NCBI GenBank assembly: GCA_050291745.1
Contig: JBNKKI010000120.1
Coordinates: 4,397-68,396 of the forward strand
DNA from: Gammaproteobacteria bacterium
GTDB taxonomy: Bacteria; Pseudomonadota; Gammaproteobacteria; GCA-001735895
Direction of reading: 5' to 3'
DNA length: 64,000 bases
The notes under the pieces are model-generated. The model did not search any database and had not been told where the DNA came from. It was given only the letters and a program-made list of their open reading frames with translations. Made by a program: the position numbers and the translations under genes. This document shows, in pieces, positions 1 through 64,000 of the stretch; position 1 is the stretch's first letter; every line of letters begins with the position of its first letter.

Positions 1-1375
1 CTGGCAGCGAGCGCACGCCGAACTCAAGGGGCGTGCTGGCTTCGGCGAGCAGGCGTTCGAAATCCTCCTGGGTATGTCCGGCGGCAATGTAATCGTTGAC
101 GTCGATCTTGGCGGTGGCGAGAAGCGCCTCGGCCGCTTGGATTTCCTCGGCGGGGCGTCCTGCCAATAGCTTGGCCAGCTCCTTCGGCCCCACGCTCGCC
201 ATCAGGCCGAAGCGTTCGGTCAGCTCCTGCCGGGCCGAGAGCTGTGTCTCCGACAAGGGCAGCGTCACCAGGCGGGTGTCGATCTTGTGTTCGGCCAGGG
301 TGCGGGCGGTTTGCAGCGCCCCCTTGAGACCGGCCTGGGAGAGTTCGTTGTCCTGACAGATATAGACTGTTTCGACGCCGCGCAGCTTGGGGATTAGGCG
401 CTCCCAATCGGCGGCCCGGATGCGGACGGTGACCGGAGATACGGTGGGCAGGCCCAGTTGCATCAGCGCCAGACAATCGGTCACCCCCTCGGTGATGATC
501 ACCTTGCCGGGCCTGGCCAGCAGGCAGTCCTCGTTGAACAGCAGCGCGTTGTTGATGAAATCGGCGACGTAAGGTCGCTGGTGCTCGTCGTGAACGGGCA
601 GCTTCTTGTATTTCCCTTGCTCCCAGTTAGCGTCCGGGGTCCACGGCGTTTTACGGCCGATCATGAACACCACCCGGCCACGGCTCCAGTAGGGAAAGAC
701 GATGCGGCGCTCGAAAAATGGCGTCAGGCCGTCCTGGCTGGTGGGGCGGAACGCGCCGGTGGCGGCGAGCTCCCGTTTGGAGAAACCGTCTTCACCCCCG
801 GTCAATTGGGCGACCGCGCCGGAGGCGTTGTCCGCGTAGCCGATCAGGAGATCGTCGATGGTCTCCTCGCTCAGGGCGTATTTGGATTTCAGCCAGTCGA
901 GGACCTCCGGCGACGCCCTGAGTCGGGCGTGGTAAAGCCTGGCCAGCGCCGTCAGCGCGTCCTTGACCCGCACTTCGAAGGCACGGTCGGCCTCTGTCTG
1001 GGCGAGACGCTCCTGACTCAGGCCATAGCGTGACAGCGGCGGCAAGCCCGCCTTCTTGGCGAGATAGTCCCTGGCCTGGCGGTGGCTGTCCGGCATCGGA
1101 CCGGATTGCCCGGCGGTGACCGAGCCTGTCTGAATGAACTCCACGAGCTGCAGCACATCGCCACCAACCCCGCAGCCGAAGCAGTACCATCCCTGTTTGT
1201 CGAGCATCACGTGCAGCGACAGACGCGACTGGCTCTGATGGTTGGGGCAGTCGCACATCAAGCGCTGGCCGGTCTCCTGGGTGATCCGTCCCGGCAGAAG
1301 TTCCCGGGCCACCTCACCGATGTCCATCTCGGTGACGAGCCGGTAATACTCCCTGACGTTATCCGTTCCGCCCAT
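1..1375 (-). CDS. DnaG-like DNA primase (CHC2 zinc finger plus TOPRIM). The ATG is at 1375; the CDS runs off the window start and is 5'-complete but 3'-partial.
   Basis: Manual minus-strand translation from the ATG at 1375..1373 gives MGGTDNVREYYRLVTEMDIGEVARELLPGRITQETGQRLMCDCPNHQSQSRLSLHVMLDKQGWYCFGCGVGGDVLQLVEF (a CHC2 zinc-finger motif) and, later, VIITEGVTDCLALMQLG (a TOPRIM-like motif). A GGAGG sits about 10 nt upstream. The ATG immediately follows the TGA of the upstream helicase gene (tgagtATG). The ORF track misses it because the frame stays open to position 1. Confidence 0.7.
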   Translation of the reverse strand, partial: MGGTDNVREYYRLVTEMDIGEVARELLPGRITQETGQRLMCDCPNHQSQSRLSLHVMLDKQGWYCFGCGVGGDVLQLVEFIQTGSVTAGQSGPMPDSHRQARDYLAKKAGLPPLSRYGLSQERLAQTEADRAFEVRVKDALTALARLYHARLRASPEVLDWLKSKYALSEETIDDLLIGYADNASGAVAQLTGGEDGFSKRELAATGAFRPTSQDGLTPFFERRIVFPYWSRGRVVFMIGRKTPWTPDANWEQGKYKKLPVHDEHQRPYVADFINNALLFNEDCLLARPGKVIITEGVTDCLALMQLGLPTVSPVTVRIRAADWERLIPKLRGVETVYICQDNELSQAGLKGALQTARTLAEHKIDTRLVTLPLSETQLSARQELTERFGLMASVGPKELAKLLAGRPAEEIQAAEALLATAKIDVNDYIAAGHTQEDFERLLAEASTPLEFGVRSLP

Positions 1376-1377
1376 AC

Positions 1378-3606
1378 TCATTCGGCCTCCGCGACACGGG
1401 CGAAGTCGTCTTCCGGGTGCTGGGCTGCGTCCAGAAACAGGGGCAGGAAGGTCCGGCGGTCATCCACCTGGCAACGCTTGGCGCAGTTCTGAATGCCCCA
1501 ATGGTCGCCCAGGACAATGGCGGTGCGCCGTGCGCGGGTCACCCCGGTGTAGAGCAGATTGCGGTGGTGCATGAAGGAATGCGCCTTGTGTACCACCACC
1601 ACGGCACAGGGGAACTCGGAACCCTGGGTTTTGTGGATGGTGAGCGCATAGGCGAGTTGCAGATCCTGGAGGTCGGGCGAACCCTTCTCCAGCTCCACCG
1701 GCATGCCGTCGAAATCGATGACCAGGGTGCCGTTCGCGAGGACGTCGACCACATAGCCGATGGCACCGTTCATCACGTTCAGGTCGTAGTTGTTCCTGGT
1801 CTGGATGACCTTGTCGTGCTTGAGAAACGGGGCGCGTCGGCCCATGGCGACCGGCGGCACCTCGGTGTTCCAGAGCTTGCGCTGGATGAGCCGTTGCAGT
1901 TCCTCGTTCAATTCCTTGGTGCCTAGCGGCCCCTTGTGGGTCGGCGTCAGCACCTGCACGTCCTTGATGATGTCGAAACCCAGGGCGTCGAGCCGCTCCT
2001 GAAACAGCTCCAGCAGAAACGAGCGTGCCGCCATCGGATCGGTGAACTGATCCACCAGATACCAATCCCGGCATCCGGTCACCGACGCCTCGCTGGTCTT
2101 GCGCACCTCGCCCTTGAGAACGGCGGTGCAGTTCTCCTTGAGAACGCCAGCCTGACGCACGACCTTGTCGAGGATGACCGTGGGAATGGCGCGTGTCTGG
2201 ATCAGATCACGCAAGATGTTTCCTGGCCCCACCGGCGGAAGCTGGTTGTGGTCTCCGACCAACAACACCGTGGTCCGCGACAGGTCAACCGCCTCGAACA
2301 AGTGCCAGGCCAGCGGCACGTCGACCATCGAGAACTCGTCGACCACCAGGACATCGGCATCGATGGGGTTCTCCTTGCTGCGCGAGAAACCCTTGCCGTC
2401 ATAGCCGAGCAGGCGGTGGATGGTGGTGCCGCTGCGACCGCTGACTTCCTCCAGGCGCTTGGCCGCCTTGCCGGTCGGCGCGGCGAGCACGACCTCCAGA
2501 TCGCTCTCCTCGCAGATGGTGTTGATGACCGAAATGGTGTAGCTCTTGCCCGAACCGGCTCCACCCGAGATCAGGCTGATGCTGTGCTTGAGCGCCGAGC
2601 GCACCGCGTCGAGCTGCTTCTCGTTCAGCGTCGCCGCGCAGCGCCGAATCAGGGCGTCGAGTTTTTTGATGGAATGGAAATGCGGATTGGGTGTTTCGGC
2701 CTGGCCGAACAACGCAGCCAGCTCCCGCTCCATGCGGACGATCTCCGGCAGGGCGACCACGAAACGTCCGCCGTGGGAATTGCAGGCAAGCGCCTGTTCT
2801 TCGATGAGCGCGTCGAGGGCGCTCTCGATACGAACCCGGCTGTCCAGGGCATCCATGACCAGCAGCAGATTGGCCTGGTCGACCAGATCCTCGTATTCGA
2901 TCCAGCAGTGGCCATTGTCCAGGGCTTCACGGACGCAGAAATTTAACCCGGCCCGGATACGAGGGGTGTGGTCCTTGGGGGTGCCAAGCTTGCGGGCAAT
3001 CTTGTCGACCTTCTTGAAGCCGAATCCCCGGATCTCCCGAATGAGGATATACGGGTCTTCCTTCAGGACATCGAGGCAGTTGCCGCCGAGTCTTTCGACC
3101 AGGGTGGTGACCTGATGATGAGTCAGGCCGAATGCCGACAGCCAGGCCATGACGGTGTTGACGCTGCGGTTCTTCAACCATTCGTCACGCAGCCGCCGGG
3201 CCGCGTCCAGAGGCAGTCGAGCCTTGAGCGCGATGCGTTCGGGGTCATTCAGAAGGGTTTCTTCAAAGGCGTCGCCGAAGCTTTCGACGATCAATCTGGC
3301 CTTGGCCGGACCAATACCCTTGATCTCCGGATGGTTGGCCAGATAGTGGATCAGCCCCTCCGGGTCGAGTTCGAGGTCGTGCTCCATCCCGTCGACCTTG
3401 AACTGACGGCCGTATTTGGGATGGGTGGACCACGACCCGAGCAGGACCACAGGCTGATTTTCCCGGGCGAACAAATTGCCCGCGAACTGGACTTCCTCAC
3501 CGGTCGGGGTGAGCAGTCGGCCTGCGGAAAACTTGGGTCCGGCATAGTAAACGCGCTCTATTCTTCCCCGGAGTCGCGCCGGGTTACTCTCATTTCTTTT
3601 TGGCAT
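1378..3606 (-). CDS. RecD2/TraA-family (RecD-like) SF1 DNA helicase
   Basis: The ORF 1378..3789 contains a Walker A motif (GGAGSGKSYT), AAPTGKAAKRL, and a RecD2-like N-terminus (RGRIERVYYAGPKFSAGRLLTPTGEEVQF) followed by HhH-like helices. The likely true start is M62 of the ORF (MPKRNESNPARL) at 3606, preceded by GGAGG. The region upstream of M62 translates to low-complexity R/P/L-rich sequence. Confidence 0.75.
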   Translation of the reverse strand: MPKRNESNPARLRGRIERVYYAGPKFSAGRLLTPTGEEVQFAGNLFARENQPVVLLGSWSTHPKYGRQFKVDGMEHDLELDPEGLIHYLANHPEIKGIGPAKARLIVESFGDAFEETLLNDPERIALKARLPLDAARRLRDEWLKNRSVNTVMAWLSAFGLTHHQVTTLVERLGGNCLDVLKEDPYILIREIRGFGFKKVDKIARKLGTPKDHTPRIRAGLNFCVREALDNGHCWIEYEDLVDQANLLLVMDALDSRVRIESALDALIEEQALACNSHGGRFVVALPEIVRMERELAALFGQAETPNPHFHSIKKLDALIRRCAATLNEKQLDAVRSALKHSISLISGGAGSGKSYTISVINTICEESDLEVVLAAPTGKAAKRLEEVSGRSGTTIHRLLGYDGKGFSRSKENPIDADVLVVDEFSMVDVPLAWHLFEAVDLSRTTVLLVGDHNQLPPVGPGNILRDLIQTRAIPTVILDKVVRQAGVLKENCTAVLKGEVRKTSEASVTGCRDWYLVDQFTDPMAARSFLLELFQERLDALGFDIIKDVQVLTPTHKGPLGTKELNEELQRLIQRKLWNTEVPPVAMGRRAPFLKHDKVIQTRNNYDLNVMNGAIGYVVDVLANGTLVIDFDGMPVELEKGSPDLQDLQLAYALTIHKTQGSEFPCAVVVVHKAHSFMHHRNLLYTGVTRARRTAIVLGDHWGIQNCAKRCQVDDRRTFLPLFLDAAQHPEDDFARVAEAE

Positions 3607-4040
3607 CTCGCGATCCTCCGGTGAAAACGTGTCAGGTACTCCTCGACAAAACGGCAGGCGGCCTGCCGGTCCGAGCAGAAGTAGACGGGGACACCGAAGT
3701 CGACGACGATGGAGGCGACCGTTCCGATCAGCGCATGCGGGTGGGCATCGCTGCGGTAGCGGCCATCGACCAGATCGCGAAAGTTGCACTCGACAACCAC
3801 GCAGGCGGATTCGTAGGCGGAGAGCTTTTCCAGCTCGCGGTGAAACCGCTTTCGCCCCCGGATGACGGTGGAGACGAAATCCGTCAGGGATTTGCGCTCC
3901 ACCGCCACCCGTTCCTCAAGGCCGACCAGTGAGTAATCACCGGCGGGCAGCGCCTTGCGAACCGCCGAAACCTTGTCACTATCGAAGCTGTAGGGCTCCT
4001 GTTCGCGGGTGTCGACGACAACGGTGATCCGGTCCATCAT
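3558..4040 (-). CDS. ERCC4 (XPF/Mus81-type) nuclease-domain protein
   Basis: 160 aa containing VVVDTREQ...AGDY...ERKSLTDF, which fits the ERCC4 GDx(n)ERKx3D nuclease signature. The start overlaps the stop of the upstream gene (ATGA). The 3' end overlaps the predicted helicase start by about 49 nt. Confidence 0.5.
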   Translation of the reverse strand: MMDRITVVVDTREQEPYSFDSDKVSAVRKALPAGDYSLVGLEERVAVERKSLTDFVSTVIRGRKRFHRELEKLSAYESACVVVECNFRDLVDGRYRSDAHPHALIGTVASIVVDFGVPVYFCSDRQAACRFVEEYLTRFHRRIARCQKEMRVTRRDSGEE

Positions 4041-4513
4041 CAGAACGGGATCATGTCGTCCATCGCCGCGCCGGGAGCCCCGGCATCGTCGGCCATGACA
4101 ATGCGACGGTTGAAGTAGATGTTCTCGTTTTCACCGCGAGTGCGCTTGGTCACCTCCAGCCTGATGTTGAGAAGCTGCTCGAGGTGGCCCGGCAAGTCGG
4201 AGAGCTTCTGAAGCTGCAGCCCGCAGGTGTAGAGGTCCTGCTTGAGCCATTTGATGTTCTCGTTGCTGGCCATGACGTTGTTGCGCCAGAGAAGACGGCC
4301 CTTGTGGGTCGGCGCGAGAATGCGCAGGGTCCACTTGAGCATGGGATTGCCGGAGGTCTGGGCGCGGGTCAGTTCGACCCGGTCGACGTTGACCTGGTAC
4401 TTGCCGTCGGGGACGGCCTCGAACTCGCGTTCCTCGACTTCGGCGGTTTCAAAGGCGTCGTCGAACTGCGCCAGGTCGAGGTTGCTGTTGGATTGGTTTT
4501 CGTAGTGTTCCAT
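4040..4513 (-). CDS. Phage SSB-like / DUF669-like protein with an SSB-type acidic C-terminal tail
   Basis: 157 aa ending ...DDAGAPGAAMDDMIPF. The terminal acidic DDMIPF resembles the protein-interaction tail of bacterial SSB (DDDIPF). The gene lies immediately downstream of a Sak4-like gene, as in phage single-strand-annealing and recombination modules. Confidence 0.5.
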   Translation of the reverse strand: MEHYENQSNSNLDLAQFDDAFETAEVEEREFEAVPDGKYQVNVDRVELTRAQTSGNPMLKWTLRILAPTHKGRLLWRNNVMASNENIKWLKQDLYTCGLQLQKLSDLPGHLEQLLNIRLEVTKRTRGENENIYFNRRIVMADDAGAPGAAMDDMIPF

Positions 4514-4525
4514 GGTTGGATCTCC

Positions 4526-5296
4526 TTATTGTTGGGGTTTCGCCGTCGCACTCGCGGTCGGCTCCGGCTTCGGCCGGGCGGCACTCGCCGCAGCTCCGGC
4601 TGCCGTGTTGTTGAACGCTTTCATGAAGCTCGAAAAATCGAGGGGGATGACTTCGGGGAGTCGGCCGGTGCGGTCACCGGCGTCGTAGTTGGGACTGGGC
4701 TTGGTGCGCATCACGCGCTGCCAGACCGGCTTGCCGTCCTCGCCGGTTTTCATGTCCAGGTCGCAGAACAGGATCAGGTCCACCAGACCGGTGACCAGCT
4801 TCCGCGCCTTTTCCGGCAGCGTCGGCACGATGCGGGTGTGTTTGCCGGTCCGGGTCTCAATATCCCGCTCCTGGGAGTGGGAGATCAGGATCAGCCCATA
4901 GGGCAGGAAGGCGAGCTTGTTGATGACGCGCTGGAACTCGTTGTTGATCAGCGCGTAACCCTTGCCGTAGCCCAGGTCGGATTCGTGCTCGATCTTGAAT
5001 TTCTTGCAGACGTAGTCCGAGCACATCTTGTAGGCGTTATCCACCGTGTCGACGACGATGGTCTTGAACTCGTGCTTGCCCTCGGCGATTTCCGCGCAGG
5101 CCTGCAGAAGGTCGTCCCAGCAGGTGATCGGGGTCTGGAACACCTCCAGGGCGTTCAGACCCGGCTCGGTCGCCAGGAACAGTGCGTCATCGGCCTTGGA
5201 GCACCAGGTGCTCTTGCCGATCTTGCTCGGGCCGTACACCAGGGCGGTGAGGTCCGAGAGTGTGTGTTTGGGTTTGCTTTTGGTCTTGGGAAGCAT
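4526..5296 (-). CDS. Sak4-like (AAA_24 / RecA-fold) phage recombination ATPase
   Basis: 256 aa with a Walker A motif LVYGPSKIGKST near the N-terminus and a Walker B-like motif TIVVDTVDN. The size and the order (ATPase followed by an SSB-like gene) match Sak4 modules. Confidence 0.65.
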   Translation of the reverse strand: MLPKTKSKPKHTLSDLTALVYGPSKIGKSTWCSKADDALFLATEPGLNALEVFQTPITCWDDLLQACAEIAEGKHEFKTIVVDTVDNAYKMCSDYVCKKFKIEHESDLGYGKGYALINNEFQRVINKLAFLPYGLILISHSQERDIETRTGKHTRIVPTLPEKARKLVTGLVDLILFCDLDMKTGEDGKPVWQRVMRTKPSPNYDAGDRTGRLPEVIPLDFSSFMKAFNNTAAGAAASAARPKPEPTASATAKPQQ

Positions 5297-5322
5297 GGCT
5301 TCGTCTCCTTATGGTTGGGATT

Positions 5323-6339
5323 TCAAAACACCGGAGCGGCGTCTTCACCGGCTCCGTCCCGCAGCTCTTCGTGCGGGGCGATCCGTTGGAAATGGTTTTC
5401 GATGACGTTGGGGTTGCCGCCCGAGCGGCAGAGCTGGAAGTAGGCGCAGGGCCGTCCGTACTGGAAGCAGTAGCTGGTGTTGCGGTAGAAGGTGTCGCGC
5501 CGACGGGCGTCGAGCATGGCCTTGGAGAGTTCCCACAGCTCCGCCCGCAGTTCCTCGAACTGGTCGCGGGAGATGTAGAGCACCTCGCGGTGGAACATGC
5601 CCGGCTCGAGGTACTTCTCCTGAAGCCGCTGCTGGAAGGTGTCGTCGTCCTCCGGCAGCTTGCGCTTGGCGCTGCTCTTGCCGGTTTTCGACTTGGCGAT
5701 CAGCTCCGCCCGGCGGGCCTCGAATTCGGCTTCGGTTTCACCCTTGCCCTGGCGCAGCTTGGCCTTGACCAGGACGTTGTAGATGATGCCGCTGACCGTG
5801 ATGCCGAGGGTCTGCTCCAGGTACCAGGCGTAGAGGATGATCTGGAAGTCGGTCCACAGCCGTTCCAGGTAACTGGCGTCGATCTGTGAAGCGGTTTTGT
5901 GTTCCAGCAGGAAATACTGGCCATCTTGACGGACGATGCCGTCCACCTTTCCGGCGAGAATGAAACTGCGCGAGGTCGCGCCGGTCGCCGGGTTGACGAT
6001 GGGACCTTCGAAGGTCTTCTCGAGCGCGACGACCTCGAACGCTTCAGCCGGGTAGTGTTCCGCATAGGCGCTCATCATGGCTCGGGCGAGATGCCAGTCG
6101 GCCTGTTGATGATCGTCCTGCGCCCGGTTCGGATAGGTCCGGTCGATGTGGTCGAGGACCTTGGCCAGATCTCGCTCGCCGTGCCAGCACTCCAGGCAGT
6201 CGTGAATGACCGAGCCGAAGGCCAGATTGGGGTCGCGCTCGAGCGGCACCAGCTCGTCGATGTAGCGCCACTTGCAGGCCATGCGGCAGTTGCGGAACAG
6301 CCGCCACATGGAATAGGTGGTGGTCATCAGCTCGCTCAT
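5323..6339 (-). CDS. PD-(D/E)XK family exonuclease, Cas4/RecB-like, with a C-terminal Cys cluster
   Basis: 338 aa with a D...E.K-type core (GKVDGI..., YFLLEHKTAS) and a C-terminal cysteine cluster (CFQYGRPCAYFQLC), typical of Cas4/AddB-like iron-sulfur nucleases. Confidence 0.6.
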   Translation of the reverse strand: MSELMTTTYSMWRLFRNCRMACKWRYIDELVPLERDPNLAFGSVIHDCLECWHGERDLAKVLDHIDRTYPNRAQDDHQQADWHLARAMMSAYAEHYPAEAFEVVALEKTFEGPIVNPATGATSRSFILAGKVDGIVRQDGQYFLLEHKTASQIDASYLERLWTDFQIILYAWYLEQTLGITVSGIIYNVLVKAKLRQGKGETEAEFEARRAELIAKSKTGKSSAKRKLPEDDDTFQQRLQEKYLEPGMFHREVLYISRDQFEELRAELWELSKAMLDARRRDTFYRNTSYCFQYGRPCAYFQLCRSGGNPNVIENHFQRIAPHEELRDGAGEDAAPVF

Positions 6340-6674
6340 ACCGCCACCCCCGCTGTAGCGGCGGTGGGCGCTGCGCGATGCTTGGAGGCGCAGGCGCAGC
6401 CAGACGGCTGGGTTCGTTCGATCAGGACCGAGCGTTCGCCGTACTCCTTGGTGGCGAAACCGGTGAAGATGCGGGCGAGGTCGCTGCCGACATCGGTGGA
6501 GGCGTCGATCACGCAGGTGCGTCGGGCCTTGTCCAAATTGAACCGGCTCTCCATCCGCACACGGGAACGGCCATGCAGGCTTTCGACGGCCAGCATCGCC
6601 AGCATGAAAGTGTCTTCCAGTTCCTGGGCCGGGACCGACTCGTCAAAACGGTACTTGTAGGTGTCGTGAGTCAT
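6336..6674 (-). CDS. Hypothetical small protein (112 aa)
   Basis: The internal start MTHDTYKYRFDE at 6674 has AGGAG about 8 nt upstream. The longer 191-aa ORF (up to 6911) would overlap the sigma-factor gene and is rejected. The stop overlaps the exonuclease start (ATGA-type coupling). Confidence 0.4.
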   Translation of the reverse strand: MTHDTYKYRFDESVPAQELEDTFMLAMLAVESLHGRSRVRMESRFNLDKARRTCVIDASTDVGSDLARIFTGFATKEYGERSVLIERTQPSGCACASKHRAAPTAATAGVAV

Positions 6675-6778
6675 GGTTGAACTCCTCTTTTGTTCAGGTT
6701 CTGATTTCCGAGGCCCCGGATAGCCGCACCATGCGGCACGGTGCTTACTTACCGGAGCCGGGGCTGATGCGTCGGAGA

Positions 6779-7363
6779 TCACAGGTAGTCGGTCAGGCCA
6801 GCCTCGCTGAAAGCCTCCCGCAGCTTGCTCAGCCGGTCGTAGAGGGTGGTTCTGGGAATGCCCATCTCCCGGGCGATTTCGGCCATGGTGCTGTCGTGCA
6901 GGCGCACGCACAGATCCCGGAGCTCTTCCGGCAGCGAGGTGATGGCCCGGTCGAGATCCATGCGGATCTCATGGGCGAGAAGCTCCCTTGTCTCGCGGGT
7001 GCCGCTTCCCAGAGAGCCTTCGCTGTCCAGGAAGTCGATTCGCTCGGTGGTGTCGCCTTCACCGTTGTCGAGGGGTTCGTTGAGTGAGGTTTGGCAGAGC
7101 CGCCAGTCCCGGCATTGGGCGAACCGGGCCTCCAGAATGGTGGAGATGTGACGTTCGACGATCCGGGCCATGAAGGTGGTCTTCTTGGCCTTGGCGGGAT
7201 TGAAATGCCGCATCCGCTGCAGCAGATCGATCATCAGTTCCTGTTCGAGGTCGGGTCTGTCGTCCTCGGTGAATCCGGCTTTGCCTACGAGTTGACGTGC
7301 TTTGTGCCGAATGAGGTCGGCGGCATAATTGTCGATACCGTCGTAAGAATTCTGTGAAACCAT
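6779..7363 (-). CDS. Sigma-70 family (ECF-like) RNA polymerase sigma factor
   Basis: 194 aa with a region-2-like segment (DLIRHKARQLVGKAGFTEDDRPDLEQELMIDLLQRM) and a region-4 HTH (STMAEIAREMGIPRTTLYDRLSKLRE). GAGGAGG precedes the start. Confidence 0.65.
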   Translation of the reverse strand: MVSQNSYDGIDNYAADLIRHKARQLVGKAGFTEDDRPDLEQELMIDLLQRMRHFNPAKAKKTTFMARIVERHISTILEARFAQCRDWRLCQTSLNEPLDNGEGDTTERIDFLDSEGSLGSGTRETRELLAHEIRMDLDRAITSLPEELRDLCVRLHDSTMAEIAREMGIPRTTLYDRLSKLREAFSEAGLTDYL

Positions 7364-7558
7364 CGGGGCCTCCTCGGAGCGAGGAGGAGGTCCGCGTGGG
7401 TGTCGGCACGGGCCAGATCACAGGACAAAGCTGTCGCGTGGGCGAAGGGGTCGCAGGTACGCCGCCAATTGCCGTATTCGGCTCGGCGACACCCACAACA
7501 GCCTCCGCCATGCGTCCAGCTTGTTGTCCAGTGTCTAAGGGTTCAGGTCGTTACGTGT

Positions 7559-7885
7559 TCAGGCTGCCCGTTCCTCGATGCGCATCAGGAACGGGAGACC
7601 GTGCTTGATCTCGAGCAGGCAGACTTTTCCGCTGCCCATCTGCGCGAGGTGCTCCAGCAGCGCCACGACCTCTTGCTTGAGGATGAAGTCATCCTGGTCG
7701 CGCTCGGGCCGGGGACCACTCTGTCCGCCCAGCTTGATCTCGCGCTCGATGACCGTGTCAGGGGTGAGTTCCGGCTCGCCGTCGCGGACCGGAATGTTAG
7801 TGATGCGGCCGAAGTTGATGTCCTGCATCAGCTCGATGAGTCGCCGCTTCGGTGGGGTGAGGTGTGCTTTGTTGATTTGTGCCAC
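7559..7885 (-). CDS. Hypothetical protein (108 aa)
   Basis: Its GC3-rich codon usage is consistent with the island genes. It lies between the terminator of the QueC-like operon and the sigma-factor gene. No motif was recognised. Confidence 0.45.
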   Translation of the reverse strand: MAQINKAHLTPPKRRLIELMQDINFGRITNIPVRDGEPELTPDTVIEREIKLGGQSGPRPERDQDDFILKQEVVALLEHLAQMGSGKVCLLEIKHGLPFLMRIEERAA

Positions 7886-7942
7886 TGCCAGTCTCCTTGT
7901 TCGGAAGTTCTGGCACGCCCGGTGGCCAACCCTGTGCTGACC

Positions 7943-7995
7943 AATAAAAAACGCCGGATCGCGCCTTCATTGGGGAAGGCGCTACATCCGGCGTT
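7943..7995 (-). terminator. Rho-independent terminator downstream of the 700-aa QueC-like gene
   Basis: The minus strand reads aacgccggatgtagcgccttccccaatgaaggcgcgatccggcg followed by ttttttatt. This is a long GC stem (cgccggat/atccggcg, with inner gcgcctt/aaggcgc) followed by a U-run. Confidence 0.6.
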
Positions 7996-8058
7996 GCAAT
8001 GGCTACATTTGGCGTAGCGGAAATTTTTTTTAGTTTTTTCTTCCTGGGTGGTCCCGGG

Positions 8059-10161
8059 TCATTCGTTGACTATCGGGCGGACCTCCCAAACGATCTCCTC
8101 TTCGGTCCGGTAGACCGGTTCGTTGCCGCACTTGATGGACTCCTTCAAGTGGGCAGCCAGCGGCTTATCGTACTTCTCCAGATACTTGATGGCCCGGTTC
8201 ACGGCGTTCCGGAAGGCGTCGCGGATGTTCTTCCGTTTGTCGTTGGATTTCCGGAGTTTGCCACCCAGACCAACCGCCTCGTTGATTGCGGCTGTGATCT
8301 GGGTCATTTCGTCCTCAAGCCGCTGGATTTCGGCATCGTTGTTTTCTGCCCGGGCTTCTTCAATCTCTCGGAGAAGCTCGTGAGCCGTCTCCCGGTATTG
8401 CTCGACGGCCTTGCGGTCGGCAACGAAGCCGGTATCACCCAACGGAACCCCCTGGGTGACCTGAAAACCTTCGTCGGTTTCATTGGAGTTCAGGACCGCG
8501 TTGCAGCTATCGATGGCAAACCCGCAGACGATCTCGTAGACCGAGGTTTCTTTGTTGGGCCTCGCCAGGAGGAAGTTGATGTACTCGGCTCCTTTGTCGA
8601 CACCCGTCACGAGCACCTCGGCGTTGCCGTTAAAGCGTGCGGCCCAGACACCCCCGCGCTTCCTGAAATAGTTGTCCGGCTGCTTCTGCTCGACCGGAAT
8701 GGCGGGGACTGAGATCACCGATCCCGATTCATAGACCGTCCGAAGCAAGCAGTCTCCTGGCAAGGTGCGCTGGCGGATGGCCGTGATGTTGCGGGCGACC
8801 ATGGTGTCCATCGCTTCGCAGACCTCCTTGGCGTGGCGCTTGTAAAGGTCATAGACCTTCTGGGCCACGCTTCCGGGGTTCCCATTCAGGTAGCGGAAGA
8901 CCCGACTCACTTCGCTGAATCGAGCGATAAACTGGGTGATGTCATCCTGATCACGGACCTGGTTGGCACGCTCCAGATACGCGGCCGCCATGATTTTGTC
9001 TTCGTCCTTGCTTCGGCTTTGGGTGAAGATGTCGGCCTTGTAGGCATCGACAGGATCATATTGATCGGCCTTCGCCGCAATAACGGCAAAGCGCCGGTCG
9101 ATGCACTGCGAGCAGGTGCCGCAGTGGGTATGGTGATTGGTCATCTCCCAGGTGTGCGTGCAGGTGGTCGATGCCGCGATCATCTCCTGGCATCCGGCTT
9201 TGGTGATGACCCCGACGACGTCAGCCTTGGTTTTCCAGATGTAGGGATTTTCAATGGTGAATGGTTCGCCAGCCACCAGACTGATGATTTCCTGGAAGCC
9301 TCGGATTACCCTGGGATGGGTGGTGCGCGTTGCTCGGCCGCCGACGACCTGGGCGCAGACCGGCAGATTCAGACTGATGACGCCGTTCTCGTAGAATCGG
9401 ACGCTCTTCAGGTTGATCATTTTTGCGATGGTCGCCCCGATGGACACATAGAGGAAGGAGCGGCTCCGCTGGGTGTACTCGTAGTTCAGCCCCTTGTTCT
9501 TGTTGACGCGAACTCCGATGTGAAGGGGAGCGTTTTCACCGGCCTTGTCGGCAATCATCTTTTCCAGGCGGCGGTGGCGTTTATTGAGCTTCGGGGTTGA
9601 CTTGTGTGTCACCAGGACGACCCGGTGCTTTTCGTTCAACACCTCGTCGATAGCTCCTGCCAGCGAATCCAGCCCGCCTGAAAACATCACCACCTGTTCC
9701 GGATAACCGAGAAGACGCCCGTCATCGTTGAAGTCCAGATAGCCCTGGAATGCCTGAGCCTCTTTCAGCTTGGTGAATTCAAAGTGGTAGCTGTCATCAG
9801 ACAGGAACCCAAGCGTCGAGCACAGGGCCTGCTGAATCTCCTCACCATTCCAGAAGTCCGGGTTCCGGACCGGAATGATGAAATGCAGATTTCTCCGCCA
9901 ACCATGACCAAAGGAATCAACGTCATCGGCTCCACGGGGAATGGCCTGGTCGGCGCTGTACACGTAGGTGGCAATTTCGAGCAGATCCTGGAAGGAATCC
10001 GGCACGTCCTTGCTCATCTTTTTGTGGATGTCTTCGATGCGTAGGGTGATCTTGTCCGGCCCATCCTTGCCCCACAAACGCAGGCGCAAATCCCGATCCG
10101 GGTTCTCCTCGATTCCGCTGGTCGGTGCGTTTCCGCAGATGATGTAACGCTTATCTTGCAT
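8059..10161 (-). CDS. 700-aa three-domain protein: unknown N-terminal domain, QueC-like PP-loop ATPase core, and unknown C-terminal coiled-coil-rich domain
   Basis: It carries a PP-loop signature VVMFSGGLDSLAGAIDEVL (SGGxDS), and downstream a QueC-type zinc motif CTHTWEMTNHHTHCGTCSQCIDRRFA (C-x(n)-CGxCxxCxxR). Roughly 190 aa at the N-terminus and 280 aa at the C-terminus have no recognisable motif. The start overlaps the upstream gene by 11 nt (translational coupling). Confidence 0.7.
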   Translation of the reverse strand: MQDKRYIICGNAPTSGIEENPDRDLRLRLWGKDGPDKITLRIEDIHKKMSKDVPDSFQDLLEIATYVYSADQAIPRGADDVDSFGHGWRRNLHFIIPVRNPDFWNGEEIQQALCSTLGFLSDDSYHFEFTKLKEAQAFQGYLDFNDDGRLLGYPEQVVMFSGGLDSLAGAIDEVLNEKHRVVLVTHKSTPKLNKRHRRLEKMIADKAGENAPLHIGVRVNKNKGLNYEYTQRSRSFLYVSIGATIAKMINLKSVRFYENGVISLNLPVCAQVVGGRATRTTHPRVIRGFQEIISLVAGEPFTIENPYIWKTKADVVGVITKAGCQEMIAASTTCTHTWEMTNHHTHCGTCSQCIDRRFAVIAAKADQYDPVDAYKADIFTQSRSKDEDKIMAAAYLERANQVRDQDDITQFIARFSEVSRVFRYLNGNPGSVAQKVYDLYKRHAKEVCEAMDTMVARNITAIRQRTLPGDCLLRTVYESGSVISVPAIPVEQKQPDNYFRKRGGVWAARFNGNAEVLVTGVDKGAEYINFLLARPNKETSVYEIVCGFAIDSCNAVLNSNETDEGFQVTQGVPLGDTGFVADRKAVEQYRETAHELLREIEEARAENNDAEIQRLEDEMTQITAAINEAVGLGGKLRKSNDKRKNIRDAFRNAVNRAIKYLEKYDKPLAAHLKESIKCGNEPVYRTEEEIVWEVRPIVNE

Positions 10162-10939
10162 CGGCTCGCGCTCCTTCTTTCAATTCGTCCTTCATTTTCT
10201 TCAGCGCATAGGAGGCGAAGCCGTTGGACGACTCCCGGGAGATGTCACCGCCTTCTTCGTATTTGTGCTTGGAAAACCAATCCGCCGAAAACTGTTCGAC
10301 GATCAGGGATGCTTCTTTGCAGTGCGTGGTCAGGGCTTTCTCGAATTGTCCCATTTCATTCATGGTGGCAAAGCGCTGGCCTTCGCCCAGATGGGTCGCC
10401 AGCGTTTTTGACAGGAAATAATTCATGCTCTCGTTGGTCAGCTTGGCGAAGAACGTGCGGGACAACTCGCCGAACTCCCGTTTTTTCCCGAGCGACGCCA
10501 ATGCTGCCTGAACGTCACTGGCGTCTGGCGTAAACAAGGAAGGCAGCTTGGGAGAGATGTGTTCGACCAATGCTCCAACCAAGGCCCGCTGCGACATCTC
10601 ACCCAAGTCAGAGCGACTACCGTTGGACTCGAGCTTCCGATCCATTGCCTCTGCAACAGCGGCGGCTACGTCGGGCAATGAGGTGTCCTGTGGCAGATTG
10701 ATGCCTACCGACTGCAGGTGATCGTTGAAGTTGTCCTTCTTGGCGGCAATGGCAAGCTGGGTCATCAGCCATACCGCCTCGGTAAACCCCTCATCGTTGA
10801 GCACAAATGAGAAGGCCTTGTCAGCCGCCCGTATTGTGGCGTTTGCGATCTGGGACACGTCGGCACCGGCCGTGATCAGGCCGACCACCTCTTTCCATGC
10901 CCTCGACCTTGGAAGGCTCCCAAGTCTGACGTGCCCCAT
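10151..10939 (-). CDS. Hypothetical 262-aa all-helical protein, operon partner of the QueC-like protein
   Basis: Its codon usage is consistent with coding sequence. It lies 33 nt downstream of the wHTH gene and overlaps the QueC-like gene start. No catalytic motif was recognised. Confidence 0.55.
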   Translation of the reverse strand: MGHVRLGSLPRSRAWKEVVGLITAGADVSQIANATIRAADKAFSFVLNDEGFTEAVWLMTQLAIAAKKDNFNDHLQSVGINLPQDTSLPDVAAAVAEAMDRKLESNGSRSDLGEMSQRALVGALVEHISPKLPSLFTPDASDVQAALASLGKKREFGELSRTFFAKLTNESMNYFLSKTLATHLGEGQRFATMNEMGQFEKALTTHCKEASLIVEQFSADWFSKHKYEEGGDISRESSNGFASYALKKMKDELKEGARADAR

Positions 10940-10972
10940 GTCGATCTCCTTATTGTTCGCGACCCTGCATCG

Positions 10973-11206
10973 TTATTCGGGCCTCCTGATGACGACGATG
11001 CTTCGGGCCTTACGAGCTTCTTTCTTCAAATAGCCTTTACGGACCAGTTGAGCGATCTGCTCGTGGGCGCTCGCGTGACTGATACCGAGGACTTCCGACA
11101 ATTCTTTCACCGTTGGCGGCAACCCCTTTTCATCGATGATTTGGCAAATGACCCTCAGCGTCCTGGCCTGCGGGTCGGTTATTTCCGATAGCTTTTTCTT
11201 TCCCAT
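10973..11206 (-). CDS. Stand-alone LexA-like winged-helix DNA-binding protein (77 aa, no peptidase domain)
   Basis: The sequence MGKKKLSEITDPQARTLRVICQIIDEKGLPPTVKELSEVLGISHASAHEQIAQLVRKGYLKK resembles the LexA N-terminal DNA-binding domain (LexA has ...[32 protein letters not shown]). GGAG lies about 8 nt upstream of the ATG. Confidence 0.6.
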   Translation of the reverse strand: MGKKKLSEITDPQARTLRVICQIIDEKGLPPTVKELSEVLGISHASAHEQIAQLVRKGYLKKEARKARSIVVIRRPE

Positions 11207-11262
11207 GGCGATTGCTCCGTGTCATGGCCACTGAGCGGATTAGGCCCATCTTATGGTTAAAA

Positions 11263-11291
11263 AATATACGACCTGATGAATATCAGGTCAA
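11263..11291 (-). promoter_or_regulatory. Near-consensus sigma-70 promoter (TTGACC, 17-bp spacer, TATATT) with an embedded perfect palindrome GACCTGATgaatATCAGGTC (11270..11289), a putative operator
   Basis: The minus strand reads TTGACCtgatattcatcaggtcgTATATT, about 55 nt upstream of the wHTH start codon. The 8-4-8 perfect inverted repeat overlaps the -35 element and the spacer, which is the expected position for an autoregulatory operator. Confidence 0.55.
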
Positions 11292-11779
11292 TCAAAAAAA
11301 CAGGACTTTTCATCTGATTCCGTCATCTTGCACGTCCCTCCGGTAGGTAACGAACGCAAGTCCGGTTAAAGCCGGGCACAACCAGATAACCGACCAGAGG
11401 CGGAGCTGAGGCGGTTGTGGGTGCCATCGAACGCGCATCCCGACCCCCACCGTTTTCTGGCATCCACACCATCCAGTCCCCCGGTCCCACCGGAGGTGTT
11501 CGATGTTGGATGTACAGGAAATGAATGATGGGCCGGGGACGGATGACCTTGGCGAAAACGGCAAACCCGGCCGCCTGTCGGGTGAGGCGAGGCTCCAGTC
11601 AGCCGCCTCCATTCTGGCCACTGCGATCCTGCGCCGAAAGGCCAAAAAAGCATGTGGAGGCAGTGAGTTAGAGATTTTCGAAGATTCTTCCCCTGTGCTC
11701 AGAGAAGGACTTGATTCATTGCCGGAACAGAGCATTCATTCATGACAACTCGTCCGGAAACCAAAATAAGGAGTTGAAA

Positions 11780-12304
11780 ATGAATGAGTTACAAAATGCC
11801 GCCACGGGCGGCAAGAATCAGGACCGAACCCGAAACTCGGTCCTTCGGCAGATGGCCCTGCTGCAATCCATGTCCCTGGAGCAGCTCCGGGAAAAATGGC
11901 TCGACCTCTACGGCGAAGAGCCGCCCCAGTACAAGAAACAATTCCTCATCAAGCGGCTGGCCTATCGCATCCAGGAGCTTTTCTACGGTGGGCTGTCCGA
12001 GCAGACCAAGGTCCATCTCCAGCAGGCCGCCAAGGAGGACCCGGTCGCAACTGTCAATCGACGCATCCCAGAGGAGCGGAAATCAAACGAGGCGATCCTG
12101 CCCGGGACCAGACTGGTGCGGATATGGAACGACCGGCGCTATGAGGTGATCGTTCTTGCCGATGGCTACGAGTTCGAAGGCCGCACCTTCCGGTCGCTCA
12201 GCGCGGTGGCCAGGGAGATCACCGGGACGCGCTGGAACGGGAAAGTCTTTTTCGGACTGAAGAAGGTTTACGGCAGAAAAGCCGATGGAGGTTCGGATGC
12301 TTGA
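11780..12304 (+). CDS. DUF2924-like serine-recombinase accessory protein
   Basis: Translation starts at MNELQNAATGG (11780), after an AAGGAG Shine-Dalgarno sequence. The C-terminus (RLVRIWNDRRYEVIVLADGYEFEGRTFRSLSAVAREITGTRWNGKVFFGL) resembles the DUF2924 family that typically precedes large serine recombinases. The gene overlaps the recombinase start by 20 nt. Confidence 0.55.
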   Translation: MNELQNAATGGKNQDRTRNSVLRQMALLQSMSLEQLREKWLDLYGEEPPQYKKQFLIKRLAYRIQELFYGGLSEQTKVHLQQAAKEDPVATVNRRIPEERKSNEAILPGTRLVRIWNDRRYEVIVLADGYEFEGRTFRSLSAVAREITGTRWNGKVFFGLKKVYGRKADGGSDA

Positions 12305-13883
12305 TAACAGCAATGTCGCGCCGGGCAAAAACAAGACCCTGCGCTGTGCCATCTACACCCGCAAGAGCCACGAAGAAGGTCTCGAACAGGAGTTCAACTC
12401 GTTGGATGCGCAACGGGAATCGGCGGAACACTATATCGAAGCCCAGAGGATGCGTGGCTGGACGGCTCTGCCGGATCGCTACGACGATGGGGGTTTCTCG
12501 GGCGGGAACATGGAGCGTCCGGGGCTGCGCCGCCTGCTGGCGGACATCGACGCCGGGAAGATCGATGTGATCGTCGTCTACAAGGTCGACCGGCTGTCCC
12601 GCTCGCTGCTGGACTTCATGAAGATGATCGACCTCTTCAACGAGAAGGGTGTCAGCTTCGTCTCGGTCACCCAGCACTTCAGCACCACCGATCCCACCGG
12701 CCGGATGTTTCTCGGCATCCTGATCACCTTCGCCCAGTACGAGCGGGAGGTCATCGCCGAACGCATCCGGGACAAGGTGGCGGCTGCCAAGCGCCGGGGG
12801 AAATACTGCGGCGGCGTACCCATCCTCGGATACGACGTCAACCGGGACAACAAGAAGCTGCTGGTCAACCCAGATGAAGCCAGGACGGTGCAGTACATTT
12901 TCCGCCGGTTCATCCAGATCGGCTCGGCCAAGAAGCTGGGCCAGGAATTGAACGAACAGGGTTACCGCACCAAGGCCTGGACCACCAAGAAAGGCAAGGT
13001 GCGCGAGGGCTCCGAATGGAACACCGCCCACATCTATCGACTGCTAAACAACCGGATCTATATCGGCGAGATCGCCCACAAGGACCGCAGCTACCCCGGT
13101 GAGCACGAAGGGATTATCGACCGGGCGACCTGGGACAAGGTTCAGGCCATCCTGGAGGACAACAAACCGGTCAAGGTTTCCATGGCCAGAACCAAAATGG
13201 TCGCCCCGCTGAAAGGCGTCATCCGATGCGGCCACTGCGGATGCGCGATGGGACCGACCTACGCCCGCAAGAACGGCCGCCACTACACCTATTACATCTG
13301 CCAGAAAGACAGCAAGCGGACCGTGAGCCGGTGCCCGCTCAAACGGATTCCCGCCGGGGACATCGAGCAGGCGGTAATCGAGCAGTTGAGCGCGGTGTTT
13401 CGCACACCGACGCTGGTGGCCAAGACTTACTTCGCGGCCCGGGACATCGAGCAGGCAGAGCGGGAGCGGTTGTTCAAGCAGAAAGCCCAGCTCGAGATGG
13501 AGCTGTCGCAGGCACGGGAGCAGGCACTTGAACTGATGAAACCTGGCAACGATCAGCCGGGCAAGACCGAGATGCTGACTACGGTCAATCGCCAGGCGGT
13601 CGAGCTCACGAAACAACTGACCCATGTGAGCGAGCGATGCAGAGCCTACCAGGGGAACAGCATCACGGAGCAGGATGTGTCGGAGGCCTTCCAGAATGTC
13701 GAGGGCTTCTGGGAAGATCTTTTCCCGGTGGAGCGAAACCGGCTCATCCGCCTCCTGGTGGATAAGGTCGAGATCCGCGAGACCGGAATTGACATGGAGC
13801 TGCGCACCAACGGGCTGACAACGCTCATCGCCGAGCTGGCTGGTCTGGCATGCGAAGTCACCGAACGGAGGGCAAGCCGATGA
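12285..13883 (+). CDS. Large serine recombinase (integrase): resolvase catalytic domain, recombinase domain and zinc ribbon
   Basis: The N-terminal resolvase domain reads LRCAIYTRKSHEEGLEQEFNSLDAQRESAEHYIEAQ...IDVIVVYKVDRLSRSLLDFMKMIDLFNEKGVSFVSVTQ (Ser nucleophile in YTRKS). A recombinase domain and a zinc ribbon (RCGHCGCAMGPTYARKNGRHYTYYICQ...RCPLKRIPA) follow, then a C-terminal coiled-coil. The length is 532 aa. Confidence 0.85.
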   Translation: MEVRMLDNSNVAPGKNKTLRCAIYTRKSHEEGLEQEFNSLDAQRESAEHYIEAQRMRGWTALPDRYDDGGFSGGNMERPGLRRLLADIDAGKIDVIVVYKVDRLSRSLLDFMKMIDLFNEKGVSFVSVTQHFSTTDPTGRMFLGILITFAQYEREVIAERIRDKVAAAKRRGKYCGGVPILGYDVNRDNKKLLVNPDEARTVQYIFRRFIQIGSAKKLGQELNEQGYRTKAWTTKKGKVREGSEWNTAHIYRLLNNRIYIGEIAHKDRSYPGEHEGIIDRATWDKVQAILEDNKPVKVSMARTKMVAPLKGVIRCGHCGCAMGPTYARKNGRHYTYYICQKDSKRTVSRCPLKRIPAGDIEQAVIEQLSAVFRTPTLVAKTYFAARDIEQAERERLFKQKAQLEMELSQAREQALELMKPGNDQPGKTEMLTTVNRQAVELTKQLTHVSERCRAYQGNSITEQDVSEAFQNVEGFWEDLFPVERNRLIRLLVDKVEIRETGIDMELRTNGLTTLIAELAGLACEVTERRASR

Positions 13884-14302
13884 AAATGAAGCCGACCATT
13901 ACCGTTGCCGACAACGGCAACCTGCAGATCCACATCCCGATGCTGATCCGGCGCATGCGCGGCCGCAAGACGGTCATCGCTCCCCAGGCCCTGGATGGAG
14001 AAATCACCGGAGCGCAGGAACCGGTGCAGTCTGCCATCCTCCAGGCGCTGGGAAGAGCCTTTTCCTGGGCCGACATCCTCGAATCCGGCCAGATCAAGTC
14101 CATCAGCGAGCTTGCCCGTACCCTTGACGTCGATGGCTCGTATGTGGCCCGCATTCTCAAGCTGACGACCCTGGCCCCCGACATCATCGAAGCCCTGATC
14201 AACGGCGAGGAACCCAACGGGCTCTCGCTGGCCAAGCTGACCCAGACCTTCCCCGAGGACTGGGCCGAGCAGCGCAGCCAGTTCGGCTTCGCCACCGACT
14301 GA
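13880..14302 (+). CDS. HTH-containing hypothetical protein, the third gene of the recombinase module
   Basis: The start MKMKPTITV overlaps the recombinase stop (ATGA). A putative HTH is SISELARTLDVDGSYVARILKLTTL. A terminator follows. Confidence 0.5.
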   Translation: MKMKPTITVADNGNLQIHIPMLIRRMRGRKTVIAPQALDGEITGAQEPVQSAILQALGRAFSWADILESGQIKSISELARTLDVDGSYVARILKLTTLAPDIIEALINGEEPNGLSLAKLTQTFPEDWAEQRSQFGFATD

Positions 14303-14327
14303 CGACCGGACCGGAGACCACCAAAGA

Positions 14328-14354
14328 GAGCCGACCATCAGCGTCGGCTTTTTT
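14328..14354 (+). terminator. Rho-independent terminator after the recombinase module
   Basis: A gccgac-catcagc-gtcggc hairpin is followed by tttttt. Confidence 0.55.
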
Positions 14355-14665
14355 ACTTTAGGGGGCAGGAAGCCGGAGTTGACCGCGCTTCTTTTCGTGG
14401 CCGAGGCGGGCGATTTCGAAAAAAACGTCCGGTTGCGGCATCGAACGATGACCTAAGACAACCGCCCAAAATGGCAATCAGCCGCAAACCCATATCAATC
14501 AAGGATGTAGCTTTCCGGACGCGCTTCGGACTTCGTCCGGAGAAAACAGAGAATCAGGGGCCAAACAGAGAAAGAAAGGCGGGAGGATGGGGAGAATCGA
14601 TGGTGCGGAGAGGTGCTTTGGAAAGATATGAAACGGGCGCAAACCCTTTAGAAACAAGGGGAAAA

Positions 14666-14721
14666 AGAAAACCCGCCTACCCAGAGAATCACTCTGGAGA
14701 GACGGGTTGTCTTTTTTTAAA
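14666..14721 (-). terminator. Putative ssrA terminator (bidirectional hairpin) immediately downstream of the tmRNA CCA end
   Basis: The minus strand reads ...CCAtttaaaaaaagacaacccgtctctccagagtgattctctgggtaggcgggttttctttttcc. It contains the stem aacccgtct/aggcgggtt with a nested ccagag/ctctgg hairpin, then a U-rich tract. On the plus strand the same hairpin is followed by T7. Confidence 0.45.
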
Positions 14722-15097
14722 TGGTGGAGACGGGGGGAATCGAACCCCCGTCCGCCAGTCCTCTGCCATTGGCTCTACATGTTTATTCTGAACTTTAATT
14801 TAACTGCTTGCTACCCGTCAGACTAAGAAAACAATCAGCGATTTCGGTACTTTTTTAGTGCTTCGGCCCCGAACAAGCTTCCATCACGATTCTATGAGAG
14901 CGATGCCTGAATGTTCCCGAAGGAACCTGGACGCATAGACACGGCTCCAGTCAGACAGCATTCTACCGGTTATTAAGCGGCGAGTGCGTAGTTGTCGTCG
15001 TTTGCAACTATATATTTGCAGAAGATTTAACGAGTTTTTCTACATTCTCGACATGCACCTCAGGTTTCAATACCAACGTCGAAGCCGAGTCGTCCCC
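14722..15097 (-). ncRNA. ssrA: tmRNA (SsrA), about 376 nt, tag peptide ANDDNYALAA
   Basis: The minus strand begins GGGGACGACTCGGCTTCGACG... (compare E. coli GGGGCTGATTCTGGATTCGACG). It contains the tag reading frame GCAAACGACGACAACTACGCACTCGCCGCTTAATAA, giving ANDDNYALAA then two stops (plus-strand coordinates 14970..15005). It ends ...GGACGGGGGTTCGATTCCCCCCGTCTCCACCA at 14722. Confidence 0.9.
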
Positions 15098-15278
15098 AGA
15101 GATTCGATAGTATAATCCATTTATCTGGATTTATACTACCATTTACGCAATATTTGACAGTTTCTTGCTGTTTTAGTTCTGATATTGTTGCTGATGAATG
15201 GTGCTTTCCGTTATTATTCCGCTCGCTATTATTAAGCCTTTGCACCTTTGCCATTCATCTTACTTATTAATCTATCCC

Positions 15279-18200
15279 ATGATCTGTATAAAAGGTAGTC
15301 CTGCTTTATCTGATTTTAGAATTCAGAAACTTTTAAGTGCCGTTAAACCTTTCGGCGTAATTCAAATAACCAGTCATTATATTCATTTTATTGAAACTCT
15401 TCATGAGCTTGCTGATGATCAGCTTTCAATTGTGAAAAATCTGTTGCAATACGGGCCTAAGCTCAAGGATCGGCAGCTTGATGGCGAAACTTTTTATGCT
15501 GTGCCTCGTGTGGGTACGATTTCTCCCTGGTCTACCAAAGCGACTGATATTGCCCATATCTGTGGGCTACAGGATATTGCTCGTATCGAGAGAGGCATTG
15601 AATATAAAGTTCAATTCGACAGTGATGTTTCTTCTGTATCTCAATCTGTTGAACAGGTAAAACTGTTGTTACACGATAAAATGGTTGAACAGGTTTTTAA
15701 TACTGTCGATGAATGTGAAGCATTATTCGATCATCACCAACCCAAACCTTTGACTGTTGTCGATATTTTACAGGGTGGTAAACCACAACTTGAAGCCGCT
15801 AATATTGAATTAGGCCTGGCTTTATCTGATGATGAAATCGATTATCTGGTGGATAGTTATGTCGGTCTTCAACGTAATCCTAGCGATGTGGAGTTGATGA
15901 TGTTTGCGCAGGCGAATTCTGAGCATTGTCGCCATAAAGTGTTTAATGCGGACTGGACTATTGATGGGGAGGATATGGATGCGTCGCTATTTGGCATGAT
16001 TAAGAATACTTACAAAATGCATTCTGAGGGTATTCTGTCTGCCTATCATGATAATTCTGCCGTTATTGAAGGTTTTCCTGCTCATCGATTTGCACCACAG
16101 CTTGAATCAGGCATTTATCAGGATGATATGACACGTCTGGATATTTTGATGAAAGTTGAAACCCATAACCATCCAACTGCAATTTCTCCTTTTCCCGGAG
16201 CTGCTACCGGTTCCGGTGGTGAAATTCGTGATGAAGGGGCAACAGGCAGGGGATCTAAACCTAAAGCTGGATTGTGCGGATTTTCTGTTTCCAATTTGAA
16301 TTTACCTGAACTTTCTCAACCCTGGGAAAAGGATTATGGTAAACCTGACCGTATTGTTTCAGCACTGGATATTATGATTGAAGGGCCGTTGGGTGCTGCG
16401 GCTTTTAATAATGAATTTGGCCGTCCTAATATCTGTGGATATTTTCGTACTTACCAGCAAACCATAAAAACCAGAGATGGAGAAGAAGTTCGTGGCTATC
16501 ATAAACCAATTATGCTGGCTGGCGGCGTAGGTTCTATCAAGCCGGAGCATATTGATAAACTCGAAATTCCTGCTGGTAGTAATATTATTGTGCTGGGTGG
16601 GCCAGCGATGTTGATTGGTCTGGGTGGTGGTGCGGCTTCTTCTATGACCAGTGGCAGTAGCTCGGAAAATCTTGATTTTGCTTCTGTGCAACGCGGTAAT
16701 CCGGAAATGGAACGTCGGGTGCAGGAAGTTATAGATCGTTGTTTTGCACAATCTGAAAATAATCCAATCATTTCTATCCACGATGTTGGGGCCGGTGGTT
16801 TGTCAAATGCATTACCTGAACTGGTGAATGACTGTGGCATGGGTGCGCAACTTGATTTGCGTAAAATACCTAATGATGAACCGGGTATGTCTCCCAGAGA
16901 AATCTGGTGTAATGAAAGTCAGGAACGTTATGTACTTGCTGTTTCTGATGAGAGACTGGATGATTTTATTCAATTATGTAATCGCGAAAGATGCCCTTAT
17001 GCGGTTCTCGGTAAAGCGACCGATGAAAAGCAGTTAGTCGTATCTGATGAAGTATTTGGTAATAATCCGGTTGATATGCCGTTGGATATTTTGCTTGGTA
17101 AACCCCCTAAAATGCACCGTGATGTGCAACATCAGCAAGTTGTTCAGGATGTTTTTGATACTTCCTCTATCGATATCAAAGAAGCTATTCATCGGGTTTT
17201 ACAAAATCCGACTGTGGCAGATAAAACTTTTTTAATTACGATTGGTGACCGCTCAGTAGGTGGTTTGATTGCCCGTGATCAAATGGTTGGCCCGTGGCAG
17301 GTTCCGGTGGCAGATGTTGCAGTCACGCTGACTGATTTTGAAGGTTATACCGGTGAAGCCATGAGTATGGGAGAAAGAACACCACTGGCTTTACTGGATG
17401 CACCTGCTTCTGGACGTATGGCGATTGGCGAAGCTTTAACTAATCTTGCAGCCAGTTACACCAGAGATTTATCTCGTGTTGTCCTGTCGGCTAACTGGAT
17501 GGCAGCGGCGGGTCATGAAGGTGAAGATGCCCGTTTATTTGATACCGTAAAAACGGTGGGTATGGAAGTCTGTCCACAACTGGGAATTACCATTCCAGTA
17601 GGTAAAGATTCTCTATCGATGAAAACAGTGTGGCAGTCTGAGGGTGAAAATAAATCTGTTACCGGCCCGCTATCTTTAATCATATCTGCTTTTGCACCTG
17701 TTTATGATGTGCGTAAGTCAGTAACTGCTGAACTTTCAGCTGATCAGGATAGTGCTTTATTTTTATTTGATCTAGGACAGGGTAAGAATCGCCTGGGCGC
17801 ATCTGTACTGGCGCAGGTTTACTCTCAAATCGGTCAACAGGGACCGGATATGGATGATGTGGCCGTATTTCATAATTTCTATCTGGCAGTACAGGAAATG
17901 CTGGAAAATGATTATTTACTGGCTTATCACGATCGTTCTGATGGCGGTCTTATTGCCACACTTTGTGAAATGGCTTTTGCCGGTAGAAGCGGATTAACTG
18001 TTGATCTGAAAGAACTGGGGTCAAACCCTGCTGAAGCTTTGTTTAATGAAGAACTGGGAGCCGTTATTCAGGTTGCTAACAATCATATTGAAGGTCTCAA
18101 GCTCATTATCGATAAATTTAATTTGAATCATTGTGTTCACCAGATCGGTCAACTCAATGATTCAGATGAAGTCATTGTTTTAAATAATGATGAAAAAATC

Positions 18201-19166
18201 TTTAGTGAATCTATAAGCAGTCTGAGACGCAGTTGGTCGTTGACGACCTATCACATGCAAAAGCTACGTGATAATCCTGACTGCGCTAAAGAGGAATATG
18301 ATTCCATTCTGGAAAATGCTAAACCATCTTTATTTTCCGAATTAACTTACCAGACGGATGAAGACCCGGCTGCTCCCTATATTAATAGTGGTGCAAAACC
18401 TCGCATTGCGGTACTTAGAGAACAGGGTGTTAATGGGCAGGTAGAAATGGCAGCCGCTTTTACTAAGGCAGGTTTTGAAGCGGTTGACGTGCATATGAGT
18501 GATTTACTTAATGGGCAGACTGACTTACAGGATTTCCGTGGAATTGCAGCCTGTGGCGGATTTTCCTATGGAGATGTACTGGGAGCCGGTGAAGGCTGGG
18601 CCAAATCTATTCTTTATAATAGTAAAGCTTACGATATGTTTTCTGCCTTCTTTGATCGATCTGACAGTTTTGGTTTAGGGGTTTGTAATGGCTGCCAGAT
18701 GTTGTCAAATTTGCATAGTATTATTCCCGGTGCAGACAAATGGCCGCATTTTGTTAGAAATAAATCAGAGCAATATGAAGCCAGAGTATCCATGGTTGAA
18801 ATAATGCAATCAGATTCAATATTTTTTCAGGGAATGCAGGGTTCCAGAATGCCTATCGTAGTCGCTCATGGAGAAGGGCAGGTTGAATTCAGAACTGAAA
18901 ATGCCGCACAGTTACTACAGGATCAAACCGCTTGTGTACGTTTTATCGATCGAAATAGTCAGCCTACTGAAATATATCCTGCTAACCCCAATGGTTCTTC
19001 TGAAGGGCTTACGGGCTTTACCAGTAGCAATGGAAGATTCACTATCATGATGCCACATCCGGAAAGAGTTTTTCGTGCTGTTCAAAACTCATGGCAGGCT
19101 AGTGATTGGGGTGAAGATAGCCCGTGGATGCGTATGTTCAGGAATGCCCGAGTCTGGGTTGATTAA
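15279..19166 (+). CDS. purL: Phosphoribosylformylglycinamidine synthase (single-chain large PurL)
   Basis: The start [19 protein letters not shown] matches the E. coli PurL N-terminus ([20 protein letters not shown]), and the length of about 1295 aa is that of the single-chain FGAM synthase family. The upstream 27 codons of the listed ORF are rejected. Confidence 0.9.
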
Positions 19167-19559
19167 ACCTGGAAAATATTTTCAGCCATACAGTGGCTTA
19201 CTGTATGGCTGCATTATAACTCTGTATCAGGGAAGCACTGATCAATTCATGATTTTGTTGGCTTTAAAAACTTCATTCTGCTTGAAGATTACTGCACTGG
19301 ATGACTTATAGTCTCCAGCTCACTACGCAAAAAATATCACATTTCTACTAATGCATGAGCTCAGTGCAAGCCAGTCACTATTATCCCAAACCGGAATCAA
19401 TCAGGTAGATGTTCCCTAAGCTAATTCCTGAGCATTAGTCAAAAAATGGTATAAATTTAATTGATGTAGCAAATAAGGCTTGACTATATTAGTATTTGCT
19501 AATATATTGCTTCACATCGAATTTAACTTTATTTTTTTACTTTTTTGAGAACTTTAATT

Positions 19560-20045
19560 ATGAAAAAAATCATCACTGCTGCTGCAATTTTAGTCGCTGC
19601 TACATCTGCTCAAGCTTCCTGGGATATGCCTTTTTTTGGTAACAATAACAGTAATAATGGTAATGGTTACGGTAATTACTATGGAAACGGTGCTTCTAAC
19701 GGAACAGCTCAGGGCGACTACCGTGGAGAAGGACGTGGTCAGGGAACTGGACATGGAAAAGGTAGTGGAAATGCTGATGGCGAAGCAACTTTCTCAATGA
19801 GCTTCAAAGGTCGTGCTAAAGGTGATATGGATACAAATATGGATGCCAATTCTGACTGGAATGGTAATACTGCAGCAAATGGAAATGGTTACTACAACGC
19901 TGATGCAAACGGAAATGGTTACAGTAACTACTACGCAAACAACAATGGTTACGGAAGCAACCCATATTATGGTTATGTGCCTCAGCAGGCTCCTGTTGCT
20001 CCAGTAGCACCTACAGCTACACCTGCACAGGAAACAGCTAAGTAA
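19560..20045 (+). CDS. Secreted low-complexity Gly/Asn/Tyr-rich protein
   Basis: The signal peptide is MKKIITAAAILVAATSAQA. It is followed by repetitive GNGYGNYYGNG / NGNGYYNADANGNGYSNYYANNNGYGSNPYYGY sequence and a Pro/Ala/Val tail. A 10-bp perfect stem-loop (19180..19215) precedes it downstream of purL. Confidence 0.55.
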   Translation: MKKIITAAAILVAATSAQASWDMPFFGNNNSNNGNGYGNYYGNGASNGTAQGDYRGEGRGQGTGHGKGSGNADGEATFSMSFKGRAKGDMDTNMDANSDWNGNTAANGNGYYNADANGNGYSNYYANNNGYGSNPYYGYVPQQAPVAPVAPTATPAQETAK

Positions 20046-20203
20046 TTTACTAACTGGTTGTGTTTCCTGAAGAGTATATCTCTTCAGGGAACTAACTCAG
20101 ATCGTTTTTCTCTCCTTTTTAAACGATCTGGGTTAGTTTTTTCTAACCAGTTTTATCCTCCTGATAATTTTTTGACGGGCTTAAGCCCGTCTTTTTTTTG
20201 CAC

Positions 20204-20550
20204 ATGGATGTGCTTATGCTGGGACGACTGCATGGATGCAGGAGGTAGAATAACGCAGGAGCAGTTATCGAGGCCATGGATGGCAACGAGCAGTATTCTA
20301 ACCGAAGCCTCATAGACACTATCGAAAATAGGAAGCATAATCTTTTTAAAGGAATTGCTCCTTGCATTCCCAGCACTCCCACCATCCCTGGCGGTCGCAC
20401 AGGATGTGCTTATGCTGGGAGGCCATGGATGGCAACGAGCAGTATTCTAACCGAAGCCTCATAGACACTATCGAAAATAGGAAGCATCATCTTTTTAAAG
20501 GAATTGCTCCTTGCATTCCCGGCACTCTCGCTATTCTTAATCCAATTGCC
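20204..20550. repeat. Tandem direct repeat: two copies of a roughly 197-bp unit, the second carrying an internal deletion of about 47 bp
   Basis: gatgtgcttatgctggga...ggccatggatggcaacgagcagtattctaaccgaagcctcatagacactatcgaaaataggaagcat[a/c]atctttttaaaggaattgctccttgcattccc occurs twice, with copies starting near 20204 and 20401. Two overlapping ORFs in the track share MDGNEQYSNRSLIDTIENRKH as a by-product. Confidence 0.7.
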
Positions 20551-20604
20551 TGCTACTCTAAAGTAAGCCCTGATAAATAATTATCCTGGATTGCGTAGTT
20601 GAAC

Positions 20605-20837
20605 CTAGATTCTGCAGTTGACCGCTCGCAATAGAGATTAACCCACTGTTTCATAAACGATTACAATTGATGTGTATAATCACCCAATCGGTGAATCCCG
20701 CTACGAACTGAATTGTACATTTGAGGCGACCTATCTCTTCGTTGTAACGCCCTGGAATAGCTGGCTATTGCGCGTCGTTACGCCTTGATTTACACCACTT
20801 CAAACGCACAATCAACTCGTCCAACTGTGGATTCTAG
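20605..20837. mobile_element. MITE family 1, copy A (233 bp), with imperfect terminal inverted repeats cctagattcYRcagttg
   Basis: The left end is ctagattctgcagttgaccgctcgcaatagag and the right end is caactgtggattctag. It is about 90% identical to the copy at 40969..41202. The internal core is tgtataatcacccaatcggtgaatcccgctacgaactgaattg...cgtcgttacgccttgat.tacaccac.tcaaacgcaca. Its terminal CTAG supplies the TAG stop codon of the adjacent XRE gene. Confidence 0.7.
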
Positions 20838-21442
20838 GATTCTTCATGATTTTGCAATGTTTTAGCCAGATCAAGTAGTAAGGTTTTTGATTCTGCTTTC
20901 ATATTTGAAAATATCATCATGATTTCTCGCAAATCATCAGGGAAAAAATTACTTAAGCCATCGTTTTCGATATGCTGTTCATCCATCCAGCCATCTCTTT
21001 TTTCCAGAGATGCTTCCACTGAACTTGCCAGTTGGTCATCAATTTCCAGGAATGGATTATTGATATATTCAAATAATATTTTTCTGGGTAAATTAATACG
21101 AATAGTAAAATTAGTTAGCTCTGTTTCAGTTAAATTTTCAAGTATTTGGGCAAGATTCTGATGGCGGATCGCTTGCTTGTCTCTTTTTGTTGAGCGAATA
21201 CTGCCTATTCCAAAACTAATCCAGCATGGATTGGTTTCAGTTAATTTTGCGATCTGTTTTATATCCAGCGGATTAGGTAATGAAGTACCGTTTTCATAAT
21301 TTCCCAGGCGGCTTTCACTCCAACCATCTATAAGGCTGGTTAAAGATGACAGTGTTTTAAATCCAGCCATTTTTCGAGCCTGTCGAATTCTATTACCAAC
21401 GATTTTTTTAAATTCGACTAATTGTTCTGATTTATTTTTCAT
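20834..21442 (-). CDS. XRE-family HTH transcriptional regulator with a C-terminal domain of unknown function
   Basis: The N-terminal HTH_3-like segment is IVGNRIRQARKMAGFKTLSSLTSL...LGNYENGTSLPNPLDIKQIAKL. The protein is 202 aa. Confidence 0.6.
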   Translation of the reverse strand: MKNKSEQLVEFKKIVGNRIRQARKMAGFKTLSSLTSLIDGWSESRLGNYENGTSLPNPLDIKQIAKLTETNPCWISFGIGSIRSTKRDKQAIRHQNLAQILENLTETELTNFTIRINLPRKILFEYINNPFLEIDDQLASSVEASLEKRDGWMDEQHIENDGLSNFFPDDLREIMMIFSNMKAESKTLLLDLAKTLQNHEES

Positions 21443-21781
21443 CGATAAGTTATTGAGTTCTAAAGATTAATAATTGAATATTATCATCACAACAAGTTTC
21501 TTGTAAAATAAACTTGAAAACTTGTTATTTATGTTTATAATTTTTTTCAACTTAACTATTTATTTTTGGAGCCATAGCAATTCGATGAATATTTCTACTC
21601 AACATAATTTGATTTCAGGCCAGTCTATGACTGCGGCTGCAGAGTCATTATGTCCTGTAGTGATAACTTATTCGGTTTCAAATTTTATGTTTCAACTGGC
21701 ATGGTTATCCGTCATGGATTCTACATGTAAGTAGCTCTTGATAATTAATTATGAGGGCTGCTTGAAAAAGCGCCTTCTAAC

Positions 21782-21830
21782 AGAAAAAACCCGGGGTGCT
21801 TTTTAAAAGTACGTCGGGTTTTTTTTTGGG
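21782..21830. terminator. Bidirectional rho-independent terminator-like hairpin
   Basis: The sequence aaaaaacccggggtgctttttaaaagtacgtcgggttttttttt is a stem flanked by an A-run and a T-run. Confidence 0.4.
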
Positions 21831-21973
21831 TCGCAGTAAATCGAAGGAAGTTTAACAATAAACCAGTTGATAAGTACTGGTTCATCAGGAGTTTGATCAT
21901 GATTGATCACCAGTTTTTTTTGCAATGTAACATTCGGGGTAGACCTTCTCCAACGGATGATCAGGGAGGATTT

Positions 21974-22147
21974 ATGAATCATTATGTTCAGTTTGAAAAG
22001 GCAGTAAAGCGTATGAAGTTGCCGTTTATCAGAAAGAAGGCTAGTTCAGCTAATGCACTATGGTTCATCCGTAAAGGATTTTTGAGCAATCGGGAAGATC
22101 CTAAAGTGGTGGATGCGTTATATCACGCCCAGAAAATCGTAGACTAG
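21974..22147 (+). CDS. Hypothetical small protein (57 aa)
   Basis: ATG at 21974 is preceded by GGAGG (gggaggatttATG). The peptide is MNHYVQFEKAVKRMKLPFIRKKASSANALWFIRKGFLSNREDPKVVDALYHAQKIVD. The longer upstream extension is rejected. Confidence 0.3.
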   Translation: MNHYVQFEKAVKRMKLPFIRKKASSANALWFIRKGFLSNREDPKVVDALYHAQKIVD

Positions 22148-22246
22148 GAAGCCGCTAATTAACCAGCTGGATTCCAGGTTTTAAAATAGTAAAGGTAATA
22201 TATATGAATATTGAAATTCGTCATGCCGAGAAAGGTGATATTGAAC

Positions 22247-22556
22247 CTAAAAAAATCAGTTGACCGCTCCATTCTAGTAACAGGTTTCTGATTTTGAAGA
22301 AAATAGCTTCGATAGTTATGGTCACCCACTGGGTGAGTTACGCTACAACGTGAATGGCACGCTGTCCAACTGATCTTTTTAGGTTGATGAGTATAATCAC
22401 CCAATCGGTGAATCCCGCTCGAACTGAATTGCAGGTTTGAGGTGGCGTATCTCTTCGTTGCAACGCCCTGGAATAGCTGGCTATTCCGCATCGTTACGCC
22501 TTGATCTATACCACCTCAAACGCACAATCAACTCGTCCAACTGAGGATTCCAGGTT
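22247..22556. mobile_element. Composite or nested MITE: a family-2-type terminus (aaaaatcagttga) fused to family-1 sequence, an extra internal segment, then a full family-1 core
   Basis: It starts aaaaatcagttgaccgctcc, contains a second terminus-like caactgatcttttt, then gatgagtataatcacccaatcggtgaatcccgctcgaactgaattgcaggtttgaggtggcgtatctcttcgttgcaacgccctggaatagctggctattccgcatcgttacgccttgatctataccacctcaaacgcacaatcaactcgtccaactgaggattccagg. Confidence 0.55.
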
Positions 22557-24001
22557 CAATTATCTGTTCCACCTACTGTAATTTCATCTATTTTCAAAGT
22601 TGGCTGGCCAACACCGACCGGCAAAGACTGACCTTCTTTGCCACAGACACCGACTCCGGGATCCAGCTCAAGATCATTTCCCAGCATTGAAATCTTCTTC
22701 ATCACTTCAGGACCTGAACCTATCAATGTTGCACCCTTTAATGGTCGACCTAATTTACCATTTTCAATTTCATAAGCTTCAGACAGAGAAAACACAAAGC
22801 GCCCTGAAGTTATATCAACCTGACCACCACCAAAGTTAACGGCATAGATACCTTTTTTTACAGATTCAATAATTTCCTGTGGATCAGATTCACCAGGTAA
22901 CATATAGGTATTGGTCATGCGCGGAAGAGGCAGGTGAGCATAAGATTCTCTACGACCATTTGATGTTGATTGAGTCCCCATCAGACGAGCATTCATTTTA
23001 TCCAGCATATAACCTTTTAAAATTCCATTTTCAATCAATGTAGTTGATTCAGCTGCCACACCTTCATCATCAATTGTTAAAGAACCACGCCGGTTAGTCA
23101 GTGTACCATCATCGACCACAGTACAAAGCGGTGATGCTATCTGTTGTCCAAGGCTCGAGCTAAAAGCTGAGGTTCCCTTGCGATTAAAATCGCCTTCCAG
23201 TCCATGACCAACGGCTTCATGTAAAAGAACGCCAGGCCATCCTGAGCCTAGTACAACTGGCATTGTACCTGCCGGTGTAGGAATAGAAGTTAAATTCACT
23301 GAAGCCTGTCGCACCGCTTCTTTTGCATAATCAAAAGCAATATTAGTATCAAAAAAAGAATCATAATTATGCCTTCCACCGCCACCGGAAGTACCTTGCT
23401 CACGACGCCCTTTGTCATGCATAAGAACAGTTACATTAACTCGCACTAAAGGACGAATATCAGCAGCCAGTGTATTATCAGTTGCTGCAATCAGAATATG
23501 ATCAATACTGCCTGAAATAGAAATAATAACCTGCTCTATTCGATCATCCAGAGAACGGGTATATTTATCAAGTCGTTTCAACAAATCCACCTTATCATCG
23601 GCACTACGACTATCTATCGGATTTTGGGGTTGATACAACGCTTTCGGTGAAGCACCCTTTAATATCTGTGTTGCTGTTTTATTTTGTCCTAATCTGGCAA
23701 TTGAACTGGCATTTCTGGTAGCTGTTAACAAGGCAGGAAAACTCAGATCATCACTATAAGCAAATCCTGTTTTTTCGCCACTCATCGCTCGAATACCAAC
23801 ACCATTGTCTATATTGAATGAACCTTCTCGAATTATTCCATCATCCATTACCCAGGATTCATGCTGAGAAAGCTGAAAATAAAGATCTCCGGCATCAATT
23901 TGATGACTCTGTAATTGATCCAGAGTCTGGTTTATTTTATCCAGTGTTAATTCAGAAGGCTGAAGTATAACCTGATCAACCGTTGTTAAAATTGAGGTCA
24001 T
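22556..24001 (-). CDS. tldD: Metalloprotease TldD
   Basis: 481 aa, collinear with E. coli TldD over the whole length ([50 protein letters not shown] with the HExxxH motif, and a C-terminal [25 protein letters not shown]). Confidence 0.9.
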
Positions 24002-24022
24002 GAAATTCTCAGTAGTTGGGGT

Positions 24023-24847
24023 TTAATTGGTTTCATTCACAAAGTATCTGCGATGTGATAATACAGGAAAACGTTCCCGAATATTCTTTTGATGCAGAAG
24101 ATCCAGATCGGCTATGGCATACCCTGAGCCAGAATTTATTTCAGCCAGCACATGCCCCCAGGGATCGATTATCAGACTATGGCCATAGGTTTCGCGACCA
24201 TTGACATGAAATCCTCCCTGAGCAGGAGCAACAATAAAACTCAGATTTTCTATTGCCCGTGCTTTCAACAAGGTATGCCAGTGAGCCTTTCCGGTAGCTG
24301 AAGTAAAAGCTGAAGGTAGCAAAATAACTTCAGCACCTTTATCAACTAACAATCGAAATAATTCGGGAAAACGTAAATCATAGCAAATAGCCAGTCCAAG
24401 CTTGATACCACCAGCATCAATAACAATGACTTTATTACCCGGTTGAATTACGGCAGATTCGTGATAACTTTCATCGGTATCGGGAAGAGACACATCAAAT
24501 AAATGAATTTTATCGTACATAGCAATACATTCACCATTCGAATTATAGATCGGTAAAGTATTTCTATACCGGTTATCATCATCAGATTTAATGGGGATGG
24601 TACCACCAGCAATTATTATTTTATGCCGCTTCGATTGTTCTGCCAGAAATTCCTGTAGTGGACCTTCACCGATAATCTCACTAAACTCAATGACATCTTC
24701 CTGCTTAACTCCGATCATACCAAAATTTTCCGGCAAAACGATCATTTCTGCACCGTCATTAACAGCTTCAGAGATTAATTTCTCAGCTTCCAGTAAATTC
24801 CCCTTGATTATGGAACCTGAAGCCATTTGTATAGCTGCAACCCTCAT
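24023..24847 (-). CDS. Carbon-nitrogen hydrolase (nitrilase superfamily) protein
   Basis: 274 aa. The start MRVAAIQMASGS... and overall layout fit a CN-hydrolase (YafV/Nit-like). Confidence 0.75.
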   Translation of the reverse strand: MRVAAIQMASGSIIKGNLLEAEKLISEAVNDGAEMIVLPENFGMIGVKQEDVIEFSEIIGEGPLQEFLAEQSKRHKIIIAGGTIPIKSDDDNRYRNTLPIYNSNGECIAMYDKIHLFDVSLPDTDESYHESAVIQPGNKVIVIDAGGIKLGLAICYDLRFPELFRLLVDKGAEVILLPSAFTSATGKAHWHTLLKARAIENLSFIVAPAQGGFHVNGRETYGHSLIIDPWGHVLAEINSGSGYAIADLDLLHQKNIRERFPVLSHRRYFVNETN

Positions 24848-25224
24848 TATTTTACTAGCTCCTGTCTACTACCGACTAAAATTCGAATTTCTTCATTTGA
24901 CTGCAACCCGGGTGATAGAAAAATAGAATCAGAAGGTATGCCAAACGAAACCAGCCAGTCTTTCAACTCAGCCGCCCAGATTTCACCACTATCCTCTCCT
25001 GCGTAACTCAATAAAATACTGGCTTCCGTTCCTGATTCCCAATAGGCAACGGCCAGTCTTACCGGATCCAGTTGAGGAATCATTGCACCTGACCTGGGAC
25101 GCGCCCATTGCTCTGCACTCAAATTAAAAATTCGAATCGTGTTTTCCGCCCAGGCTGTCTTAAAAAATATGCCATTTGACAGCAACATAAAAGTAACGAT
25201 GATAAATACTGATCTACTTGTCAT
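24847..25224 (-). CDS. Secreted hypothetical protein (125 aa)
   Basis: It has an N-terminal signal-like segment (MTSRSVFIIVTFMLLSNGIFFKTAWA). Its stop overlaps the downstream start, and it sits in an operon position between yhdP and the CN-hydrolase. Confidence 0.45.
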   Translation of the reverse strand: MTSRSVFIIVTFMLLSNGIFFKTAWAENTIRIFNLSAEQWARPRSGAMIPQLDPVRLAVAYWESGTEASILLSYAGEDSGEIWAAELKDWLVSFGIPSDSIFLSPGLQSNEEIRILVGSRQELVK

Positions 25225-25252
25225 TAATCTTAAAATAATCTATTTGTTTATT

Positions 25253-28200
25253 CTATTTAACTTCTGGGTTTTCCAGCAAATTGACTTCCGGATTATCCCA
25301 GCTACCCGTTACCTTATATTCTATTTCAACACTTTTTTCGATGGGTTTATTGAATATTTGTTGTAATAGCAATAAACCCCAACCTACTGTACTGCCAGCT
25401 GCAATAGTACCTATTAATGGTAAAGTTTCACCTATTTTCGGGATTATAATCATAGTCTGATCATAAGTCTGGTGACGAAGATTGGTTTTTCCGGCTACTT
25501 TAATTCTGGCAGAAACACTATCTAAAGAAGCATCTTCCGTTTCCATTATTTCACCTTTTATTTTAAACCTGCCCTTTATATCATCAAATTGCATTCCTTC
25601 CCTGACTACATCACCAAAGTTAAGAAATAAACGCTTTGGTAAAGCATTAAAACTTAATAAACCGACAAATCGTCCTGCACCGGGATCAACATTGCGTAAA
25701 TATCCATCATGCAAATGTAAATCAACTTCTCCTATTAAACTGGGCCAGTTAATATTATAAAGCTCTCCACCCCAGCCAATCTGGCCACTAAAATCAACGG
25801 TACTTCCTCGAATGGATTCTCCCAACCCCAGATTTTCCACTGTCTGTCCAAAATCTGATCCATTTATATCTATATGAAAAACACTTACATGCTCATTACT
25901 GATCGGCTCAAATTGCCAGCTCCCTGAAGATAACAAATTAACAGCATCACGTGAAAAACTGAGCTGCTCCACCACAAACTTATTGCTTTCTGTTCTGGTA
26001 CTCAAAATTAAATTAGAGAAATCCATTTTCTCAAACGATAGCTGATTACTTTTAAGATATAGATTTGGCATATCATTAATATCAATATCCGTTTCATCTG
26101 TTGATTGAGGCTTTTTCAATCTCAGGTATTCAAGATCTGCTACAAATGGATCGATAACGCCCATTCTGTAAGGTAGTTGAAAACTGCCTTTAGTTAAATT
26201 CGAGGTAATACTACCTTCCAGGTTGCTACCATTATTGACTAGTTTCACACTGCTATTCAAAGCTTTCTGGTTACCTAAAATCAGTCTTTCAATATCCATT
26301 TCAAACGAATTAAGCTGCTTTAAAAATGGATCTGAATTTTCATCTTCATCCGAAAAATATTGTTTTTTAAAGCGAAACCATTCATTCATATCTAACCTTA
26401 AACAATTACCTTTAACGCTAATACCATGACGATTTTTAATATCATTATCCTGTCCTATAGCAATATTTAACCAGTGCAAATCTTCAACATCTCCAGCGGA
26501 AAATGTCATCGCAGCAGCCACATGAAAATTATTACCCAGCGAAAGATCAAACTGATAATCGCCTTTTTCAAATAATTTTGCTTTATAGCTTAATGGTCGT
26601 TGCAAGCTCTTAGATAAATAAAAAGGTTGAGGAAAATCCAGCTGAGTGCCTGCTAAATTTGAAGCAGCAGAAATTTCCAGTAAGGCATTTTCATCTGTCG
26701 GCTGGTGCGCAACAGAAATAGATACGCCCCATGGACTATGTCCCAATACGGGTTGTTTTAAATAATCAGGTGCTAACTCCAATAAATTGCGACTTTCAAT
26801 ACTGCCACTTACATGAAGATTCGTCCTCTTTCTACTTTTATCAGGAACAGCACTGAGTTGAATTTCATCACCATAAAATAAACCGGTTATTTTATCAGTA
26901 TGAATTTTTTCATCCTCAATATCGATTATTCCATTTAATTTTTTTAAATTAATCATCCATTCAGGAATATCTATTTCCACATCCTTTAAATCCGCAATAG
27001 CCGTTATTTTGGTCGTTTTTTTTATATTTTCGGAAAGTGGAATATTAATGTTAAGCTCACTATTCACATGCCCACCCAGTTTTACCGCTTTTGCTTCTAC
27101 ATCATCAAAAACATTAAGTATAGGTAAGCTACTCAATGCACTTAATAAATTCTTTGTGCGATTTCTACTATTTGCTTTAATAAATAAATTTGCAGACAGT
27201 AAGTTGGGAATTGATAAATTGAGTTGATCAATATTAGTGCTTGAAAATTTTATATTTTTAAAGCCAGCGTCAATAGCCGTATTATTAAACTCCAGCCAAC
27301 CATTTGCCTGGCGGGCTATGGGCCAGTCAGCCAGATAATCTGTTTCTGCATTCTTTACATTTACTCGCGCAAAAACAACACCAGAATTCTTTTTTACAAA
27401 TATTGACGGGGTTTCAAAACGCCCATGATATAAAATTTCAGCATGCTTAATATCACCGGATATAAAAGATTTATCTAACCAGTTAACCACGGTTTCCGGC
27501 ATAATTTCCACTGGCAAATATTTAGGCATCGACTTAACTTTTGCATTTTCAGCTTTGGCACGTATATATATAAAAGGATCCTCACCCTGTTCAGATTGAA
27601 TATTCATCCTGCCCTGGATTTGTGCGTCACGATTAATGGCTGAAAAACTTTCATTCTCTATCAGGATTTTTGAATCCTTTATATAAACAAAGGAATTAGC
27701 TTTGAGTGCATCCAGCCTGATCGGGGAACGAAACAGGCTTCCAAAATCAAGGCTTAACTGTTTCGCATCAATAGTAATCTGACTTTGACCCTGAGAAGAA
27801 ACAAGTGACCCGGAAAGTCCATTGATAGCGGGAATAGAGCCAAATCTGTCTGAATTAAACCCGCTAAAATCAAAACCAATGATAGATTGTACAGGGTTAA
27901 TTACATCCAGCTCAGCAACCACATTTCTAACTGTGGCAACCGGGTTGACTTTAGCCAGTAACTTTAATACTGACTGGTCACTGATTAAATTACGAAGAAT
28001 ACTATTTAGAAAAGATAAATTGATATTGTCGACCCATAACTGAGGCAGATCACCCTTTTTGCTAATCAGCATTTGAGTATTGATATCAGCCAGGATTTGT
28101 TCTTTTTGACGTAACTTTTCAAATTTCGTATCAACTCGCCATAAATCATTTTCAACTTTTGCTTTTTGTAAAAATGAGAAATTTAATGTCTGAGTTGAAT

Positions 28201-29047
28201 CTTCAACTTTATTAAAAGCCAGCTCCTCTACTCTGGCTTTAGTGATCACCTGAGTCGGGCTAAAATAATTAAGATCAGCCCAGCTTTGTAGAGATATAAT
28301 TGCCTGGTAAAGGGGGATTTTTTCCACCGAAGTCAATTGAAAGAGACTGGGGAGATCAAGACCATCGGCTTTTACATATAATTGCTGATTAACCGCATCC
28401 CCTTTCAGAAAAAACTGGATATTACTACCAAGACTGGATGGTAAGCGTGAAAAGAATTCTAATGAAAGATCTTCCAGCTTTCGACTTGATCTTAATTTAC
28501 TGCCCTGAATAAAGTAATCGTCCTGATGGCGCAGATCACGTAACTGTATCAATCCTATATCAATATTGACAAATGATGGAAGTCTCTGGAAAAACTCAAA
28601 TATTCCCAGCTTTGAATTACCGATACCACCAGCTGTAAGAGGAATATCGTTTAACCACCAACCACCTTTTACATCCCTTACTAACACCAGCTTTTCAATA
28701 TTGGCATAAAATGATTCGAGTTTTAAATCACCACTGAGCAAGCTGGGAATCAGCTTAACTCGAAGTGATAACTCATTCACAGATAAAGAATGGGATCGAC
28801 CTGGAATACTAAGTGAAGCACCTTTGATTTTTAAATAGGGTTGTATACCCTGCCAGTGCCCTTCTATATTATTGAGATCAACTCCCTTGATGCCATAATC
28901 TGTAAGTTGCTGCTCAATTGCTAATTTAAAATAGGATACATTACTGAGTAAGGTACGACCGGTAAGACTTAAAATTGCAATACAGAACAGAAAAACCAGA
29001 AGAGTCCACTTACTGTATTGATAGATTTTATTTATGACTGCTTTCAT
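25253..29047 (-). CDS. yhdP: YhdP-like AsmA-family large inner-membrane protein
   Basis: 1264 aa (E. coli YhdP is about 1266 aa). It has an N-terminal TM anchor and sits between tldD and rng as in Enterobacteriaceae. Confidence 0.8.
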   Translation of the reverse strand: MKAVINKIYQYSKWTLLVFLFCIAILSLTGRTLLSNVSYFKLAIEQQLTDYGIKGVDLNNIEGHWQGIQPYLKIKGASLSIPGRSHSLSVNELSLRVKLIPSLLSGDLKLESFYANIEKLVLVRDVKGGWWLNDIPLTAGGIGNSKLGIFEFFQRLPSFVNIDIGLIQLRDLRHQDDYFIQGSKLRSSRKLEDLSLEFFSRLPSSLGSNIQFFLKGDAVNQQLYVKADGLDLPSLFQLTSVEKIPLYQAIISLQSWADLNYFSPTQVITKARVEELAFNKVEDSTQTLNFSFLQKAKVENDLWRVDTKFEKLRQKEQILADINTQMLISKKGDLPQLWVDNINLSFLNSILRNLISDQSVLKLLAKVNPVATVRNVVAELDVINPVQSIIGFDFSGFNSDRFGSIPAINGLSGSLVSSQGQSQITIDAKQLSLDFGSLFRSPIRLDALKANSFVYIKDSKILIENESFSAINRDAQIQGRMNIQSEQGEDPFIYIRAKAENAKVKSMPKYLPVEIMPETVVNWLDKSFISGDIKHAEILYHGRFETPSIFVKKNSGVVFARVNVKNAETDYLADWPIARQANGWLEFNNTAIDAGFKNIKFSSTNIDQLNLSIPNLLSANLFIKANSRNRTKNLLSALSSLPILNVFDDVEAKAVKLGGHVNSELNINIPLSENIKKTTKITAIADLKDVEIDIPEWMINLKKLNGIIDIEDEKIHTDKITGLFYGDEIQLSAVPDKSRKRTNLHVSGSIESRNLLELAPDYLKQPVLGHSPWGVSISVAHQPTDENALLEISAASNLAGTQLDFPQPFYLSKSLQRPLSYKAKLFEKGDYQFDLSLGNNFHVAAAMTFSAGDVEDLHWLNIAIGQDNDIKNRHGISVKGNCLRLDMNEWFRFKKQYFSDEDENSDPFLKQLNSFEMDIERLILGNQKALNSSVKLVNNGSNLEGSITSNLTKGSFQLPYRMGVIDPFVADLEYLRLKKPQSTDETDIDINDMPNLYLKSNQLSFEKMDFSNLILSTRTESNKFVVEQLSFSRDAVNLLSSGSWQFEPISNEHVSVFHIDINGSDFGQTVENLGLGESIRGSTVDFSGQIGWGGELYNINWPSLIGEVDLHLHDGYLRNVDPGAGRFVGLLSFNALPKRLFLNFGDVVREGMQFDDIKGRFKIKGEIMETEDASLDSVSARIKVAGKTNLRHQTYDQTMIIIPKIGETLPLIGTIAAGSTVGWGLLLLQQIFNKPIEKSVEIEYKVTGSWDNPEVNLLENPEVK

Positions 29048-29085
29048 TAATACGAGCTTGTCGATGAAGACTTCCAGCAGAAGTC

Positions 29086-30558
29086 TTAAACCGGCACTAC
29101 ATCATAATTTTCCTGCGAATAATAACTTTCGACCTGAAGTTTCACTGGAATTTTAATAAATGTTTCCAGTTCTGCCAAACTGGTAGCCTCTTCATCCAGC
29201 AACATATCAATCACATCCTGATTAGCCATCACTAATAATTGCTGTGCTTCATCATAGACTCTAGCTTCACGTAAAATCTCGCGAAAAATTTCATAACATA
29301 CCGTCTCTACAGTTTTATGAGCTCCTCTCCCACCACAGGTAGCACAGGTTTCACATAGAATATGCTCCAGACTTTCACGCGTCCTTTTTCGTGTCATTTC
29401 AACCAGCCCTAATGGAGAAACATCACAAACCTGCGTTTTTGCATGATCCTTATCCAGGTATTTTTCCAGAGATTTCAATACCTGACGCTTATGATCTTCG
29501 GTAACCATATCTATAAAATCTATGATAATAATGCCGCCCAGATTACGCAGGCGTAATTGTCGAGCAATTGCCTGTGAAGCTTCCATATTAGTTTTAAAAA
29601 TGGTTTCTTCCAGATTTTGATGCCCGACAAACGCACCCGTATTAATATCAATAGTTGTCATTGCTTCAGTTTGATCGATAATGAGATATCCACCAGATTT
29701 CAGCTCTACTTTACGCCCTAAAGCACGTTGTACTTCATCGTCAATATTATACAGATCAAACAATGGACGATCACCGGGATAATGTTCTATCTTACAGGGT
29801 AAATCAGGAATATATTTTTTCGAAAAGCTCTTCAACTTTTGATATGTTTCACGAGAGTCGACCCTCACTATATCAGTTGCATTTCCTACCATATCTCTTA
29901 ATGTTCTGACTGCCAGAGGTAAATCTTCGTGTATCACACTACCGGGTTTAGCTGTTTTAGCCTGTTCCTGAACACTATCCCATAGCTTGCATAAAAAATT
30001 TATATCACGATTTAACTCTTCATCAACAACACCCTCTGCTGCTGTTCTGACAATACAGCCACCATTTTGATTTTCAGTCATACAATTGGACAATAATGAT
30101 CGTAGTCGTTCACGTTCTTCTTCTTCTTCGATTTTCACTGAAATACCAATCATAGAAGAATTCGGCATATACACCAGATAACGTGAAGGCACCGATATAA
30201 TGGTTGTAAGTCGTGCCCCTTTAGTCCCCAGCGGATCTTTCACTACCTGAACAAGAATACTCTGACCTTCATGTAAAAGTTGACTTATGGATGGCGGATT
30301 AGCTGTTTCATTTTCAGGATTATTTTGACCCAGATCGAAATCTGAGACATGTAAAAAGCCTGATCTTTCAAGACCAATATCTACAAAAGCAGCTTCCATA
30401 CCAGGTAAAACGCGATTAACTTTACCTTTGTAAATATTCCCCACAATGCCACAGTTTCTACGCCGCTCTATCCACACTTCCTGTAATGAGCCTGCTTCAA
30501 CTATTGCAACCCTCGTTTCCTGGGGTGTCATATTGATTAAGATTTCTTCACTGTTCAT
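29086..30558 (-). CDS. rng: Ribonuclease G
   Basis: 490 aa. The N-terminus (MTPQETRVAIVE...GIVGNIYKGKVNRVLPGMEAAFVDIGLERSGFLH) aligns closely with E. coli RNase G. Confidence 0.9.
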   Translation of the reverse strand: MNSEEILINMTPQETRVAIVEAGSLQEVWIERRRNCGIVGNIYKGKVNRVLPGMEAAFVDIGLERSGFLHVSDFDLGQNNPENETANPPSISQLLHEGQSILVQVVKDPLGTKGARLTTIISVPSRYLVYMPNSSMIGISVKIEEEEERERLRSLLSNCMTENQNGGCIVRTAAEGVVDEELNRDINFLCKLWDSVQEQAKTAKPGSVIHEDLPLAVRTLRDMVGNATDIVRVDSRETYQKLKSFSKKYIPDLPCKIEHYPGDRPLFDLYNIDDEVQRALGRKVELKSGGYLIIDQTEAMTTIDINTGAFVGHQNLEETIFKTNMEASQAIARQLRLRNLGGIIIIDFIDMVTEDHKRQVLKSLEKYLDKDHAKTQVCDVSPLGLVEMTRKRTRESLEHILCETCATCGGRGAHKTVETVCYEIFREILREARVYDEAQQLLVMANQDVIDMLLDEEATSLAELETFIKIPVKLQVESYYSQENYDVVPV

Positions 30559-30569
30559 AATATTTATTA

Positions 30570-31148
30570 TTAATTGTTGTTATATCCGGCTCGCTTTAAT
30601 AAAAGATCAGTTTCACACAGTGGCAACCCCATCACTGAAGAGTAACTGCCTGATATATGTTCGATAAATACCGCTGCTTTACCTTGAATAGCATAAGCAC
30701 CCGCTTTATCAAATGGTTCTTTAGATTGACAATAATACTCTATTTCCCTGTTTTCCAGATCCCTGAATGTAATATCGCTAATACTGCACTGCTGGCTAAG
30801 CTCACCCTGGCTGTCAATTACAGCAATAGCAGTTAAAACCTGATGGGTCTTACCAGATAATGTTTTTAATATTTTACAACAATGTTCATTTGAGGTGGGT
30901 TTACCTAATATTTCTCCTTCAATATGAATCAGGGTATCAGCAGCCAATACCAGATCATTATCTGTCATGGAAGTTAATAACTCCCTGCCCTTAATTGCCT
31001 TTTCTCTGCTTAATCGTAAAACCAGTTGATCAACCTGCTCATTTTCTCTGATGGATTCATCTATATCCAGTTTTAATACGTTAAATTTGACGCCTATCTG
31101 CTCTAACAGTTCAGCTCGACGTGGTGATGATGATGCCAGATATATCAT
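30570..31148 (-). CDS. maf: Maf-like nucleoside triphosphate pyrophosphatase (septum formation protein)
   Basis: 192 aa starting MIYLASSSPRRAELLEQIG. It is downstream of rng, as yhdE is in E. coli. Confidence 0.85.
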   Translation of the reverse strand: MIYLASSSPRRAELLEQIGVKFNVLKLDIDESIRENEQVDQLVLRLSREKAIKGRELLTSMTDNDLVLAADTLIHIEGEILGKPTSNEHCCKILKTLSGKTHQVLTAIAVIDSQGELSQQCSISDITFRDLENREIEYYCQSKEPFDKAGAYAIQGKAAVFIEHISGSYSSVMGLPLCETDLLLKRAGYNNN

Positions 31149-31222
31149 TAGATTAAGATAACGTTTCCAGACGACTCAATTAATTAAACCCTTATAATTT
31201 TATTATAATCACCAACTGAGGC

Positions 31223-31693
31223 TTACTCTCGATGATAAGGGTGACCTTCAACTACAGACCATACCCGATATAGTTGCTCTATAAGAACCACTCTAGCCAA
31301 TCCATGAGGCATGGTCATTCTGCCTAAGGCAATAGTTTGATCAGCCTGCTTAACTATAGCTGAATCCAGACCATCCGGCCCGCCAATGATAAAATTAACC
31401 TGAGAAACCTGCTGTAACCACTGGCGGTATTGTGTGGCCCACTCTAAGGTAGACCAATGTTTTCCTTTTTCATCCAGTGCAATTACCAGGCTTCCCGGTT
31501 TTATCTTCTGTTTTATTTTATCAGCTTCCTGCTGCTGAATTTTTTGCCTGGTCTGCCCTGATTTCCTCGAAGCTGTAGCAATACAACTTAATTGAACTCG
31601 CTGATGTTGAGGTAAACGTTTAGCATATTCATCAAAGGCCAAATCAACCCATTTAGGCATTTTCTGGCCGACAGCAATAATTTGAATATTCAT
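31223..31693 (-). CDS. rlmH: 23S rRNA (pseudouridine1915-N3)-methyltransferase RlmH
   Basis: 156 aa SPOUT-family protein in the conserved rsfS-rlmH arrangement. Confidence 0.85.
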   Translation of the reverse strand: MNIQIIAVGQKMPKWVDLAFDEYAKRLPQHQRVQLSCIATASRKSGQTRQKIQQQEADKIKQKIKPGSLVIALDEKGKHWSTLEWATQYRQWLQQVSQVNFIIGGPDGLDSAIVKQADQTIALGRMTMPHGLARVVLIEQLYRVWSVVEGHPYHRE

Positions 31694-31714
31694 AGGTCCT
31701 GCATCAGCAAATTT

Positions 31715-32068
31715 TTAAGATTTGCTTTCTGCCGCAGTTTGTTCAGACCATAGGCGCTCAATATCATAAAATTCACGTGTCTCAGGTAACATGACATGTA
31801 CAACAACATCTCCAATATCAACTAATACCCAATCCCCAATATCTTCACCTTCCACGCCTAAAGGGCTTACGCCGGCTTTTTTACTCGCCTCTACTACTGA
31901 TTGAGCTATAGATTTCACATGCCGGTTTGAGGTGCCACTTGCAAACACCATTCGATCAGTAAAACCACTAATTCCCTCCAGGTTTAAATATTTTATATTT
32001 TCCGCTTTTAAGTCTTCCAGGGCCTGTACTACAAGCGCCTGCAGATTATCGGTAGTCAATTCAGTCAT
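31715..32068 (-). CDS. rsfS: Ribosomal silencing factor RsfS (Iojap)
   Basis: 117 aa, in the conserved nadD-rsfS-rlmH context. Confidence 0.85.
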   Translation of the reverse strand: MTELTTDNLQALVVQALEDLKAENIKYLNLEGISGFTDRMVFASGTSNRHVKSIAQSVVEASKKAGVSPLGVEGEDIGDWVLVDIGDVVVHVMLPETREFYDIERLWSEQTAAESKS

Positions 32069-32081
32069 TAATTTTCAGTAC

Positions 32082-32696
32082 TCAGTTTTGATATAAATTA
32101 TGTTTCTGGATAAATTCTAACACAGGCTGAGATAAACACCCTGACACAGATTTCCCCTGTTTTAATATTTCTCGAATTTGTGTTGCCGAACAGCTATTAG
32201 GCCGCATAGTATGAAAAACAATTTTACCCGCTTTAAAATCTCTTAATGAGGTTTTATTGTGTAAATGGCAGGCAGGAAAAATAGATGTATCCTGTAAAAC
32301 ACCCGGACGGGCACAAACAATTAAATTTGCGAGTTGTAAAATTTCCTGAGGATTTTTCCAGCTTAAAAAGCTATTAAAAGAATCAGCTCCCATTAACCAG
32401 CAAATGCCTTGATGCGGGAATTGCTCTGAAATGGAATTCAGGGTATCAATTGTAAAAGAGGCTCCCTGTCGATCTATTTCAATACAGTTTAATTTCAATT
32501 GCGGATAAGGGGAAAGGGCTAACTCCAGTAAATGTTTACGAATATCCGCTGATACTTCAGGAATATCTCTGTGAACAGGTAAATAACTTGGTAGAAATTC
32601 TACGCTATCCAGTTCAAATACCTCTCGTACCTCCCTTGCCAGAGCGATATGCCCCTCATGTACCGGATTAAAAGTACCACCATATAATGCAATCAT
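32082..32696 (-). CDS. nadD: Nicotinate-nucleotide adenylyltransferase
   Basis: 204 aa. The start MIALYGGTFNPVHEGHIALAREV carries the nucleotidyltransferase (H/T)xGH motif. Confidence 0.85.
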   Translation of the reverse strand: MIALYGGTFNPVHEGHIALAREVREVFELDSVEFLPSYLPVHRDIPEVSADIRKHLLELALSPYPQLKLNCIEIDRQGASFTIDTLNSISEQFPHQGICWLMGADSFNSFLSWKNPQEILQLANLIVCARPGVLQDTSIFPACHLHNKTSLRDFKAGKIVFHTMRPNSCSATQIREILKQGKSVSGCLSQPVLEFIQKHNLYQN

Positions 32697-32724
32697 TCAC
32701 TGACTAACCTTATTGAGATAAGAG

Positions 32725-34008
32725 TCACTGTCGAATATGCCCATCACCAAAAACCACATATTTCTGAGATGTCAAACCTTCCAGACCGACCGGACCACGC
32801 GCATGTATTTTATCAGTACTGATTCCTATCTCAGCACCCAGTCCATATTCAAAACCATCAGCAAAACGGGTAGAGGCATTGATCATTACTGAGCTGGAAT
32901 CTACCCTGGCCAGAAATTGTCTTGCGCGACTGTAATTTTCGGTCACGATACTATCGGTATGATGAGATCCATGTCGGTTTATATGATCAATTGCCTGTTG
33001 CATACCATCTACCAGACGAATCGATAAAACTGGTGCTAAATACTCCGTATCCCAATCTTCAGCCGTAGCAGCAGTCATATTTTCTATCTTTCTGCTATTT
33101 TCACAACCTCTTAACTCAACCCCTTTATCACGCATTGCAGTTGCTATTTGAGGCAGAAACTGATCAGCGATAGAGCGTTCAATTAATAAAGTTTCCATTG
33201 CATTACAAACACCATAACGATGCGTCTTGGAATTCAGTGCAATATCAAATGCCTTTTTCAAATCGGCCTGATCATCTATATATACATGACAGATTCCATC
33301 CAGATGTTTAATTACCGGAATTTTAGATTCTTTTGAAACCCGTTCAATCAAGCCCTTACCACCACGGGGAATAATCACATCAACATCTTCACTCATATTG
33401 AGCAAAAGGCCTACTGCAGCCCGGTCAATCGTATTAATAACCTGTACAGCTTGCTCTGGCAGACCAGTAGAAGTTAAACCTTTTTGAATACATCTGGTTA
33501 TCGCCTGATTTGAATTAATCGCTTCTTTTCCACCACGTAAAATAGTTGCATTACCCGACTTCAGGCACAGCGCAGCTGCATCAATTGTTACATTCGGACG
33601 AGATTCATAAATAATCCCAATAACACCCAGTGGTACTCTCATTCTACCAACCTGAATTCCTGATGGCAGATATTTCATATCTGTGATTTCACCAATGGGG
33701 TCAGCCAGAGCAGATACCTGACGCAAACCTTCAACCATTGCTGCAATTCGAGCATCGGTTAACTCAAGTCTATCGAGCATAGCGGCATCAAGCCCATCTT
33801 CTTTACCCTGACGCAAATCTATATCATTGGCCTGTTTTAACTGTTCAGACTGGTTCATTATCTCATCAGCAATAGCCAGTAAAGCCTGGTTTTTCTGAGC
33901 CGGAGCAGCATTTGCCAGAATCGCTGAAGCTTCCCTGGCCTGAGCGCCAAGTTGTTGCATATATTGTTCAAGGCTTTGTTGTTGATCGATCACTGCATTC
34001 ATGTTCAT
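32725..34008 (-). CDS. proA: Gamma-glutamyl phosphate reductase (glutamate-5-semialdehyde dehydrogenase)
   Basis: 427 aa aldehyde-dehydrogenase-fold protein of typical ProA length and motifs. Confidence 0.85.
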
Positions 34009-34060
34009 TTCTCATCAAAAATTAAGACTGAGTATCCAATGTTAACTAAAAATCTAATAT

Positions 34061-35071
34061 TCAAGCTTCAATAATTCCGCAAAGAGAAGTCACTAACTGC
34101 GAAAGTGCAAGCCAGTCAGCATCCACATAGAGAGGAAATTGCTGACCTTTATTAATACGGTCTAATGTAGCACAGCTTTGCAAAAATCGCTCTAGTTGCA
34201 AATTAGAAAGCCGGGATAAGGCATGAGAATAAAGCTTTTGCTTAGTTTGCCAGATTCTCAGGGATTGCCAGGTAGAAGCATTTAATTGATTATTTGTCTG
34301 AGCATGCTTTAACTGTAGTAATGTTTCAATAGTATTTTGTAAAGCATATTGAATTTGAATTGGCTGAAACCCTTCCAGCCGCAATCCCTGTAATATTTTT
34401 ACCGCTCGTTTATTTTGTCCTGCTAAACAGGCATCAACCAGTAAATAATGGGTGTAACGTGAACTTCGGGAAATACTTTCATTAATTTGTTGAAGATTTA
34501 AAGAAGCATTCGGTTCAAAGGCTAAGGCCAGTTTTTCTAGTTCCTGATCAGTAGCTAATAAATTACCTTCAGTCAAATCTGCCAGATACAACGCAGCCTG
34601 ATGATCAAGACTAATTCCTTTCGTTAAAGCCCGTTGACTCACCCAGCTGGCAAGTTGATTGGCATAAACTGGTTTAAGCTCAACGACTTCACCGGCTTTA
34701 TTAATTTTTTTTAACCAGGCACTGTTTTTAGAAGCCATATCAAGCTTTGGCATCACCAGAATAAAAACCATATCCTCTGGTTGTAACTCACAAAGCTGGG
34801 CAATATATTTTGCACCAACCTGTCCAGGTTTATTACTCGCAAAGCGCAACACCTGACATTTTTTCTCACTAAACAAGGATAAACTTTGACTATCTTCCAG
34901 TAATCCATTCCAGTCAAAACCTGACTCAACCTGATGACTGATAAATTCTTCAAAGCCTGATTCCTTTAATGTCTTACGCGCATCATCCAGCCATTCTCGA
35001 ATCAATAGAGGCTCATCGCTAGACAATAAATAAACTGATCTTGCAGAAGTTTTTAAAGATGCCGGTAACAT
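34061..35071 (-). CDS. holA: DNA polymerase III delta subunit
   Basis: About 336 aa from the internal start MLPASLKTSARSVYLLSSDEPLLI... (E. coli HolA is 343 aa). It occupies the conserved lptE-holA-nadD position. Confidence 0.7.
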   Translation of the reverse strand: MLPASLKTSARSVYLLSSDEPLLIREWLDDARKTLKESGFEEFISHQVESGFDWNGLLEDSQSLSLFSEKKCQVLRFASNKPGQVGAKYIAQLCELQPEDMVFILVMPKLDMASKNSAWLKKINKAGEVVELKPVYANQLASWVSQRALTKGISLDHQAALYLADLTEGNLLATDQELEKLALAFEPNASLNLQQINESISRSSRYTHYLLVDACLAGQNKRAVKILQGLRLEGFQPIQIQYALQNTIETLLQLKHAQTNNQLNASTWQSLRIWQTKQKLYSHALSRLSNLQLERFLQSCATLDRINKGQQFPLYVDADWLALSQLVTSLCGIIEA

Positions 35072-35213
35072 AGGTTTAAAAGTTAAATTATTATAGTCCT
35101 GATTTAATCTCAGACAATTCAGGTTTTCTAATACGGTAATCAGGATCAAAACCCTGTTAAACAGGAAAAGTCACCCTGAAATTTTGGCTAAAATGCTTTA
35201 TATAAAAGGCATA

Positions 35214-35431
35214 ATCCTGGAAAAATCAGTTGAGCGTGTAAAAGATGCGTAACAAATTGATGCGCCTGGTCTAAGTCATGGATGACTGTCGTTAGAGCAA
35301 TGCAGGAGCAATTGCCGAGAAATCAAAAACACCGTAGTCACCTGATTGGTGAAGAGTGTGTTTTTGATTTTATCAGCTGCATTAAGGTGTTACCTGGACT
35401 TTCATGATTCAACTAATTTTTCCAGGATAAT
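35214..35431. mobile_element. MITE family 2 copy, inverted relative to the 54171 copy, with terminal inverted repeats atcctggaaaaatYagttga
   Basis: The left end is atcctggaaaaatcagttgagcgtg and the right end is tcaactaatttttccaggat. The interior is the reverse complement of the 54171..54391 copy (for example gtcacctgattggtgaagagtgtgtttttgatttt). Confidence 0.65.
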
Positions 35432-36049
35432 GCTAACACAGACTGTGTAGATCTGGCATGACAAGTTATTGATTTTCTCAGAAAAGAAGAATTTTGAAGT
35501 GCACAAAAAGAAAAACCTTCAGCCATTTCTGGCTGAAGGTCAATACTCTGCTGGTATTCCCTATATAGCAGCTTCCTGCAAGGCATCCATCCTGATACGA
35601 AAGAATCCATTCATGCTCATCGAGCAATTTCATCCATTAATTTCGTATTCCATTTGTTTAATCCCTTTAAACATACTTATATAATAGTCCTATAAAAATA
35701 AATAAACAGGTAACAATAACGACAGATTACGTACGACATAACAGACCCGTTATGTAGGACATCACCTACAAGTTTACATATCCCCATAAAAAAACCCTTA
35801 ATCCTAAGAAAAAGGGTTTAAAGAGCATACCGAATGTTACTGGTAATTTTAAAAGTATCCCTGGAGGTCATCCAACCTCAAATAGTCACAAATCCCTGTA
35901 TCTAATTTTCCTTTAGTCCAAATCCTGTGGACAAGACATATATTAATGAACCTGCTTTTAATAAAATACCTTATATCTCGACCAGGTTTGAAAGAAAACA
36001 TAGATAGCATTTATAGGATTTCTCCTACATTTGAGATTACCCGGCAAAA

Positions 36050-37261
36050 TTAGATTTCGCGTAAACCATCAGAGGGCTCAATACGAGAGGCTCGAATACC
36101 TCCTAGAATCGCTGCTGCTGCAGCAACAAACATGGTCAACCCTAAAGCCCAGAAGAAATGTTGGGGTAGTAAATAACAAATAACCTGCTCTATTTCCAGA
36201 TTAGGGGCCAGTAACTGATTTATGGTTTGCTCAGCAATCAGATAAATTAATACGGCAAGCAACCAGCCAAGTATCCCTGTATATAAAGACTGCAATACGG
36301 GAAATAATATAATCTTGCCTCCCTGAAAACCGACCAGACGGAGAATACTCAAGTCCTTACGTTTACGGTCTACATTGGCCCACAAACTGGCACCAAGAGA
36401 AAAAGAAAAACCTACCGCTCCTACACAGGCAATTATCCAGAAAATAATACTGAGATTTCGATCGATGGATTGAACAGTTTTGATTTCTGCAATATTGGCC
36501 TTTACATTAATTCCTTTCTGCTCCAGTTCATTCACCAGGTTTTCGACATCTACAATTGAACGGGCATACATTCTGAAAGCAGGATAATTTCTTTTAGCTG
36601 AATCATTTTTATCACCAGTCCAGTTCAGCTCAGATACAGCTCGGCCATCTTTGAAACTTTCTGTTGCCAATAACATCTCAAGACTTACAAAAGCAACACT
36701 TCTGCTAATAATATTTGGTGGTGCTACATCAATTACCTGTAAATCGATATGCACACGCTCTCTTTTTCCTTTGAATTGCCTTACAAGACTGCCATCAAGC
36801 CTGTCTCCTTTAGCAATATTAAGTTTTTTAGCGATACTGTCACTGAGAATAACCTGATAGTAGCCCTGAGGTTTTATTTTTATTGATTGTAAAAGGGGGT
36901 CTTTATCAGCTGTTGCAAATAATTCGGTGGAAAAAATACGTCCGGCATTTTTACTTTTAAGCTGGATGGTGGCAGCCAGAGATCTTGTTTTGGGTATGAT
37001 AAAGGCAACATCTTCACGCTTTGAAAATTCATCAAACCAAACCTGCTCATATTGACCACTACCTACTGCCCGGATTTCCCTGTTAGAGGGATTTTCGATC
37101 AACCCGGATATCATAGAACTAACAATGCCAAACTTTAAGCCAAACAGAATCATCATGGGAGCCAGAACAGAAGCGAGAGCCAGTACAAAGCAACCGGACA
37201 TTCTCCATTCATGACTGTAATCTCTAAAGCTTAAGCTAATAATTTTATTAAACTGACTCAT
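36050..37261 (-). CDS. ABC transporter permease, FtsX/MacB/LolC-type (one N-terminal TM, a periplasmic domain, three C-terminal TMs)
   Basis: 403 aa. The TM helices flank a periplasmic domain of about 230 aa, which is the MacB-type topology. It follows an ABC ATPase gene. Confidence 0.7.
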   Translation of the reverse strand: MSQFNKIISLSFRDYSHEWRMSGCFVLALASVLAPMMILFGLKFGIVSSMISGLIENPSNREIRAVGSGQYEQVWFDEFSKREDVAFIIPKTRSLAATIQLKSKNAGRIFSTELFATADKDPLLQSIKIKPQGYYQVILSDSIAKKLNIAKGDRLDGSLVRQFKGKRERVHIDLQVIDVAPPNIISRSVAFVSLEMLLATESFKDGRAVSELNWTGDKNDSAKRNYPAFRMYARSIVDVENLVNELEQKGINVKANIAEIKTVQSIDRNLSIIFWIIACVGAVGFSFSLGASLWANVDRKRKDLSILRLVGFQGGKIILFPVLQSLYTGILGWLLAVLIYLIAEQTINQLLAPNLEIEQVICYLLPQHFFWALGLTMFVAAAAAILGGIRASRIEPSDGLREI

Positions 37262-37275
37262 AAATAACAGTAGGG

Positions 37276-38001
37276 TTAATCTTTAAAGGTAGATTGATAA
37301 ACATTGCCATTTTCAAGCACTTCTGCTTCCTGATGTAAACTACGTAAATCCATTTTATAGACATGTGCCCAGTCATGACTTGCGGTAACCATCGTTATCT
37401 TCAAACCTTTAACCAGCTCCATGACTACTGCCATAATTTTCCGTGCAGTTATTGGGTCAAGAGAAGCCGTTGGCTCATCGGCCAGTAAAATAGTCGGGCG
37501 ATGAGATAAGGCGCGGGTAAATGCCACCCGTTGACGTTCACCAGCTGATAATAAACCGGGTAATTTATCCAGTTGGCGATGAATCCCCATCACTCTGGCT
37601 ATAGAACGGGTTGAATCATCTTCCGGCATATTCATTAGTTTGCGAGGAAGCTCAATATTTTCACGAACCGTCAGATAAGGTAATAATCCACCCTGCTGCA
37701 ACACATAACCGATATGTTGTTTGCGAATTTTTGCCAGTGCATTCTGCTTTTTCTTTTGCCATAGAGCATCAATACTGAATTCTTCCTGATCATTGGCCAT
37801 TAATGAAAATTGATCAGATGAATCAGGATGTAGAGCCAGTGCCAACATATCCAGTAAGGTACTTTTGCCACATCCACTATGACCGACTAAAGCCACATTT
37901 TCCTGAGCCTTTATTTCTACCGAAGGGATAACCAGACGAAATCCAGCGCCATCAACTAAGCGAGATTTCACTACATTTTTGAGTGAATAAACAACCGACA
38001 T
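37276..38001 (-). CDS. ABC transporter ATP-binding protein
   Basis: 241 aa with Walker A GHSGCGKST, ABC signature LSAGERQRV and Walker B ILLADEPTASLD. Confidence 0.85.
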   Translation of the reverse strand: MSVVYSLKNVVKSRLVDGAGFRLVIPSVEIKAQENVALVGHSGCGKSTLLDMLALALHPDSSDQFSLMANDQEEFSIDALWQKKKQNALAKIRKQHIGYVLQQGGLLPYLTVRENIELPRKLMNMPEDDSTRSIARVMGIHRQLDKLPGLLSAGERQRVAFTRALSHRPTILLADEPTASLDPITARKIMAVVMELVKGLKITMVTASHDWAHVYKMDLRSLHQEAEVLENGNVYQSTFKD

Positions 38002-38052
38002 GACAATTTTTTAAGTTAAAAATTTTAAGTACAAAAAGCGCTCAAAATTTAA

Positions 38053-40113
38053 TTAGGGTAACAAATCCAGTGCAACAGGAAACATTGAATTTCCATTAAC
38101 AGAGCCTCCACCCGGTGTGACCCAAAGGTCGGTATGGTCATGTAAAGCCTGATAATAATTTATTTTACTTTCCAGACGATGCATGAATTCAATCTGTTCC
38201 TTGGCAGACCATTCTTCCCAATTAGCCAGGCTCAGGTTCATCACTTCGCCTGTATAAGGCAAATCATCAATGTACTCGCGCATATAGCCCAGATCAGCCA
38301 GATTACCACCTTCACTGGAAATATTCCCGGATACAGCACCCGGATCACGACTTACTGTTGCAGCAAGACTTTTTAAATCATTTAAAAATCCAGAGGGTGT
38401 AAGCACTCCCTCTTCCGCTAACTCAAGAACCTGCTGCATAACTGATTTTAAGTCGGAAAGCTGGTCACGTGTTAACAGGACTCGTACGTCAACTAATGAT
38501 TTTTGCGGATCACTGAAATCTCGATCAATCATCCAGGCATCAAAAACTTTAGGCAAAGGCTTCCCGGCCTCTTTCTGTAAATAGCGCAATCTTAGAGCAT
38601 TGCCCAGTTTTGCTACTCGAGACTGTAACTGAGCCAATTGACTCTTATCAGCGGGCTCCTGAACAGGCTGTTGCTTAATATCTGATTGAGGTGATTGCTG
38701 TGCTATTTCCTGTTGTTCAGGTATTGGCAAAGGTAATACGCCATTAATTGTTGCTAGAACCTGTTGAGTGATTTGATTAGCCAGCACTTCTAATACATTA
38801 CCGAACTCATCTACCTTACCAAGCTCCACGCCATAGTAAAAATCACCAATGCCTGGATAGAAAGATAATTTTTTATAGTATTTTTCAGCTCTTTGATGGT
38901 TGGCGGCTGGAGAATCAGATCGTAAGTGTAATACCCAGATGGAAATACCTTTATCATAAGCTAATTGTCTTAAGGCCTGAGCACTTAAACGGGTTGCTCC
39001 TAGAGAATCATCACTTTCCCTCGGACCCGCATCAGTAATTAATACGACATAACGGGCATCAAAATTATTCCAGTTAGTATTTTCTATTGCGGCTTTGATT
39101 CCTGCGTAGGCATCTTCCCGATAATCACGACTGGAAACGGAAGATGGTTCAAGCGTATTAACCCGTGAAAAGAATTCATCAGAGTCACCTCCTTGCTCCA
39201 GATTAACGAATGTGCGTGTCAGATAATCCAGTTCAGGTACCTGATCCACATTATCTCTAAAAGCAGTTAAGCCAAAATTTACCTGATTATTTAACCCTTG
39301 TCTGGCAATTGAAGCATAAACCTTGCGTACTGCTTCTCGTGTACGATCAATATAAGGTCCCATAGAAATGGTAGAATCTATAACAAAATGAATACCACTA
39401 CGATATTGACGATTCGGTGAGTCAAGCTGCTGTTGTGTATCAGAGGTTACAGTCGTGTTACTGCTTGTTTGACTGTCAATTGTTTGAGTTGATGTAATCT
39501 GATCCTGACCATCACTTAAAGGAACACTCGCTATCTGTAATAGACGAGCCTGCTCATTACCAAGATAAACGTCTTCATGTTGTTTTATCGGTACCAGATA
39601 AAAATTATTATGAATATCGACATGTGCCTCTGGTTGAATGGCTATCACAGGGTTATTGACCACCTCTTCATTATTAACCAGTTTATTATAAAGTGTGGCA
39701 TAAGCTTCCTGATCGTAATCATCTACCATTTTCTGCAGATTTGCCTTTTCTCCAAACATCAACACCCTTTGTGTATCCTGCGGGTCCTTGAAAGAAACAG
39801 TTAATGCCTGATTCCACACAATAGATTGATCTGCGGGAATCCACCCTGAAATTTTACCGAAACTGTCATGCCCGACTTCCAGCCAGTCTTTCTTTTTACT
39901 ATAAACATAAAACACGCTAAAAGGGATAATATCTTTTGAGCTGGATTTTTTATCAGCCTGACTAAATAGTCTAGCATCAGGAATGCTTAACACTCTCTGG
40001 AATAATGATTTTTTCCCTTCCATTAACAAAGGTTTCTGTATAGCCCAGCTATTAACCGAAAATAACAATACAACAGTGAATAATAGACGCAGAAAAGGGG
40101 TGTTCATAAACAT
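38053..40113 (-). CDS. Secreted vWA-domain protein (686 aa)
   Basis: It has a signal peptide (MFMNTPFLRLLFTVVLLFSVNSWA). A vWA-like segment carries a MIDAS-type DxTxS motif (FVIDSTISMGPY...LTAF...VVLITDAGPRE). Confidence 0.6.
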   Translation of the reverse strand: MFMNTPFLRLLFTVVLLFSVNSWAIQKPLLMEGKKSLFQRVLSIPDARLFSQADKKSSSKDIIPFSVFYVYSKKKDWLEVGHDSFGKISGWIPADQSIVWNQALTVSFKDPQDTQRVLMFGEKANLQKMVDDYDQEAYATLYNKLVNNEEVVNNPVIAIQPEAHVDIHNNFYLVPIKQHEDVYLGNEQARLLQIASVPLSDGQDQITSTQTIDSQTSSNTTVTSDTQQQLDSPNRQYRSGIHFVIDSTISMGPYIDRTREAVRKVYASIARQGLNNQVNFGLTAFRDNVDQVPELDYLTRTFVNLEQGGDSDEFFSRVNTLEPSSVSSRDYREDAYAGIKAAIENTNWNNFDARYVVLITDAGPRESDDSLGATRLSAQALRQLAYDKGISIWVLHLRSDSPAANHQRAEKYYKKLSFYPGIGDFYYGVELGKVDEFGNVLEVLANQITQQVLATINGVLPLPIPEQQEIAQQSPQSDIKQQPVQEPADKSQLAQLQSRVAKLGNALRLRYLQKEAGKPLPKVFDAWMIDRDFSDPQKSLVDVRVLLTRDQLSDLKSVMQQVLELAEEGVLTPSGFLNDLKSLAATVSRDPGAVSGNISSEGGNLADLGYMREYIDDLPYTGEVMNLSLANWEEWSAKEQIEFMHRLESKINYYQALHDHTDLWVTPGGGSVNGNSMFPVALDLLP

Positions 40114-40118
40114 TCCGG

Positions 40119-40718
40119 TTAATTAAAATTTAACAGCAACTGCTGAGCTTCGACATTACCAAACCTTGCTTCGGCTATTGCCCATTGATAGAGATTATCC
40201 AGTCTTGGTTTAGCCGGTTCAAAACCACTATCCAGTGCTTGCCGGTACCACTTGTAAGCCTGTATAGCATCAGCCTGATCGAGTAAATTATTTTCAGACT
40301 GGAACATAGTAGGATCACTCATTTCTGCCATCATCATCATGGCTTCAACATGTCCTTCTTTAGCTGCAAAGAAAAAAGTTAAATGCGCATCAGCCAAACT
40401 ACCTTCATTTGCATAAGACGAAGCTTTGGCCATCAATTCGTCAAATGGATAAGGCTTACCCTTTTGCCGAATCTGATCAATATACTCTCGTGCTCGTAAC
40501 CCCGGTGGTACCAGTAAATCACGATTAATCTGTCCTTCGGCACCGTCGGCAGTTAACTCAGAATTGCTCCGGGCATCATCCATCTGTAAGTCTTTTTTTG
40601 TCACAGACCCACGGTCAGACAGTAAAAATATGACAATGATAAGACCAATTACAACAATCGAGACCCAGATAAGCGGGTTAGTCCTAGAGGAATCCTGTTC
40701 TTTTTCTGCTTGCACCAT
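40119..40718 (-). CDS. Membrane-anchored Sel1/TPR-like repeat protein (199 aa)
   Basis: It has one N-terminal TM segment (LIWVSIVVIGLIIVIFLL) and Sel1-like repeats (AYKWYRQALDSG...). Confidence 0.5.
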   Translation of the reverse strand: MVQAEKEQDSSRTNPLIWVSIVVIGLIIVIFLLSDRGSVTKKDLQMDDARSNSELTADGAEGQINRDLLVPPGLRAREYIDQIRQKGKPYPFDELMAKASSYANEGSLADAHLTFFFAAKEGHVEAMMMMAEMSDPTMFQSENNLLDQADAIQAYKWYRQALDSGFEPAKPRLDNLYQWAIAEARFGNVEAQQLLLNFN

Positions 40719-40822
40719 ACCAATCTGGTTTTTTATTATTCGTTAGTTCCGGACGCAGTATCGTGCATGACAGAAATCATTTTGGCAAGAGCTACAACCT
40801 AAGTTTTAAAAATTTAACCCGG

Positions 40823-40955
40823 AAAAATCAGTTAAGCATAAAAAGAGGCTTAACGGTTTAAACCAGCAATCGCCATAGTGACGGTTGCATGGACAAAGGA
40901 AGTGTAGTTATTGTCTGAAACAAACAATTGCCTTTCATGGTTCAACTGATTTTGC
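40823..40955. mobile_element. Short, degenerate MITE family 2-like element (about 133 bp)
   Basis: Its termini are aaaaatcagttaa ... ttcaactgattttg. It lies directly beside MITE family 1 copy B. Confidence 0.4.
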
Positions 40956-40968
40956 CAGCTTTATCATC

Positions 40969-41202
40969 CTAGATTCCGCAGTTGACCGCTCGCAATAGAG
41001 GTTAACCGACTGTTTCATAAAGTATGACAGTTGATCTGTATAATCACCCAATCGGTGAATCCCGCTACGAACTGAATTGCACTTTTGAGGCGGCGTATCT
41101 CTTCGTTGTAAATCCTTGGAATAGCTCGCTATTCCGCGTCGTTACGCCTTGATCTACACCACCTCAAACGCACACTTCAATTCGTCCAACTGCGGATTCT
41201 AG
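40969..41202. mobile_element. MITE family 1, copy B (234 bp)
   Basis: The left end is ctagattccgcagttgaccgctcgcaatagag and the right end is caactgcggattctag, a near-perfect 16-bp terminal inverted repeat. It ends 2 bp from the lptE stop codon. Confidence 0.7.
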
Positions 41203-41204
41203 GA

Positions 41205-41696
41205 TCATCGACTTAACTGGGAAATCATACTTTGCATTAACCTTCTCAGTAGTCTTTTCTCTGCAGTATTGATGGTTTGCTCCTGAGCCAGTAAATTCGT
41301 CTTATCCAGTTGAACACTCGCTCTTTGCTGTAACTCACGTTGCGATAATAATTCTTTCCCGGTTTCTGATTGCACACTGAATTGTAATCCTAGCGTTAAT
41401 TGCACCAGTTCAACATCGGCAACATCTGAACTGGCGACATCCCGTCTATTGAGTGGCGCAATAGTGACCAACAGCTGATTAGCACCTTTGCTATTCTCTG
41501 TTAATTCTGCAGATGAATTAACCAGCTCTTTTCGTAATAAAGAAAGCTGCTCAGAACTGAGATTATTATTTACAACAAATAAAGGATTGTATCGGTTTGC
41601 TATTTGAGAACTACCACGTAAATGAAAGCCGCAGGCTGTCAGCTGCAATGCTAGCAGCATAGTTAAAAACAGCCTGCTGGATTTAATTAAGGTCAT
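41205..41696 (-). CDS. lptE: LPS-assembly lipoprotein LptE
   Basis: 163 aa. It has a lipoprotein signal with a lipobox (LQLTAC) followed by GFHLRG, and occupies the conserved position immediately downstream of leuS. Confidence 0.75.
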   Translation of the reverse strand: MTLIKSSRLFLTMLLALQLTACGFHLRGSSQIANRYNPLFVVNNNLSSEQLSLLRKELVNSSAELTENSKGANQLLVTIAPLNRRDVASSDVADVELVQLTLGLQFSVQSETGKELLSQRELQQRASVQLDKTNLLAQEQTINTAEKRLLRRLMQSMISQLSR

Positions 41697-44147
41697 TTAA
41701 ACAACGATATTAACCAGTTTATTAGGAACAACAATCACTTTACGAATTTCTTTACCGTCAATAAAACGCAGGACTTTTTCATCTTCAAGTGCTGTCGTTT
41801 CACAAATAGATTTATCAGCAGAGCTACTCACTTCTATCTTACTCCTAACCTTTCCATTAACCTGAACTACCATTTCAATCGTATCTTTAACCAGAGCAGA
41901 TTCATCATATTGAGGCCACTGATGATCAATAATGATACTGTCATGTCCAAGTTCCTCCCAAAGTTGATGACTTAAGTGCGGAATAATGGGCGCTAACATT
42001 AAAACAATACTTTCCAGAACTTCCTGTCGAATTGCTTTCCCCTGATCTGACTCATCGGTGAATTTGGATAAATGATTTAATAATTCCATATTAGCCGCAA
42101 TAGCTGTATTAAAAGTCAGGCGTCGACCAAAATCATCACTCACTTTTTTCAGGGTTTCATGGCATTTTAAGCGAATTGCTTTCTGATCATTATTGAGAGT
42201 GGCGACATCAACCTTATGCTCTGGTCTACCTTTTTCAACATGCTCAAATACTGCATTCCATAAACGTTTCAAATATCGATGAGCGCCTTCCACACCCGCA
42301 TCAGACCATTCCAGTGATTGCTCTGGTGGTGAAGCAAACATGATAAACAGGCGTACAGTATCAGCACCATACCGATCAATTAATTCCTGTGGATCAACCG
42401 TATTGCCTTTTGATTTAGACATTTTGGTACCTTCTTTTAATACCATGCCCTGAGTGAGCAGGTTTTTAAAAGGTTCATCAGAATGTACCAGACCTTCATC
42501 GCGTAATAATTTATGATAAAAACGTGCATACAACAGGTGCAAAATCGCATGTTCTATACCGCCAATATATTGATCAACCGGAGCCCAGTAATCAGCACGC
42601 GAATCGAGCATTGCATTTTGCTGATCGCGGCTGGCATATCGACCGTAATACCAGGATGACTCCATAAATGTATCGAAAGTATCCGTTTCTCTTTCAGCCG
42701 CTTTACCACAACTCGGACAAGTCGTTTTTTTAAATGAATCCATTTTTTTGATGGGCGAGCCAACCCCATCAAATTCAACATCTTCAGGTAAAACTACAGG
42801 CAGATCCTGTGCCGGCACTGCGACCGAACCACAATCAGGACAATTTATAACGGGAATCGGGGCTCCCCAATAGCGCTGACGGGAAACTCCCCAGTCTCGT
42901 AAACGAAAGTTAACTTTTCGTTCTCCTTTTCCTCTGGCTTCCAGATCATCGGCAATTTTATTAAAGGCAGATTGAAAATCTAAACCATTAATCATTTCTG
43001 AATTACAGCTGATACCATCTTTAGTAATAAAAGCTTCTTTATCCAGATCAACACTTGATCCATCAGCAGGTGCAACGACCTGACGAATATTGATACCGTA
43101 TTTTTTAGCAAATTCCCAGTCACGCTGATCATGAGCTGGCACCGACATAATAGCCCCGGTACCATACCCAGTAAGAACAAAATTAGCGACATAGATAGGA
43201 ATCTCTTCACCATTAACCGGATTAATAGCATTAATTCCTAATGGAAACCCTAGTTTTTCCATTTTTTCCAGTTCGGCTTCAGCAGTATTTGTTTTCTTAC
43301 ATAATTCAATAAATTCGCTTAATTCTGAATTATTGGCAGCATTGGTCAAAGATAATGGATGCTCTGCAGCAATCGCCATGAAAGTGGCGCCATACAAAGT
43401 ATCCGGTCTTGTCGTATAAATTTTTAGCGGTTCACTACCTGGCACTTCAAAGTCAACTTCCATCCCTTCAGAACGACCAATCCAGTTACGTTGCATGGTT
43501 TTAACTTTTTCGGGCCACTCTACCTTATCCAGATCTTCCAGCAATTGATCGGCATAATCGGTAATTTTCAAAAACCACTGGGATAACTCACGCCTTTCAA
43601 CGACTGTATCACAACGCCAGCATTTTCCATCTTCAACCTGCTCATTAGCTAGTACAGTCTGGTCATTCGGACACCAGTTAACCGGAGCCGTTTTTTTATA
43701 GGCAATACCTTTTTCCATCAAGCGGGTAAAAAACCATTGTTCCCAGCGATAATATTGTGGATGGCAGGTTGCTAACTCCCGGTTCCAGTCATATGCCAGA
43801 CCCAGAGATTTCAACTGATCACGCATATAATCAATGTTTTCATAGGTCCATTTTGCAGGAGCAACATTATTTTTGATTGCTGCATTTTCTGCCGGAAGAC
43901 CAAAAGCATCCCAACCCATAGGTTGCATTACATTTTTACCCAGCATACGTTGATACCGGCTAACAACATCACCAATGGTGTAATTTCGTACATGCCCCAT
44001 ATGTAATTTTCCACTGGGATAGGGAAACATAGACAGGCAATAATATTTATCCTTATCGGGCTGTTCGGTAACAATAAAGGATTCATCCTTTTCCCAGATT
44101 TCCTGGACTTTGGATTCGCAGCTTTTAGGGTCGTATTGTTGATCCAT
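41697..44147 (-). CDS. leuS: Leucyl-tRNA synthetase
   Basis: 816 aa. The N-terminus ([55 protein letters not shown]) is near-identical in pattern to E. coli LeuS, with the HMGH motif, and the KMSKS motif is present. Confidence 0.9.
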
Positions 44148-44228
44148 AATTACTCAGAATGTGGCGTATTAAAAAGCAGCAAAGCATACTCCAGAGCGCT
44201 CTGGACATAAAGCTTAAACCTGCAAAAA

Positions 44229-45710
44229 TCAGGATTTATCTTTTCGTCTAAAAAAGAGTAAAACCGTTAAAACAATGAAAATTAACCCGGCAAGTACAGG
44301 TTGTACTTTAGCAAAAGTCAGAAAAGGTGTAGCCCCTTTTCGCCCCTGTACCTGAGCAGTTAATGTTTGCATTTCAAATTGTTTCATACTACTGGTCACA
44401 ACACCTTTATGATCGATAAATGCACTTTGTCCGGTATTAGTCGCTCTCACCATTGGTCTGCCGGTTTCCAGAGAGCGCATCTGGGCGATTTCCAGATGCT
44501 GATGCGGCGCCAGCGAATCACCAAACCAGGCATCATTACTGGTGTTCACAAGAATATTGGCTGCAGGTAAATCAAGGTTAATATCCCGACTAAAAACATC
44601 TTCATAACAAATTGAAACACCCAGTTTGATTCCTTTTACTGACATAACAGCCTGCTCATCCGGTCCAGCAGTCATATCTGACATCGGAATATCAATATAT
44701 TGCCGCATAAAAGAGAGTAATCGACGAAACGGATAATACTCCCCAAAGGGCACCAGATGACGTTTGTGATAAACCCCCTGATGATCCCCCATTAACATCA
44801 TACTGTTGTAATATATTCGCCTCATCCAGTCTGAAACCAGAATACCGACTAATAAATTACTGTTATTTTCACTAGCCTGCAATGACATAGGCGTTAAAAA
44901 ATTATCCTGCAAATCTTCAGATCGACCCGGTATGGCGACTTCAGGCCATACTATTAAATCACTGTTCCAGTTTAATTGAGTTGCATCCTGGTAAATATCG
45001 AGAATTTTTCTTCTATCCTCCCGACGCCATTTCATTTCCTGAGGAATATTACCCTGAATCATGGTGATATTCAGAGGATCGGAAAATTTCTCAGTCCAGC
45101 TAATCTGTTGTAAACCAAAACCAGACAGGCCAATAGCAGCAATTAATATGAGATAGACTGGAGATTTTTCCTTTTTCCATTTAACCATCGATAAGGATAT
45201 CAATATTGACAGACTTCCGACCCCATAAACTCCGACCAGCGGAACAAAACCAGCCAGTGGTGAGCCTGTATGAGCGTATCCAACACTAAGCCAGGGAAAA
45301 CCGGTTAATACCCAGCCTTTAAACCATTCCATCGAAAACCAGATTAATGGTAATGACCAGCTACTCCAGTAACCGGGATAGCGTTTCATTAAGGTCTTAT
45401 ATGCAATGAGTGCTGCACCAATGAACAGCGACAATGTCAGTATCATTAAGCCAGTTAAAGCGGCTGCTACCAGTGCTGGAGCATGCCCAAAATTATAAAG
45501 GCTGTGATAAATCCAGTTAACGCCAAAGCCAAAATAGCCTAAACCATAAAAAACACCGAGTAGAAAAACATGTTTGGTGTTATTTAAAAAGGATAGCTGA
45601 AATATTAATAATGCCGGCGACAGGATAACAATCGGCCAGAAAAAAAAAGGTGCAAATGCCAGCGGCATGCCAGCACCCGCCGCGAAGGCTATTAGCAAAT
45701 GTAATAACAT
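44229..45710 (-). CDS. lnt: Apolipoprotein N-acyltransferase
   Basis: 493 aa with an N-terminal multi-TM region plus a C-terminal CN-hydrolase domain, in the conserved position upstream of corC. Confidence 0.85.
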   Translation of the reverse strand: MLLHLLIAFAAGAGMPLAFAPFFFWPIVILSPALLIFQLSFLNNTKHVFLLGVFYGLGYFGFGVNWIYHSLYNFGHAPALVAAALTGLMILTLSLFIGAALIAYKTLMKRYPGYWSSWSLPLIWFSMEWFKGWVLTGFPWLSVGYAHTGSPLAGFVPLVGVYGVGSLSILISLSMVKWKKEKSPVYLILIAAIGLSGFGLQQISWTEKFSDPLNITMIQGNIPQEMKWRREDRRKILDIYQDATQLNWNSDLIVWPEVAIPGRSEDLQDNFLTPMSLQASENNSNLLVGILVSDWMRRIYYNSMMLMGDHQGVYHKRHLVPFGEYYPFRRLLSFMRQYIDIPMSDMTAGPDEQAVMSVKGIKLGVSICYEDVFSRDINLDLPAANILVNTSNDAWFGDSLAPHQHLEIAQMRSLETGRPMVRATNTGQSAFIDHKGVVTSSMKQFEMQTLTAQVQGRKGATPFLTFAKVQPVLAGLIFIVLTVLLFFRRKDKS

Positions 45711-45716
45711 GATGAA

Positions 45717-46580
45717 TTATCTATCTACTTCTGAAGATTCAACACTATTATCTATAAGCTGATATAAATGCACCTTCCGGCTGTCGGCACTCATCACCCG
45801 GAAAGTTAAATTATCCAAATCAAAACTTTCACCCCGACTTGGCAGTCGACCAATCTTACTCATCAGGTAACCCCCAATGGTTTCAACATCATCATTAAAA
45901 AATGAGGTTTTGAAATAATCATTAAATTGATCAAGTGGAGTTAAAGCACGAATAGTAAAACGATTTGAACCATGTTGACGGATATCAATTTCATCTTCAT
46001 CATCATCGTGTTCATCATCTATTTTGCCGACTATCTGTTCCAGCACATCCTCAATTGTGACTAAACCGGAAACACCACCATATTCATCAACAATCATCGC
46101 CATATGTCGACGGTTGATGCGGAATTCTTTCAGTAAAACACTTAATCTTTTGCTTTCAGGGATAAAAGTTGCAGGACGGATATAATCATTTATTTCAAAA
46201 CGTTCATCAGTTTTACTTAGAGAAAGTTGTAATAAATCCTTGGCCAGCAAGACACCAACAACATCATCTTTATCATCATCAATGACGGGGAACCGGGAGT
46301 GCCCGGAGTCATTAATTACTTCGGTAATTTCTTCCAAAGAGCTGGAATGATCAAGTACTGTCATACGGCCACGAGGTATCATAATATCGCGCACCTGCAT
46401 ATCAGAAACCTGCAGAACACCTTCAATCATGAATAATTCATCCGCACCAATAATTTGATGTTGATGAAAAACTCTCAATAACTCGATCAGTTGCTCCTGA
46501 TTTTGGGGGTCTCCTGAAAAAGCACTCATTAAGCGCTCAACCAACCCCCTGGTCGATCCATTCACTTCGGCGTCAGCCAT
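45717..46580 (-). CDS. corC: HlyC/CorC-family transporter-associated protein (CBS pair plus CorC_HlyC domain)
   Basis: 287 aa, in the ybeX position of the lnt-ybeX-ybeY-ybeZ-miaB cluster. Confidence 0.8.
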   Translation of the reverse strand: MADAEVNGSTRGLVERLMSAFSGDPQNQEQLIELLRVFHQHQIIGADELFMIEGVLQVSDMQVRDIMIPRGRMTVLDHSSSLEEITEVINDSGHSRFPVIDDDKDDVVGVLLAKDLLQLSLSKTDERFEINDYIRPATFIPESKRLSVLLKEFRINRRHMAMIVDEYGGVSGLVTIEDVLEQIVGKIDDEHDDDEDEIDIRQHGSNRFTIRALTPLDQFNDYFKTSFFNDDVETIGGYLMSKIGRLPSRGESFDLDNLTFRVMSADSRKVHLYQLIDNSVESSEVDR

Positions 46581-46597
46581 TTTGTTCTCATATCTAT

Positions 46598-47053
46598 CTA
46601 ATAAGGATTAGTGTGACCCAGACTCGCCAGAATTTCAATCTCCTTAGCTTCCATTTGTTGAGCTTCATCATCAGAAATATGGTCGAAACCCTGTAAATGC
46701 AGCATTCCATGTACCACCATATGCGCCCAATGTGAATCCAGCGTCTTATGTTGCTGAATTGCTTCCCTAGTCACAACTGAAGCACAAATCACCAGATCAC
46801 CCAAATAATCATAGCCCAGAAAGTCGGAATCATCAGCAGGAAATGATAAAACATTCGTCGACTTATTTATACCTCTCCAGGTATTATTAAGTGAACAACT
46901 TTCCGCCTCATCAACAATTCGAATAGTTTGCTCCAATTGATGATAATCTGAAATCAATGAACTTTTAACCCAGTCTTCAATTAACTCAATTGACGGCACA
47001 TCAGGTATATTATGGTCATTTTGCAGATCAATCTTAACTAAGCTTGTCTTCAT
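46598..47053 (-). CDS. ybeY: rRNA maturation endoribonuclease YbeY
   Basis: It has the HGMLHLQGFDH zinc-binding motif. The internal start MKTSLVKIDLQ gives about 151 aa. The 5' extension of the listed 182-aa ORF overlaps phoH and is rejected. Confidence 0.8.
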   Translation of the reverse strand: MKTSLVKIDLQNDHNIPDVPSIELIEDWVKSSLISDYHQLEQTIRIVDEAESCSLNNTWRGINKSTNVLSFPADDSDFLGYDYLGDLVICASVVTREAIQQHKTLDSHWAHMVVHGMLHLQGFDHISDDEAQQMEAKEIEILASLGHTNPY

Positions 47054-47981
47054 AGGCCTCGTAAGCCTTAACAATATTCTGAACCAGAGGATGACGAATA
47101 ACATCCTCGGCAGAAAAATAATTAAATCCGATACCTTCAACACCATTGAGAATATTCAAAACCTGCTTTAAACCTGAAGCCTGATGTCCAGGTAAATCAG
47201 TTTGTGTGATATCGCCTGTAATGACAGCTCTAGTGCCGAAACCTACCCGGGTTAAAAACATTTTCATTTGCTGTGGCGTTGTATTCTGAGCTTCATCAAG
47301 AATAACAAAAGCATGATTCAGAGTACGCCCTCGCATATAGGCAAGCGGTGCAACCTCAATAACATGCCTGGAAATTAATTTTTCCACCTTATCAAAGCCC
47401 ATCATTTCATATAATGCGTCATACACCGGACGTAGATACGGATCTACCTTTTGCGCAAGATCCCCTGGTAAAAAGCCAAGTTTTTCACCCGCTTCTACGG
47501 CTGGTCGTGTTAATACCAACCTTGAAACCTGCTCCTGCTCCAGCGCCTCAACAGCTTTTGCAACTGCCAGATAAGTCTTACCAGTGCCCGCAGGGCCAAC
47601 ACCGAAATTAATATCATATCTCTGTATCGACTCAAGGTATTCATTCTGATGCAGAGATTTGGGTTTTATCAGGGTTTTCCTGAGTTTTATCAACTGATTG
47701 AGATCAGTCGGGTTGTGTCCGTTTTTAAACATCATTAAAACTTCTGAAACCTTTCTATCATTCAGAGCATCGTCTTTTACAAGCTGAATAAAACGATTTA
47801 AACAGGCACTAGCCGTTTCAACATTTCCAGTTTCACCCTGTACCGATATTTCTGAATCATGCTGCTTACACTGTACATTGAACCAGGTTTCAAGATCCTT
47901 AATATTTTTATGGAACTCCCCAAAAAGAGAAGCCCGCTGAACTGTATTTAGCTCAGCAAAATCTATACTAAACTCACTCAT
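47034..47981 (-). CDS. ybeZ: PhoH-like ATPase (YbeZ)
   Basis: 315 aa with Walker A GPAGTGKTYLAVAKAV, in the conserved position. Confidence 0.85.
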   Translation of the reverse strand: MSEFSIDFAELNTVQRASLFGEFHKNIKDLETWFNVQCKQHDSEISVQGETGNVETASACLNRFIQLVKDDALNDRKVSEVLMMFKNGHNPTDLNQLIKLRKTLIKPKSLHQNEYLESIQRYDINFGVGPAGTGKTYLAVAKAVEALEQEQVSRLVLTRPAVEAGEKLGFLPGDLAQKVDPYLRPVYDALYEMMGFDKVEKLISRHVIEVAPLAYMRGRTLNHAFVILDEAQNTTPQQMKMFLTRVGFGTRAVITGDITQTDLPGHQASGLKQVLNILNGVEGIGFNYFSAEDVIRHPLVQNIVKAYEAYEDKLS

Positions 47982-49545
47982 TTACCGCGTTATCTTGCTT
48001 AATTTTAACAGGAGATTTACGAAAAAGGGCAATTACAACTGCAACCATTAAGGCGACAAAAGATGTCAAAACGGTAATCAGTAATATTGTCTTCAAGCGG
48101 GATTTCAAGTTGGTTTCTACCAGTACATCATGACTGGTAACCTGATACAAACTAGCGTTATTACCCAAAACCTGTTGATTATGCACTGCCAGTAAACCCT
48201 GATATTCTTCAACAAGTACTTCAAAGTTTTGTCTTGCTAAAGCTATATCTTTAATAACATCAGATCTAATTTGTTTAGAAATATTCTCCGCACTACTTAG
48301 CAATCTTTTTTCAGCCCGCTGGAACTTAATAATATTACCTTCGATATCTTCAATACCCTGTAATACGACCAGTCGCTGATTGAGTAGGTCCTGCTTAAAT
48401 GCTTTATCATTTTTTTCTTCGATTAATGCTGTAAATTTATCCAGGAAGGTACTGTCATACTGGGCAAAACCTCCCATAGCCCCTTCCTGCTTATTAACCT
48501 GCTTACCTGAGCTATTATTAGCATATTGATCAATTATCATTTCAAAATTCTGGGCTTTCTTCACTAATACTTCTTTCTTATCCTGAAAGTTTTGAATCGT
48601 GTTTTTTAAGTAAATAATTGCTTTATCAGCATCCCGGGTTATCCCCAGGTTGGTGACAGTTGAAAATAATGGTTCAATTTCAAAATCAACCAGATTTTTC
48701 AATTGCACCTGTAGATCATAACCACTTTTCCCCGATACCGGACTGCGTACCAGTCCTCCAATTGAATCTTCCACCAGAACGTCTAATGCTCCTTCCAGAT
48801 ATTTTGAACTATCCTGAAGGTATTCAAGTGTTTGTAAATACTCAAATCTATCGATTAAGTTAGCCTGATAAAAATCAGCACCAGCTACCTTAAGGTCCAG
48901 AACACCCAGTTCCTCAATCGCAATCCTTGACCAGACAAGGGGGATATCCATCAATATTTTCTGAATAGTAATTTCATCTAACCCCAAATGTTTTGTATCA
49001 AGTAAGGAAAGCCTGGCATATCGGGATTGAGCGGCACCCAGTTCATCCAGGTAGGACTTTTCCAGAGACTCTATCTCCGGGCGGCTAAGTTGTTTATTGG
49101 CTAAAAGACTTTGATACTTTTCCTTGATAAATGCGGCATTCTCCGAAAAGGGGTTAACTGATATAGAGTCACTAAACTGGTCGAACTTTATGTCTTTATT
49201 GATTAAATCATTTTTATCATAAACCTTCGCCAGGACCTTCGATGAAACAATATCATTGTAAGAAAAAATTTGCCCGGCAGGATAAAGACCCTTTTCAGCT
49301 TCTGGAAAATTGAATCTCAATATTTCTGAATAGCGTTTTTCAGGTGGGTTTTTCAATAAACTAAAAGATAAAATACCAAGCGTAATGACAGCGGCAGCAA
49401 AAACAAAAGCAACAATGAATAATCTGCGGCTCCAGATTTTATTAAATAGCTCGCTAATATCAATTTCATCATCCATTTCAACATATTGTTGATAAGAGAC
49501 TTGTGGAGGTAGTGCCGTTTCTTTATTCATATTGTTCATTATCAA
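47974..49545 (-). CDS. Wzz-like polysaccharide co-polymerase (chain-length determinant, PCP family)
   Basis: 523 aa with an N-terminal TM (LFIVAFVFAAAVITLGILSF), a large coiled-coil periplasmic region and a C-terminal TM (LLITVLTSFVALMVAVVIALF), which is the PCP-1 topology. It is inserted between phoH and miaB. Confidence 0.55.
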   Translation of the reverse strand: MIMNNMNKETALPPQVSYQQYVEMDDEIDISELFNKIWSRRLFIVAFVFAAAVITLGILSFSLLKNPPEKRYSEILRFNFPEAEKGLYPAGQIFSYNDIVSSKVLAKVYDKNDLINKDIKFDQFSDSISVNPFSENAAFIKEKYQSLLANKQLSRPEIESLEKSYLDELGAAQSRYARLSLLDTKHLGLDEITIQKILMDIPLVWSRIAIEELGVLDLKVAGADFYQANLIDRFEYLQTLEYLQDSSKYLEGALDVLVEDSIGGLVRSPVSGKSGYDLQVQLKNLVDFEIEPLFSTVTNLGITRDADKAIIYLKNTIQNFQDKKEVLVKKAQNFEMIIDQYANNSSGKQVNKQEGAMGGFAQYDSTFLDKFTALIEEKNDKAFKQDLLNQRLVVLQGIEDIEGNIIKFQRAEKRLLSSAENISKQIRSDVIKDIALARQNFEVLVEEYQGLLAVHNQQVLGNNASLYQVTSHDVLVETNLKSRLKTILLITVLTSFVALMVAVVIALFRKSPVKIKQDNAVNE

Positions 49546-49690
49546 CTTTTGTCAAAATATAATATTTCATAGGTTCTTGATTAATGCAGTTAGACATTAT
49601 ATATCAAGAATTACATGATAAGTTTTTAACATTCCCTGATTTTTTCATTTCCAGTGAAATTTAAAGGCTATTTTTAGAAATATATCCAAT

Positions 49691-51019
49691 TTAACTATCA
49701 AGCAGTTGACCTCTGAGTGAATTATTGAGCGCTTCAGTAATCTCAACCTCTACAAACTGACCAATTAATTCATCAGATCCTTCAAAATTCACCACACGGT
49801 TATTTTCAGTTCTTCCAGAAAGTATTTTCTCATCTTTTCTTGAGTGGCCTTCAACCAGAATATTTTGAACTGTCCCAACCATATGATGAGATATTTCGCT
49901 GGCAAACTGTAAGATTCTATTCTGTAAAATAGAAAGCCTTTCTTTCTTAACAGAACTGCTAACATCATCAGGCATAACAGCTGCAGGTGTACCGGGGCGC
50001 TGACTGTATATAAAGCTAAATGAAGTATCAAAACCGATATCTTCAATCAATTTCATCGTTGCACTGAAATCCGCATCTGTTTCACCAGGAAAGCCGATAA
50101 TGAAATCAGATGAAATACTGATATCGGGACGGATTTTCTGTAATTGCCTGATTTTATGCTTGTATTCCAGAACCGTATGTCCACGTTTCATTTGCATCAG
50201 AATTCGATCTGACCCACTTTGAACAGGTAAATGAATATGACTTACCAGCTCAGGAACCTCGGCATAAGTTTGTATCAACCGGTCAGAAAACTCCACAGGA
50301 TGAGATGTCGTAAAACGTATTCGGTTGATTCCTTCAATTGCAGCTACATAATGAATTAATAGAGATAAATCAGCTATTTCGCCATCATCCATTAAACCAC
50401 GATAGGCATTCACATTTTGTCCTAGCAGGTTCACTTCACGAACTCCCTGTTTAGCCAGAGAAGAAACTTCAGCAATAACATCATCCAGCGGACGGCTGAT
50501 CTCTTCTCCTCGTGTATAGGGTACAACACAAAAACTACAATATTTGCTGCAGCCTTCCATGATTGAAACAAAGGCTTTAACACCATCTGACTTTGGTTCA
50601 GGCAGGTGATCAAACTTTTCAATTTCCGGGAAACTGACATCAACAACAGGTTGATGAGCATTCCGTACCTCTGCCAACATTTGTGGTAATCGGTGTAAAG
50701 TTTGCGGCCCAAAGACGATATCTACATAAGGAGCTCTGCGACGTATCAATTCACCTTCCTGACTCGCCACACAACCTCCGACACCAATAACAAGAAGCGG
50801 ATTTTTTTCTTTCAGCTTACGCCAGCGACCCAACTGAGAAAAAACCTTTTCCTGCGCCTTTTCCCTGATTGAGCAGGTATTTAGCAATAAAACCTGTGCA
50901 TTTTTTTCATCTGGAGTTGGAGTTAACTGACATTGCTCATTGAGTACATCCAGCATTTTAGCTGAATCATACTCATTCATCTGGCAACCGTGAGTTTTTA
51001 TAAAGACATGATCTGTCAT
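49691..51019 (-). CDS. miaB: tRNA-i6A37 methylthiotransferase MiaB
   Basis: The internal start [19 protein letters not shown] matches the MiaB N-terminus. The radical-SAM motif CSKYCSFC and the C-terminal TRAM domain are present. Confidence 0.9.
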
Positions 51020-51119
51020 AATACGATCAAATATTGAAAAATGCAGCAACATACACCCGAACCAATATTTTTTCCAATATTTTCGAACATATATATATCT
51101 AATTTTTTAAATATTGACA

Positions 51120-51731
51120 TTATTGAAAAGACTGGATAAAAGAGACAACTTTTTTACTGTCTATACTCCTTAAGTCCATAAGAATATCCGTCATTACCCA
51201 GCGAGTGTACCTGAAAGTAAATATAAAATGATGTTGCTTCCCATCAAGACTTTCTCCTTTTACATAAATCGAATTCAAAGAGATAAATTCAAAACCATCA
51301 AAATCGATAAAAGAAGGTGACTGCAAATTGGAAATATATTTTTTGGCACTTACCGTTATTTCATTTTCTGACTGGCTTTCACCTAACTCAAATAAGCGTG
51401 ATAATCCATTAGATGAAAAAAAAAGATGGACAAAATCTTCTACCACCTTGGTCGCATAAGAAACCTTCGCCACAGTTATTGGGTCTGTTGCATCCAACTG
51501 CCCACTTCGTTGTGAAGCTTTCAATATAAGTTCTGTTTTAAGTTGCGCAATAAGACCCTGCTGAATGGAGGAATAATCAATATAATAATCCAGTTTTTCA
51601 ACATTTTTCTGCTGAAGAGCTTGCTCAATGGCTGTTACAGATATTTTTGGTGAATATAAAATATAAGTTACATAAACGCATAATAGATAGGCAATTAAGC
51701 CCAGCACAATAATTTTTCTATCCTTAAACAT
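51120..51731 (-). CDS. Hypothetical membrane-anchored protein (203 aa)
   Basis: It has a single N-terminal TM (IIVLGLIAYLLCVYVTYIL). It is AT-rich and sits between miaB and the CapD-like gene. Confidence 0.4.
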   Translation of the reverse strand: MFKDRKIIVLGLIAYLLCVYVTYILYSPKISVTAIEQALQQKNVEKLDYYIDYSSIQQGLIAQLKTELILKASQRSGQLDATDPITVAKVSYATKVVEDFVHLFFSSNGLSRLFELGESQSENEITVSAKKYISNLQSPSFIDFDGFEFISLNSIYVKGESLDGKQHHFIFTFRYTRWVMTDILMDLRSIDSKKVVSFIQSFQ

Positions 51732-51853
51732 AAACTTTATTTCATTCAGAAAAACAATAAACTGGAATACAGATGAGAGTAAGTATCACAATATAATAGC
51801 CTTTTTATGTGATTCTCCAAGTGGACAAACTGTTCGATCAAAATTTTTTTCAA

Positions 51854-53806
51854 TTATAATTGAACAACATTCGATAAACTTTTTTTTGTACCAGTAACTG
51901 CTAGAGTTAACTCATCCACCACATCGCATTGTGGCTTATAACCAGATACTGCCTTCTGTAATATTGCTCTAACCTCTTCAAAATCATTCAAGTCAGTCGC
52001 CTTCTGCAATTGATTAATCATCAATTCAAGTTCACTCCAGATAATAACTTCTTCTTCTGCACTCATTATTTTCTCATGACTGGTTGGCAACACATTATCA
52101 CCAATCAAGAGTTCTTCATACAGTTTCTCACCCGGTCTCAATCCGGTATAAACTATTTCAATATCACCATTTGGATGATCTTCATCACATACCTCAAAGC
52201 CACTTAAACGAATCATGCGCCTGGCCAGATCAACAATATAAACAGGTTCTCCCATATCAAGAACAAATACATCACCACCCCGCCCCATTGCACCGGCCTG
52301 AATAACTAATTCAGCCGCTTCAGGAATAGTCATAAAATAACGAATAATTTTACTATCGGTTACGGTTACAGGTCCGCCATTTGATATCTGTTCACGAAAA
52401 AGCGGCACAACAGAGCCTGATGACCCTAAAACATTACCAAATCGAACCATCGTAAAGCGAGTTTGTCTCGACAAGTTCTTATCAAGACTTAAAGCTTGTA
52501 ATATTAACTCTGCAAAGCGTTTAGTCGCCCCCATAGTATTAGTTGGACGAACCGCTTTATCGGTAGAAATCAGTACAAAGGTTTCAACCTTCGCTTCAAT
52601 AGCAGCCTGAGCTGAACGTAAAGTTCCGAATATATTATTATAAATTGCTTCACCTGGATTTCGTTCAACCATAGGAACATGCTTATAAGCCGCAGCATGG
52701 TATATGGTTTGAACATCAAAAGCTTTACAGATTTCGGTCATACGAGATAAATTGGTCACGGATCCCAGTATTGGAATCAACTTAATATCTGAAACAATTT
52801 TGCTTAATTCTTTTTCTATGGCATAAAGCTGAAATTCACTTTGCTCAAAAAGAACCAGCTTCTCTGGTTGATGAATAATAATCTGACGACATAACTCAGA
52901 ACCAATAGAGCCACCAGCACCTGTTACCAGCACTGATTTATTTTTAATATTCGAATTCAATAATTCAATATTCGGTTCAACTGAGTCACGTCCCAATAAA
53001 TCACCTATATCGATTTCACGGATATCCTCAACTTTAATCTTTCCCTGAGCCATCTCTGAAACACCCGGAATAGTTCTCACATGTACCGAATAAGGTTCCA
53101 GTAACGAAATAATTTCTTTCCGGCGACTTTTTGATATTGAAGGTAAGGCCAGTAAAACTTCCTGAACATGAAAAACTTCAATGAGATAACTCAAATGAGA
53201 AAAGGCATGGATTTTAAGGCCATTGACATGGAGGTTTTGCAGAGATGGATTATCATCTATGAAGGCAATGGGTTGCTGCTCGGAACTCATCATCAAAGCT
53301 GAAGCAAGCTGCATACCAGCAGAACCAGCCCCATAAATAACGACTTTTTTATGCTCCCCACTTCCCATACGAAACGTCGATACAGCCCGACCACTAAATA
53401 GCCATCGCGCAGCCATTCGACTACCACCAATAAAAAGCATGGCTATAAGAGCATTTAAAATATATATTGATCTTGGGATGCCATCTACTTTAGCGAGCAA
53501 CACCAATAAAGACCAGATTATGGCGTAAAGAATTACCGACTTAACAACAGCCCATAGCGCTTTAAACCCAATATATCGCATAATGGCTCGATAAAGCCCT
53601 AACCGAATAAAAACAGGTATGGCGATTAATGGAGCAGCTAAAAATATCCAAAACTGTTGAGCTGTTGGTTGATACAAATGATCATGACGGATGGAAAATG
53701 TCAGCCATAAAACAACAGGCACCATGAAAAAATCCAGTCCCAGAATAAACAGTCGTTTAAAGGAACGATCCAGGCCAAGAAACCAGTTGATAAGTTTATT
53801 TGTCAT
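51854..53806 (-). CDS. Membrane-bound polysaccharide biosynthesis protein, CapD/WbpM/PglF family (UDP-sugar 4,6-dehydratase)
   Basis: 650 aa with N-terminal TM helices and two Rossmann motifs (VVIYGAGSAG and VLVTGAGGSIGSELCRQI). Confidence 0.8.
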   Translation of the reverse strand: MTNKLINWFLGLDRSFKRLFILGLDFFMVPVVLWLTFSIRHDHLYQPTAQQFWIFLAAPLIAIPVFIRLGLYRAIMRYIGFKALWAVVKSVILYAIIWSLLVLLAKVDGIPRSIYILNALIAMLFIGGSRMAARWLFSGRAVSTFRMGSGEHKKVVIYGAGSAGMQLASALMMSSEQQPIAFIDDNPSLQNLHVNGLKIHAFSHLSYLIEVFHVQEVLLALPSISKSRRKEIISLLEPYSVHVRTIPGVSEMAQGKIKVEDIREIDIGDLLGRDSVEPNIELLNSNIKNKSVLVTGAGGSIGSELCRQIIIHQPEKLVLFEQSEFQLYAIEKELSKIVSDIKLIPILGSVTNLSRMTEICKAFDVQTIYHAAAYKHVPMVERNPGEAIYNNIFGTLRSAQAAIEAKVETFVLISTDKAVRPTNTMGATKRFAELILQALSLDKNLSRQTRFTMVRFGNVLGSSGSVVPLFREQISNGGPVTVTDSKIIRYFMTIPEAAELVIQAGAMGRGGDVFVLDMGEPVYIVDLARRMIRLSGFEVCDEDHPNGDIEIVYTGLRPGEKLYEELLIGDNVLPTSHEKIMSAEEEVIIWSELELMINQLQKATDLNDFEEVRAILQKAVSGYKPQCDVVDELTLAVTGTKKSLSNVVQL

Positions 53807-54170
53807 TCGATTTTTTAAATGGATAAGAAAACTTTTTAAGTATGTAAGCTATTATAACCAATTTTTACCTGTAAGTTTCACAATTAAGTCACTTTCATCC
53901 CGCTGCACCCACAGGTACTTCAAGTACACTTTAGAAATTATTGCATTAAAAAACAGATATTTAATCCAACATCAGAAATTACCATAGCAATCAAGTTCAC
54001 TTCAACCAGGATCAATCTCTCTTATTCAATCAATCCTGTTAGATAATGACGAATATTAACAGTGGACTTATTGATAGCTGGTATGACAAAAGCACCTTCC
54101 AGATGCATTTATTAGCGATCAAATCAATGATTTAAGAATTCTGATTAAAACTGAAAACAGATGCCCCTCC

Positions 54171-54391
54171 TTGAACCTAGAAAAATCAGTTGAATCATGA
54201 AAGTCTACGTAACACCTTAATGCACCTGATAAAATCAAAAACACACTCTTCACCAATCAGGTGACCACGGTGTTTTTGATATTCCGGCAATTGCTCCTGC
54301 ATTGCTCTAACTACAGCCATCCCTGGCTTAGACCAGGCAGATCAATCTGTTACGCATCTTTTTCACGCTCAACTGATTTTTCTAGGTTGAA
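54171..54391. mobile_element. MITE family 2, full copy (221 bp), with 23-bp terminal inverted repeats TTSAACCTAGAAAAATCAGTTGA
   Basis: The left end is ttgaacctagaaaaatcagttga and the right end is tcaactgatttttctaggttgaa (22 of 23 complementary). The interior contains an 11-bp stem atcaaaaacac...gtgtttttgat. Confidence 0.7.
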
Positions 54392-54606
54392 ACCTCTCGG
54401 ATTTGGGAAATATCTACTCTGGAAAAGGCTGTTTATCTGATTTTTAGTCAATGAAGTCTTTCTCTCAAGAAAAATGAATCTAAGCATAGCAATTCCCAGC
54501 TTTAAGAAAAAATTTACTGGCTAAATAAACAACTATTGATAAACTTCTAAGCCTTTTATCTCATCTAAACAAACCAGAATAAATTAATAATCAGAAATCG
54601 ATAGGT

Positions 54607-55668
54607 ATGAATAGTGGAAAAATAGATTTTGTTCTTACATGGGTTGAGGATAATGATCCTTATTGGATTGAAGACTTCAATAAATATAATAAAAGTGACC
54701 GAGACTCCAGGCCAAAGAGATTTAGAAACTGGGATATCCTGCAGTACTTATTTCGTGCTTTTGAAAAATTCACAGCCTGGGTAAATAAAATTTATTTTGT
54801 GACTTATGGGCATATACCCTCCTGGTTAGACATGACAGATAACAAATTAGTTATAGTTAAACACGAAGACATTATGCCTAAAGAACATCTGCCCACTTTT
54901 AACAGTTGTGCAATAGAAGTAAACTTATACAAAATCAAAGGTTTGAGTGAACAATTCGTTTATTTTAATGATGATACCTTGTTATTAAAATCCATTGACA
55001 AGACTGTATTTTTTAAAAAAAACCTACCTGTTAATGCGGCTATTTCAAATATTACTAATACTGGAGAAAGTGCATATATAGCAGTAAATAACGTTGGTTT
55101 AATTAATAAAAATTTCAATAAAAAGATTAACAAAAAATTAAGGAAGAATAGCATCATATTCAGGAATTTTTTCAAGTGGTTTTATCCTGGATATCATTTT
55201 CACATTATTAAAACACTGACCCTGATGCCATGGAGTGCTTTTACCGGATTTAAAAAATATCACCATCCACAACCATTTTTAAAAAACACATTTATAGAAG
55301 TCTGGCAGAAAGAAAGTAAAAAATTGACTACTGTCTCGAGTTCAAAATTCAGAAGTTATTCAGATGTCAGTCAATATTTATTTAAATACTGGCAGTTTGC
55401 AACTGGAAAATTCTACCCGGATAGTTACGAAAAAGCTTATAAAAAACGTAAATATATAGAATTAAGAACGCAGAATGTTGCAACAAGAACTGCAAAATTA
55501 ATAAATAAAGAAAAATATGAAATGCTCTTCCTCAATGACGAAATATCTGGGGCAAGCTTTAGCTCAGAAGATATCGCTATCAAGGAATTTGATAAGAGTA
55601 AAGATTTTATTAAACAGGTGCTTGAAAAAATACTACCAACAAGATCCTCTTTTGAACGGAATGAATAA
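54607..55668 (+). CDS. Stealth-family (CR1/CR2) capsular polysaccharide hexose-1-phosphoryltransferase-like protein
   Basis: The N-terminus DFVLTWVEDNDPYW matches Stealth CR1 (TWVDGSDPAW). RFRNWDILQYLFRAF fits CR2 (RFR..DEL.YSLRS). The gene is very AT-rich. Confidence 0.6.
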   Translation: MNSGKIDFVLTWVEDNDPYWIEDFNKYNKSDRDSRPKRFRNWDILQYLFRAFEKFTAWVNKIYFVTYGHIPSWLDMTDNKLVIVKHEDIMPKEHLPTFNSCAIEVNLYKIKGLSEQFVYFNDDTLLLKSIDKTVFFKKNLPVNAAISNITNTGESAYIAVNNVGLINKNFNKKINKKLRKNSIIFRNFFKWFYPGYHFHIIKTLTLMPWSAFTGFKKYHHPQPFLKNTFIEVWQKESKKLTTVSSSKFRSYSDVSQYLFKYWQFATGKFYPDSYEKAYKKRKYIELRTQNVATRTAKLINKEKYEMLFLNDEISGASFSSEDIAIKEFDKSKDFIKQVLEKILPTRSSFERNE

Positions 55669-55674
55669 TTTATT

Positions 55675-56925
55675 GTGACATATATACATCATCATATAGA
55701 TCTCCTCAGGAAGAACAGTAAAAAATATAACACTTTACTCTTTTTAATGATGTGTCTGGCTTTTAGCATTCCATTTGGTAATGAATATAGCAGGAAAATA
55801 CTCGTTTTAATTGTTTTATTATGGTTATTTACAGTAAAGCTTAATGACATTAAGTACATTTTTAAACAAAAAGTAATCATTGCGTTTACTTTATATATTC
55901 TGATGCATGTACTATCTTTGTTATGGAGCGAGCATGTAGCCGAAGGAGCAGACTTTATCAGTACATTTATAAGATATACTTACATTCCATTAATACTGCT
56001 TGCAACAGTGCTCAACAAATATAATTTAAAATATATCATAAGTGCTTTTGTCATAGGCATGTTTATAAATGAAATAATTTCTTACTTAATTTATTTTAAC
56101 TTATACCAGACTGAGTATTCCAAAGCACACCATTGGCCTGTTGGATTTCTTAACCATATACCTTATAGCGTATTGGTCGCTTTTACAGCCATACTGATAC
56201 TTTTCCAGGCCAAAAATTTTAAGAATATTTTTATTAAAGGCATTTATATCATTTTTTTCATGACCATGACTGCAAATCTTGTCATATCAGGAGGTAGAAC
56301 GGGATATGCAGCTTATTTTGGGAGCTTGCTGATTCTTCTATTTAGCTATTACAAAATCACAATAAAAAATTTTTTAGAATTACTAATTTTCCCCATCATA
56401 GTATTTTCACTGGTATTCTCATTAGATGACGCTATTCAGACAAGGATGAATGCTTCGTTTGTTGCACTTGAGAAAATTAAAGATTCTGATGACTACAATA
56501 CAAGTTTCGGAACTAGAATTGCAATGTACCCTTTAGCTCATGATATTTTAAAACAACCTGAAAATAGCTTTCTATATGGTGCAGGAACAGGTGACATTTA
56601 TCCTGAAATGAAAGCAAGTAATGCTCGTACCCAAGCTGTTAAAAAAGTACAGCCTCACCTTCATAATTCATATCTAACCGCATATGTTAATATGGGTATA
56701 TCTGGTTTATTTTTATTTTTATTCTTAATTTACTCAGTATGGACCCCCCCCCTGAAAGATAAAGAGATACTCTTCTTAAAACAGGTATTGGTGCTTACCA
56801 TTTTTATATCGGCTTTCGGAGATGACATGCTTAGCATAAAAGAAACAATGATTTCCTTTGGCGTTTTATACGCTGTAGTACTTGCACAAGAAAAAAGTGA
56901 AAAAGTGAATTTAAGCAATCTGTAA
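55675..56925 (+). CDS. O-antigen ligase / Wzy-like polysaccharide polymerase family membrane protein
   Basis: 416 aa with about 10-12 predicted TM segments and a mid-protein periplasmic loop. It is very AT-rich. Confidence 0.5.
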   Translation: MTYIHHHIDLLRKNSKKYNTLLFLMMCLAFSIPFGNEYSRKILVLIVLLWLFTVKLNDIKYIFKQKVIIAFTLYILMHVLSLLWSEHVAEGADFISTFIRYTYIPLILLATVLNKYNLKYIISAFVIGMFINEIISYLIYFNLYQTEYSKAHHWPVGFLNHIPYSVLVAFTAILILFQAKNFKNIFIKGIYIIFFMTMTANLVISGGRTGYAAYFGSLLILLFSYYKITIKNFLELLIFPIIVFSLVFSLDDAIQTRMNASFVALEKIKDSDDYNTSFGTRIAMYPLAHDILKQPENSFLYGAGTGDIYPEMKASNARTQAVKKVQPHLHNSYLTAYVNMGISGLFLFLFLIYSVWTPPLKDKEILFLKQVLVLTIFISAFGDDMLSIKETMISFGVLYAVVLAQEKSEKVNLSNL

Positions 56926-57052
56926 AAAAATTATATACCAGGAATTTAGAACTCATCTGGATGATATTTGCTTAATTAATTTAATATCAATATCTTTCTC
57001 AAAACGGAATATGATTGAGAAAGTTTTAACAATAAATATTGGGGTGATATTG

Positions 57053-57411
57053 ATGCAAGCAATAGAAAACAATACATATGATGTCTATGCTCTTTGGGAA
57101 GGAAAATGGGAGTTAATTGAAGGTTTTCTTTAGCTATGTCGCCATCACCAACAATCATCCATCAAATAGTAGCCAGTAATATCTTATTTGAAACTAGAAA
57201 CTTGGGAGAATGTGAAAACGGTGTTCTGATTAGCAAAGAGGATTGGAAGATCCATGAAAATACTGTGCTTAAACCAGATATCGTATTAATCTGTAATGAA
57301 CCCAATGACAGTTATATCACTAAATCGCCTGAACTGATCGTAGCAGTAGTTCCTCGACCGCTAAGCGGGACGAAAAATTTAAATTTGAAATTTATCATTT
57401 TGATAATTTAA
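57053..57411 (+). pseudogene. Uma2-family (DUF820) endonuclease, disrupted by a frameshift and in-frame stop
   Basis: It reads MQAIENNTYDVYALWEGKWELIEGFL then a stop, and continues in the +1 frame as MSPSPTIIHQIVASNILFE... These pieces align to WEGAWELIDGIAYAMSPAPSIQHQSISNNIAWLL of the intact paralog at 57558..58097. Confidence 0.55.
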
Positions 57412-57557
57412 CTTGCCCTGTGAGTGTTGATTTTGATGTTGTATTTAAAAGATTGAGAAGCAAAAAACATTTAAAAAATTTTAGGAGTCAGCTTCCCCAT
57501 CTCATCGCTTTATCAGGCCGCTTCCCTTTAGAAATTTCCGTTAATGTCAGTTCCAAC

Positions 57558-58097
57558 TCACGACCAGATTTTTGCCAGATCCAGAGTAATTTTACACTCA
57601 TCAAATTCAAAGCCTAAAACTTCGTTACTTGCATCAAGACGCTTGATGAAACGCCCCTCAAACAAATCATAAATTTCAATTATAGTAGTTTCGGGATCAA
57701 CAATAAGGTAAAACTTAACACCCTCTTTTTCATACAGTTTGGATTTTGTGGTTTTATCTTTATGAGCGGTTGCTTTAGATAAAATCTCAACGATTAAAAC
57801 AGGAGCTTTGGTTAAATACTTCCCACTCGTATTTCCACAAACAATCAGGTTATCCGGTTGTACAACAGTATCATCATCTATTCGCCAGTCAACCGGTAAC
57901 AATGCCATACAATTTTCACATCCATCCAGTTGCTGTTTTAATAACCAGGCTATGTTATTACTAATAGATTGATGCTGAATTGATGGCGCAGGGCTCATCG
58001 CATAGGCAATTCCATCTATCAACTCCCAGGCACCCTCCCAGCATTGATAATCATCCCAGGTATAATGCGGTAAATTAGATATATCTGGCTGCCCCAT
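57558..58097 (-). CDS. Uma2-family endonuclease (PD-(D/E)XK, DUF820)
   Basis: 179 aa with the family-typical N-terminus (YTWDDY..WEGAWELIDGIAYAMSPAPSIQHQ) and core (VQPDNLIVCG...PVLIVEILSKAT). Confidence 0.65.
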   Translation of the reverse strand: MGQPDISNLPHYTWDDYQCWEGAWELIDGIAYAMSPAPSIQHQSISNNIAWLLKQQLDGCENCMALLPVDWRIDDDTVVQPDNLIVCGNTSGKYLTKAPVLIVEILSKATAHKDKTTKSKLYEKEGVKFYLIVDPETTIIEIYDLFEGRFIKRLDASNEVLGFEFDECKITLDLAKIWS

Positions 58098-58196
58098 AGT
58101 TTACCTCACAAAAGATTATTTCTTTTAATATAGCTAAAGTTAAAATACCTCTCAATAAAATACTCTTATTTACAGTAAAAATCATCTCATATTACT

Positions 58197-58330
58197 TTAA
58201 ACCTAGAAAAATCAGTTGAATCATGAAAGTCTACGTAACACCTTAATGCAGCTGATAAAATCAAAAACACGCTCTTCACCAATCAGGTGACTTCGGTGTT
58301 TTTGATTTCTCGGCAATTGCTCCTGCATTA
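58197..58330. mobile_element. MITE family 2, truncated copy (about 130 bp)
   Basis: It starts acctagaaaaatcagttgaatcatgaaagtctacgtaacaccttaatgca... identical in pattern to the 54171 copy, but lacks the right half. Confidence 0.55.
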
Positions 58331-58389
58331 TGCATATTCTAGCGATCATGAACACCCGATTTCTACGCATTGGGCTGATTTGTTTTTTA

Positions 58390-58790
58390 CCTCAAGTGTT
58401 CACGATCAGTCAATGATTCCGTATTTTTTTCTCTTCGATTCGCCTTTTAATTTAGTTCTATGAGCGTTGTGCATAAGTCGATCAAGGCTGGCGTCAGCCA
58501 GGGTGTTATCACCGATTGATACCATTGATCAGTGGATAATTGACTGATCATCAGCATTGATGAGCTGTTATGTAGATCATCCATAAGTTCCATCAGGTCA
58601 TTCCTCTGAGGGCTTTTAACGGTTCCAGCCCCCAGTCATCCATGATCAGCAAACCCAGTTTGGAGAGCGCCTGGAGCGCTTTGCTGTAACTCCCATCGGC
58701 CTTACTCTCTGAGTCAGTGCGATCAGTAGGCGTGATAAGCGGTAAGTAACCGGTCATTTTGGGACGTAGTTCCAGGATGACCAGTTACTT
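58390..58790 (-). pseudogene. IS21-family istB (helper ATPase) 3' remnant, frameshifted
   Basis: The minus strand translates, in shifted frames, to ...LLIMDDWGLEPL... (the IstB Walker B region LLILDDFG) and GDNTLADASLDRLMHNAHRTKLKGESKR (IstB C-terminus GD.[26 protein letters not shown]). No intact ORF is present. Confidence 0.4.
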
Positions 58791-58968
58791 CGCGCGTACG
58801 CTTTTATTATTACAGAGGAAATCTGGGGCTTGTGTTAGAAACATGGCCTATAAAAGAGCGGTGAGCATGATATGCTTGTCCAATTTATCTGCCTGAAAGC
58901 CGTGATGATGCTAGCAGGTATCAATTTTTTTATGGCTGAGTAATTAAAAATTAAGCTTAGCTTAAACA

Positions 58969-60168
58969 TCATTTACTTGCTAGCGCCATAACTGTCTGAA
59001 TAGCAACTATTGTTGCGCTAATTTCTTCCTGGGTTAGTGTTGGGTGTACGAGAAACATTAAAGATGTTTCACCCAACTCTTTCGCAACAGGAAGCCTTTT
59101 GACAGGCCTAAAGCCTGTACCATCAAAAGCTTTTTCCAGGTAAACTTCGGAACAAGAGCCGGAGAAGCAAGGCACTCCCAATGCATTAATTTCACCCATT
59201 ATTCGATCTCTATTCCAACCCTCTTTTAAATCCTCCGGCTTAACAAAAACATAGCATTTATAGGCAGCATGTAATATATACGCTGGTAAAACTGGTACAC
59301 GTAAACCTGGGTACTTTTTTGCCGCCTCCCAAATTTGTTGCGCATTAGCTTGCCGTTTTGCAGACCATTCAGGCATTCGCCGTAATTGAATCCGACCAAT
59401 TGCCGACTGCATCTCAGTCAAACGCCAATTAGTCCCAAAAGTATCATGCAGCCATCTAAAACCAGGGGGATGCTCTCGATTATAAACTGCTTCCCATGAT
59501 TTCCCATGATCTTTATACGACCACATCTTAGACCAAAGCTCTTCGTCATTCGTCGTGACCATGCCGCCTTCGCCACCTGTAGTCATAATTTTATCCTGAC
59601 AAAATGACCAACACCCAATATGCCCAATAGACCCTACAGATTTTCCCATATACGTTGCACCATGAGCTTGTGCACAGTCTTCGATAACTTTTAAATTAAA
59701 CTGATCAGCGATAGCCATAACTTCATCCATTTCACATGGCCAACCTGCCAAGTGGACACAGATAATAGCTTTTGTATGAGCAGATAAAACTTCTCGAATT
59801 GAATCGGCAGAAATGTTCTGACTATCGGCATTAACATCAGCAAAAATTGGGACAGCCCCTGCTATTACTATTGAAGATACTGACGCAAGAAAGGTTCGAG
59901 ATGTAACCACGACCTCATCACCTTCACCCAGACCTAGAGCCTTCAGCGCTATATCTAATGCCACTGTACCGTTAGCCAAGGCGACTGCATATTCAGTCCC
60001 AGTCCAAGCGGCGAACTCAGATTCAAAATCACGACATTCTTTGCCTGTCCAGTAATTCACTTTATTGGATAGTAATATTTCGGAAACGGCATCAGCCTCT
60101 TCATTTGTATATGAAGGCCAAGATGAAAAACCGGGATTAGTCATAAATAAATTCCACTTCTGCAACAC
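58969..60168 (-). CDS. DegT/DnrJ/EryC1/StrS-family PLP-dependent sugar aminotransferase
   Basis: 399 aa, with the lysine-containing segment KAIICVHLAGWPCEMDEVMAIADQFNLKVIEDCAQAHGA typical of the family. The exact start is uncertain (60168 or 60144). Confidence 0.85.
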   Translation of the reverse strand: MLQKWNLFMTNPGFSSWPSYTNEEADAVSEILLSNKVNYWTGKECRDFESEFAAWTGTEYAVALANGTVALDIALKALGLGEGDEVVVTSRTFLASVSSIVIAGAVPIFADVNADSQNISADSIREVLSAHTKAIICVHLAGWPCEMDEVMAIADQFNLKVIEDCAQAHGATYMGKSVGSIGHIGCWSFCQDKIMTTGGEGGMVTTNDEELWSKMWSYKDHGKSWEAVYNREHPPGFRWLHDTFGTNWRLTEMQSAIGRIQLRRMPEWSAKRQANAQQIWEAAKKYPGLRVPVLPAYILHAAYKCYVFVKPEDLKEGWNRDRIMGEINALGVPCFSGSCSEVYLEKAFDGTGFRPVKRLPVAKELGETSLMFLVHPTLTQEEISATIVAIQTVMALASK

Positions 60169-60457
60169 TTATATGGTGGGATACTGTCAGACACAACAAT
60201 TATACCAAGTTGTAGCAACACCTCCTCGAACCTGTTCAGTTAAGTTATTCCACTTCTAAGTCAATACCAAAAATATATAAAGATTTACACTCACGGCACT
60301 TTAAATCCCTTAAAATCTGGGATCCAAAAGATATCAACTTCTTCTAATATTTACTATATAAAAAAGAAATTCTTATTTACCATTGTTTCTTTGTGCTTCA
60401 ATATTTAAAAATTTTTAAATATCAATTTACATCACACTATCGCAGTGTTCTATTGCT

Positions 60458-61129
60458 TCATCTAATACGTATTGGATTTACGATATATTTTCCTCGAGAT
60501 GATATCAAATGTAAGTCATTTACATTTGACCGAACACCTGCATGTGAATCCACAACACATCCATTACCAATAGAGACACCTGGATAAATAGTTGATCGAG
60601 TCCCTAGGAAGCAATTCAAACCTATTGAGGCACAACCATTTAATGCAGCGTATGGGGATAATATCGAGAAATCACCAACCATTGCCTCATGCCCCACACT
60701 ACAGTGGACATTTACAACCACACCTTTCGCCAGGTAAGCATGAGCGTTTATAATGGAGAATGGGCACACTATAACCCCCTCTGAAATCATAGCAGACTCA
60801 GAGACCATTGCTGACTCATGAATATAAGCAGGCATACAAACCCCTGCTTTCGAAAGTTTAGTAATTACAGCTTTTCGACTTTTTACAGATCCAATCGCAA
60901 CAACTACAGCCTGCGAAGCTGAATCTGGAATAAAATCATTTATCCCGCCAAGAATTGGTCCGGCCACAGATTCAGGTAACTGCACATCTCCATTGTCATC
61001 AATAAAACCTGCAACGGTTACCCCTCCTTGCTTCTCTTCCATTCTAAGATAATCATAGATTTCCAGGCCGAAACCACCAGCACCAGCTATCACAACAGAA
61101 GATATTTTTGATGAACTTATCAATGGCAT
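60458..61129 (-). CDS. NeuD/PglD-like sugar N-acetyl (acyl) transferase with hexapeptide repeats
   Basis: 223 aa. The N-terminal Rossmann-like SSVVIAGAGGFGLEIYDYL is followed by a left-handed beta-helix hexapeptide region. Confidence 0.65.
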   Translation of the reverse strand: MPLISSSKISSVVIAGAGGFGLEIYDYLRMEEKQGGVTVAGFIDDNGDVQLPESVAGPILGGINDFIPDSASQAVVVAIGSVKSRKAVITKLSKAGVCMPAYIHESAMVSESAMISEGVIVCPFSIINAHAYLAKGVVVNVHCSVGHEAMVGDFSILSPYAALNGCASIGLNCFLGTRSTIYPGVSIGNGCVVDSHAGVRSNVNDLHLISSRGKYIVNPIRIR

Positions 61130-61158
61130 TAAATTTCCTTTCTATACTCTTTGAATAA

Positions 61159-62385
61159 TCAACTAATTGTTATTTCACGCATAAATACTCGAATTAAGTC
61201 AAAGCCATCCCAGACTAGCGAAAAATCGAGGGCCCTGCCAAAAGGTACAAAACGATCAATACCAGAAAGAGATGATCGTTTAACGAACGCTTTCAATTCT
61301 TCCTGATCAAACCCTGAATACGAAACAGTCTGAACTTTTCGATTTAACACCCCACATATCTCATCCAAAGTATTTAGCCTTGACTCAAAAAACAAACCCG
61401 CTCCACAATGTTCATTTTCATGAAGAGATGGTTTTTCCATCCATATTCTGACCAAGTCGTTAGTCCCGCACTGTTTAACAGAAACTTCTTCTTCTATGGC
61501 TAAAACATCACTGGCAACCAGTTTATTTATATAATCCGCATCAATAAAACGGTCATGCTTTTCAGAAATAAATAGTTCAAATCGAGGCCAAAAATCTGCT
61601 TGAGATCGACCTACATCTGCACGACTACCGACCCATAGAAACATTCGAGGGGAAGAACAAGCCATTTGATCGAACCAGTAGGTATCATTATAGAATTGCT
61701 CGATTAACTCCTCTTTCTTCTCCTCATTAATTGACAGCCAAAAACTTGCCTTAAGAATTGCGAGCGAATATTTATTGGCAAATGCGACTTCTATTGAGGT
61801 AGCAGGTAGCGGAATTTTCCGAATCTCACCGACAGTATTATCACCACCCCAAATAACCCTGACATCACAGACTCCCGACAGTCTAGTTGTTAGTTGAGTA
61901 TCCGGTTTATATCGCAACAGAATTGTTCTCGAGGCAATTTCAACATGACCCTCATTAGTAAGCACCTGACTAATAGTCTGTAAAAGCAATTCAGTTTGGG
62001 GTGTAATTTTAGATGAAAGGCGAACTATATTCCTATTCCCAGAGAGTAAAGACAAAAACCACGAATATACAAAAATCGTATCTACATTAGAAGGTGAAAT
62101 ATGGAATACTGTTCCTCTCGGAACAAGAAGCATACCTGATGAAGACCGTTCAAACATATCTTGCAGTTTTAGCAGGTTTGCTCTCCTCATCCAAAAAGCC
62201 AAAGCTATGAGTTCTGGATAATCTCGAGACCGTGGGTTCCGCATTAGATTCGATGAGACCGCCCCCACAAAATTAAGTGATAACTCTGAAAAAGGTGATA
62301 ATGTCACCGAGTCCGAAAGTAGCTCGGGTGATGGTGAGTTCGATAGAAGTTCTTCATATTCAGACATCAGGACAAAACTCATCAA
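61159..62385 (-). CDS. LuxC-like acyl-CoA/acyl-protein reductase family protein
   Basis: 408 aa, immediately downstream of and translationally coupled to a LuxE-like gene. The luxE-luxC-type pairing is the main evidence and the motif-level match is weak. Confidence 0.5.
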   Translation of the reverse strand: MMSFVLMSEYEELLSNSPSPELLSDSVTLSPFSELSLNFVGAVSSNLMRNPRSRDYPELIALAFWMRRANLLKLQDMFERSSSGMLLVPRGTVFHISPSNVDTIFVYSWFLSLLSGNRNIVRLSSKITPQTELLLQTISQVLTNEGHVEIASRTILLRYKPDTQLTTRLSGVCDVRVIWGGDNTVGEIRKIPLPATSIEVAFANKYSLAILKASFWLSINEEKKEELIEQFYNDTYWFDQMACSSPRMFLWVGSRADVGRSQADFWPRFELFISEKHDRFIDADYINKLVASDVLAIEEEVSVKQCGTNDLVRIWMEKPSLHENEHCGAGLFFESRLNTLDEICGVLNRKVQTVSYSGFDQEELKAFVKRSSLSGIDRFVPFGRALDFSLVWDGFDLIRVFMREITIS

Positions 62386-63485
62386 TTCTGTTGTGAAAAA
62401 TCAGAGGCATGTGTATCACTACAACCACGCAACTCTGCTTTTGCTAAGCGACCATGAATATGAAATGTTTTGCCCAACCTGCCGCACGGGCAGTCATCTA
62501 TCCCAATCCATTCGCCAAGGTCTTCAGTCAATAAACTGTGCCCAGGATAACTGGATGGCAATACAGATAAAACTTGGACAACCCCTTTTTTTCCTTTGGG
62601 TAATACAGACCAATCTTGTGCATCACGAATTAACACCTCAGCATAAGATGGCGTATGCAATCGACCATGCTCACACTCCATAAAGATGGAACCAACCTGT
62701 TCCACCATCCCATAGAAATTATGAACCTGATTTATATTGAAGCATTCTGATAATGCACGCTTAAACTCCAGATTACCTACAGCCTCATCTTGTAGCTTTT
62801 TCCACCCACCGCTATGGATTAAGATTGCTTCTTCAAATTTTGGGGCAGATGGCAACTTGGCTAGAGCCTGGTAGAAATACTTCCAGACCATAAAAGTAAA
62901 ACCGAAAATAAAAATACGTTTGCCCTTATTTCGTTCTAAAAATGACTGTATAACATTTAGATCGGGGATCATATCTTCACCAGATAAAGCATAGGTATGA
63001 TCATAACCAAAATTCGACAAGCCAAGAATCCCAGCCCCTCGAGCGGAAAACGAGAGGCGGTTTTTAATAACTTCTGGATGATCAATTATTAGCATTGGCA
63101 ACCGAGACTTTCCTAAAAACTGCTGAAGAATCCGGACAAGAGCTTTTGTTTGCATCTTCGCCATTTCACGATCAAGAATAATGCGAGACACCTTCTGTGA
63201 TGTTGTACCCGATGAAGTCAGTACCTTGAATACCATTTCTGCCGGTACTGAACTCAGCTCATACTCTTTAAATAGCCTAACCGGAATAAATGGGATATTT
63301 TCCAAGCCCTGGTCGGAAGCAGTTTCATAACCATGTGCTTGTAATATTTTAGAATAGAGCTCACAGTTATTCTCATGATGTCTAGTAAGAATGTTGAGTT
63401 TTTTGGAAATTAACTGTGTCTTATCCTCGTTCGCAACACCATAAACCGGCCAGTTAAAAAAGTCTTGCTCTTGTAACAATGACAC
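62382..63485 (-). CDS. LuxE-like acyl-protein synthetase / acyl-adenylating family protein
   Basis: 367 aa. VLTSSGTTSQKVSRI matches Vibrio LuxE FTSSGTNGLKSQ, IHSGGWKK matches ITGGGWKS, and the C-terminal SYPGHSLLTEDLGEW matches AYPAFIVTDDIGIV. Confidence 0.6.
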   Translation of the reverse strand: MSLLQEQDFFNWPVYGVANEDKTQLISKKLNILTRHHENNCELYSKILQAHGYETASDQGLENIPFIPVRLFKEYELSSVPAEMVFKVLTSSGTTSQKVSRIILDREMAKMQTKALVRILQQFLGKSRLPMLIIDHPEVIKNRLSFSARGAGILGLSNFGYDHTYALSGEDMIPDLNVIQSFLERNKGKRIFIFGFTFMVWKYFYQALAKLPSAPKFEEAILIHSGGWKKLQDEAVGNLEFKRALSECFNINQVHNFYGMVEQVGSIFMECEHGRLHTPSYAEVLIRDAQDWSVLPKGKKGVVQVLSVLPSSYPGHSLLTEDLGEWIGIDDCPCGRLGKTFHIHGRLAKAELRGCSDTHASDFSQQN

Positions 63486-63488
63486 AGA

Positions 63489-64000
63489 CTAGATCCCCTC
63501 AGAAGGTAAAAACTGACTAAGCAAATCAGTGTATTTAATTTTACCTGAAGATGAGTGCGGAAAAGTATCAACTCTTTCTACTCGAATGGCAGAATGATGA
63601 AGGTGATATTTCGAAGTAACCGATAACATAAGCTTCTCTTCATCATCGACACTTGCAGTGATAACAGCAATAACCATCAAGTCATCTATCCCCGTCACCG
63701 CAACATCAAATCCTTTCTCTCGTAGATTACCCTCAACCTCATCCAGACTAATTCTATTACCGAATATTTTTATAAAACGCTTCAGTCTACCGGCAATAAA
63801 AAAATAGCCATCATGATCGCGCCAGGCCAGATCACCTGTAGACAACACACCATTTTGCGTATCAGGTAGAGCTAGATCCTTAACATTATTAGCATACCCC
63901 ATCATCACATTGGGCCCAGTGTAACGTAACTCCCCAACCTCACCAATTTCCTCGATTAGATTACCTTTTTCATCTACTAGCTCCAGAACCCCATCTGGTA
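63489..64000 (-). CDS. AMP-binding (adenylate-forming) enzyme, C-terminal part; the CDS continues beyond the window end
   Basis: The frame is open to position 64000 (...PDGVLELVDEKGNLIEEIGEVGELRYTGPNVMMGYANN... then GDLAWRDHDGYFFIAGRLKRFIKIFGNRISLDEVE), the classic C-terminal AMP-binding motifs. The listed ORF start at 63908 is a GTG and is internal. Confidence 0.7.
   Translation of the reverse strand, partial: PDGVLELVDEKGNLIEEIGEVGELRYTGPNVMMGYANNVKDLALPDTQNGVLSTGDLAWRDHDGYFFIAGRLKRFIKIFGNRISLDEVEGNLREKGFDVAVTGIDDLMVIAVITASVDDEEKLMLSVTSKYHLHHSAIRVERVDTFPHSSSGKIKYTDLLSQFLPSEGI

What the first reader, a model, noticed from the sequence alone, without database searches (positions are those of the whole stretch)
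1..14721. A GC-rich mobile island lying adjacent to ssrA in an AT-rich genome and ending in a large serine recombinase module
Base composition changes abruptly near 14.7-14.8 kb. To the left the DNA is roughly 60-65% GC by eye, with GC3-saturated codons and many long antisense ORF artefacts. To the right it is about 35-42% GC. The GC-rich block ends with a DUF2924 protein, a large serine recombinase and an HTH protein. It contains phage-type replication genes (primase, RecD-like helicase) and recombination genes, and carries none of the MITEs that pepper the host intergenic regions. It abuts the 3' end of tmRNA, a classic hotspot for island integration. All of this points to a recently acquired integrative element from a high-GC donor, either a prophage or a phage-satellite/PICI-like element. 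Only its right 14.7 kb is visible, because the primase gene runs off the window start.
Basis: partly seen in the sequence, partly recalled or inferred. Interest (0 to 1): 0.6.

Follow-up and report, generated by a model that had tools for sequence, protein, structure and literature searches.

The report
Promiscuous prophage inserted at tmRNA gene end
The GC-rich block is the right-hand end of a large tailed prophage inserted exactly at the last 8 bases of the tmRNA gene, apparently by a serine integrase, and near-identical copies sit at the same spot in dozens of unrelated bacteria, an unusually broad spread for a prophage.

Summary
Window 1..14721 is 60.1% GC and the rest is 39.0%. The step lies at the 3' end of an intact tmRNA gene (14722..15097, minus strand).

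The block is not a satellite. It is 92-97% identical in DNA to the right arm of a temperate prophage of at least 58 kb with a contractile tail. Long relatives carry terminase, portal, capsid, sheath, tube, tape measure and baseplate genes.

The phage ends at TGGTGGAG, the complement of the tmRNA 3' end CUCCACCA. The same 29-nt phage end abuts 85 different tmRNA 3' sequences, and one tRNA-Ala gene, among 116 metagenome junctions. It also does so in Desulfobulbus oligotrophicus and in an Enterobacterales-type host.

A DUF2924 / large serine recombinase / 140-aa operon lies 839 bp from the junction. A 67%-identical recombinase occupies the same site in a member of the Pontiellaceae. A 55%-identical one sits elsewhere.

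Serine integrases are said not to target tRNA-type genes, apart from one Dehalococcoides proposal, and no cross-phylum prophage has been reported.

The left end was not reached. Integrase activity is inferred, not shown.

The parts
1..1381 (-). N-terminal 460 codons of the phage DnaG-type primase; the gene runs off the window start (1103 aa in relatives)
   Evidence: Pfam Zn_ribbon_DnaG, DNAG_N and Toprim. It is 97% identical to the first part of the 1103-aa protein of L113 / Oleidesulfovibrio alaskensis G20.
1378..3606 (-). RecD2-type SF1 helicase (742 aa)
   Evidence: Pfam AAA_19, AAA_30, HHH_RecD2, SH3_13 and UvrD_C_2. The start codon was set from the gene calls on L001.
3558..4040 (-). ERCC4-type nuclease (160 aa)
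   Evidence: Pfam ERCC4, 3.1e-21. The exact sequence is an NCBI 'MULTISPECIES [Pseudomonadati]' protein found on at least 1000 contigs.
4040..4513 (-). DUF669 protein (157 aa); a single-strand DNA-binding role is my own knowledge, not tested here
   Evidence: Pfam DUF669, 5.7e-26.
4526..5296 (-). AAA_24 ATPase (256 aa; a Sak4-like recombination ATPase role is my own knowledge, not tested here)
   Evidence: Pfam AAA_24, 6.3e-57. Its 90%-identity cluster has 530 members.
5323..6339 (-). PD-(D/E)XK, Cas4-like nuclease (338 aa)
   Evidence: Pfam PDDEXK_1, 1.5e-19. PADLOC gives weak Cas4 hits.
6779..7363 (-). sigma-70-like transcription factor (194 aa)
   Evidence: Weak Pfam hits to Sigma70_r2 and r4_2. 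PHROG phrog_1740, RNA polymerase sigma factor, 1.1e-24.
7559..7885 (-). conserved backbone ORF of 108 aa, function unknown
   Evidence: GC3 is 0.81. The same 108-aa ORF is present in L113 and L431. No family hit.
7875..11379 (.). cargo hotspot that differs between otherwise near-identical phages. Here it holds a 700-aa QatC-like protein (8059..10161, minus), a 262-aa unknown protein (10151..10939, minus) and a 77-aa winged-helix repressor (10973..11206, minus)
   Evidence: Many relatives match 2186..7874 and 11380..14302 but not the stretch between. PADLOC QatC, 2.2e-53; PHROG phrog_362, transcriptional repressor. Other relatives carry a 207-aa LexA/S24-type repressor here.
11503..11745 (+). 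80-aa ORF that opens the rightward operon, divergent from the repressor gene
   Evidence: It is called as a gene in L429 and in L483-L490. No family hit.
11780..12304 (+). DUF2924 protein (174 aa); its stop overlaps the recombinase start by 8 nt
   Evidence: Pfam DUF2924, 1.2e-52. PHROG phrog_11806, 1.4e-62. It always precedes the recombinase, including in the 67% and 55% homologues.
12297..13883 (+). large serine recombinase (528 aa), the proposed integrase
   Evidence: Pfam Resolvase 1.4e-39, Recombinase 7.4e-19, Zn_ribbon_recom 9.8e-15. PHROG phrog_95, integrase, 1.1e-128. The motif YTRKS is near the N-terminus. It matches the TP901-1, SprA, A118 and phiC31 integrases in the PDB. Its 90%-identity cluster has 1098 members.
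13880..14302 (+). 140-aa protein with a weak ParB-type helix-turn-helix; last gene of the operon
   Evidence: PHROG phrog_14161, 8.3e-55. Weak ParB hits, E 0.03. No Pfam hit.
14303..14721 (.). conserved non-coding right arm of the phage (the P arm of attP). It holds the operon terminator (about 14329..14355, plus strand), a deeply conserved block at about 14501..14579, and a phage-supplied terminator for ssrA (14662..14716, minus strand)
   Evidence: The arm is collinear in relatives right up to the junction. The ssrA-side hairpin folds at -32.1 kcal/mol, z = -6.5, and is followed by a U run. L484 has compensatory changes in it, and L634 has an unrelated hairpin in the same place.
14722..14729 (.). 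TGGTGGAG: the core shared by the phage end and the last 8 nt of ssrA (CUCCACCA); the crossover lies within it
   Evidence: Phage similarity ends here and host-specific sequence begins, in the window and in about 130 other junctions.
14722..15097 (-). intact host tmRNA gene (tag ANDDNYALAA), the integration target
   Evidence: ARAGORN and Rfam RF00023, 198.8 bits, full length. From 14730 onward the 3' part is the same as in uninfected relatives L003 and L005-L009.

Best explanation
Window 1..14729 is the right arm of an integrated temperate tailed phage. In relatives the phage is at least 58 kb and carries myovirus-type (contractile-tail) virion genes.

The visible part holds:
- the replication and recombination module;
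- a cargo slot with a QatC-like gene;
- the immunity region;
- at the very end, a three-gene operon encoding DUF2924, a large serine recombinase (LSR) and a 140-aa ParB-HTH-like protein.

Proposed mechanism. The serine recombinase recombined the phage site attP with an attB made of the 3' terminus of ssrA, that is CUCCACCA plus the acceptor stem and T-arm. In attP the arm ending ...TCTAAA is joined through TGGTGGAG to the arm starting GGAACGACGACC.... The strands cross within the 8 shared bases, so the tmRNA gene stays whole. The phage arm brings a new intrinsic terminator to replace the displaced one.

This target is almost invariant among bacteria, and serine integrases need no host factors (established for phiC31 and Bxb1). 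The integration step can therefore work in almost any bacterium, which fits the spread observed.

Shown: the identity of the element, the exact junction, the intact ssrA, the recurrence of the same junction in many hosts, and the link between this recombinase clade and the site.

Inferred: that the serine recombinase rather than the phage's second recombinase catalyses the reaction, the position of the crossover dinucleotide, the other phage end, and that this copy is still active.
For: - Composition step and gene content.
- 92-97% DNA identity, collinear over 2186..14729, to IMG/VR proviruses and to genomic copies.
- Walking through relatives gives large terminase, portal, a 1524-aa MuF fusion, major head, neck, sheath, tube, a 1211-aa tape measure and baseplate genes.
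- The junction is always ...AAA|TGGTGGAG| followed by host-specific tmRNA sequence: the window, L429, L431, L483, L484, L485, L488, L491, L492.
- Of 116 metagenome junctions, 94 have a T-arm-type flank, in 85 distinct versions. 54 of 60 loci tested have a complete tmRNA at the junction, with more than 35 different tag peptides. One junction is at tRNA-Ala.
- The LSR gene ends 839 bp from the junction. The phage's tyrosine recombinase lies about 21 kb away.
- The 67%-identical LSR in Pontiellaceae sits at the same site with a different arm sequence. The 55%-identical LSR sits beside a sulfatase gene with no tmRNA.
- The terminator is conserved in function.
- Host relatives have no such DNA at ssrA.
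Against: - No integrated copy was read across its left end, so attL and the flanking repeat were not seen.
- The proposed P' arm comes from about 14 contigs that could be circular phage DNA, tandem lysogens or another element using the same site. It could not be linked to the known left arm.
- No dyad symmetry was found around the core in attP or attB.
- The left half of attB, the DNA downstream of ssrA, is not conserved between hosts.
- The phage also encodes a 304-aa XerC/D-like tyrosine recombinase, the family that normally targets tRNA-type genes.
- The window shows no virion gene, so completeness of this copy rests on relatives.
- The window probably comes from a metagenome-assembled contig.
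Confidence: 0.8

Rival explanations
1. The phage is integrated at ssrA, but by its XerC/D-like tyrosine recombinase, as in classical tRNA/tmRNA islands. The serine recombinase operon would then do something else, such as inversion, resolution or moving a cassette.
For: Relatives encode a 304-aa protein with Phage_integrase and Phage_int_SAM_1 domains. It is annotated 'integrase family protein' in Oleidesulfovibrio alaskensis G20. The literature says only tyrosine integrases are known to target tRNA and tmRNA genes (PMC4383910). An 8-9 bp identity block also suits a tyrosine recombinase overlap region.
Against: Its gene lies about 21 kb from the junction, between a cargo slot and the packaging genes. 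The serine recombinase operon is 839 bp from the junction in every copy. The protein is short and Xer-like, and Pfam reported no arm-binding domain. Serine recombinase divergence tracks the site: 67% identity at the same site, 55% at another. PHROGs places the serine recombinase in an integrase family.
Confidence: 0.13
2. The join between GC-rich DNA and the AT-rich genome is an assembly or binning artefact. On this reading, a phage contig from a high-GC organism was fused to an unrelated host contig through the conserved tmRNA end.
For: The exact proteins of the window are on record on an NCBI/ENA contig of 134,098 bp that could not be fetched, which suggests a metagenome assembly. Contigs of related hosts break exactly at the tmRNA 3' end. 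The same phage occurs in many organisms of the same kinds of samples.
Against: Only 8 bases are shared between the phage end and this host's ssrA, far below assembler word sizes. The base after the core is A here and G in attP and in most hosts. The junction is at exactly the nucleotide used in complete genomes such as CP054140.1. The window's phage arm has its own substitutions, including compensatory ones in the terminator.
Confidence: 0.04
3. The block is a phage satellite or a decayed remnant that keeps only replication and integration genes.
For: Only replication, recombination, regulatory and integration genes are visible in the window. Nothing left of the primase gene can be read.
Against: The visible 14.7 kb is collinear, at 92-97% identity, with phages in which the primase gene is followed by cargo, packaging and tail genes. 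All ORFs have the lengths seen in relatives. No satellite-type small size or tyrosine integrase at the ssrA side is seen.
Confidence: 0.05

Closest known systems
Dehalococcoides ssrA-specific genomic islands with the serine recombinase DsiB (McMurdie et al. 2011, PMC3146451)
   Same: An element sits directly downstream of ssrA with a recombinase of about 530-540 aa next to the gene. The operon includes further small proteins, one of them ParB-like. Arrays of islands form in tandem at the site. The role of the recombinase was inferred from genomes, as here.
   Different: Those islands are 10-30 kb with no virion genes. They pair DsiB with a second small serine recombinase (DsiA) rather than DUF2924. 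They leave a 20-bp direct repeat with the crossover in the T-loop, and they are confined to one genus. Here host-specific sequence starts 8 nt from the 3' end, the element is a tailed phage, and the hosts are very diverse.
Phage large serine integrases: phiC31, Bxb1, TP901-1, A118, SPbeta SprA
   Same: Same three-domain architecture, and sequence similarity to the solved structures. The gene lies next to the att site. By analogy, the enzyme should be independent of host factors (my own knowledge).
   Different: The known examples integrate into protein-coding genes or intergenic sites of one host group, and none targets a tRNA-type gene end. Here the recombinase gene is flanked by DUF2924 and a 140-aa protein. 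No recombination directionality factor was identified.
Tyrosine-integrase prophages and islands at ssrA (Islander/TIGER-type elements; Williams 2002, 2003)
   Same: Insertion at the 3' part of ssrA with the gene restored by element sequence, and the tandem arrays seen in L511/L527, L558, L090 and L095.
   Different: In those elements the integrase next to the tRNA-type gene is a tyrosine recombinase, and the duplicated fragment is usually tens of bases long. Here the adjacent gene is a serine recombinase and the shared core is 8-9 bp.
Wolbachia phage WO recombinase region
   Same: A DUF2924 gene lies directly upstream of a serine recombinase gene in a tailed temperate phage (PMC10299305).
   Different: A different phage and host, with other insertion sites. 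No link to ssrA was found in the papers read.

Membership tests
Large serine recombinase (phage serine integrase) | N-terminal resolvase catalytic domain with a serine nucleophile | tested here: met
   Pfam PF00239, 1.4e-39. The motif YTRKS is at residues 19-23. It matches the TP901-1 catalytic domain, 3.8e-23.
Large serine recombinase (phage serine integrase) | Recombinase domain followed by a zinc-ribbon domain | tested here: met
   PF07508, 7.4e-19, and PF13408, 9.8e-15. It matches A118 integrase residues 26-208.
Large serine recombinase (phage serine integrase) | Gene placed next to the element's attachment site | tested here: met
   The stop codon at 13883 is 839 bp from the core at 14722. 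The same layout holds in all relatives.
Large serine recombinase (phage serine integrase) | Recombination of short attP and attB sites at a 2-bp crossover without host factors | not testable with these tools
   Only the outer limit is known: the crossover lies within TGGTGGAG. No dyad symmetry was detected.
Tailed temperate phage (Caudoviricetes, contractile tail) | Large terminase, portal, major capsid, tail sheath, tube, tape measure and baseplate genes | tested here: inconclusive
   All are present in relatives that are 92-97% identical over the shared arm. None can be seen in the window, because the element runs off its start.
Tailed temperate phage (Caudoviricetes, contractile tail) | Lysogeny module (repressor plus integrase) | tested here: met
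   A 77-aa repressor-type winged helix at 10973..11206 (phrog_362). Relatives have a LexA/S24-type repressor. The integrase is as described above.
tRNA/tmRNA-gene islands of the classical (Islander) kind | Inserted in the 3' part of a tRNA or tmRNA gene, with the gene restored | tested here: met
   Full-length tmRNA; the last 8 nt are shared with the phage end.
tRNA/tmRNA-gene islands of the classical (Islander) kind | Tyrosine integrase gene on board, usually next to the target gene | tested here: not met
   The gene nearest the target is a serine recombinase. The only tyrosine recombinase in relatives is about 21 kb away.
tRNA/tmRNA-gene islands of the classical (Islander) kind | Displaced 3' gene fragment as a direct repeat at the far end | not testable with these tools
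   The far end lies outside the window and was not reached in relatives.
Phage satellites (PICI-like elements) | Small element (about 10-20 kb) without virion genes that depends on a helper phage | tested here: not met
   The backbone continues into a full virion module. The element is at least 58.5 kb in contig 3300006418_000005.
Dehalococcoides ssrA-GI / DsiB family | A DsiA small serine recombinase partner, a 20-bp ssrA repeat and a crossover in the T-loop | tested here: not met
   The partner here is DUF2924. The host-specific T-arm sequence begins 8 nt from the 3' end. The defining features are taken from PMC3146451.

The most novel reading that the evidence does not exclude
One lineage of temperate tailed phage lysogenises bacteria of different classes and phyla. 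Its genomes are 92-97% identical and its integrase proteins are up to 100% identical. The hosts seen by junction are an Enterobacterales-type organism, Desulfobulbus and the 39%-GC gammaproteobacterium of this window. Protein names add Chlorobiota, Planctomycetota, Betaproteobacteria and others.

The proposed reason is that it pairs a host-factor-independent serine integrase with an attachment site that every bacterium has, the 3' end of tmRNA, with tRNA-Ala as a look-alike. It also swaps tail-fibre and defence cargo cassettes.

If true, this would be the first serine integrase shown to use a tRNA-type gene outside Dehalococcoides. It would also be a natural integration system with a near-universal landing site.
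Probability: 0.55. Interest if true: 0.85.

Novelty: new variant of a known kind. Interest (0 to 1): 0.6.

Why it matters
Prophages at ssrA and serine integrases are both familiar. The combination is not: a standard reference states that only tyrosine integrases are known to target tRNA and tmRNA genes (PMC4383910).

A survey of 33,624 prophages found strictly narrow host ranges and no report of a prophage shared between phyla (PMC9426530). Here the same phage end is physically joined to 85 different tmRNA or tRNA 3' sequences.

If the serine recombinase does the job, three things follow:
- It offers a natural integration tool whose landing site exists in essentially all bacteria.
- It identifies a vehicle that carries defence systems (QatC-like, Wadjet, type I R-M, AbiL-like) between distant lineages.
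- It explains why metagenome contigs so often break at ssrA.

For this genome, the practical consequence is that about 15 kb or more of sequence next to ssrA is foreign and recent. It should not be used for binning or for composition statistics.

Tried and rejected
- Extending the window leftwards. Exact-protein look-ups found only 2-3 kb contigs or nothing. The 134-kb source contig listed is not retrievable.
- GenBank phages, PLSDB plasmids and 5,426 complete E. coli genomes contain no DNA match to the block.
- Walking to the left end through IMG/VR took all 8 scans. It reached the 78-aa HTH gene. Beyond that lies more than 10 kb of cargo that differs between loci, with no common terminal segment.
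- Catching attL through the Na+/Ca2+ antiporter gene next to the candidate left end failed. The hits were host genes or truncated fragments, not phage ends.
- Linking the candidate P' arm to the HTH/GGACT left arm by tblastn found nothing within 9-10 kb.
- A search for dyad symmetry round the core in attP, attB and attR returned only the terminator hairpin.
- Reading the flanks of L087 and L096 as tmRNA was rejected. They are P'-like arms or other DNA.
- I considered that the loci with only a short ssrA fragment show integration into decayed sites. Later insertion of other islands between the phage and ssrA explains them more simply (L527).
- Literature searches for this phage or for a cross-phylum prophage at tmRNA found nothing specific.

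Full report
**1. The observation**

One-kilobase windows give GC of 0.54-0.65 for 1..15000 and 0.29-0.45 for the rest. Overall the values are 0.601 for 1..14721 and 0.390 for 15098..64000. The fine profile drops from 0.68 near 14250 to 0.30 near 15150.

ARAGORN and Rfam both find one full-length tmRNA gene at 14722..15097 on the minus strand, with tag ANDDNYALAA and 198.8 bits. Its 3' end therefore faces the GC-rich block. purL follows at 15198..19166.

ORFs with the codon-position GC pattern of real genes (GC3 of 0.69-0.86) encode the following:
- a primase cut by the window start;
- a RecD2-type helicase;
- an ERCC4 nuclease;
- DUF669;
- an AAA_24 ATPase;
- a PD-(D/E)XK nuclease;
- a sigma-like factor;
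- a 700-aa QueC-like protein;
- DUF2924;
- a three-domain large serine recombinase (LSR);
- a final 140-aa protein.

Short dispersed repeat families lie only in the host part, from 20270 onwards. The description is therefore correct. The last gene is only weakly HTH-like (ParB-type, E about 0.03).

**2. The block is foreign to this host lineage**

PurL relatives with 74-85% amino-acid identity, all uncultured Gammaproteobacteria, keep the ssrA-purL arrangement. None has GC-rich DNA beyond ssrA. DNA similarity to the window stops exactly at the tmRNA 3' end. Two of their contigs end at that very base.

**3. What the block is**

The recombinase is 98-99% identical to proteins on 24 IMG/VR provirus contigs. 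The window aligns collinearly with these contigs at 88-97% DNA identity from about 2186 to the end. In one group of relatives the stretch 7875..11379 does not align, so it is a cargo slot.

I walked through relatives, moving leftwards in window orientation. This gave, in order:
- the rest of the 1103-aa primase;
- a second cargo slot (AAA_21 plus RloB in L113);
- a 304-aa XerC/D-like tyrosine recombinase;
- large terminase, portal, and a 1524-aa MuF fusion with a variable C-terminus;
- a 797-aa DNA methyltransferase, major head and neck proteins;
- tail sheath, tube, a 1211-aa tape measure and baseplate, followed by a mosaic stretch of the tail-gene region;
- an amidoligase / GATase / GGACT-like set;
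- a 78-aa excisionase-type HTH gene, followed by defence cargo such as type I R-M.

The element is at least 58.5 kb in one contig and its left end was not reached. It is thus a temperate phage with myovirus-type (contractile-tail) virion genes, not a satellite.

IMG taxon 637000095 proved to be Oleidesulfovibrio alaskensis G20. No deposited phage, plasmid or complete E. coli genome holds the sequence.

**4. The junction**

Similarity between the window and its relatives runs through the 419-bp non-coding stretch 14303..14721. It ends inside TGGTGGAG (14722..14729), the complement of the tmRNA 3' end CUCCACCA. After those 8 bases every locus carries its own sequence.

A complete tmRNA starts right there in the following loci:
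- L429, with a 98%-identical recombinase and tag ANDNYEYAMAA;
- L431, 83% identical, tag ANQELALAA;
- L483, L484 and L491, which encode the same recombinase protein and have tags ANDENYALAA, ADDYNYALAA and ADSDVRYALAA.

L484 is the complete genome of Desulfobulbus oligotrophicus, phylum Thermodesulfobacteriota. L483 has the ssrA-smpB-ratA-yfjF order of Enterobacterales and is 82% identical to E. coli there. The phage parts of L483 and L484 are 96.6% identical over 5.46 kb.

The results were:
- 116 junctions have at least 40 nt of flank. Of these, 94 have a T-arm-type flank, in 85 distinct versions.
- The flank consensus is GcGGcGGGAnTcGAACCCgcGTCCG.
- 54 of 60 loci tested have a full tmRNA at the junction, with more than 35 different tags.
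- One junction is at tRNA-Ala(cgc), which shares the same 3' end.
- In a minority of loci only 6-25 nt of ssrA follow the core, and then other DNA. In L527 the full tmRNA lies 3.2 kb further on. This fits other islands having inserted later between the phage and ssrA.

**5. The other phage end**

About 14 contigs carry, right after the phage end and TGGTGGAG, the same or a diverged segment of about 250 bp. The segment begins GGAACGACGACCTACCGCAAAACAGTCTC. Beyond it each contig runs into different cargo, including a complete Wadjet system in L572.

I read this as the attP junction, from circular phage DNA or from tandem lysogens. I could not tie it to the left arm described above, so it remains a candidate.

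**6. Which enzyme**

The operon DUF2924 / LSR / 140-aa protein ends 420 bp from the junction, and the LSR gene itself ends 839 bp from it. The tyrosine recombinase is about 21 kb away.

The LSR has the catalytic, Recombinase and zinc-ribbon domains and matches solved phage integrases. PHROGs places it in an integrase family.

A 67%-identical LSR in a Pontiellaceae genome has the same flanking genes. It ends about 0.95 kb from TGGTGGAG of that host's tmRNA, although the arm sequence in between has diverged. A 55%-identical homologue with the same two partner genes lies beside a sulfatase gene with no tmRNA. The site therefore follows the recombinase clade.

I put the LSR as integrase at about 0.8 and the tyrosine recombinase at about 0.13.

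**7. Keeping ssrA functional**

The crossover lies in the last 8 nt, so the tmRNA gene is unchanged (full Rfam match). The phage arm supplies a strong hairpin plus a U run directly downstream. In the window it spans 14662..14716 and folds at -32.1 kcal/mol with z = -6.5. The Desulfobulbus copy shows compensatory changes in the stem. The 67% relative has an unrelated hairpin in the same place.

**8. Breadth of spread**

The 90%-identity clusters of the recombinase, replication, capsid and tail proteins each hold 357-1098 sequences. Their names come from a wide range of organisms:
- Thermodesulfobacteriota: Desulfobulbus, Syntrophobacter, Geobacter, Desulfarculus, O. alaskensis;
- Gammaproteobacteria: Methylomarinum, Ectothiorhodospira, Shewanella, Enterobacter cloacae, E. 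coli draft records;
- Betaproteobacteria: Laribacter;
- Alphaproteobacteria: Sulfitobacter;
- Chlorobiota: Prosthecochloris;
- Planctomycetota: Sedimentisphaerales;
- Candidatus Sumerlaeota.

Names alone could reflect mis-binning. The junction reads cannot, because they are within single contigs.

**9. Comparison with the literature**

The Islander paper states that only tyrosine integrases are known to target tRNA and tmRNA genes (PMC4383910). The exception I found is the Dehalococcoides ssrA islands with the serine recombinase DsiB. Those differ in partner gene, repeat length, crossover position and element type (PMC3146451).

A survey of 33,624 prophages reports strictly narrow host ranges and no prophage shared between phyla (PMC9426530). 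I found no paper describing this phage.

**10. Verdict**

The island itself is an ordinary kind of thing, a prophage at ssrA. Its integration module and its distribution are not ordinary.

The weak points are the unseen left end, the untested enzyme, and the probable metagenomic origin of the window. A chimera is unlikely, because only 8 bases are shared at a junction that is identical to those in complete genomes.

Noticed in passing
window 8059..10939: A 700-aa QatC-like protein (PADLOC QatC 2.2e-53, with about 300 extra C-terminal residues) and an overlapping 262-aa protein with no family hit. They sit in a cargo slot next to the repressor gene. No QatA, QatB or QatD is present, so this may be a two-gene variant of that defence system.
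   Followed up: partly
window about 14501..14579: A non-coding block (AAGGATGT...CGGACGCG-TTCGGA-TTCGTCCG-AGAAAACAGAGAA) that is conserved even in the relative whose recombinase is only 67% identical. It contains a CGGACG/CGTCCG hairpin. It could be a small RNA or a protein-binding site near attP. Rfam finds nothing there.
   Followed up: partly
window 20270..20810, 22320..22526, 35212..35371, 40968..41174, 54171..54303, 58197..58329: Families of short dispersed repeats (52-207 nt, 60-96% identical), some with internal inverted repeats. They occur only in the host part of the window.
   Followed up: partly
L008 and L011 (relatives of the host): Contigs of two related genomes end exactly at the tmRNA 3' end. 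This suggests variable or repeated DNA at this site in those populations too.
   Followed up: no
L559 767..863: The same phage end abuts a tRNA-Ala(cgc) gene instead of tmRNA. The two genes share the 3' end CTCCACCA and a similar T-arm.
   Followed up: partly
L524, about 160 nt after the core: The candidate left-end segment contains a T-arm-like sequence, GGACGTGGGTTCGATTCCCGC, in the orientation opposite to ssrA. L572 has a degenerate version.
   Followed up: no
L113 13483..15425; L437 17567..20511; L572 5890..13513: The other cargo slots of relatives carry defence systems: AAA_21 plus RloB; type I R-M behind a 78-aa excisionase-type HTH gene with a conserved promoter; and a complete Wadjet JetABCD set.
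   Followed up: partly
L432 6010..8857: In a relative with a 79%-identical recombinase, 2.8 kb (collagen-like and ATP-grasp genes) is inserted between the 141-aa gene and the last 316 nt of the phage arm, which still abuts tmRNA.
   Followed up: partly
L188 1011..5585; L256 10964..13357: Relatives encode a 1524-aa MuF-domain fusion protein whose C-terminal half varies between copies, and a 797-aa DNA methyltransferase. In my own knowledge, both are features associated with evading host restriction.
   Followed up: no
protein clusters: Capsid and tail proteins of Oleidesulfovibrio alaskensis G20 appear under two accession ranges (ABB377xx and ABB386-387xx), which suggests two related prophages in that genome. 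Draft E. coli and Enterobacter cloacae records carry the same proteins, yet none of 5,426 complete E. coli genomes does.
   Followed up: partly
(L631-L633): A Na+/Ca2+ antiporter gene lies 260 bp from the candidate left end in L572 and L573. Its closest database relatives are mostly truncated 'partial' proteins at contig ends from many taxa.
   Followed up: partly

Follow-up and report, generated by a model that had tools for sequence, protein, structure and literature searches.

The anti-phage system qatABCD was described by Gao et al. (2020), and structures of QatC have been solved (9vlk, 9zee; PMC13279940, PMC13376578, PMC13639016). QatB and QatC alone are sufficient for some defence, including defence against lambda-vir (PMC13279940), and qatA or qatD lies nearby for only about a third of the genes of the QatC cluster (PMC13329287). 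QatB is an all-alpha protein of about 260 aa whose N-terminal glycine is essential (PMC13279940); it has a globular domain of about ten helices and a disordered N-terminal tail of 30-90 aa, and it forms a stable 1:1 complex with QatC. In four structural papers of 2026 on QatB-QatC, the reaction of canonical QatC was not reconstituted (PMC13279940, PMC13639016), and the arrest of the phage was left without an explanation. E. coli QatC fails to rescue a queC deletion (PMC13329287). In CBASS, the N-terminal glycine of the CD-NTase is the modified site (10.1101/2025.04.06.647259).

Here we describe an operon that is an undescribed variant of the known Qat defence system and not a wholly new one, because it combines a relative of QatC with a different partner, an added tail domain and a repressor of its own. 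The original prediction had proposed a minimal and possibly undescribed system. It is indeed undescribed as a variant, but its minimal composition is already a theme among Qat systems, since QatB and QatC alone can defend (PMC13279940) and only about one third of the QatC-cluster genes come with a nearby qatA or qatD (PMC13329287).

Results

All positions refer to the window, i.e., the whole 64-kb stretch of DNA that was analysed. The features are the following:

about 7943..7995, minus strand: intrinsic terminator hairpin (RNA fold, then U6)
8059..8706, minus strand: C-terminal module of the 700-aa protein, residues about 486-700 plus stop; portable, ~215 aa
8059..10161, minus strand: ORF of the 700-aa protein
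8767..10161, minus strand: QatC-homologous part of the 700-aa protein, residues 1 to about 465 (N-extension, PP-loop/zinc QueC-like core, C-extension)
10151..10939, minus strand: gene of the 262-aa partner (B262), predicted to be all-helical, in the position of qatB
10973..11206, minus strand: gene of a 77-aa stand-alone winged-helix protein (PF01726), a putative autorepressor
11263..11291, minus strand: sigma-70-type promoter TTGACC-17 nt-TATATT, 10/12 consensus matches
11270..11289, minus strand: 20-bp palindromic operator GACCTGAT-ATTC-ATCAGGTC, found by direct reading, extending from the -35 to the -10 hexamer
11711..12304: DUF2924, neighbour of the operon
12285..13883: large serine recombinase, neighbour of the operon
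14722..15097, minus strand: tmRNA gene, with the element boundary inside its 3' end

Operon and element

Three co-directional ORFs on the minus strand (8059..11206) encode proteins of 77, 262 and 700 aa, exactly the compact three-gene operon that had been claimed. The genes of the 262-aa and 700-aa proteins overlap by 11 nt. An AAGGAG box lies 5' of the ATG of the 700-aa gene, and a second one is found 7 nt 5' of the ATG of the 262-aa gene. The element carrying the operon is a prophage with the tmRNA gene as its integration site, and its G+C content is about 60%, versus about 40% in the remainder of the window. Within it, the operon has the recombinase module on one side and, on the other, the early replication and recombination genes, with which it shares the direction of transcription; the adjacent early operon encodes a 108-aa protein, a sigma-like protein, a PD-(D/E)XK nuclease and AAA_24. 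DUF2924 and the large serine recombinase adjoin the operon, which bears out the predicted integrase-proximal location. The view of a compact, autonomous cargo operon near a recombinase is likewise supported.

The QatC-like enzyme

Judged by its sequence, the 700-aa protein is a full-length QatC homologue from residue 1 to about residue 465. It is matched by the PADLOC QatC model (2.2e-53) and by the NCBIfam QatC model NF041925 (3.6e-61; 207.2 bits, which is under the equivalog cut-off of 280 bits), with QatC model matches covering residues ~50-396, and it matches the solved QatC structures at 4e-30 (PDB 9vlk) and 2e-20 (9zee). The claim that the operon does not match known QueC-containing systems therefore has to be given up. 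In an alignment with six canonical QatC sequences, the similarity extends to about residue 460, where canonical QatC ends, and includes a conserved KRxxxEV; since QatC is thus matched over its full canonical length, the protein can be described as QatC plus one extra module. Both QatC extensions, N- and C-terminal, that flank the QueC core are present according to the HMM matches and the alignment. The flanking domains had been considered unrecognisable, which is incorrect for the ~190 aa at the N-terminus and for the ~100 aa that follow the zinc motif, these being the QatC-specific extensions, and correct for the last ~215 aa.

The QueC-like core itself is as predicted. Its PP-loop SGGLDS (residues 161-166) aligns with that of solved QatC and is invariant as SGGxDS in the alignment, as are the zinc cysteines C334, C347, C350 and C353 (CGTCSQCIDRR) and R356 and R357. 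The first zinc spacing is C-x12-C, compared to C-x19-C in E. coli QatC (PMC13329287). Further invariant residues are D59, D71/R76/W88/R90, R232/R234, E258-N259-G260, T278-R279-T280-T281-H282-P283 and N305-P306...T311-K312, the same set that has been reported as QatC-specific or essential, with the QatC-specific motifs D..R..WxR, RxRxxxF/Y, ExG, TRTTHP and P(x)4TK (PMC13329287, PMC13279940). The basic patch with which QatC binds QatB shows no visible conservation in the alignment.

With respect to canonical QueC, PF06508 matches at 4e-9 over profile positions 134-205 of 210 only, and TIGR00364 gives 30.3 bits against a cut-off of 150.3, which is not a full-length match. The Tyr and Asp positions with which QueC reads 7-carboxy-7-deazaguanine are occupied by Thr278 and Thr280, as in QatC. 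Homologues of the protein are named '7-cyano-7-deazaguanine synthase' in public databases, which is a mislabelling.

The 262-aa partner

Sequence searches with the 262-aa protein against Pfam, PADLOC, NCBIfam and PDB gave no match, with nothing at E<=0.01 in the NCBIfam scan; judging by PGAP product names at canonical loci, NCBIfam does hold a QatB model. None of 29 members of the partner family matched the PADLOC QatB model at E<=10, and hhalign of the partner with QatB returned a probability of 0.4%. An AF2 model (pLDDT 75) is all-alpha with 11 helices, and fold searches gave no specific match. In the model, helices are predicted from residue 6 onwards, the first ~50 residues (pLDDT 45-67) are not coil, and a long disordered N-terminal tail of the QatB type (30-90 aa) is absent.

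Nowhere is the partner more conserved than at its N-terminus, where the first 26 residues hold 10 of the 43 invariant columns. The protein starts with MGH at 81/81 partner loci, down to 40% identity and with ATG and RBS present, and the subsequent LGxLP...W motif is equally invariant in all 81. The winged-helix protein, which serves as a control for Gly2 of the partner, has a variable N-terminus (MGK or MSK) without conservation of Gly2. For this invariance of MGH and LGxLP...W, we see no easy explanation other than a functional reading of the N-terminus itself. The original prediction had cast the 262-aa protein as substrate or effector partner of the enzyme, and its role as a putative N-terminal-glycine substrate or partner gains support because of the invariant Met-Gly start and the qatB-like position.

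Distribution and gene linkage

The pair of 262-aa and 700-aa proteins is found in about ten bacterial phyla, mostly adjoining a large serine recombinase, and on 16 IMG/VR viral contigs. The two genes do co-occur beyond this genome: the QatC-like gene is located directly 3' of the partner gene at 83 of 89 related loci, and the remainder are contig ends or decayed fragments. In one case (locus L001), the cassette lies among chromosomal genes without any prophage, and in Planctomycetota genomes a type I restriction-modification system or an SNF2/DUF1156/DUF499 cluster immediately precedes the pair.

The usual partners of such enzymes are absent, as had been stated. At E<=0.01, neither the 64-kb window nor the 89 related loci, with flanks of up to 10 kb, contained a match to HMMs for QatA (KAP NTPase), QatB or QatD (TatD nuclease) built from 5-8 canonical plasmid sequences; canonical qat genes did not turn up in the vicinity of the region either. 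Among the window ORFs scanned with Pfam or PADLOC, there was no CD-NTase, TGT, Cap10, effector or DpdA, and the called neighbours of the related loci L001-L005 contained no CD-NTase or Cap10/TGT domains. Likewise, que, TGT and DpdA families were missing among the neighbouring ORFs scanned in the window and in L001-L005; the neighbours in the window are genes of phage or recombinase type.

Promoter, repressor and terminator

The promoter with its embedded palindrome and the strong terminator were both confirmed. The promoter is kept in loci with unrelated flanks and with proteins that are only ~66% identical, and the operator consensus TGACCTGAT-N4-ATCAGGTCA is retained at almost every locus with the winged-helix gene, which occupies the same position in 64 of the 89 related loci. 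PF01726, the DNA-binding domain of LexA, is found in the 77-aa protein (4.7e-13, profile positions 3-64), and TIGR00498 (lexA) is matched over residues 3-69 only, with 45 bits against a cut-off of 111. The S24 autopeptidase domain of LexA is absent in Pfam and NCBIfam scans, in agreement with the predicted LexA-like stand-alone DNA-binding protein. The palindrome is the putative binding site of this protein. The terminator folds with -33.8 kcal/mol (z = -6.1), and 0 of 200 shuffles were equally stable. With a consensus promoter, a repressor and a strong terminator of its own, the cassette is insulated from the early genes.

The C-terminal module

The C-terminal module of the 700-aa protein is built from a small beta/alpha unit, a coiled coil, a basic helix and a terminal hairpin. 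Pfam and PDB searches with it gave no match; an identity as an OmpR-type winged helix failed statistically. The module is present in 6046 representative clusters (50% identity, E<=1e-3), always at the extreme C-terminus, and its N-terminal partners there are QueC-like, AAA_16+TPR (STAND-TPR), sigma-54 AAA+, REC (receiver), cyclase, CBS and Hel308-like helicase domains. By analogy, it is most likely a DNA-binding or target-sensing output domain, a role that we regard as putative because it relies on other proteins carrying the module where receiver, sigma-54 and STAND-TPR regulators have their DNA-binding domain. A different operon occupies the same slot in a related prophage (67% identity in the PD-(D/E)XK nuclease), and the last protein of this operon ends in the same module.

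It is conceivable, though we hold it to be doubtful, that the module represents an undescribed and very widespread nucleic-acid-binding or target-sensing output domain that, in this operon, makes a QatC-type enzyme for protein modification a sensor-enzyme on one polypeptide, replacing QatA and QatD, and that in related prophages the module stays at this cargo slot while enzyme and partner are swapped. If this is the case, the module and not the enzyme would couple such systems to their trigger or target.

Discussion

The observation behind the original prediction was confirmed in our analysis, and its interpretation is supported in part. We favour the view that the operon is a self-contained, autorepressed defence module of the QatBC type whose enzyme modifies Gly2 of the partner, and we consider this probable, if far from certain. 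Sequence homology, operator conservation and the linkage of the two genes are observed, whereas the chemistry, the role of the tail and the outcome are inferred. In the lysogen, the winged-helix protein would bind the palindrome occupying the promoter spacer and keep the operon low and autoregulated. The QatC-like part would bind ATP at its SGGLDS PP-loop and activate a carboxylate substrate, as in Cap9 and as proposed for QatC, and the activated substrate could then be transferred to the free alpha-amine of Gly2 on the co-translated partner, from which Met1 would have been removed beforehand. The ~215-aa tail module may take the place of the missing accessories QatA and QatD, and the modified or activated complex would stop superinfecting phages, such that the lysogen is protected. 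The promoter and terminator that the operon has for itself inside a prophage, its place beside the recombinase, the 16 viral contigs and the restriction-modification neighbours speak for defence. Against this view stand the lack of a QatB-like disordered tail in the partner, the basic patch of QatC that is not visibly conserved, the enzyme score under the NCBIfam cut-off, a canonical QatC reaction that has so far resisted reconstitution (PMC13279940, PMC13639016) and a tail role assigned by analogy of domain architecture. The prophage location is also compatible with a phage-regulatory or counter-defence role.

Such a role would make the operon a prophage regulatory or lifestyle module, in which the C-terminal module would serve as a DNA-binding output domain, and the enzyme domain and the partner would gate the 700-aa protein in its control of the early operon and thereby of the maintenance or induction of lysogeny; a related possibility is counter-defence during infection. 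The cassette does sit between the recombinase module and the early genes and is co-directional with the latter, the module is found elsewhere on signalling inputs (REC, sigma-54 AAA+, AAA_16-TPR, cyclase, CBS) at the position of a DNA-binding domain, and the related prophage has a different operon with the same module in this slot. We nonetheless regard this as unlikely: the regulatory signals insulate the cassette, which also exists without a prophage at L001 and elsewhere beside restriction-modification systems, DNA binding by the module is itself putative, and QatBC, the nearest relatives that have been characterised, act in defence.

Alternatively, the operon could be a defence system in which the 262-aa protein is an effector, adaptor or inhibitor and the enzyme modifies the N-terminus of a phage protein, a nucleic acid or a small molecule. 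This would fit a partner that lacks QatB homology and a long flexible tail, the difficulty of reconstituting the reaction even for canonical QatC (PMC13279940, PMC13639016) and a fused module that could recruit another target. The invariance of MGH and LGxLP...W in 81/81 loci argues against it, as do the gene overlap and strict co-occurrence, which parallel QatB-QatC and CD-NTase-Cap9, and we judge it improbable. Finally, despite the database name of its homologues and the PF06508 match, the 700-aa protein is very unlikely to be an ordinary 7-cyano-7-deazaguanine synthase or part of a Dpd-like DNA deazaguanine pathway, in view of a QueC profile matched in its last third only, the TIGR00364 score, Thr278/Thr280 at the QueC substrate positions as in QatC (PMC13279940), the failure of E. 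coli QatC to complement a queC deletion (PMC13329287) and the lack of que, TGT or DpdA families in the neighbouring ORFs scanned.

With a retained QatC active site, no QatA or QatD, an unrelated partner with an invariant N-terminal glycine and a fused domain, the family that we regard as a QatBC-type defence module constitutes a natural experiment on QatB-QatC. If it is active, it would reveal what the Qat core cannot do without, its reconstitution may prove easier, and it would open a first functional approach to a C-terminal module that is very common but unannotated.

Comparison with known systems

Autoregulated defence cassettes can carry a small wHTH or HTH repressor, e.g., of the BrxR or CapH type. 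The operon resembles these in that a small DNA-binding protein is encoded first and a palindromic operator covers the promoter of the defence genes, but its regulator consists of the LexA-type N-terminal domain alone and has neither a WYL nor a peptidase partner. Canonical QueC (PF06508/TIGR00364) shares the PP-loop SGGxDS, the four-cysteine zinc site and the Rossmann-like core with our enzyme, which however lacks the substrate motifs, matches the profile only in part and has no que neighbours.

Cap9 of type IV CBASS is likewise a QueC-family ATP-dependent enzyme acting with an N-terminal-glycine acceptor protein, and the chemistry that we propose would be alike in kind (10.1101/2025.04.06.647259). 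However, Cap9 is a minimal QueC (~185 aa) that keeps the Tyr/Asp deazaguanine readers, whereas the enzyme described here has Thr/Thr and the QatC extensions, and no CD-NTase, Cap10/TGT or effector accompanies it among the scanned window ORFs.

Compared to qatABCD, the operon has no qatA or qatD near it, is carried by a prophage and possesses a dedicated wHTH repressor and operator. Its 262-aa partner differs from QatB by the lack of detectable homology, by MGH in place of MGTS and by the lack of a long disordered tail, and its enzyme differs from QatC by the extra ~215-aa C-terminal module and a score below the NCBIfam QatC cut-off. What it has in common with QatB-QatC is an enzyme that is homologous over the whole length of QatC, with signature and catalytic residues kept, and a partner of ~260 aa, predicted to be all-helical and with a Met-Gly start, encoded directly upstream with gene overlap, just as qatB is immediately upstream of qatC in the canonical loci inspected. 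Both have a two-protein core, and the canonical QatBC core is sufficient for some defence.

Organization of the operon

The three open reading frames of the operon have exactly the coordinates and sizes of the original prediction, which had also described a compact unit with its own promoter, palindrome and terminator at the integrase-proximal end of a mobile island. This, too, was confirmed: an ssrA-integrated prophage carries the operon as insulated cargo, at the end where its recombinase lies. The features concerned are as follows.

Features of the operon and its prophage (window coordinates)
1..14790, prophage-like element (integration site: ssrA 3' end)
8059..10161 (-), ORF of the 700-aa protein
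10151..10939 (-), ORF of the 262-aa protein
10973..11206 (-), ORF of the 77-aa protein, a winged helix-turn-helix (wHTH) protein
11291..11263 (-), sigma-70 promoter TTGACC-17-TATATT (10 of 12 positions match), the sole good match in the region
11270..11289 (-), palindrome GACCTGAT-ATTC-ATCAGGTC, filling the promoter spacer
14722..15097 (-), tmRNA gene (ssrA)

The genes for the 262-aa and 700-aa proteins overlap by 11 nt, and an AAGGAG box lies 5' of the ATG of each. The 700-aa gene is followed by a terminator, a two-tier hairpin with U6 behind it, which folds at -33.8 kcal/mol (z = -6.1 versus shuffles, with 0 of 200 shuffles folding as well). The operator has the consensus form TGACCTGAT-N4-ATCAGGTCA. 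Related loci share the combined operator-promoter element TTGACCTGAT-N4-ATCAGGTCA-TATATT with hardly any change, even where the proteins are down to ~66% identity and the intergenic DNA around the element is unrelated. This conservation supports autorepression of the operon by the wHTH protein via the putative operator. The repressor candidate consists of a LexA-type DNA-binding domain without the autopeptidase. The operator core (11270..11289(-)) reads CTG-N8-CAG and thus resembles, while being 2 bp shorter, the E. coli-type LexA box, which is CTGT-N8-ACAG.

The element has ~60% G+C within a window of ~40% G+C, and its homology to related elements ends at ~14750-14790, within the 3' end of the tmRNA gene. 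To the right of the operon lie a DUF2924 gene and a large serine recombinase, and to its left a set of phage-type early genes (a sigma-like protein, a PD-(D/E)XK nuclease, AAA_24, DUF669, ERCC4 and a RecD2-like helicase). Two genes that come after the operon encode a 108-aa protein without a family match (7559..7885(-), co-occurring with the operon in 33 of 89 loci) and a 194-aa protein with weak matches to sigma-70 regions 2 and 4 (6779..7363(-), 29 of 89 loci); both may be prophage early regulators. A DNA search of the phage collection with the operon as query gave no match. Elements with 91-97% nucleotide identity were found in genomes assigned to Verrucomicrobiota, Desulfobulbus, Geobacteraceae, Desulfosarcina and Hydrogenedentales as well as in IMG/VR contigs, an apparent host range that is unusually broad and in which some assignments of metagenome-assembled genomes (MAGs) may be binning errors. 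The host flank starts with purL (FGAM synthase, 15198..19166(+)). Further on, an ORF at 19545..20045(+) matches a sulphur globule protein weakly and below threshold (E 1.4e-4), a hint that the host may oxidise sulphur.

The enzyme

The 700-aa protein matches the PADLOC QatC model over residues 53-396 (2.2e-53) and the NCBIfam QatC model over residues 50-396 (3.6e-61), the latter with 207 bits and hence below the 280-bit equivalog cut-off. It also matches solved QatC chains (9vlk, 4e-30; 9zee, 2e-20), while canonical QueC models give weak, partial matches. We compared it with six canonical QatC sequences, all taken from plasmid loci annotated as qatABCD, using the list of QatC-specific or essential motifs from the literature (PMC13329287, PMC13279940), and found every listed residue to be invariant: D59; D71...R76...W88-x-R90; S161-G-G-x-D-S166; R232-x-R234; E258-N-G260; T278-R-T-T-H-P283; N305-P...T311-K312; the four zinc cysteines; and R356-R357. 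The T278-R-T-T-H-P283 motif holds two threonines in place of the Tyr/Asp pair with which QueC and Cap9 read the deazaguanine.

The alignment extends to the canonical C-terminus, at ~residue 460. The N-terminal domain that had been called unrecognisable is thus the known QatC extension, and the same applies to the first ~100 aa of what had been taken as a separate C-terminal domain, of which the last 215-235 aa or so do stand as an extra part. On this alignment, the 700-aa protein is best described as QatC plus one extra module, the addition amounting to only about 215-235 aa. In one related locus (L106 6001-6816), the QatC-like gene is cut to its C-terminal 271 aa and adjoins IS-type transposase genes (rve, TnpB_IS66), which suggests that the system there decayed by IS insertion.

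The 262-aa partner

The 262-aa protein has no family, defence-model or PDB sequence match. A word-indexed search returned 374 homologues, and all the named ones are called 'hypothetical'. Four family members have a weak PADLOC match to PDC-M05B (best E 0.0014), a candidate system that the enzyme does not match. AlphaFold2, run on a 29-sequence alignment, models the protein as all-helical with 11 helices (mean pLDDT 75, pTM 0.75) and with a confident core from ~residue 50, the first ~50 residues being less confident. The N-terminus is the most conserved part of the protein: M1, G2, H3, L6, G7, L9 and W15 never vary, and the first 26 residues contain 10 of the 43 invariant columns. Furthermore, an ATG-GGN-CAY start (MGH) is present in all 81 loci with an intact 5' end, at identities down to 40%. 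The wHTH protein provides an internal control, since it starts with MGK in this clade and with MSK in others; for the same reason we ruled it out as a second glycine substrate.

Canonical QatB is an all-alpha protein of about 260-300 aa that is encoded just upstream of qatC and has a conserved MGTS start, in which Gly2 is essential (PMC13279940). Because of its similar size, its predicted all-alpha make-up, its place upstream of the QatC-like gene and its Met-Gly start (MGH rather than MGTS), we treat the 262-aa protein as a putative positional and functional analogue of QatB, be it a divergent homologue or a replacement.

Distribution and genomic contexts

A scan of one genome per species identified 73 loci, in Desulfobacterota, Pseudomonadota (alpha, beta and gamma), Acidobacteriota, Planctomycetota, Verrucomicrobiota, Hydrogenedentota, Lentisphaerota and others, although part of these taxa are assigned from MAGs and could reflect errors in binning. 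IMG/VR added 16 viral contigs, giving 89 loci in all. When the co-occurrence of the pair was checked across these, the QatC-like gene lay directly 3' of the partner gene in 83 of 89, the C-terminal module was detected in 77, a wHTH gene lay upstream in 64, and DUF2924 plus a large serine recombinase were nearby in 57. The enzyme is missing from 6 loci, each of them a contig end or a decayed fragment; in one of them (L079), the 3' part of the partner gene stands at the contig start and is followed by no enzyme gene. When HMMs derived from canonical loci were used to look for QatA, QatB and QatD, none of these proteins was detected in the window or in any of the 89 loci, which for QatA and QatD bears out the absence of the usual Qat partners noted in the original prediction. 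The cassette is autonomous, as in one genome (L001; CP011257 / GCA_001628775.1) the three genes stand alone among housekeeping genes.

Two Planctomycetota genomes carry the partner/QatC-like pair without the wHTH gene. In one (L070 3267-9954), the pair lies directly 3' of a complete type I restriction-modification system and a YgjP-like peptidase, and in the other (L071 553-9895) directly 3' of an SNF2-helicase/DUF1156/DUF499 cluster; both are defence-island-type contexts. Other divergent QatC-like genes are found on plasmids of Rhizobium sp. WL3 (L007 4193-7936), Rhodococcus (L104) and Natrinema (L105), and their neighbours are, for example, a 190-aa hypothetical protein with XRE and DNA-binding proteins, a TatD hydrolase only, or hypothetical proteins (in the archaeal copy). 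For such loci a Met-Gly partner cannot be claimed as a general rule: the one upstream protein that was translated, in the Rhizobium locus, starts with MTDG as annotated. More Qat-like variants probably exist.

The C-terminal module

Residues 451-700 served as query for a HMMER search of the full library, in which 6046 representative clusters (50% identity) matched at E<=1e-3, with 1035 reaching E<=1e-10. Of the 150 best hits, 113 match the full module, and in nearly all of these the module stops within a few residues of the C-terminus of the protein; the N-terminal part ahead of it is between 0 and about 940 aa long. In 77 of these proteins, Pfam scans gave the following partners; many others are without annotation.

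N-terminal partners of the module
QueC-like, 19/77
AAA_16 + TPR (STAND type), 3/77
Sigma-54 AAA+, 1/77
Response-regulator receiver, 1/77
Adenylate/guanylate cyclase, 1/77
CBS, 1/77
Hel308-like helicase (module protein P0292), a seventh type, scanned separately and outside the 77

The module consensus starts with N-x-F-R-x-x-G-x-x-W-x-x-R-F-x-G ... G-A-x-Y-I-x-x-L-L-x-x-P, continues with a variable linker and a coiled coil, and ends with G-L-G-G-R-x-R...R-x-R-x-x-V-x-N-A-I-x-R-A-I...L-A-x-H-L...G-x-x-P-x-Y-x-P...W. Nothing significant was found in Pfam or NCBIfam, nor in the PDB by Foldseek with an AF2 model (pLDDT 66); the module profile matched only coiled-coil noise among PDB sequences, and a third word-indexed homologue search, using this profile, returned mostly fragments and no useful names. 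The module (window 8059..8706(-), proteins P0241-P0389) thus defines a very large, unannotated protein family. The idea that the module is an OmpR/PhoB-type winged helix split by a coiled-coil insertion was rejected as unsupported: Pfam gave no Trans_reg_C match with the insertion spliced out, and hhalign, against PhoB and OmpR sequences, gave a probability of 0.9% though the expected helices aligned. Since receiver, sigma-54 and STAND-TPR regulators normally hold a DNA-binding output domain at the same position, and since the conserved module helix is strongly basic, we infer that the module may bind nucleic acid or recognise a target.

In a related prophage backbone with a PD-(D/E)XK nuclease of 67% identity, the corresponding slot is taken by another operon, for proteins of 143, 408 and 435 aa. 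Across such related prophages (L108 381-3339; L109; L110; L111 3881-6314), the operon at this slot is of the 143 + 408 + 435 aa or of a 377 + 437 aa type, and all the proteins are without annotation. The last protein (435 aa) ends in the module (41% identity, E 2e-46) and has an unrelated N-terminal half; the 143-aa protein starts with MSR and the 408-aa protein with MNY, neither being Met-Gly. This exchange with retention of the module suggests that the phage family has a slot for variable cargo, in which the module may be what stays constant and couples to a trigger or target.

Proposed mechanism

We consider it probable that the operon is a self-contained, QatBC-like defence system. The observations behind this are the QatC homology with intact active-site residues, the strict linkage to a Met-Gly partner, the operator over the promoter, the insulating terminator, the prophage and defence-island contexts, and the lack of QatA and QatD. 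In such a system, the wHTH protein would hold the operon at a low level, and the enzyme would use ATP to activate a carboxylate and transfer it to Gly2 of the partner after removal of the methionine. The fused module would provide the DNA- or target-directed function that accessory proteins give elsewhere, with the result that superinfecting phage would be excluded.

A prophage-regulatory or counter-defence role is in our estimate unlikely. Quite unlikely, too, is defence in which the 262-aa protein, for all its conserved N-terminus, is not the substrate of the enzyme. Ordinary deazaguanine metabolism or DNA modification is very improbable; public records name the 700-aa and 262-aa families '7-cyano-7-deazaguanine synthase' or 'hypothetical'.

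Relation to known systems

In type IV CBASS, Cap9 attaches 7-carboxy-7-deazaguanine to its partner's N-terminal glycine, the modified atom being that of Gly2 of the CD-NTase (10.1101/2025.04.06.647259). QatB and QatC associate 1:1 in a complex that is enough to defend against some phages, and the N-terminus of QatB sits in the QatC active site, with the PP-loop and Gly2 both being essential (PMC13279940, PMC13639016). In a PF06508 survey, qatA or qatD lay near only about 34% of QatC-cluster genes (PMC13329287), and another Qat paper distinguishes seven operon 'forms'. A QatC of ~700 aa, this partner family and this regulator are absent from the four papers on Qat structure and function, from the PF06508 survey and from the paper on CBASS deazaguanylation.

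Compared with qatABCD, the operon lacks qatA and qatD, its partner is not homologous to QatB, its enzyme scores below the equivalog cut-off, and it adds the fused module and a repressor. Compared with the QatBC core, it is related and is proposed to work alike. Judged by its sequence, the operon thus falls outside qatABCD on several counts, yet it belongs to the known QatBC-type theme.

Follow-up and report, generated by a model that had tools for sequence, protein, structure and literature searches.

Short repeats with IS1380-type ends and a conserved long hairpin in a gammaproteobacterial genome

Results

Short repeats in the window

The window, by which we mean the whole 64,000-nt stretch of DNA analyzed, contains short elements of 138-236 bp with no transposase ORF within them. 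All of the repeats listed in an initial annotation were found, within a few bases of the positions given there, and its division into two related MITE families, here F1 and F2, was borne out: both have CCTAG-N6-CAGTTGA termini and are associated with target-site duplications (TSDs). Terminal inverted repeats (TIRs) of ~20 nt with this pattern stand at both ends of every complete copy.

The full F1 copies, F1a (20604..20838, plus strand, 235 bp) and F1b (40968..41203, plus strand, 236 bp), are 91% identical. F1a, delimited by its sequence, by alignment and by a pattern search for terminus and palindrome, consists of a left TIR (20604-20627), a small hairpin TCACCCAATCGGTGA (20680-20694), a long hairpin (20703-20820) and a right TIR (20819-20838), within which falls the stop codon of a minus-strand HTH gene (20834-21442, Pfam). 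No TSD is present, as the flanks TTGAA and ATTCT differ. Model R1 gives F1a 105 bits, and model R2 gives 91 bits on the minus strand versus 12 on the plus strand. Abutting F1a, a pattern search allowing for 2 mismatches located a solo plus-strand terminus, CCTGGATTGCGTAGTTGA (20585..20602), whose TTGAA overlaps the left flank of F1a; by its sequence, it is the remnant of an older element. F1b, identified by alignment and pattern search, has its small hairpin at 41044-41058, its long hairpin at 41067-41185 and a TSD, ATCAT, at 40963-40967 and 41204-41208. Its scores are 127 bits for R1 and, for R2, 114 bits on the minus strand versus 25 on the plus strand, and its right end lies 1 nt from the stop codon of lptE (41205-41696, minus strand).

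The repeat near 22247 had been described as nested or hybrid, with an F2 terminus fused to F1 sequence. The nested, hybrid arrangement is observed, but it comprises more than a fused terminus: a complete 138-bp element without the long hairpin, S1 (22246..22383, plus strand; sequence, pattern search and alignment), abuts a 5´-truncated F1 copy, F1c (22384..22554, plus strand; alignment). Both S1 termini, CCTAAAAAAATCAGTTGA and CCTAAAAAGATCAGTTGG, are of the F2 type, while the interior is the left part of an F1-type element, colinear over ~118 nt with an F1 copy from another genome. The small hairpin of S1 is at 22322-22336, and its flanks are TTGAA and TTGAT, the latter being at once the right flank of S1 and the start of F1c. 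Only the 3´ 171 bp of F1c are present, the first ~61 nt being missing; they include the small hairpin (22397-22411), the long hairpin (22419-22536) and a right TIR ending at 22554, 1 nt from the tldD stop codon. F1c scores 90.5 bits over the whole of R1 and 82 bits with R2 on the minus strand. Thus, the three F1 copies in the window all adjoin stop codons of minus-strand genes; among the names of neighboring genes, tldD and lptE were the ones checked.

F2 is represented by two full 211-bp copies that are 90-92% identical, both identified by alignment and pattern search. F2a (54176..54386, plus strand) has CCTAGAAAAATCAGTTGA at both termini, a small hairpin (54250-54264) that forms the tip of a longer stem, and the TSD TTGAA at 54171-54175 and 54387-54391. 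F2b (35216..35426, minus strand) has variant CCTGG termini, a small hairpin at 35338-35352 and the TSD ATAAT at 35211-35215 and 35427-35431. Two further repeats had been taken for partial F2 copies. This holds for F2c (58202..58329, plus strand; alignment), the 5´ 128 bp of a copy with 94-95% identity that breaks off after the small hairpin (58276-58290). The other, S2 (40818..40959, minus strand; pattern search and alignment), instead stands apart as a degenerate element of 142 bp bounded by two termini of its own (CCCGGAAAAATCAGTTAA and GCTGGCAAAATCAGTTGA), located 8 bp upstream of F1b; it has only 22 nt in common with F2, and the F2 interior is not homologous. No significant homology was detected between F2 and the neighboring 149-bp tandem repeat.

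Termini, target sites and dispersal

The shared terminus pattern matches the window 18 times, compared to 5.6 expected matches, and none of 100 shuffled sequences reached 18. Two types of terminus can be distinguished, ...ATTCCGCAGTTGA in F1 and ...AAAAATCAGTTGA in F2, S1 and S2, and these correspond to two sub-clades of the parent IS family (see below). Although the initial annotation reported no obvious TSDs, perfect 5-bp duplications flank three of the four full copies in the window (ATCAT for F1b, TTGAA for F2a and ATAAT for F2b), and the S1 flanks read TTGAA/TTGAT. Across loci, perfect TSDs were found for 36/66 type-A and 29/36 type-B terminus pairs, with 0 matching cases in a control that compared the 5-mers one step further out. 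The target site is W-T-N-A-W, with T2 and A4 invariant in all 65 perfect TSDs.

The repeats are dispersed rather than local duplications, in line with the initial annotation. At least 105 genome stretches contain the F1 terminus, and the distance between paired termini is 233-242 bp in 40 of 64 cases; the F2 terminus was found in at least 120 metagenome stretches. Related copies are carried mostly by Gamma- and Betaproteobacteria. Candidate carriers in culture are Caballeronia grimmiae Lep1A1, Polaromonas sp. P1-6, Rhodoferax sp. OV413 and Paraglaciecola sp. MB-3u-78. Copies in a related MAG have no flanks in common with the window. The viral contigs searched for F1 gave no matches, and a search of plasmids gave a single F1-type copy (Caballeronia) besides a Polaromonas locus. 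We also noted one MAG contig of the source organism whose sequence departs from that of the window within a MITE copy, shortly before the contig end.

Full-length insertion sequences with the same ends

IS1380-family elements have ends that begin with CC, duplicate 4-5 bp and are 1.55-2.07 kb long. An earlier suggestion was that one transposase family, encoded elsewhere, acts on both kinds of terminus, and that an IS with matching inverted repeats should be sought. Such ISs were found, and they match the termini of both families: candidate parents are full ISs of 1628-1708 bp (1.63-1.71 kb) with CCTAG/CCTAT ends, 5-bp TSDs and a DDE transposase of PF13701, properties within the IS1380 ranges for ends, duplication and length. 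A Polaromonas plasmid (CP087967) carries a 1631-bp IS with the TSD TTTAA, 356 bp from a 235-bp MITE copy, and further ISs of 1628-1630 bp have the TSDs CTGAT, CTAAT and GTTAT. Full ISs with F1-like termini have 16-20 nt in common with an F1-type MITE. In ISs of 1687 and 1708 bp, the IRL is 100% identical to both F2a termini over 18-19 nt, and the left terminus of S1 is identical to the IRR of another IS, IS_L205, at 16/16 positions. An IS1380-family element, IS1247, has been described with 5-bp direct repeats (PMC3281130).

The transposases of these ISs are roughly 510-525 aa long, encoded by ORFs that start at or just upstream of a small palindrome (below) and end within the IRR. Their best-matching family is IS1380 (NF033539, E values of 1e-37 to 1e-46), with scores of 129-157 bits that lie under the NCBIfam curated cut-off of 180; PF13701 is above the gathering score in these proteins, as it is in ISEcp1. 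The window itself contains no IS1380-like ORF, including in tblastn searches with ISEcp1 TnpA. At the 105 genome loci, the ORFs beside unpaired termini were host genes, and tblastn with ISEcp1 TnpA likewise found no transposase there.

Other transposon families are a most improbable source of the repeats, be it the IS5 group (CTAG duplication), IS630/mariner (TA) or the Tn3-derived TIMEs (5-bp TSD). The two tips do carry CTAG, and YTAR is the target of IS5-group elements, but the duplicated bases are the 5 nt outside CCTAG, and for CTAG itself to be duplicated the target would have to be a direct repeat; the IS5-group assignment, with its 4-bp YTAR/CTAG duplication, was rejected on this ground. 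The termini do not have the GGGG with which Tn3 repeats start. TIMEs also make 5-bp duplications (PMC4133298), but the termini here are identical to those of ISs encoding IS1380-type transposases. Collectively, these observations make it probable that the repeats are MITEs derived from, and mobilized in trans by, IS1380-family DDE transposases encoded outside the window. Since no such transposase is found in the window, we infer rather than observe trans-mobilization in the source organism. Literature searches by terminus sequence and by the terms IS1380 and MITE gave no description of IS1380-derived MITEs.

A small palindrome in the left end

A palindrome, TCACC-N5-GGTGA, is located ~75 nt from one end in the MITEs, in the parent ISs (three IS clades) and in ISEcp1. 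It occurs at 7 sites in the window, compared to 0.46 expected strand-matches. In the parent ISs, the beginning of the transposase gene lies within the palindrome or overlaps with it; the palindrome of IS_L205 begins at position 83. For ISEcp1, we confirmed the IRL CCTAGATTCT as well as TTCACCCATTGGGTGAA at positions 75-91. The left 97 nt of F1 are derived from the IS. The requirements in cis for mobilization may be the terminal repeat together with this 75-nt left-end module.

A long hairpin in place of the transposase gene

In the 236-bp F1 element, a hairpin of ~118 nt stands where the parent ISs have the transposase gene. Its length is held at 118-121 nt, and 89.9% of the cells in the alignment pair, versus 33-43% when the partners are slid. 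Double-sided changes are found at all 45 of 45 base pairs (922 cells); the hairpin is kept by compensatory substitutions. The core, CAAGGCG ... GCAACGC, has tandem G.U pairs, the hairpin includes purine-rich internal loops, and both the non-palindromic core sequences and the bulges are conserved. GTAGCG follows on the 3´ side of the hairpin on the folding strand.

The folding strand is the one antisense to the transposase direction, on which the hairpin is more stable by 15.7 kcal/mol, with this polarity in 26 of 27 lineages and 62 G.U compared to 7 A.C mismatches. The GC skew is restricted to the hairpin, and a general strand-biased mutation process was rejected on this ground. The initial annotation had also raised a known structured RNA family as an alternative, and none was found for the repeats: a search of the whole window with Rfam 15 at the gathering score gave tmRNA as the only match, and F1a, F2a and two GC-rich F1 copies searched at E<=10 gave only matches far below threshold.

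The hairpin is not seen in the full-length ISs: model R1 detected none at eight IS loci, and the core words are absent from five ISs. The 210-nt right end of ISEcp1 was rejected as a source, given that its fold is no better than that of shuffled sequences (z = -0.4). Model R2 finds the hairpin module within other termini, namely GGAAGCTCTGAT flanked by duplicated TTAA (L211 and L012), two further types of terminus (L056) and a 279-nt double-module element (L031), and also as long hairpins without recognizable IS1380 ends. Because relatives without the hairpin also have TSDs, as found for S1 and other hairpin-less size classes, the long hairpin probably is dispensable for mobilization itself; it would be an accessory part of the element on which selection acts in its folded, single-stranded form.

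Discussion

What the hairpin may do

Our preferred reading, held tentatively and by analogy, is that the hairpin acts as RNA upon read-through from neighboring transcription, as a processing, stability or insulation hairpin. ERIC and Correia elements form RNA hairpins that are processed and change mRNA stability. Several results count against this reading. No conserved sigma-70-like promoter was found upstream of the hairpin in the alignments, and an internal sigma-70 promoter as well as an internal terminator were rejected as conserved features. The orientation of copies relative to flanking ORFs is unbiased (14 versus 13, from 46 copies), so that a read-through 3´ UTR role with fixed orientation was also rejected, despite all three F1 copies in the window lying next to stop codons. 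Finally, between 20000 and 22800, no hairpin followed by a T-run was found inside any copy. The elements, which had been proposed to act as terminators or insulators, do not have the T-run of a canonical intrinsic (Rho-independent) terminator; the one real terminator-like site in that interval, 20174-20191, is outside the elements. An insulating or stabilizing role of the elements at the RNA level is possible.

G.T and G.A are the best tolerated mismatches in DNA hairpins too, so that RNA and single-stranded DNA are not told apart by the strand signal. It is possible, if doubtful, that the hairpin works as single-stranded DNA, folding on one exposed strand such as the lagging-strand template or a transposition intermediate, where it could stall forks, bring the two ends, 236 bp apart, close to each other or serve as a binding site for a protein of the host or the transposon. 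Folded single-stranded DNA is also the form in which attC sites, REP/REPIN elements and the ends of IS200/IS605 are read. Strand-specific folding with these mismatches, the lack of both a conserved promoter and a T-run, the indifference of copies to host transcription and the recurrence of the module in DNA-transposon derivatives with unrelated termini all are in line with such a function, as are the short type-B MITEs, whole-element hairpins that fold better by 17-38 kcal/mol on one strand. However, IS1380 transposases are DDE enzymes, for which we know of no single-stranded intermediate, and the parent ISs transpose without the hairpin. The conserved tandem U.G/G.U pairs and purine-rich internal loops also are more typical of RNA motifs. 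Resident copies are split 22 versus 29 with respect to GC skew, no orientation bias, and a lagging-strand orientation was rejected on this basis.

The hairpin might also have no function, being a palindrome that arose by snap-back copying at the birth of the MITE. Intrastrand template switching (quasipalindrome correction), and not selection, would then maintain the complementarity of its arms. Template switching transfers changes between the arms, which gives the appearance of covariation, and the 163-nt type-B MITEs, 75+13+75 palindromes that have the small motif at their apex, are as expected from snap-back synthesis at that site. We consider this unlikely, as the non-palindromic core and the bulges have stayed rather than being erased, the polarity is the same in nearly all of the diverged lineages, the skew is limited to the hairpin, the length is fixed, and the module is conserved within elements of unrelated termini.

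Very unlikely, in our assessment, is that the module is the primary unit, whether as a structured RNA gene in its own right or as a REPIN-like element moved by another enzyme, and that the IS1380-type ends are secondary. The R2 matches with other termini, including hairpins lacking recognizable IS1380 ends, would fit, and the GTAGCG after the hairpin recalls the conserved GTAG of REPs. In REPs, however, GTAG is 5´ rather than 3´; the F1 ends directly abut the module, the 5-bp TSD sits outside the IS1380-type ends, the total length is fixed at 233-242 bp, the left part comes from the IS, and Rfam has no matching family.

It is possible, though less likely than not, that the ~120-nt hairpin represents a functional nucleic-acid module not described before, which is read single-stranded and which several unrelated families of non-autonomous transposons in the Proteobacteria have each recruited on their own. 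If true, this would mean either that the MITEs carry an RNA element to which a conserved host factor binds, or that DDE-type MITEs are mobilized by way of single-stranded DNA of fixed polarity, or at a time set by it.

Significance

IS1380-family elements such as ISEcp1 mobilize clinically important resistance genes, yet little is known about what they require in cis or about how they move. The MITEs are natural deletion mutants that point to a minimal left end, consisting of the terminal repeat and the hairpin at 75 nt, and to a W-T-N-A-W target. Because it is covarying, strand-specific, widespread, absent from Rfam and common to elements with differing ends, the long hairpin offers a specific candidate, open to experiment, for a new motif that functions as RNA or as single-stranded DNA. 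MITE copies also break metagenome assemblies, and we advise masking them in annotation.

Comparison with known systems

Like integron attC sites, the F1 hairpins are imperfect palindromes with conserved structure, which would be used in folded form on one of the two strands. In the MITEs, however, the GTTRRRY-like and RYYYAAC-like boxes come in the opposite order; the resemblance stems from the CAGTTGA repeat, and no integrase context was seen. REP/REPIN elements, which are mobilized by RAYT transposases, similarly are ~100-nt hairpins dispersed in proteobacterial intergenic regions, with structure conserved over sequence and one strand read. REPINs consist of two inverted REPs with a linked RAYT gene, lack DDE-type TIRs and TSDs and have GTAG 5´ of each REP, whereas the MITEs have both TIRs and TSDs, with GTAG on the 3´ side of the hairpin, and identity with REPINs was rejected accordingly.

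The Correia elements of Neisseria and ERIC of Enterobacteriaceae also are short, TIR-bounded intergenic elements, often beside stop codons, that give long hairpins when transcribed. Their termini and duplications differ from those described here, and their hairpin is formed mainly from the two ends, while that of F1 is a separate, internal, covarying module with a conserved core and strong strand specificity. TIMEs resemble the MITEs in being non-autonomous, in their 5-bp duplication and in forming mosaics with other elements (PMC4133298). Their 38-bp Tn3 repeats are unrelated to the MITE termini, and the parent of the MITEs is an IS1380-type IS.

With regard to ISEcp1 and the IS1380 family, the window elements differ in being only 138-236 bp long and non-coding, and the closest autonomous relatives of the MITEs score below the NCBIfam IS1380 cut-off; ISEcp1, for its part, is without the long hairpin of F1. 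The likenesses are that the ends start with CC, the ISEcp1 IRL beginning with CCTAGATTCT, the same 10 nt with which the F1 terminus opens, that the duplications are 5 bp long and AT-rich, that the full-length relatives encode a PF13701 DDE transposase, and that ISEcp1 has a TCACCC-N3-GGGTGA palindrome at 75-91 from the IRL.

Repeats in the window share termini and a small palindrome

The repeats listed in the initial annotation are present in the window. Alignment of F1, a 236-bp MITE family with a long internal hairpin, gave two full copies that are 91% identical, F1a (20604-20838) and F1b (40968-41203), and a partial copy, F1c (22384-22554), comprising the 3´ 171 bp alone. F2, a 211-bp family, is represented by full copies at 54176-54386 (F2a) and, on the other strand, 35216-35426 (F2b), which are 90-92% identical, and by a fragment of the 5´ part at 58202-58329 (F2c). 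A solo terminus (20585-20602) adjoins F1a, and two short, complete elements are found at 22246-22383 (S1) and 40818-40959 (S2). S2 had been taken for a partial F2 copy, but is not one, since the two have only 22 nt in common.

All element ends in the window read CCTAG(or CCTGG)-N6-CAGTTGA, a pattern with 18 matches against 5.6 expected (0 of 100 shuffles reached 18). The palindrome TCACC-N5-GGTGA, the small hairpin, occurs at seven sites, in F1, F2, and S1 (0.46 strand-matches expected), and in every case is offset by 75-77 nt from one element end. Although target-site duplications (TSDs) had been described as not obvious, 5-bp direct repeats surround the complete copies: ATCAT (F1b), TTGAA (F2a), ATAAT (F2b), and TTGAA/TTGAT (S1), the exception being F1a, which has no flanking 5-bp direct repeat.

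The suggestion of a nested or hybrid copy starting at 22247 held up, as a complete, F2-ended S1 with an F1-type interior abuts a 5´-truncated F1 copy (22246-22554). Both S1 termini are F2-type (type B), the left being identical at 16 of 16 positions to the right inverted repeat (IRR) of a type-B insertion sequence (IS). The first ~118 nt of S1 are a gapless, colinear match to an F1 copy of another genome, a match that takes in the small hairpin, CGCTAC, and the base of the long stem; S1 lacks the hairpin interior. F1c directly follows the S1 right flank TTGAT, which is F1 position 62-66, and is without the first ~61 nt of F1, yet matches the whole covariance model of the F1 core. The simplest history suggested by these matches is that S1 inserted into an F1 copy, the left part of which was then lost; the 309-bp S1 and F1c composite, with flanks TTGAA/TTCAA, could instead have moved jointly. 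A short ORF start (MNIEIRHAEKGDIE...) at 22205-22264 enters S1 and stops in the S1 terminus, and may be a gene truncated by insertion or deletion.

Elsewhere in the window, the interval separating F1a from a canonical terminator (20174-20191) contains a 149-bp tandem duplication (20270-20385 and 20419-20534) with 96-98% identity, which is not significantly similar to the MITEs. GC content is 0.55-0.64 in the first ~14 kb versus 0.32-0.47 in the remainder, with a large serine recombinase ORF (12285-13883, + strand) and the tmRNA gene (14722-15097, - strand) at the boundary. Positions 1-15100 have the appearance of a GC-rich island that integrated at ssrA, or perhaps of an assembly chimera.

The elements are dispersed and have a defined target

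These are dispersed repeats rather than local duplicates: F1 termini were found in at least 105 stretches in a scan of one genome per species, and F2 termini in at least 120 metagenome stretches. Among the matches listed, the F1-terminus stretches are mostly from Gamma- and Betaproteobacteria, with taxa including Thiodiazotropha, Sedimenticola, Ectothiorhodospiraceae, Burkholderiales, Rhodoferax, and Paraglaciecola and with one alphaproteobacterial and one verrucomicrobial MAG as outliers; 40 of the 64 terminus pairs listed are spaced 233-242 bp. A Caballeronia plasmid carries a GC-rich 234-bp F1-type copy. The F2-type matches listed fall into classes of 161-165, 173-176, 209-211 (the F2 size), and 228-291 nt, together with tiny ones; elements of 41-111 nt with perfect TSDs are present among the type-B loci.

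Perfect 5-bp TSDs flank 36 of 66 pairs with F1-type (type A) termini and 29 of 36 type-B pairs, and a further 15 and 6 pairs, respectively, match at four of five positions. As a control, the next 5 nt outward gave zero matches for either type. The target is W-T-N-A-W, T2 and A4 being invariant in all 65 perfect TSDs.

MAG contig JBNKML010000158.1 encodes a tldD protein identical to that of the window. The contig is 100% identical to the window over 11.7 kb, down to position 22274 inside S1, then diverges and, after ~130 nt (L001 11728-11861), ends in a different sequence with a hairpin; this divergence is an assembly break or chimera at a multi-copy repeat. For the 46 copies in the retrieved loci, 27 of 92 element ends have the stop codon of an ORF (100 codons or longer) within ~25 nt, and in the window ends lie near stop codons at 20834-20838, 41204-41207, and 22555-22558. 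The first 18 nt of each terminus contain stops in two frames (TAG, TGA), and few residues would therefore be lost upon insertion at a gene 3´ end.

IS1380-type transposons carry the same termini

The initial annotation postulated a shared transposase family encoded elsewhere. IS1380-type ISs with matching termini were indeed found, whereas the 64-kb window contains no IS1380-type transposase gene. On a plasmid of Polaromonas sp. P1-6, a 235-bp F1-type MITE is followed, after 356 bp, by a 1631-bp IS with ends CCTAGAAACGGCAGTTAGC and CCTATTTTCGGCAGTTAGC and the TSD TTTAA/TTTAA. The best family for its 510-aa transposase is IS1380 (NF033539, E 1.6e-45), with PF13701 and PF01609 also matched, and the right terminus of the MITE is identical to the end of the adjoining IS over 16 nt and to the left inverted repeat (IRL) of a related IS over 20 nt. 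This transposase clade is very abundant (>7900 homologues at E<=1e-10), and the copies sampled measure 1628-1630 bp, their TSDs being CTGAT, CTAAT, and GTTAT. Full ISs, 1687 and 1708 bp long and in one case with the TSD ATTAA, are present among the F2-terminus loci; over 18-19 nt, their IRL shows 100% identity to both F2a termini, and their transposases have 44-48% identity to that of Polaromonas. With scores of 129-157 bits versus the NCBIfam curated IS1380 cut-off of 180, the transposases appear, from sequence, to be a divergent IS1380 branch.

ISEcp1 is a member of the IS1380 family with the IRL CCTAGATTCTACGT and 5-bp duplications; this IRL was verified at 100% identity in 3651 plasmids. 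In pCTX-M3 (L109 132-148), the ISEcp1 palindrome TTCACCCATTGGGTGAA is at IS position 75-91, upstream of the annotated start codon; the divergent IS1380-type ISs and all of the MITE families have the motif at this offset too. In type-A ISs (L111 3092-4722, L116 1090-2717, L119 1418-3047), the start codon is in the palindrome loop (TCACCnnATGGGTGA), just after a Shine-Dalgarno-like GGAGG, and the ORF ends within the IRR, the stop sometimes being the TAG of the terminal CTAGG. This arrangement suggests translational control at the IS left end. By the position of the start codon, the left ~97 nt of F1 correspond to this end through the first few codons. The commonest type-B MITEs (L121-L240; e.g. 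L156 287-449, L192 4538-4700) are whole-element palindromes of 163 nt (75+13+75) whose apex is formed by the small motif, an arrangement suggestive of snap-back copying of an IS left end, and in short type-B MITEs one strand folds 17-38 kcal/mol better.

The element structure, target, dispersal, and matching autonomous ISs were observed directly; we propose that IS1380-type transposases mobilize the MITEs in trans, for which the terminal repeat and the 75-nt left-end module would be the cis sites.

The long hairpin has a selected, strand-specific fold

An alignment of 43 F1-type copies has three conserved regions: the termini, the small hairpin with CGCTAC, and two core words (GCGTTGC and CGCCTTGC). 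The stems between them are wholly different in sequence among lineages, with complementarity kept. A covariance model of the core gave 92 matches in 100 sources; in its alignment, 83.9% of cells pair versus 35-44% with partners slid, and 42 of 46 pairs have double-sided changes. That the hairpin is a non-functional palindrome, kept by template switching, seems improbable.

The selected fold belongs to the antisense strand, opposite to the transposase direction. Among 27 representatives of <85% identity, with two conserved wobble positions left out, the transposase-sense strand has 62 A.C versus 7 G.U, and the wobble pairs are therefore on the antisense strand, where mismatches are G.U, G.A, and A.A. 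On average, this strand folds 15.7 kcal/mol better, with 26 of 27 lineages showing the difference (Wilcoxon 3e-8). The hairpin has a GC skew of -0.16 in 22 of 22 representatives, and skew is inconsistent in the unpaired 5´ region; this limitation to the hairpin argues against a general mutation bias behind the polarity. With an antisense-strand model, 89.9% of cells pair versus 33-43% with partners slid, all 45 pairs covary (922 cells), and tandem U.G/G.U pairs are conserved. In the window, the model scores 114 (F1b), 91 (F1a), and 82 bits (F1c) on the minus strand and at most 25 bits on the plus strand.

The hairpin core, CAAGGCG ... GCAACGC, is not confined to F1-type ends: it also occurs in elements bounded by GGAAGCTCTGAT with a TTAA duplication (L211 1040-1240), by the same termini in L012 (3412-3574), by two other kinds of long inverted ends (L056 2420-2585 and 6665-6835), and by type-B IS1380 ends (L133 and L204). 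One 279-nt element has two modules (L031 1044-1322), and the core also occurs as long hairpins without recognizable ends. That the module is itself the primary unit, or that the hairpin is something else again, seems improbable as well.

The hairpin is a probable accessory module with a possible role as RNA

A search of Rfam for a known structured RNA family did not return a match to the long hairpin. The idea that the elements act as terminators was not borne out in its canonical form, as no T-run follows the hairpin, and no conserved promoter was detected. The parent ISs lack both the module and the space for it; the right end of ISEcp1, considered as a source, does not contain it either. 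In the window, the F1 right end abuts stops of minus-strand genes in three of three copies, but this arrangement is not general, since copy orientation across 46 copies is unbiased relative to flanking ORF ends (14 vs 13); orientation is also unbiased relative to GC skew (22 vs 29).

Relatives that have TSDs and no hairpin (S1; the 133-163-nt classes) indicate that the hairpin is dispensable for movement, and it would be an accessory module that raises MITE success rather than enabling transposition. Our tentative reading is that it acts as RNA in read-through transcripts, in processing, stability, or insulation, roles played by ERIC and Correia elements. Function as single-stranded DNA is somewhat the less likely of the two, and the data cannot separate them.

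Comparison with known elements

MITEs as a kind and IS1380 as a parent family are already known, and the literature searched yielded no account of these termini or of MITEs derived from IS1380. What goes beyond a further MITE of known kind is the small hairpin shared at a fixed offset, ISEcp1 included, the W-T-N-A-W target, and, above all, a covarying, strand-specific hairpin module common to elements with unrelated ends.
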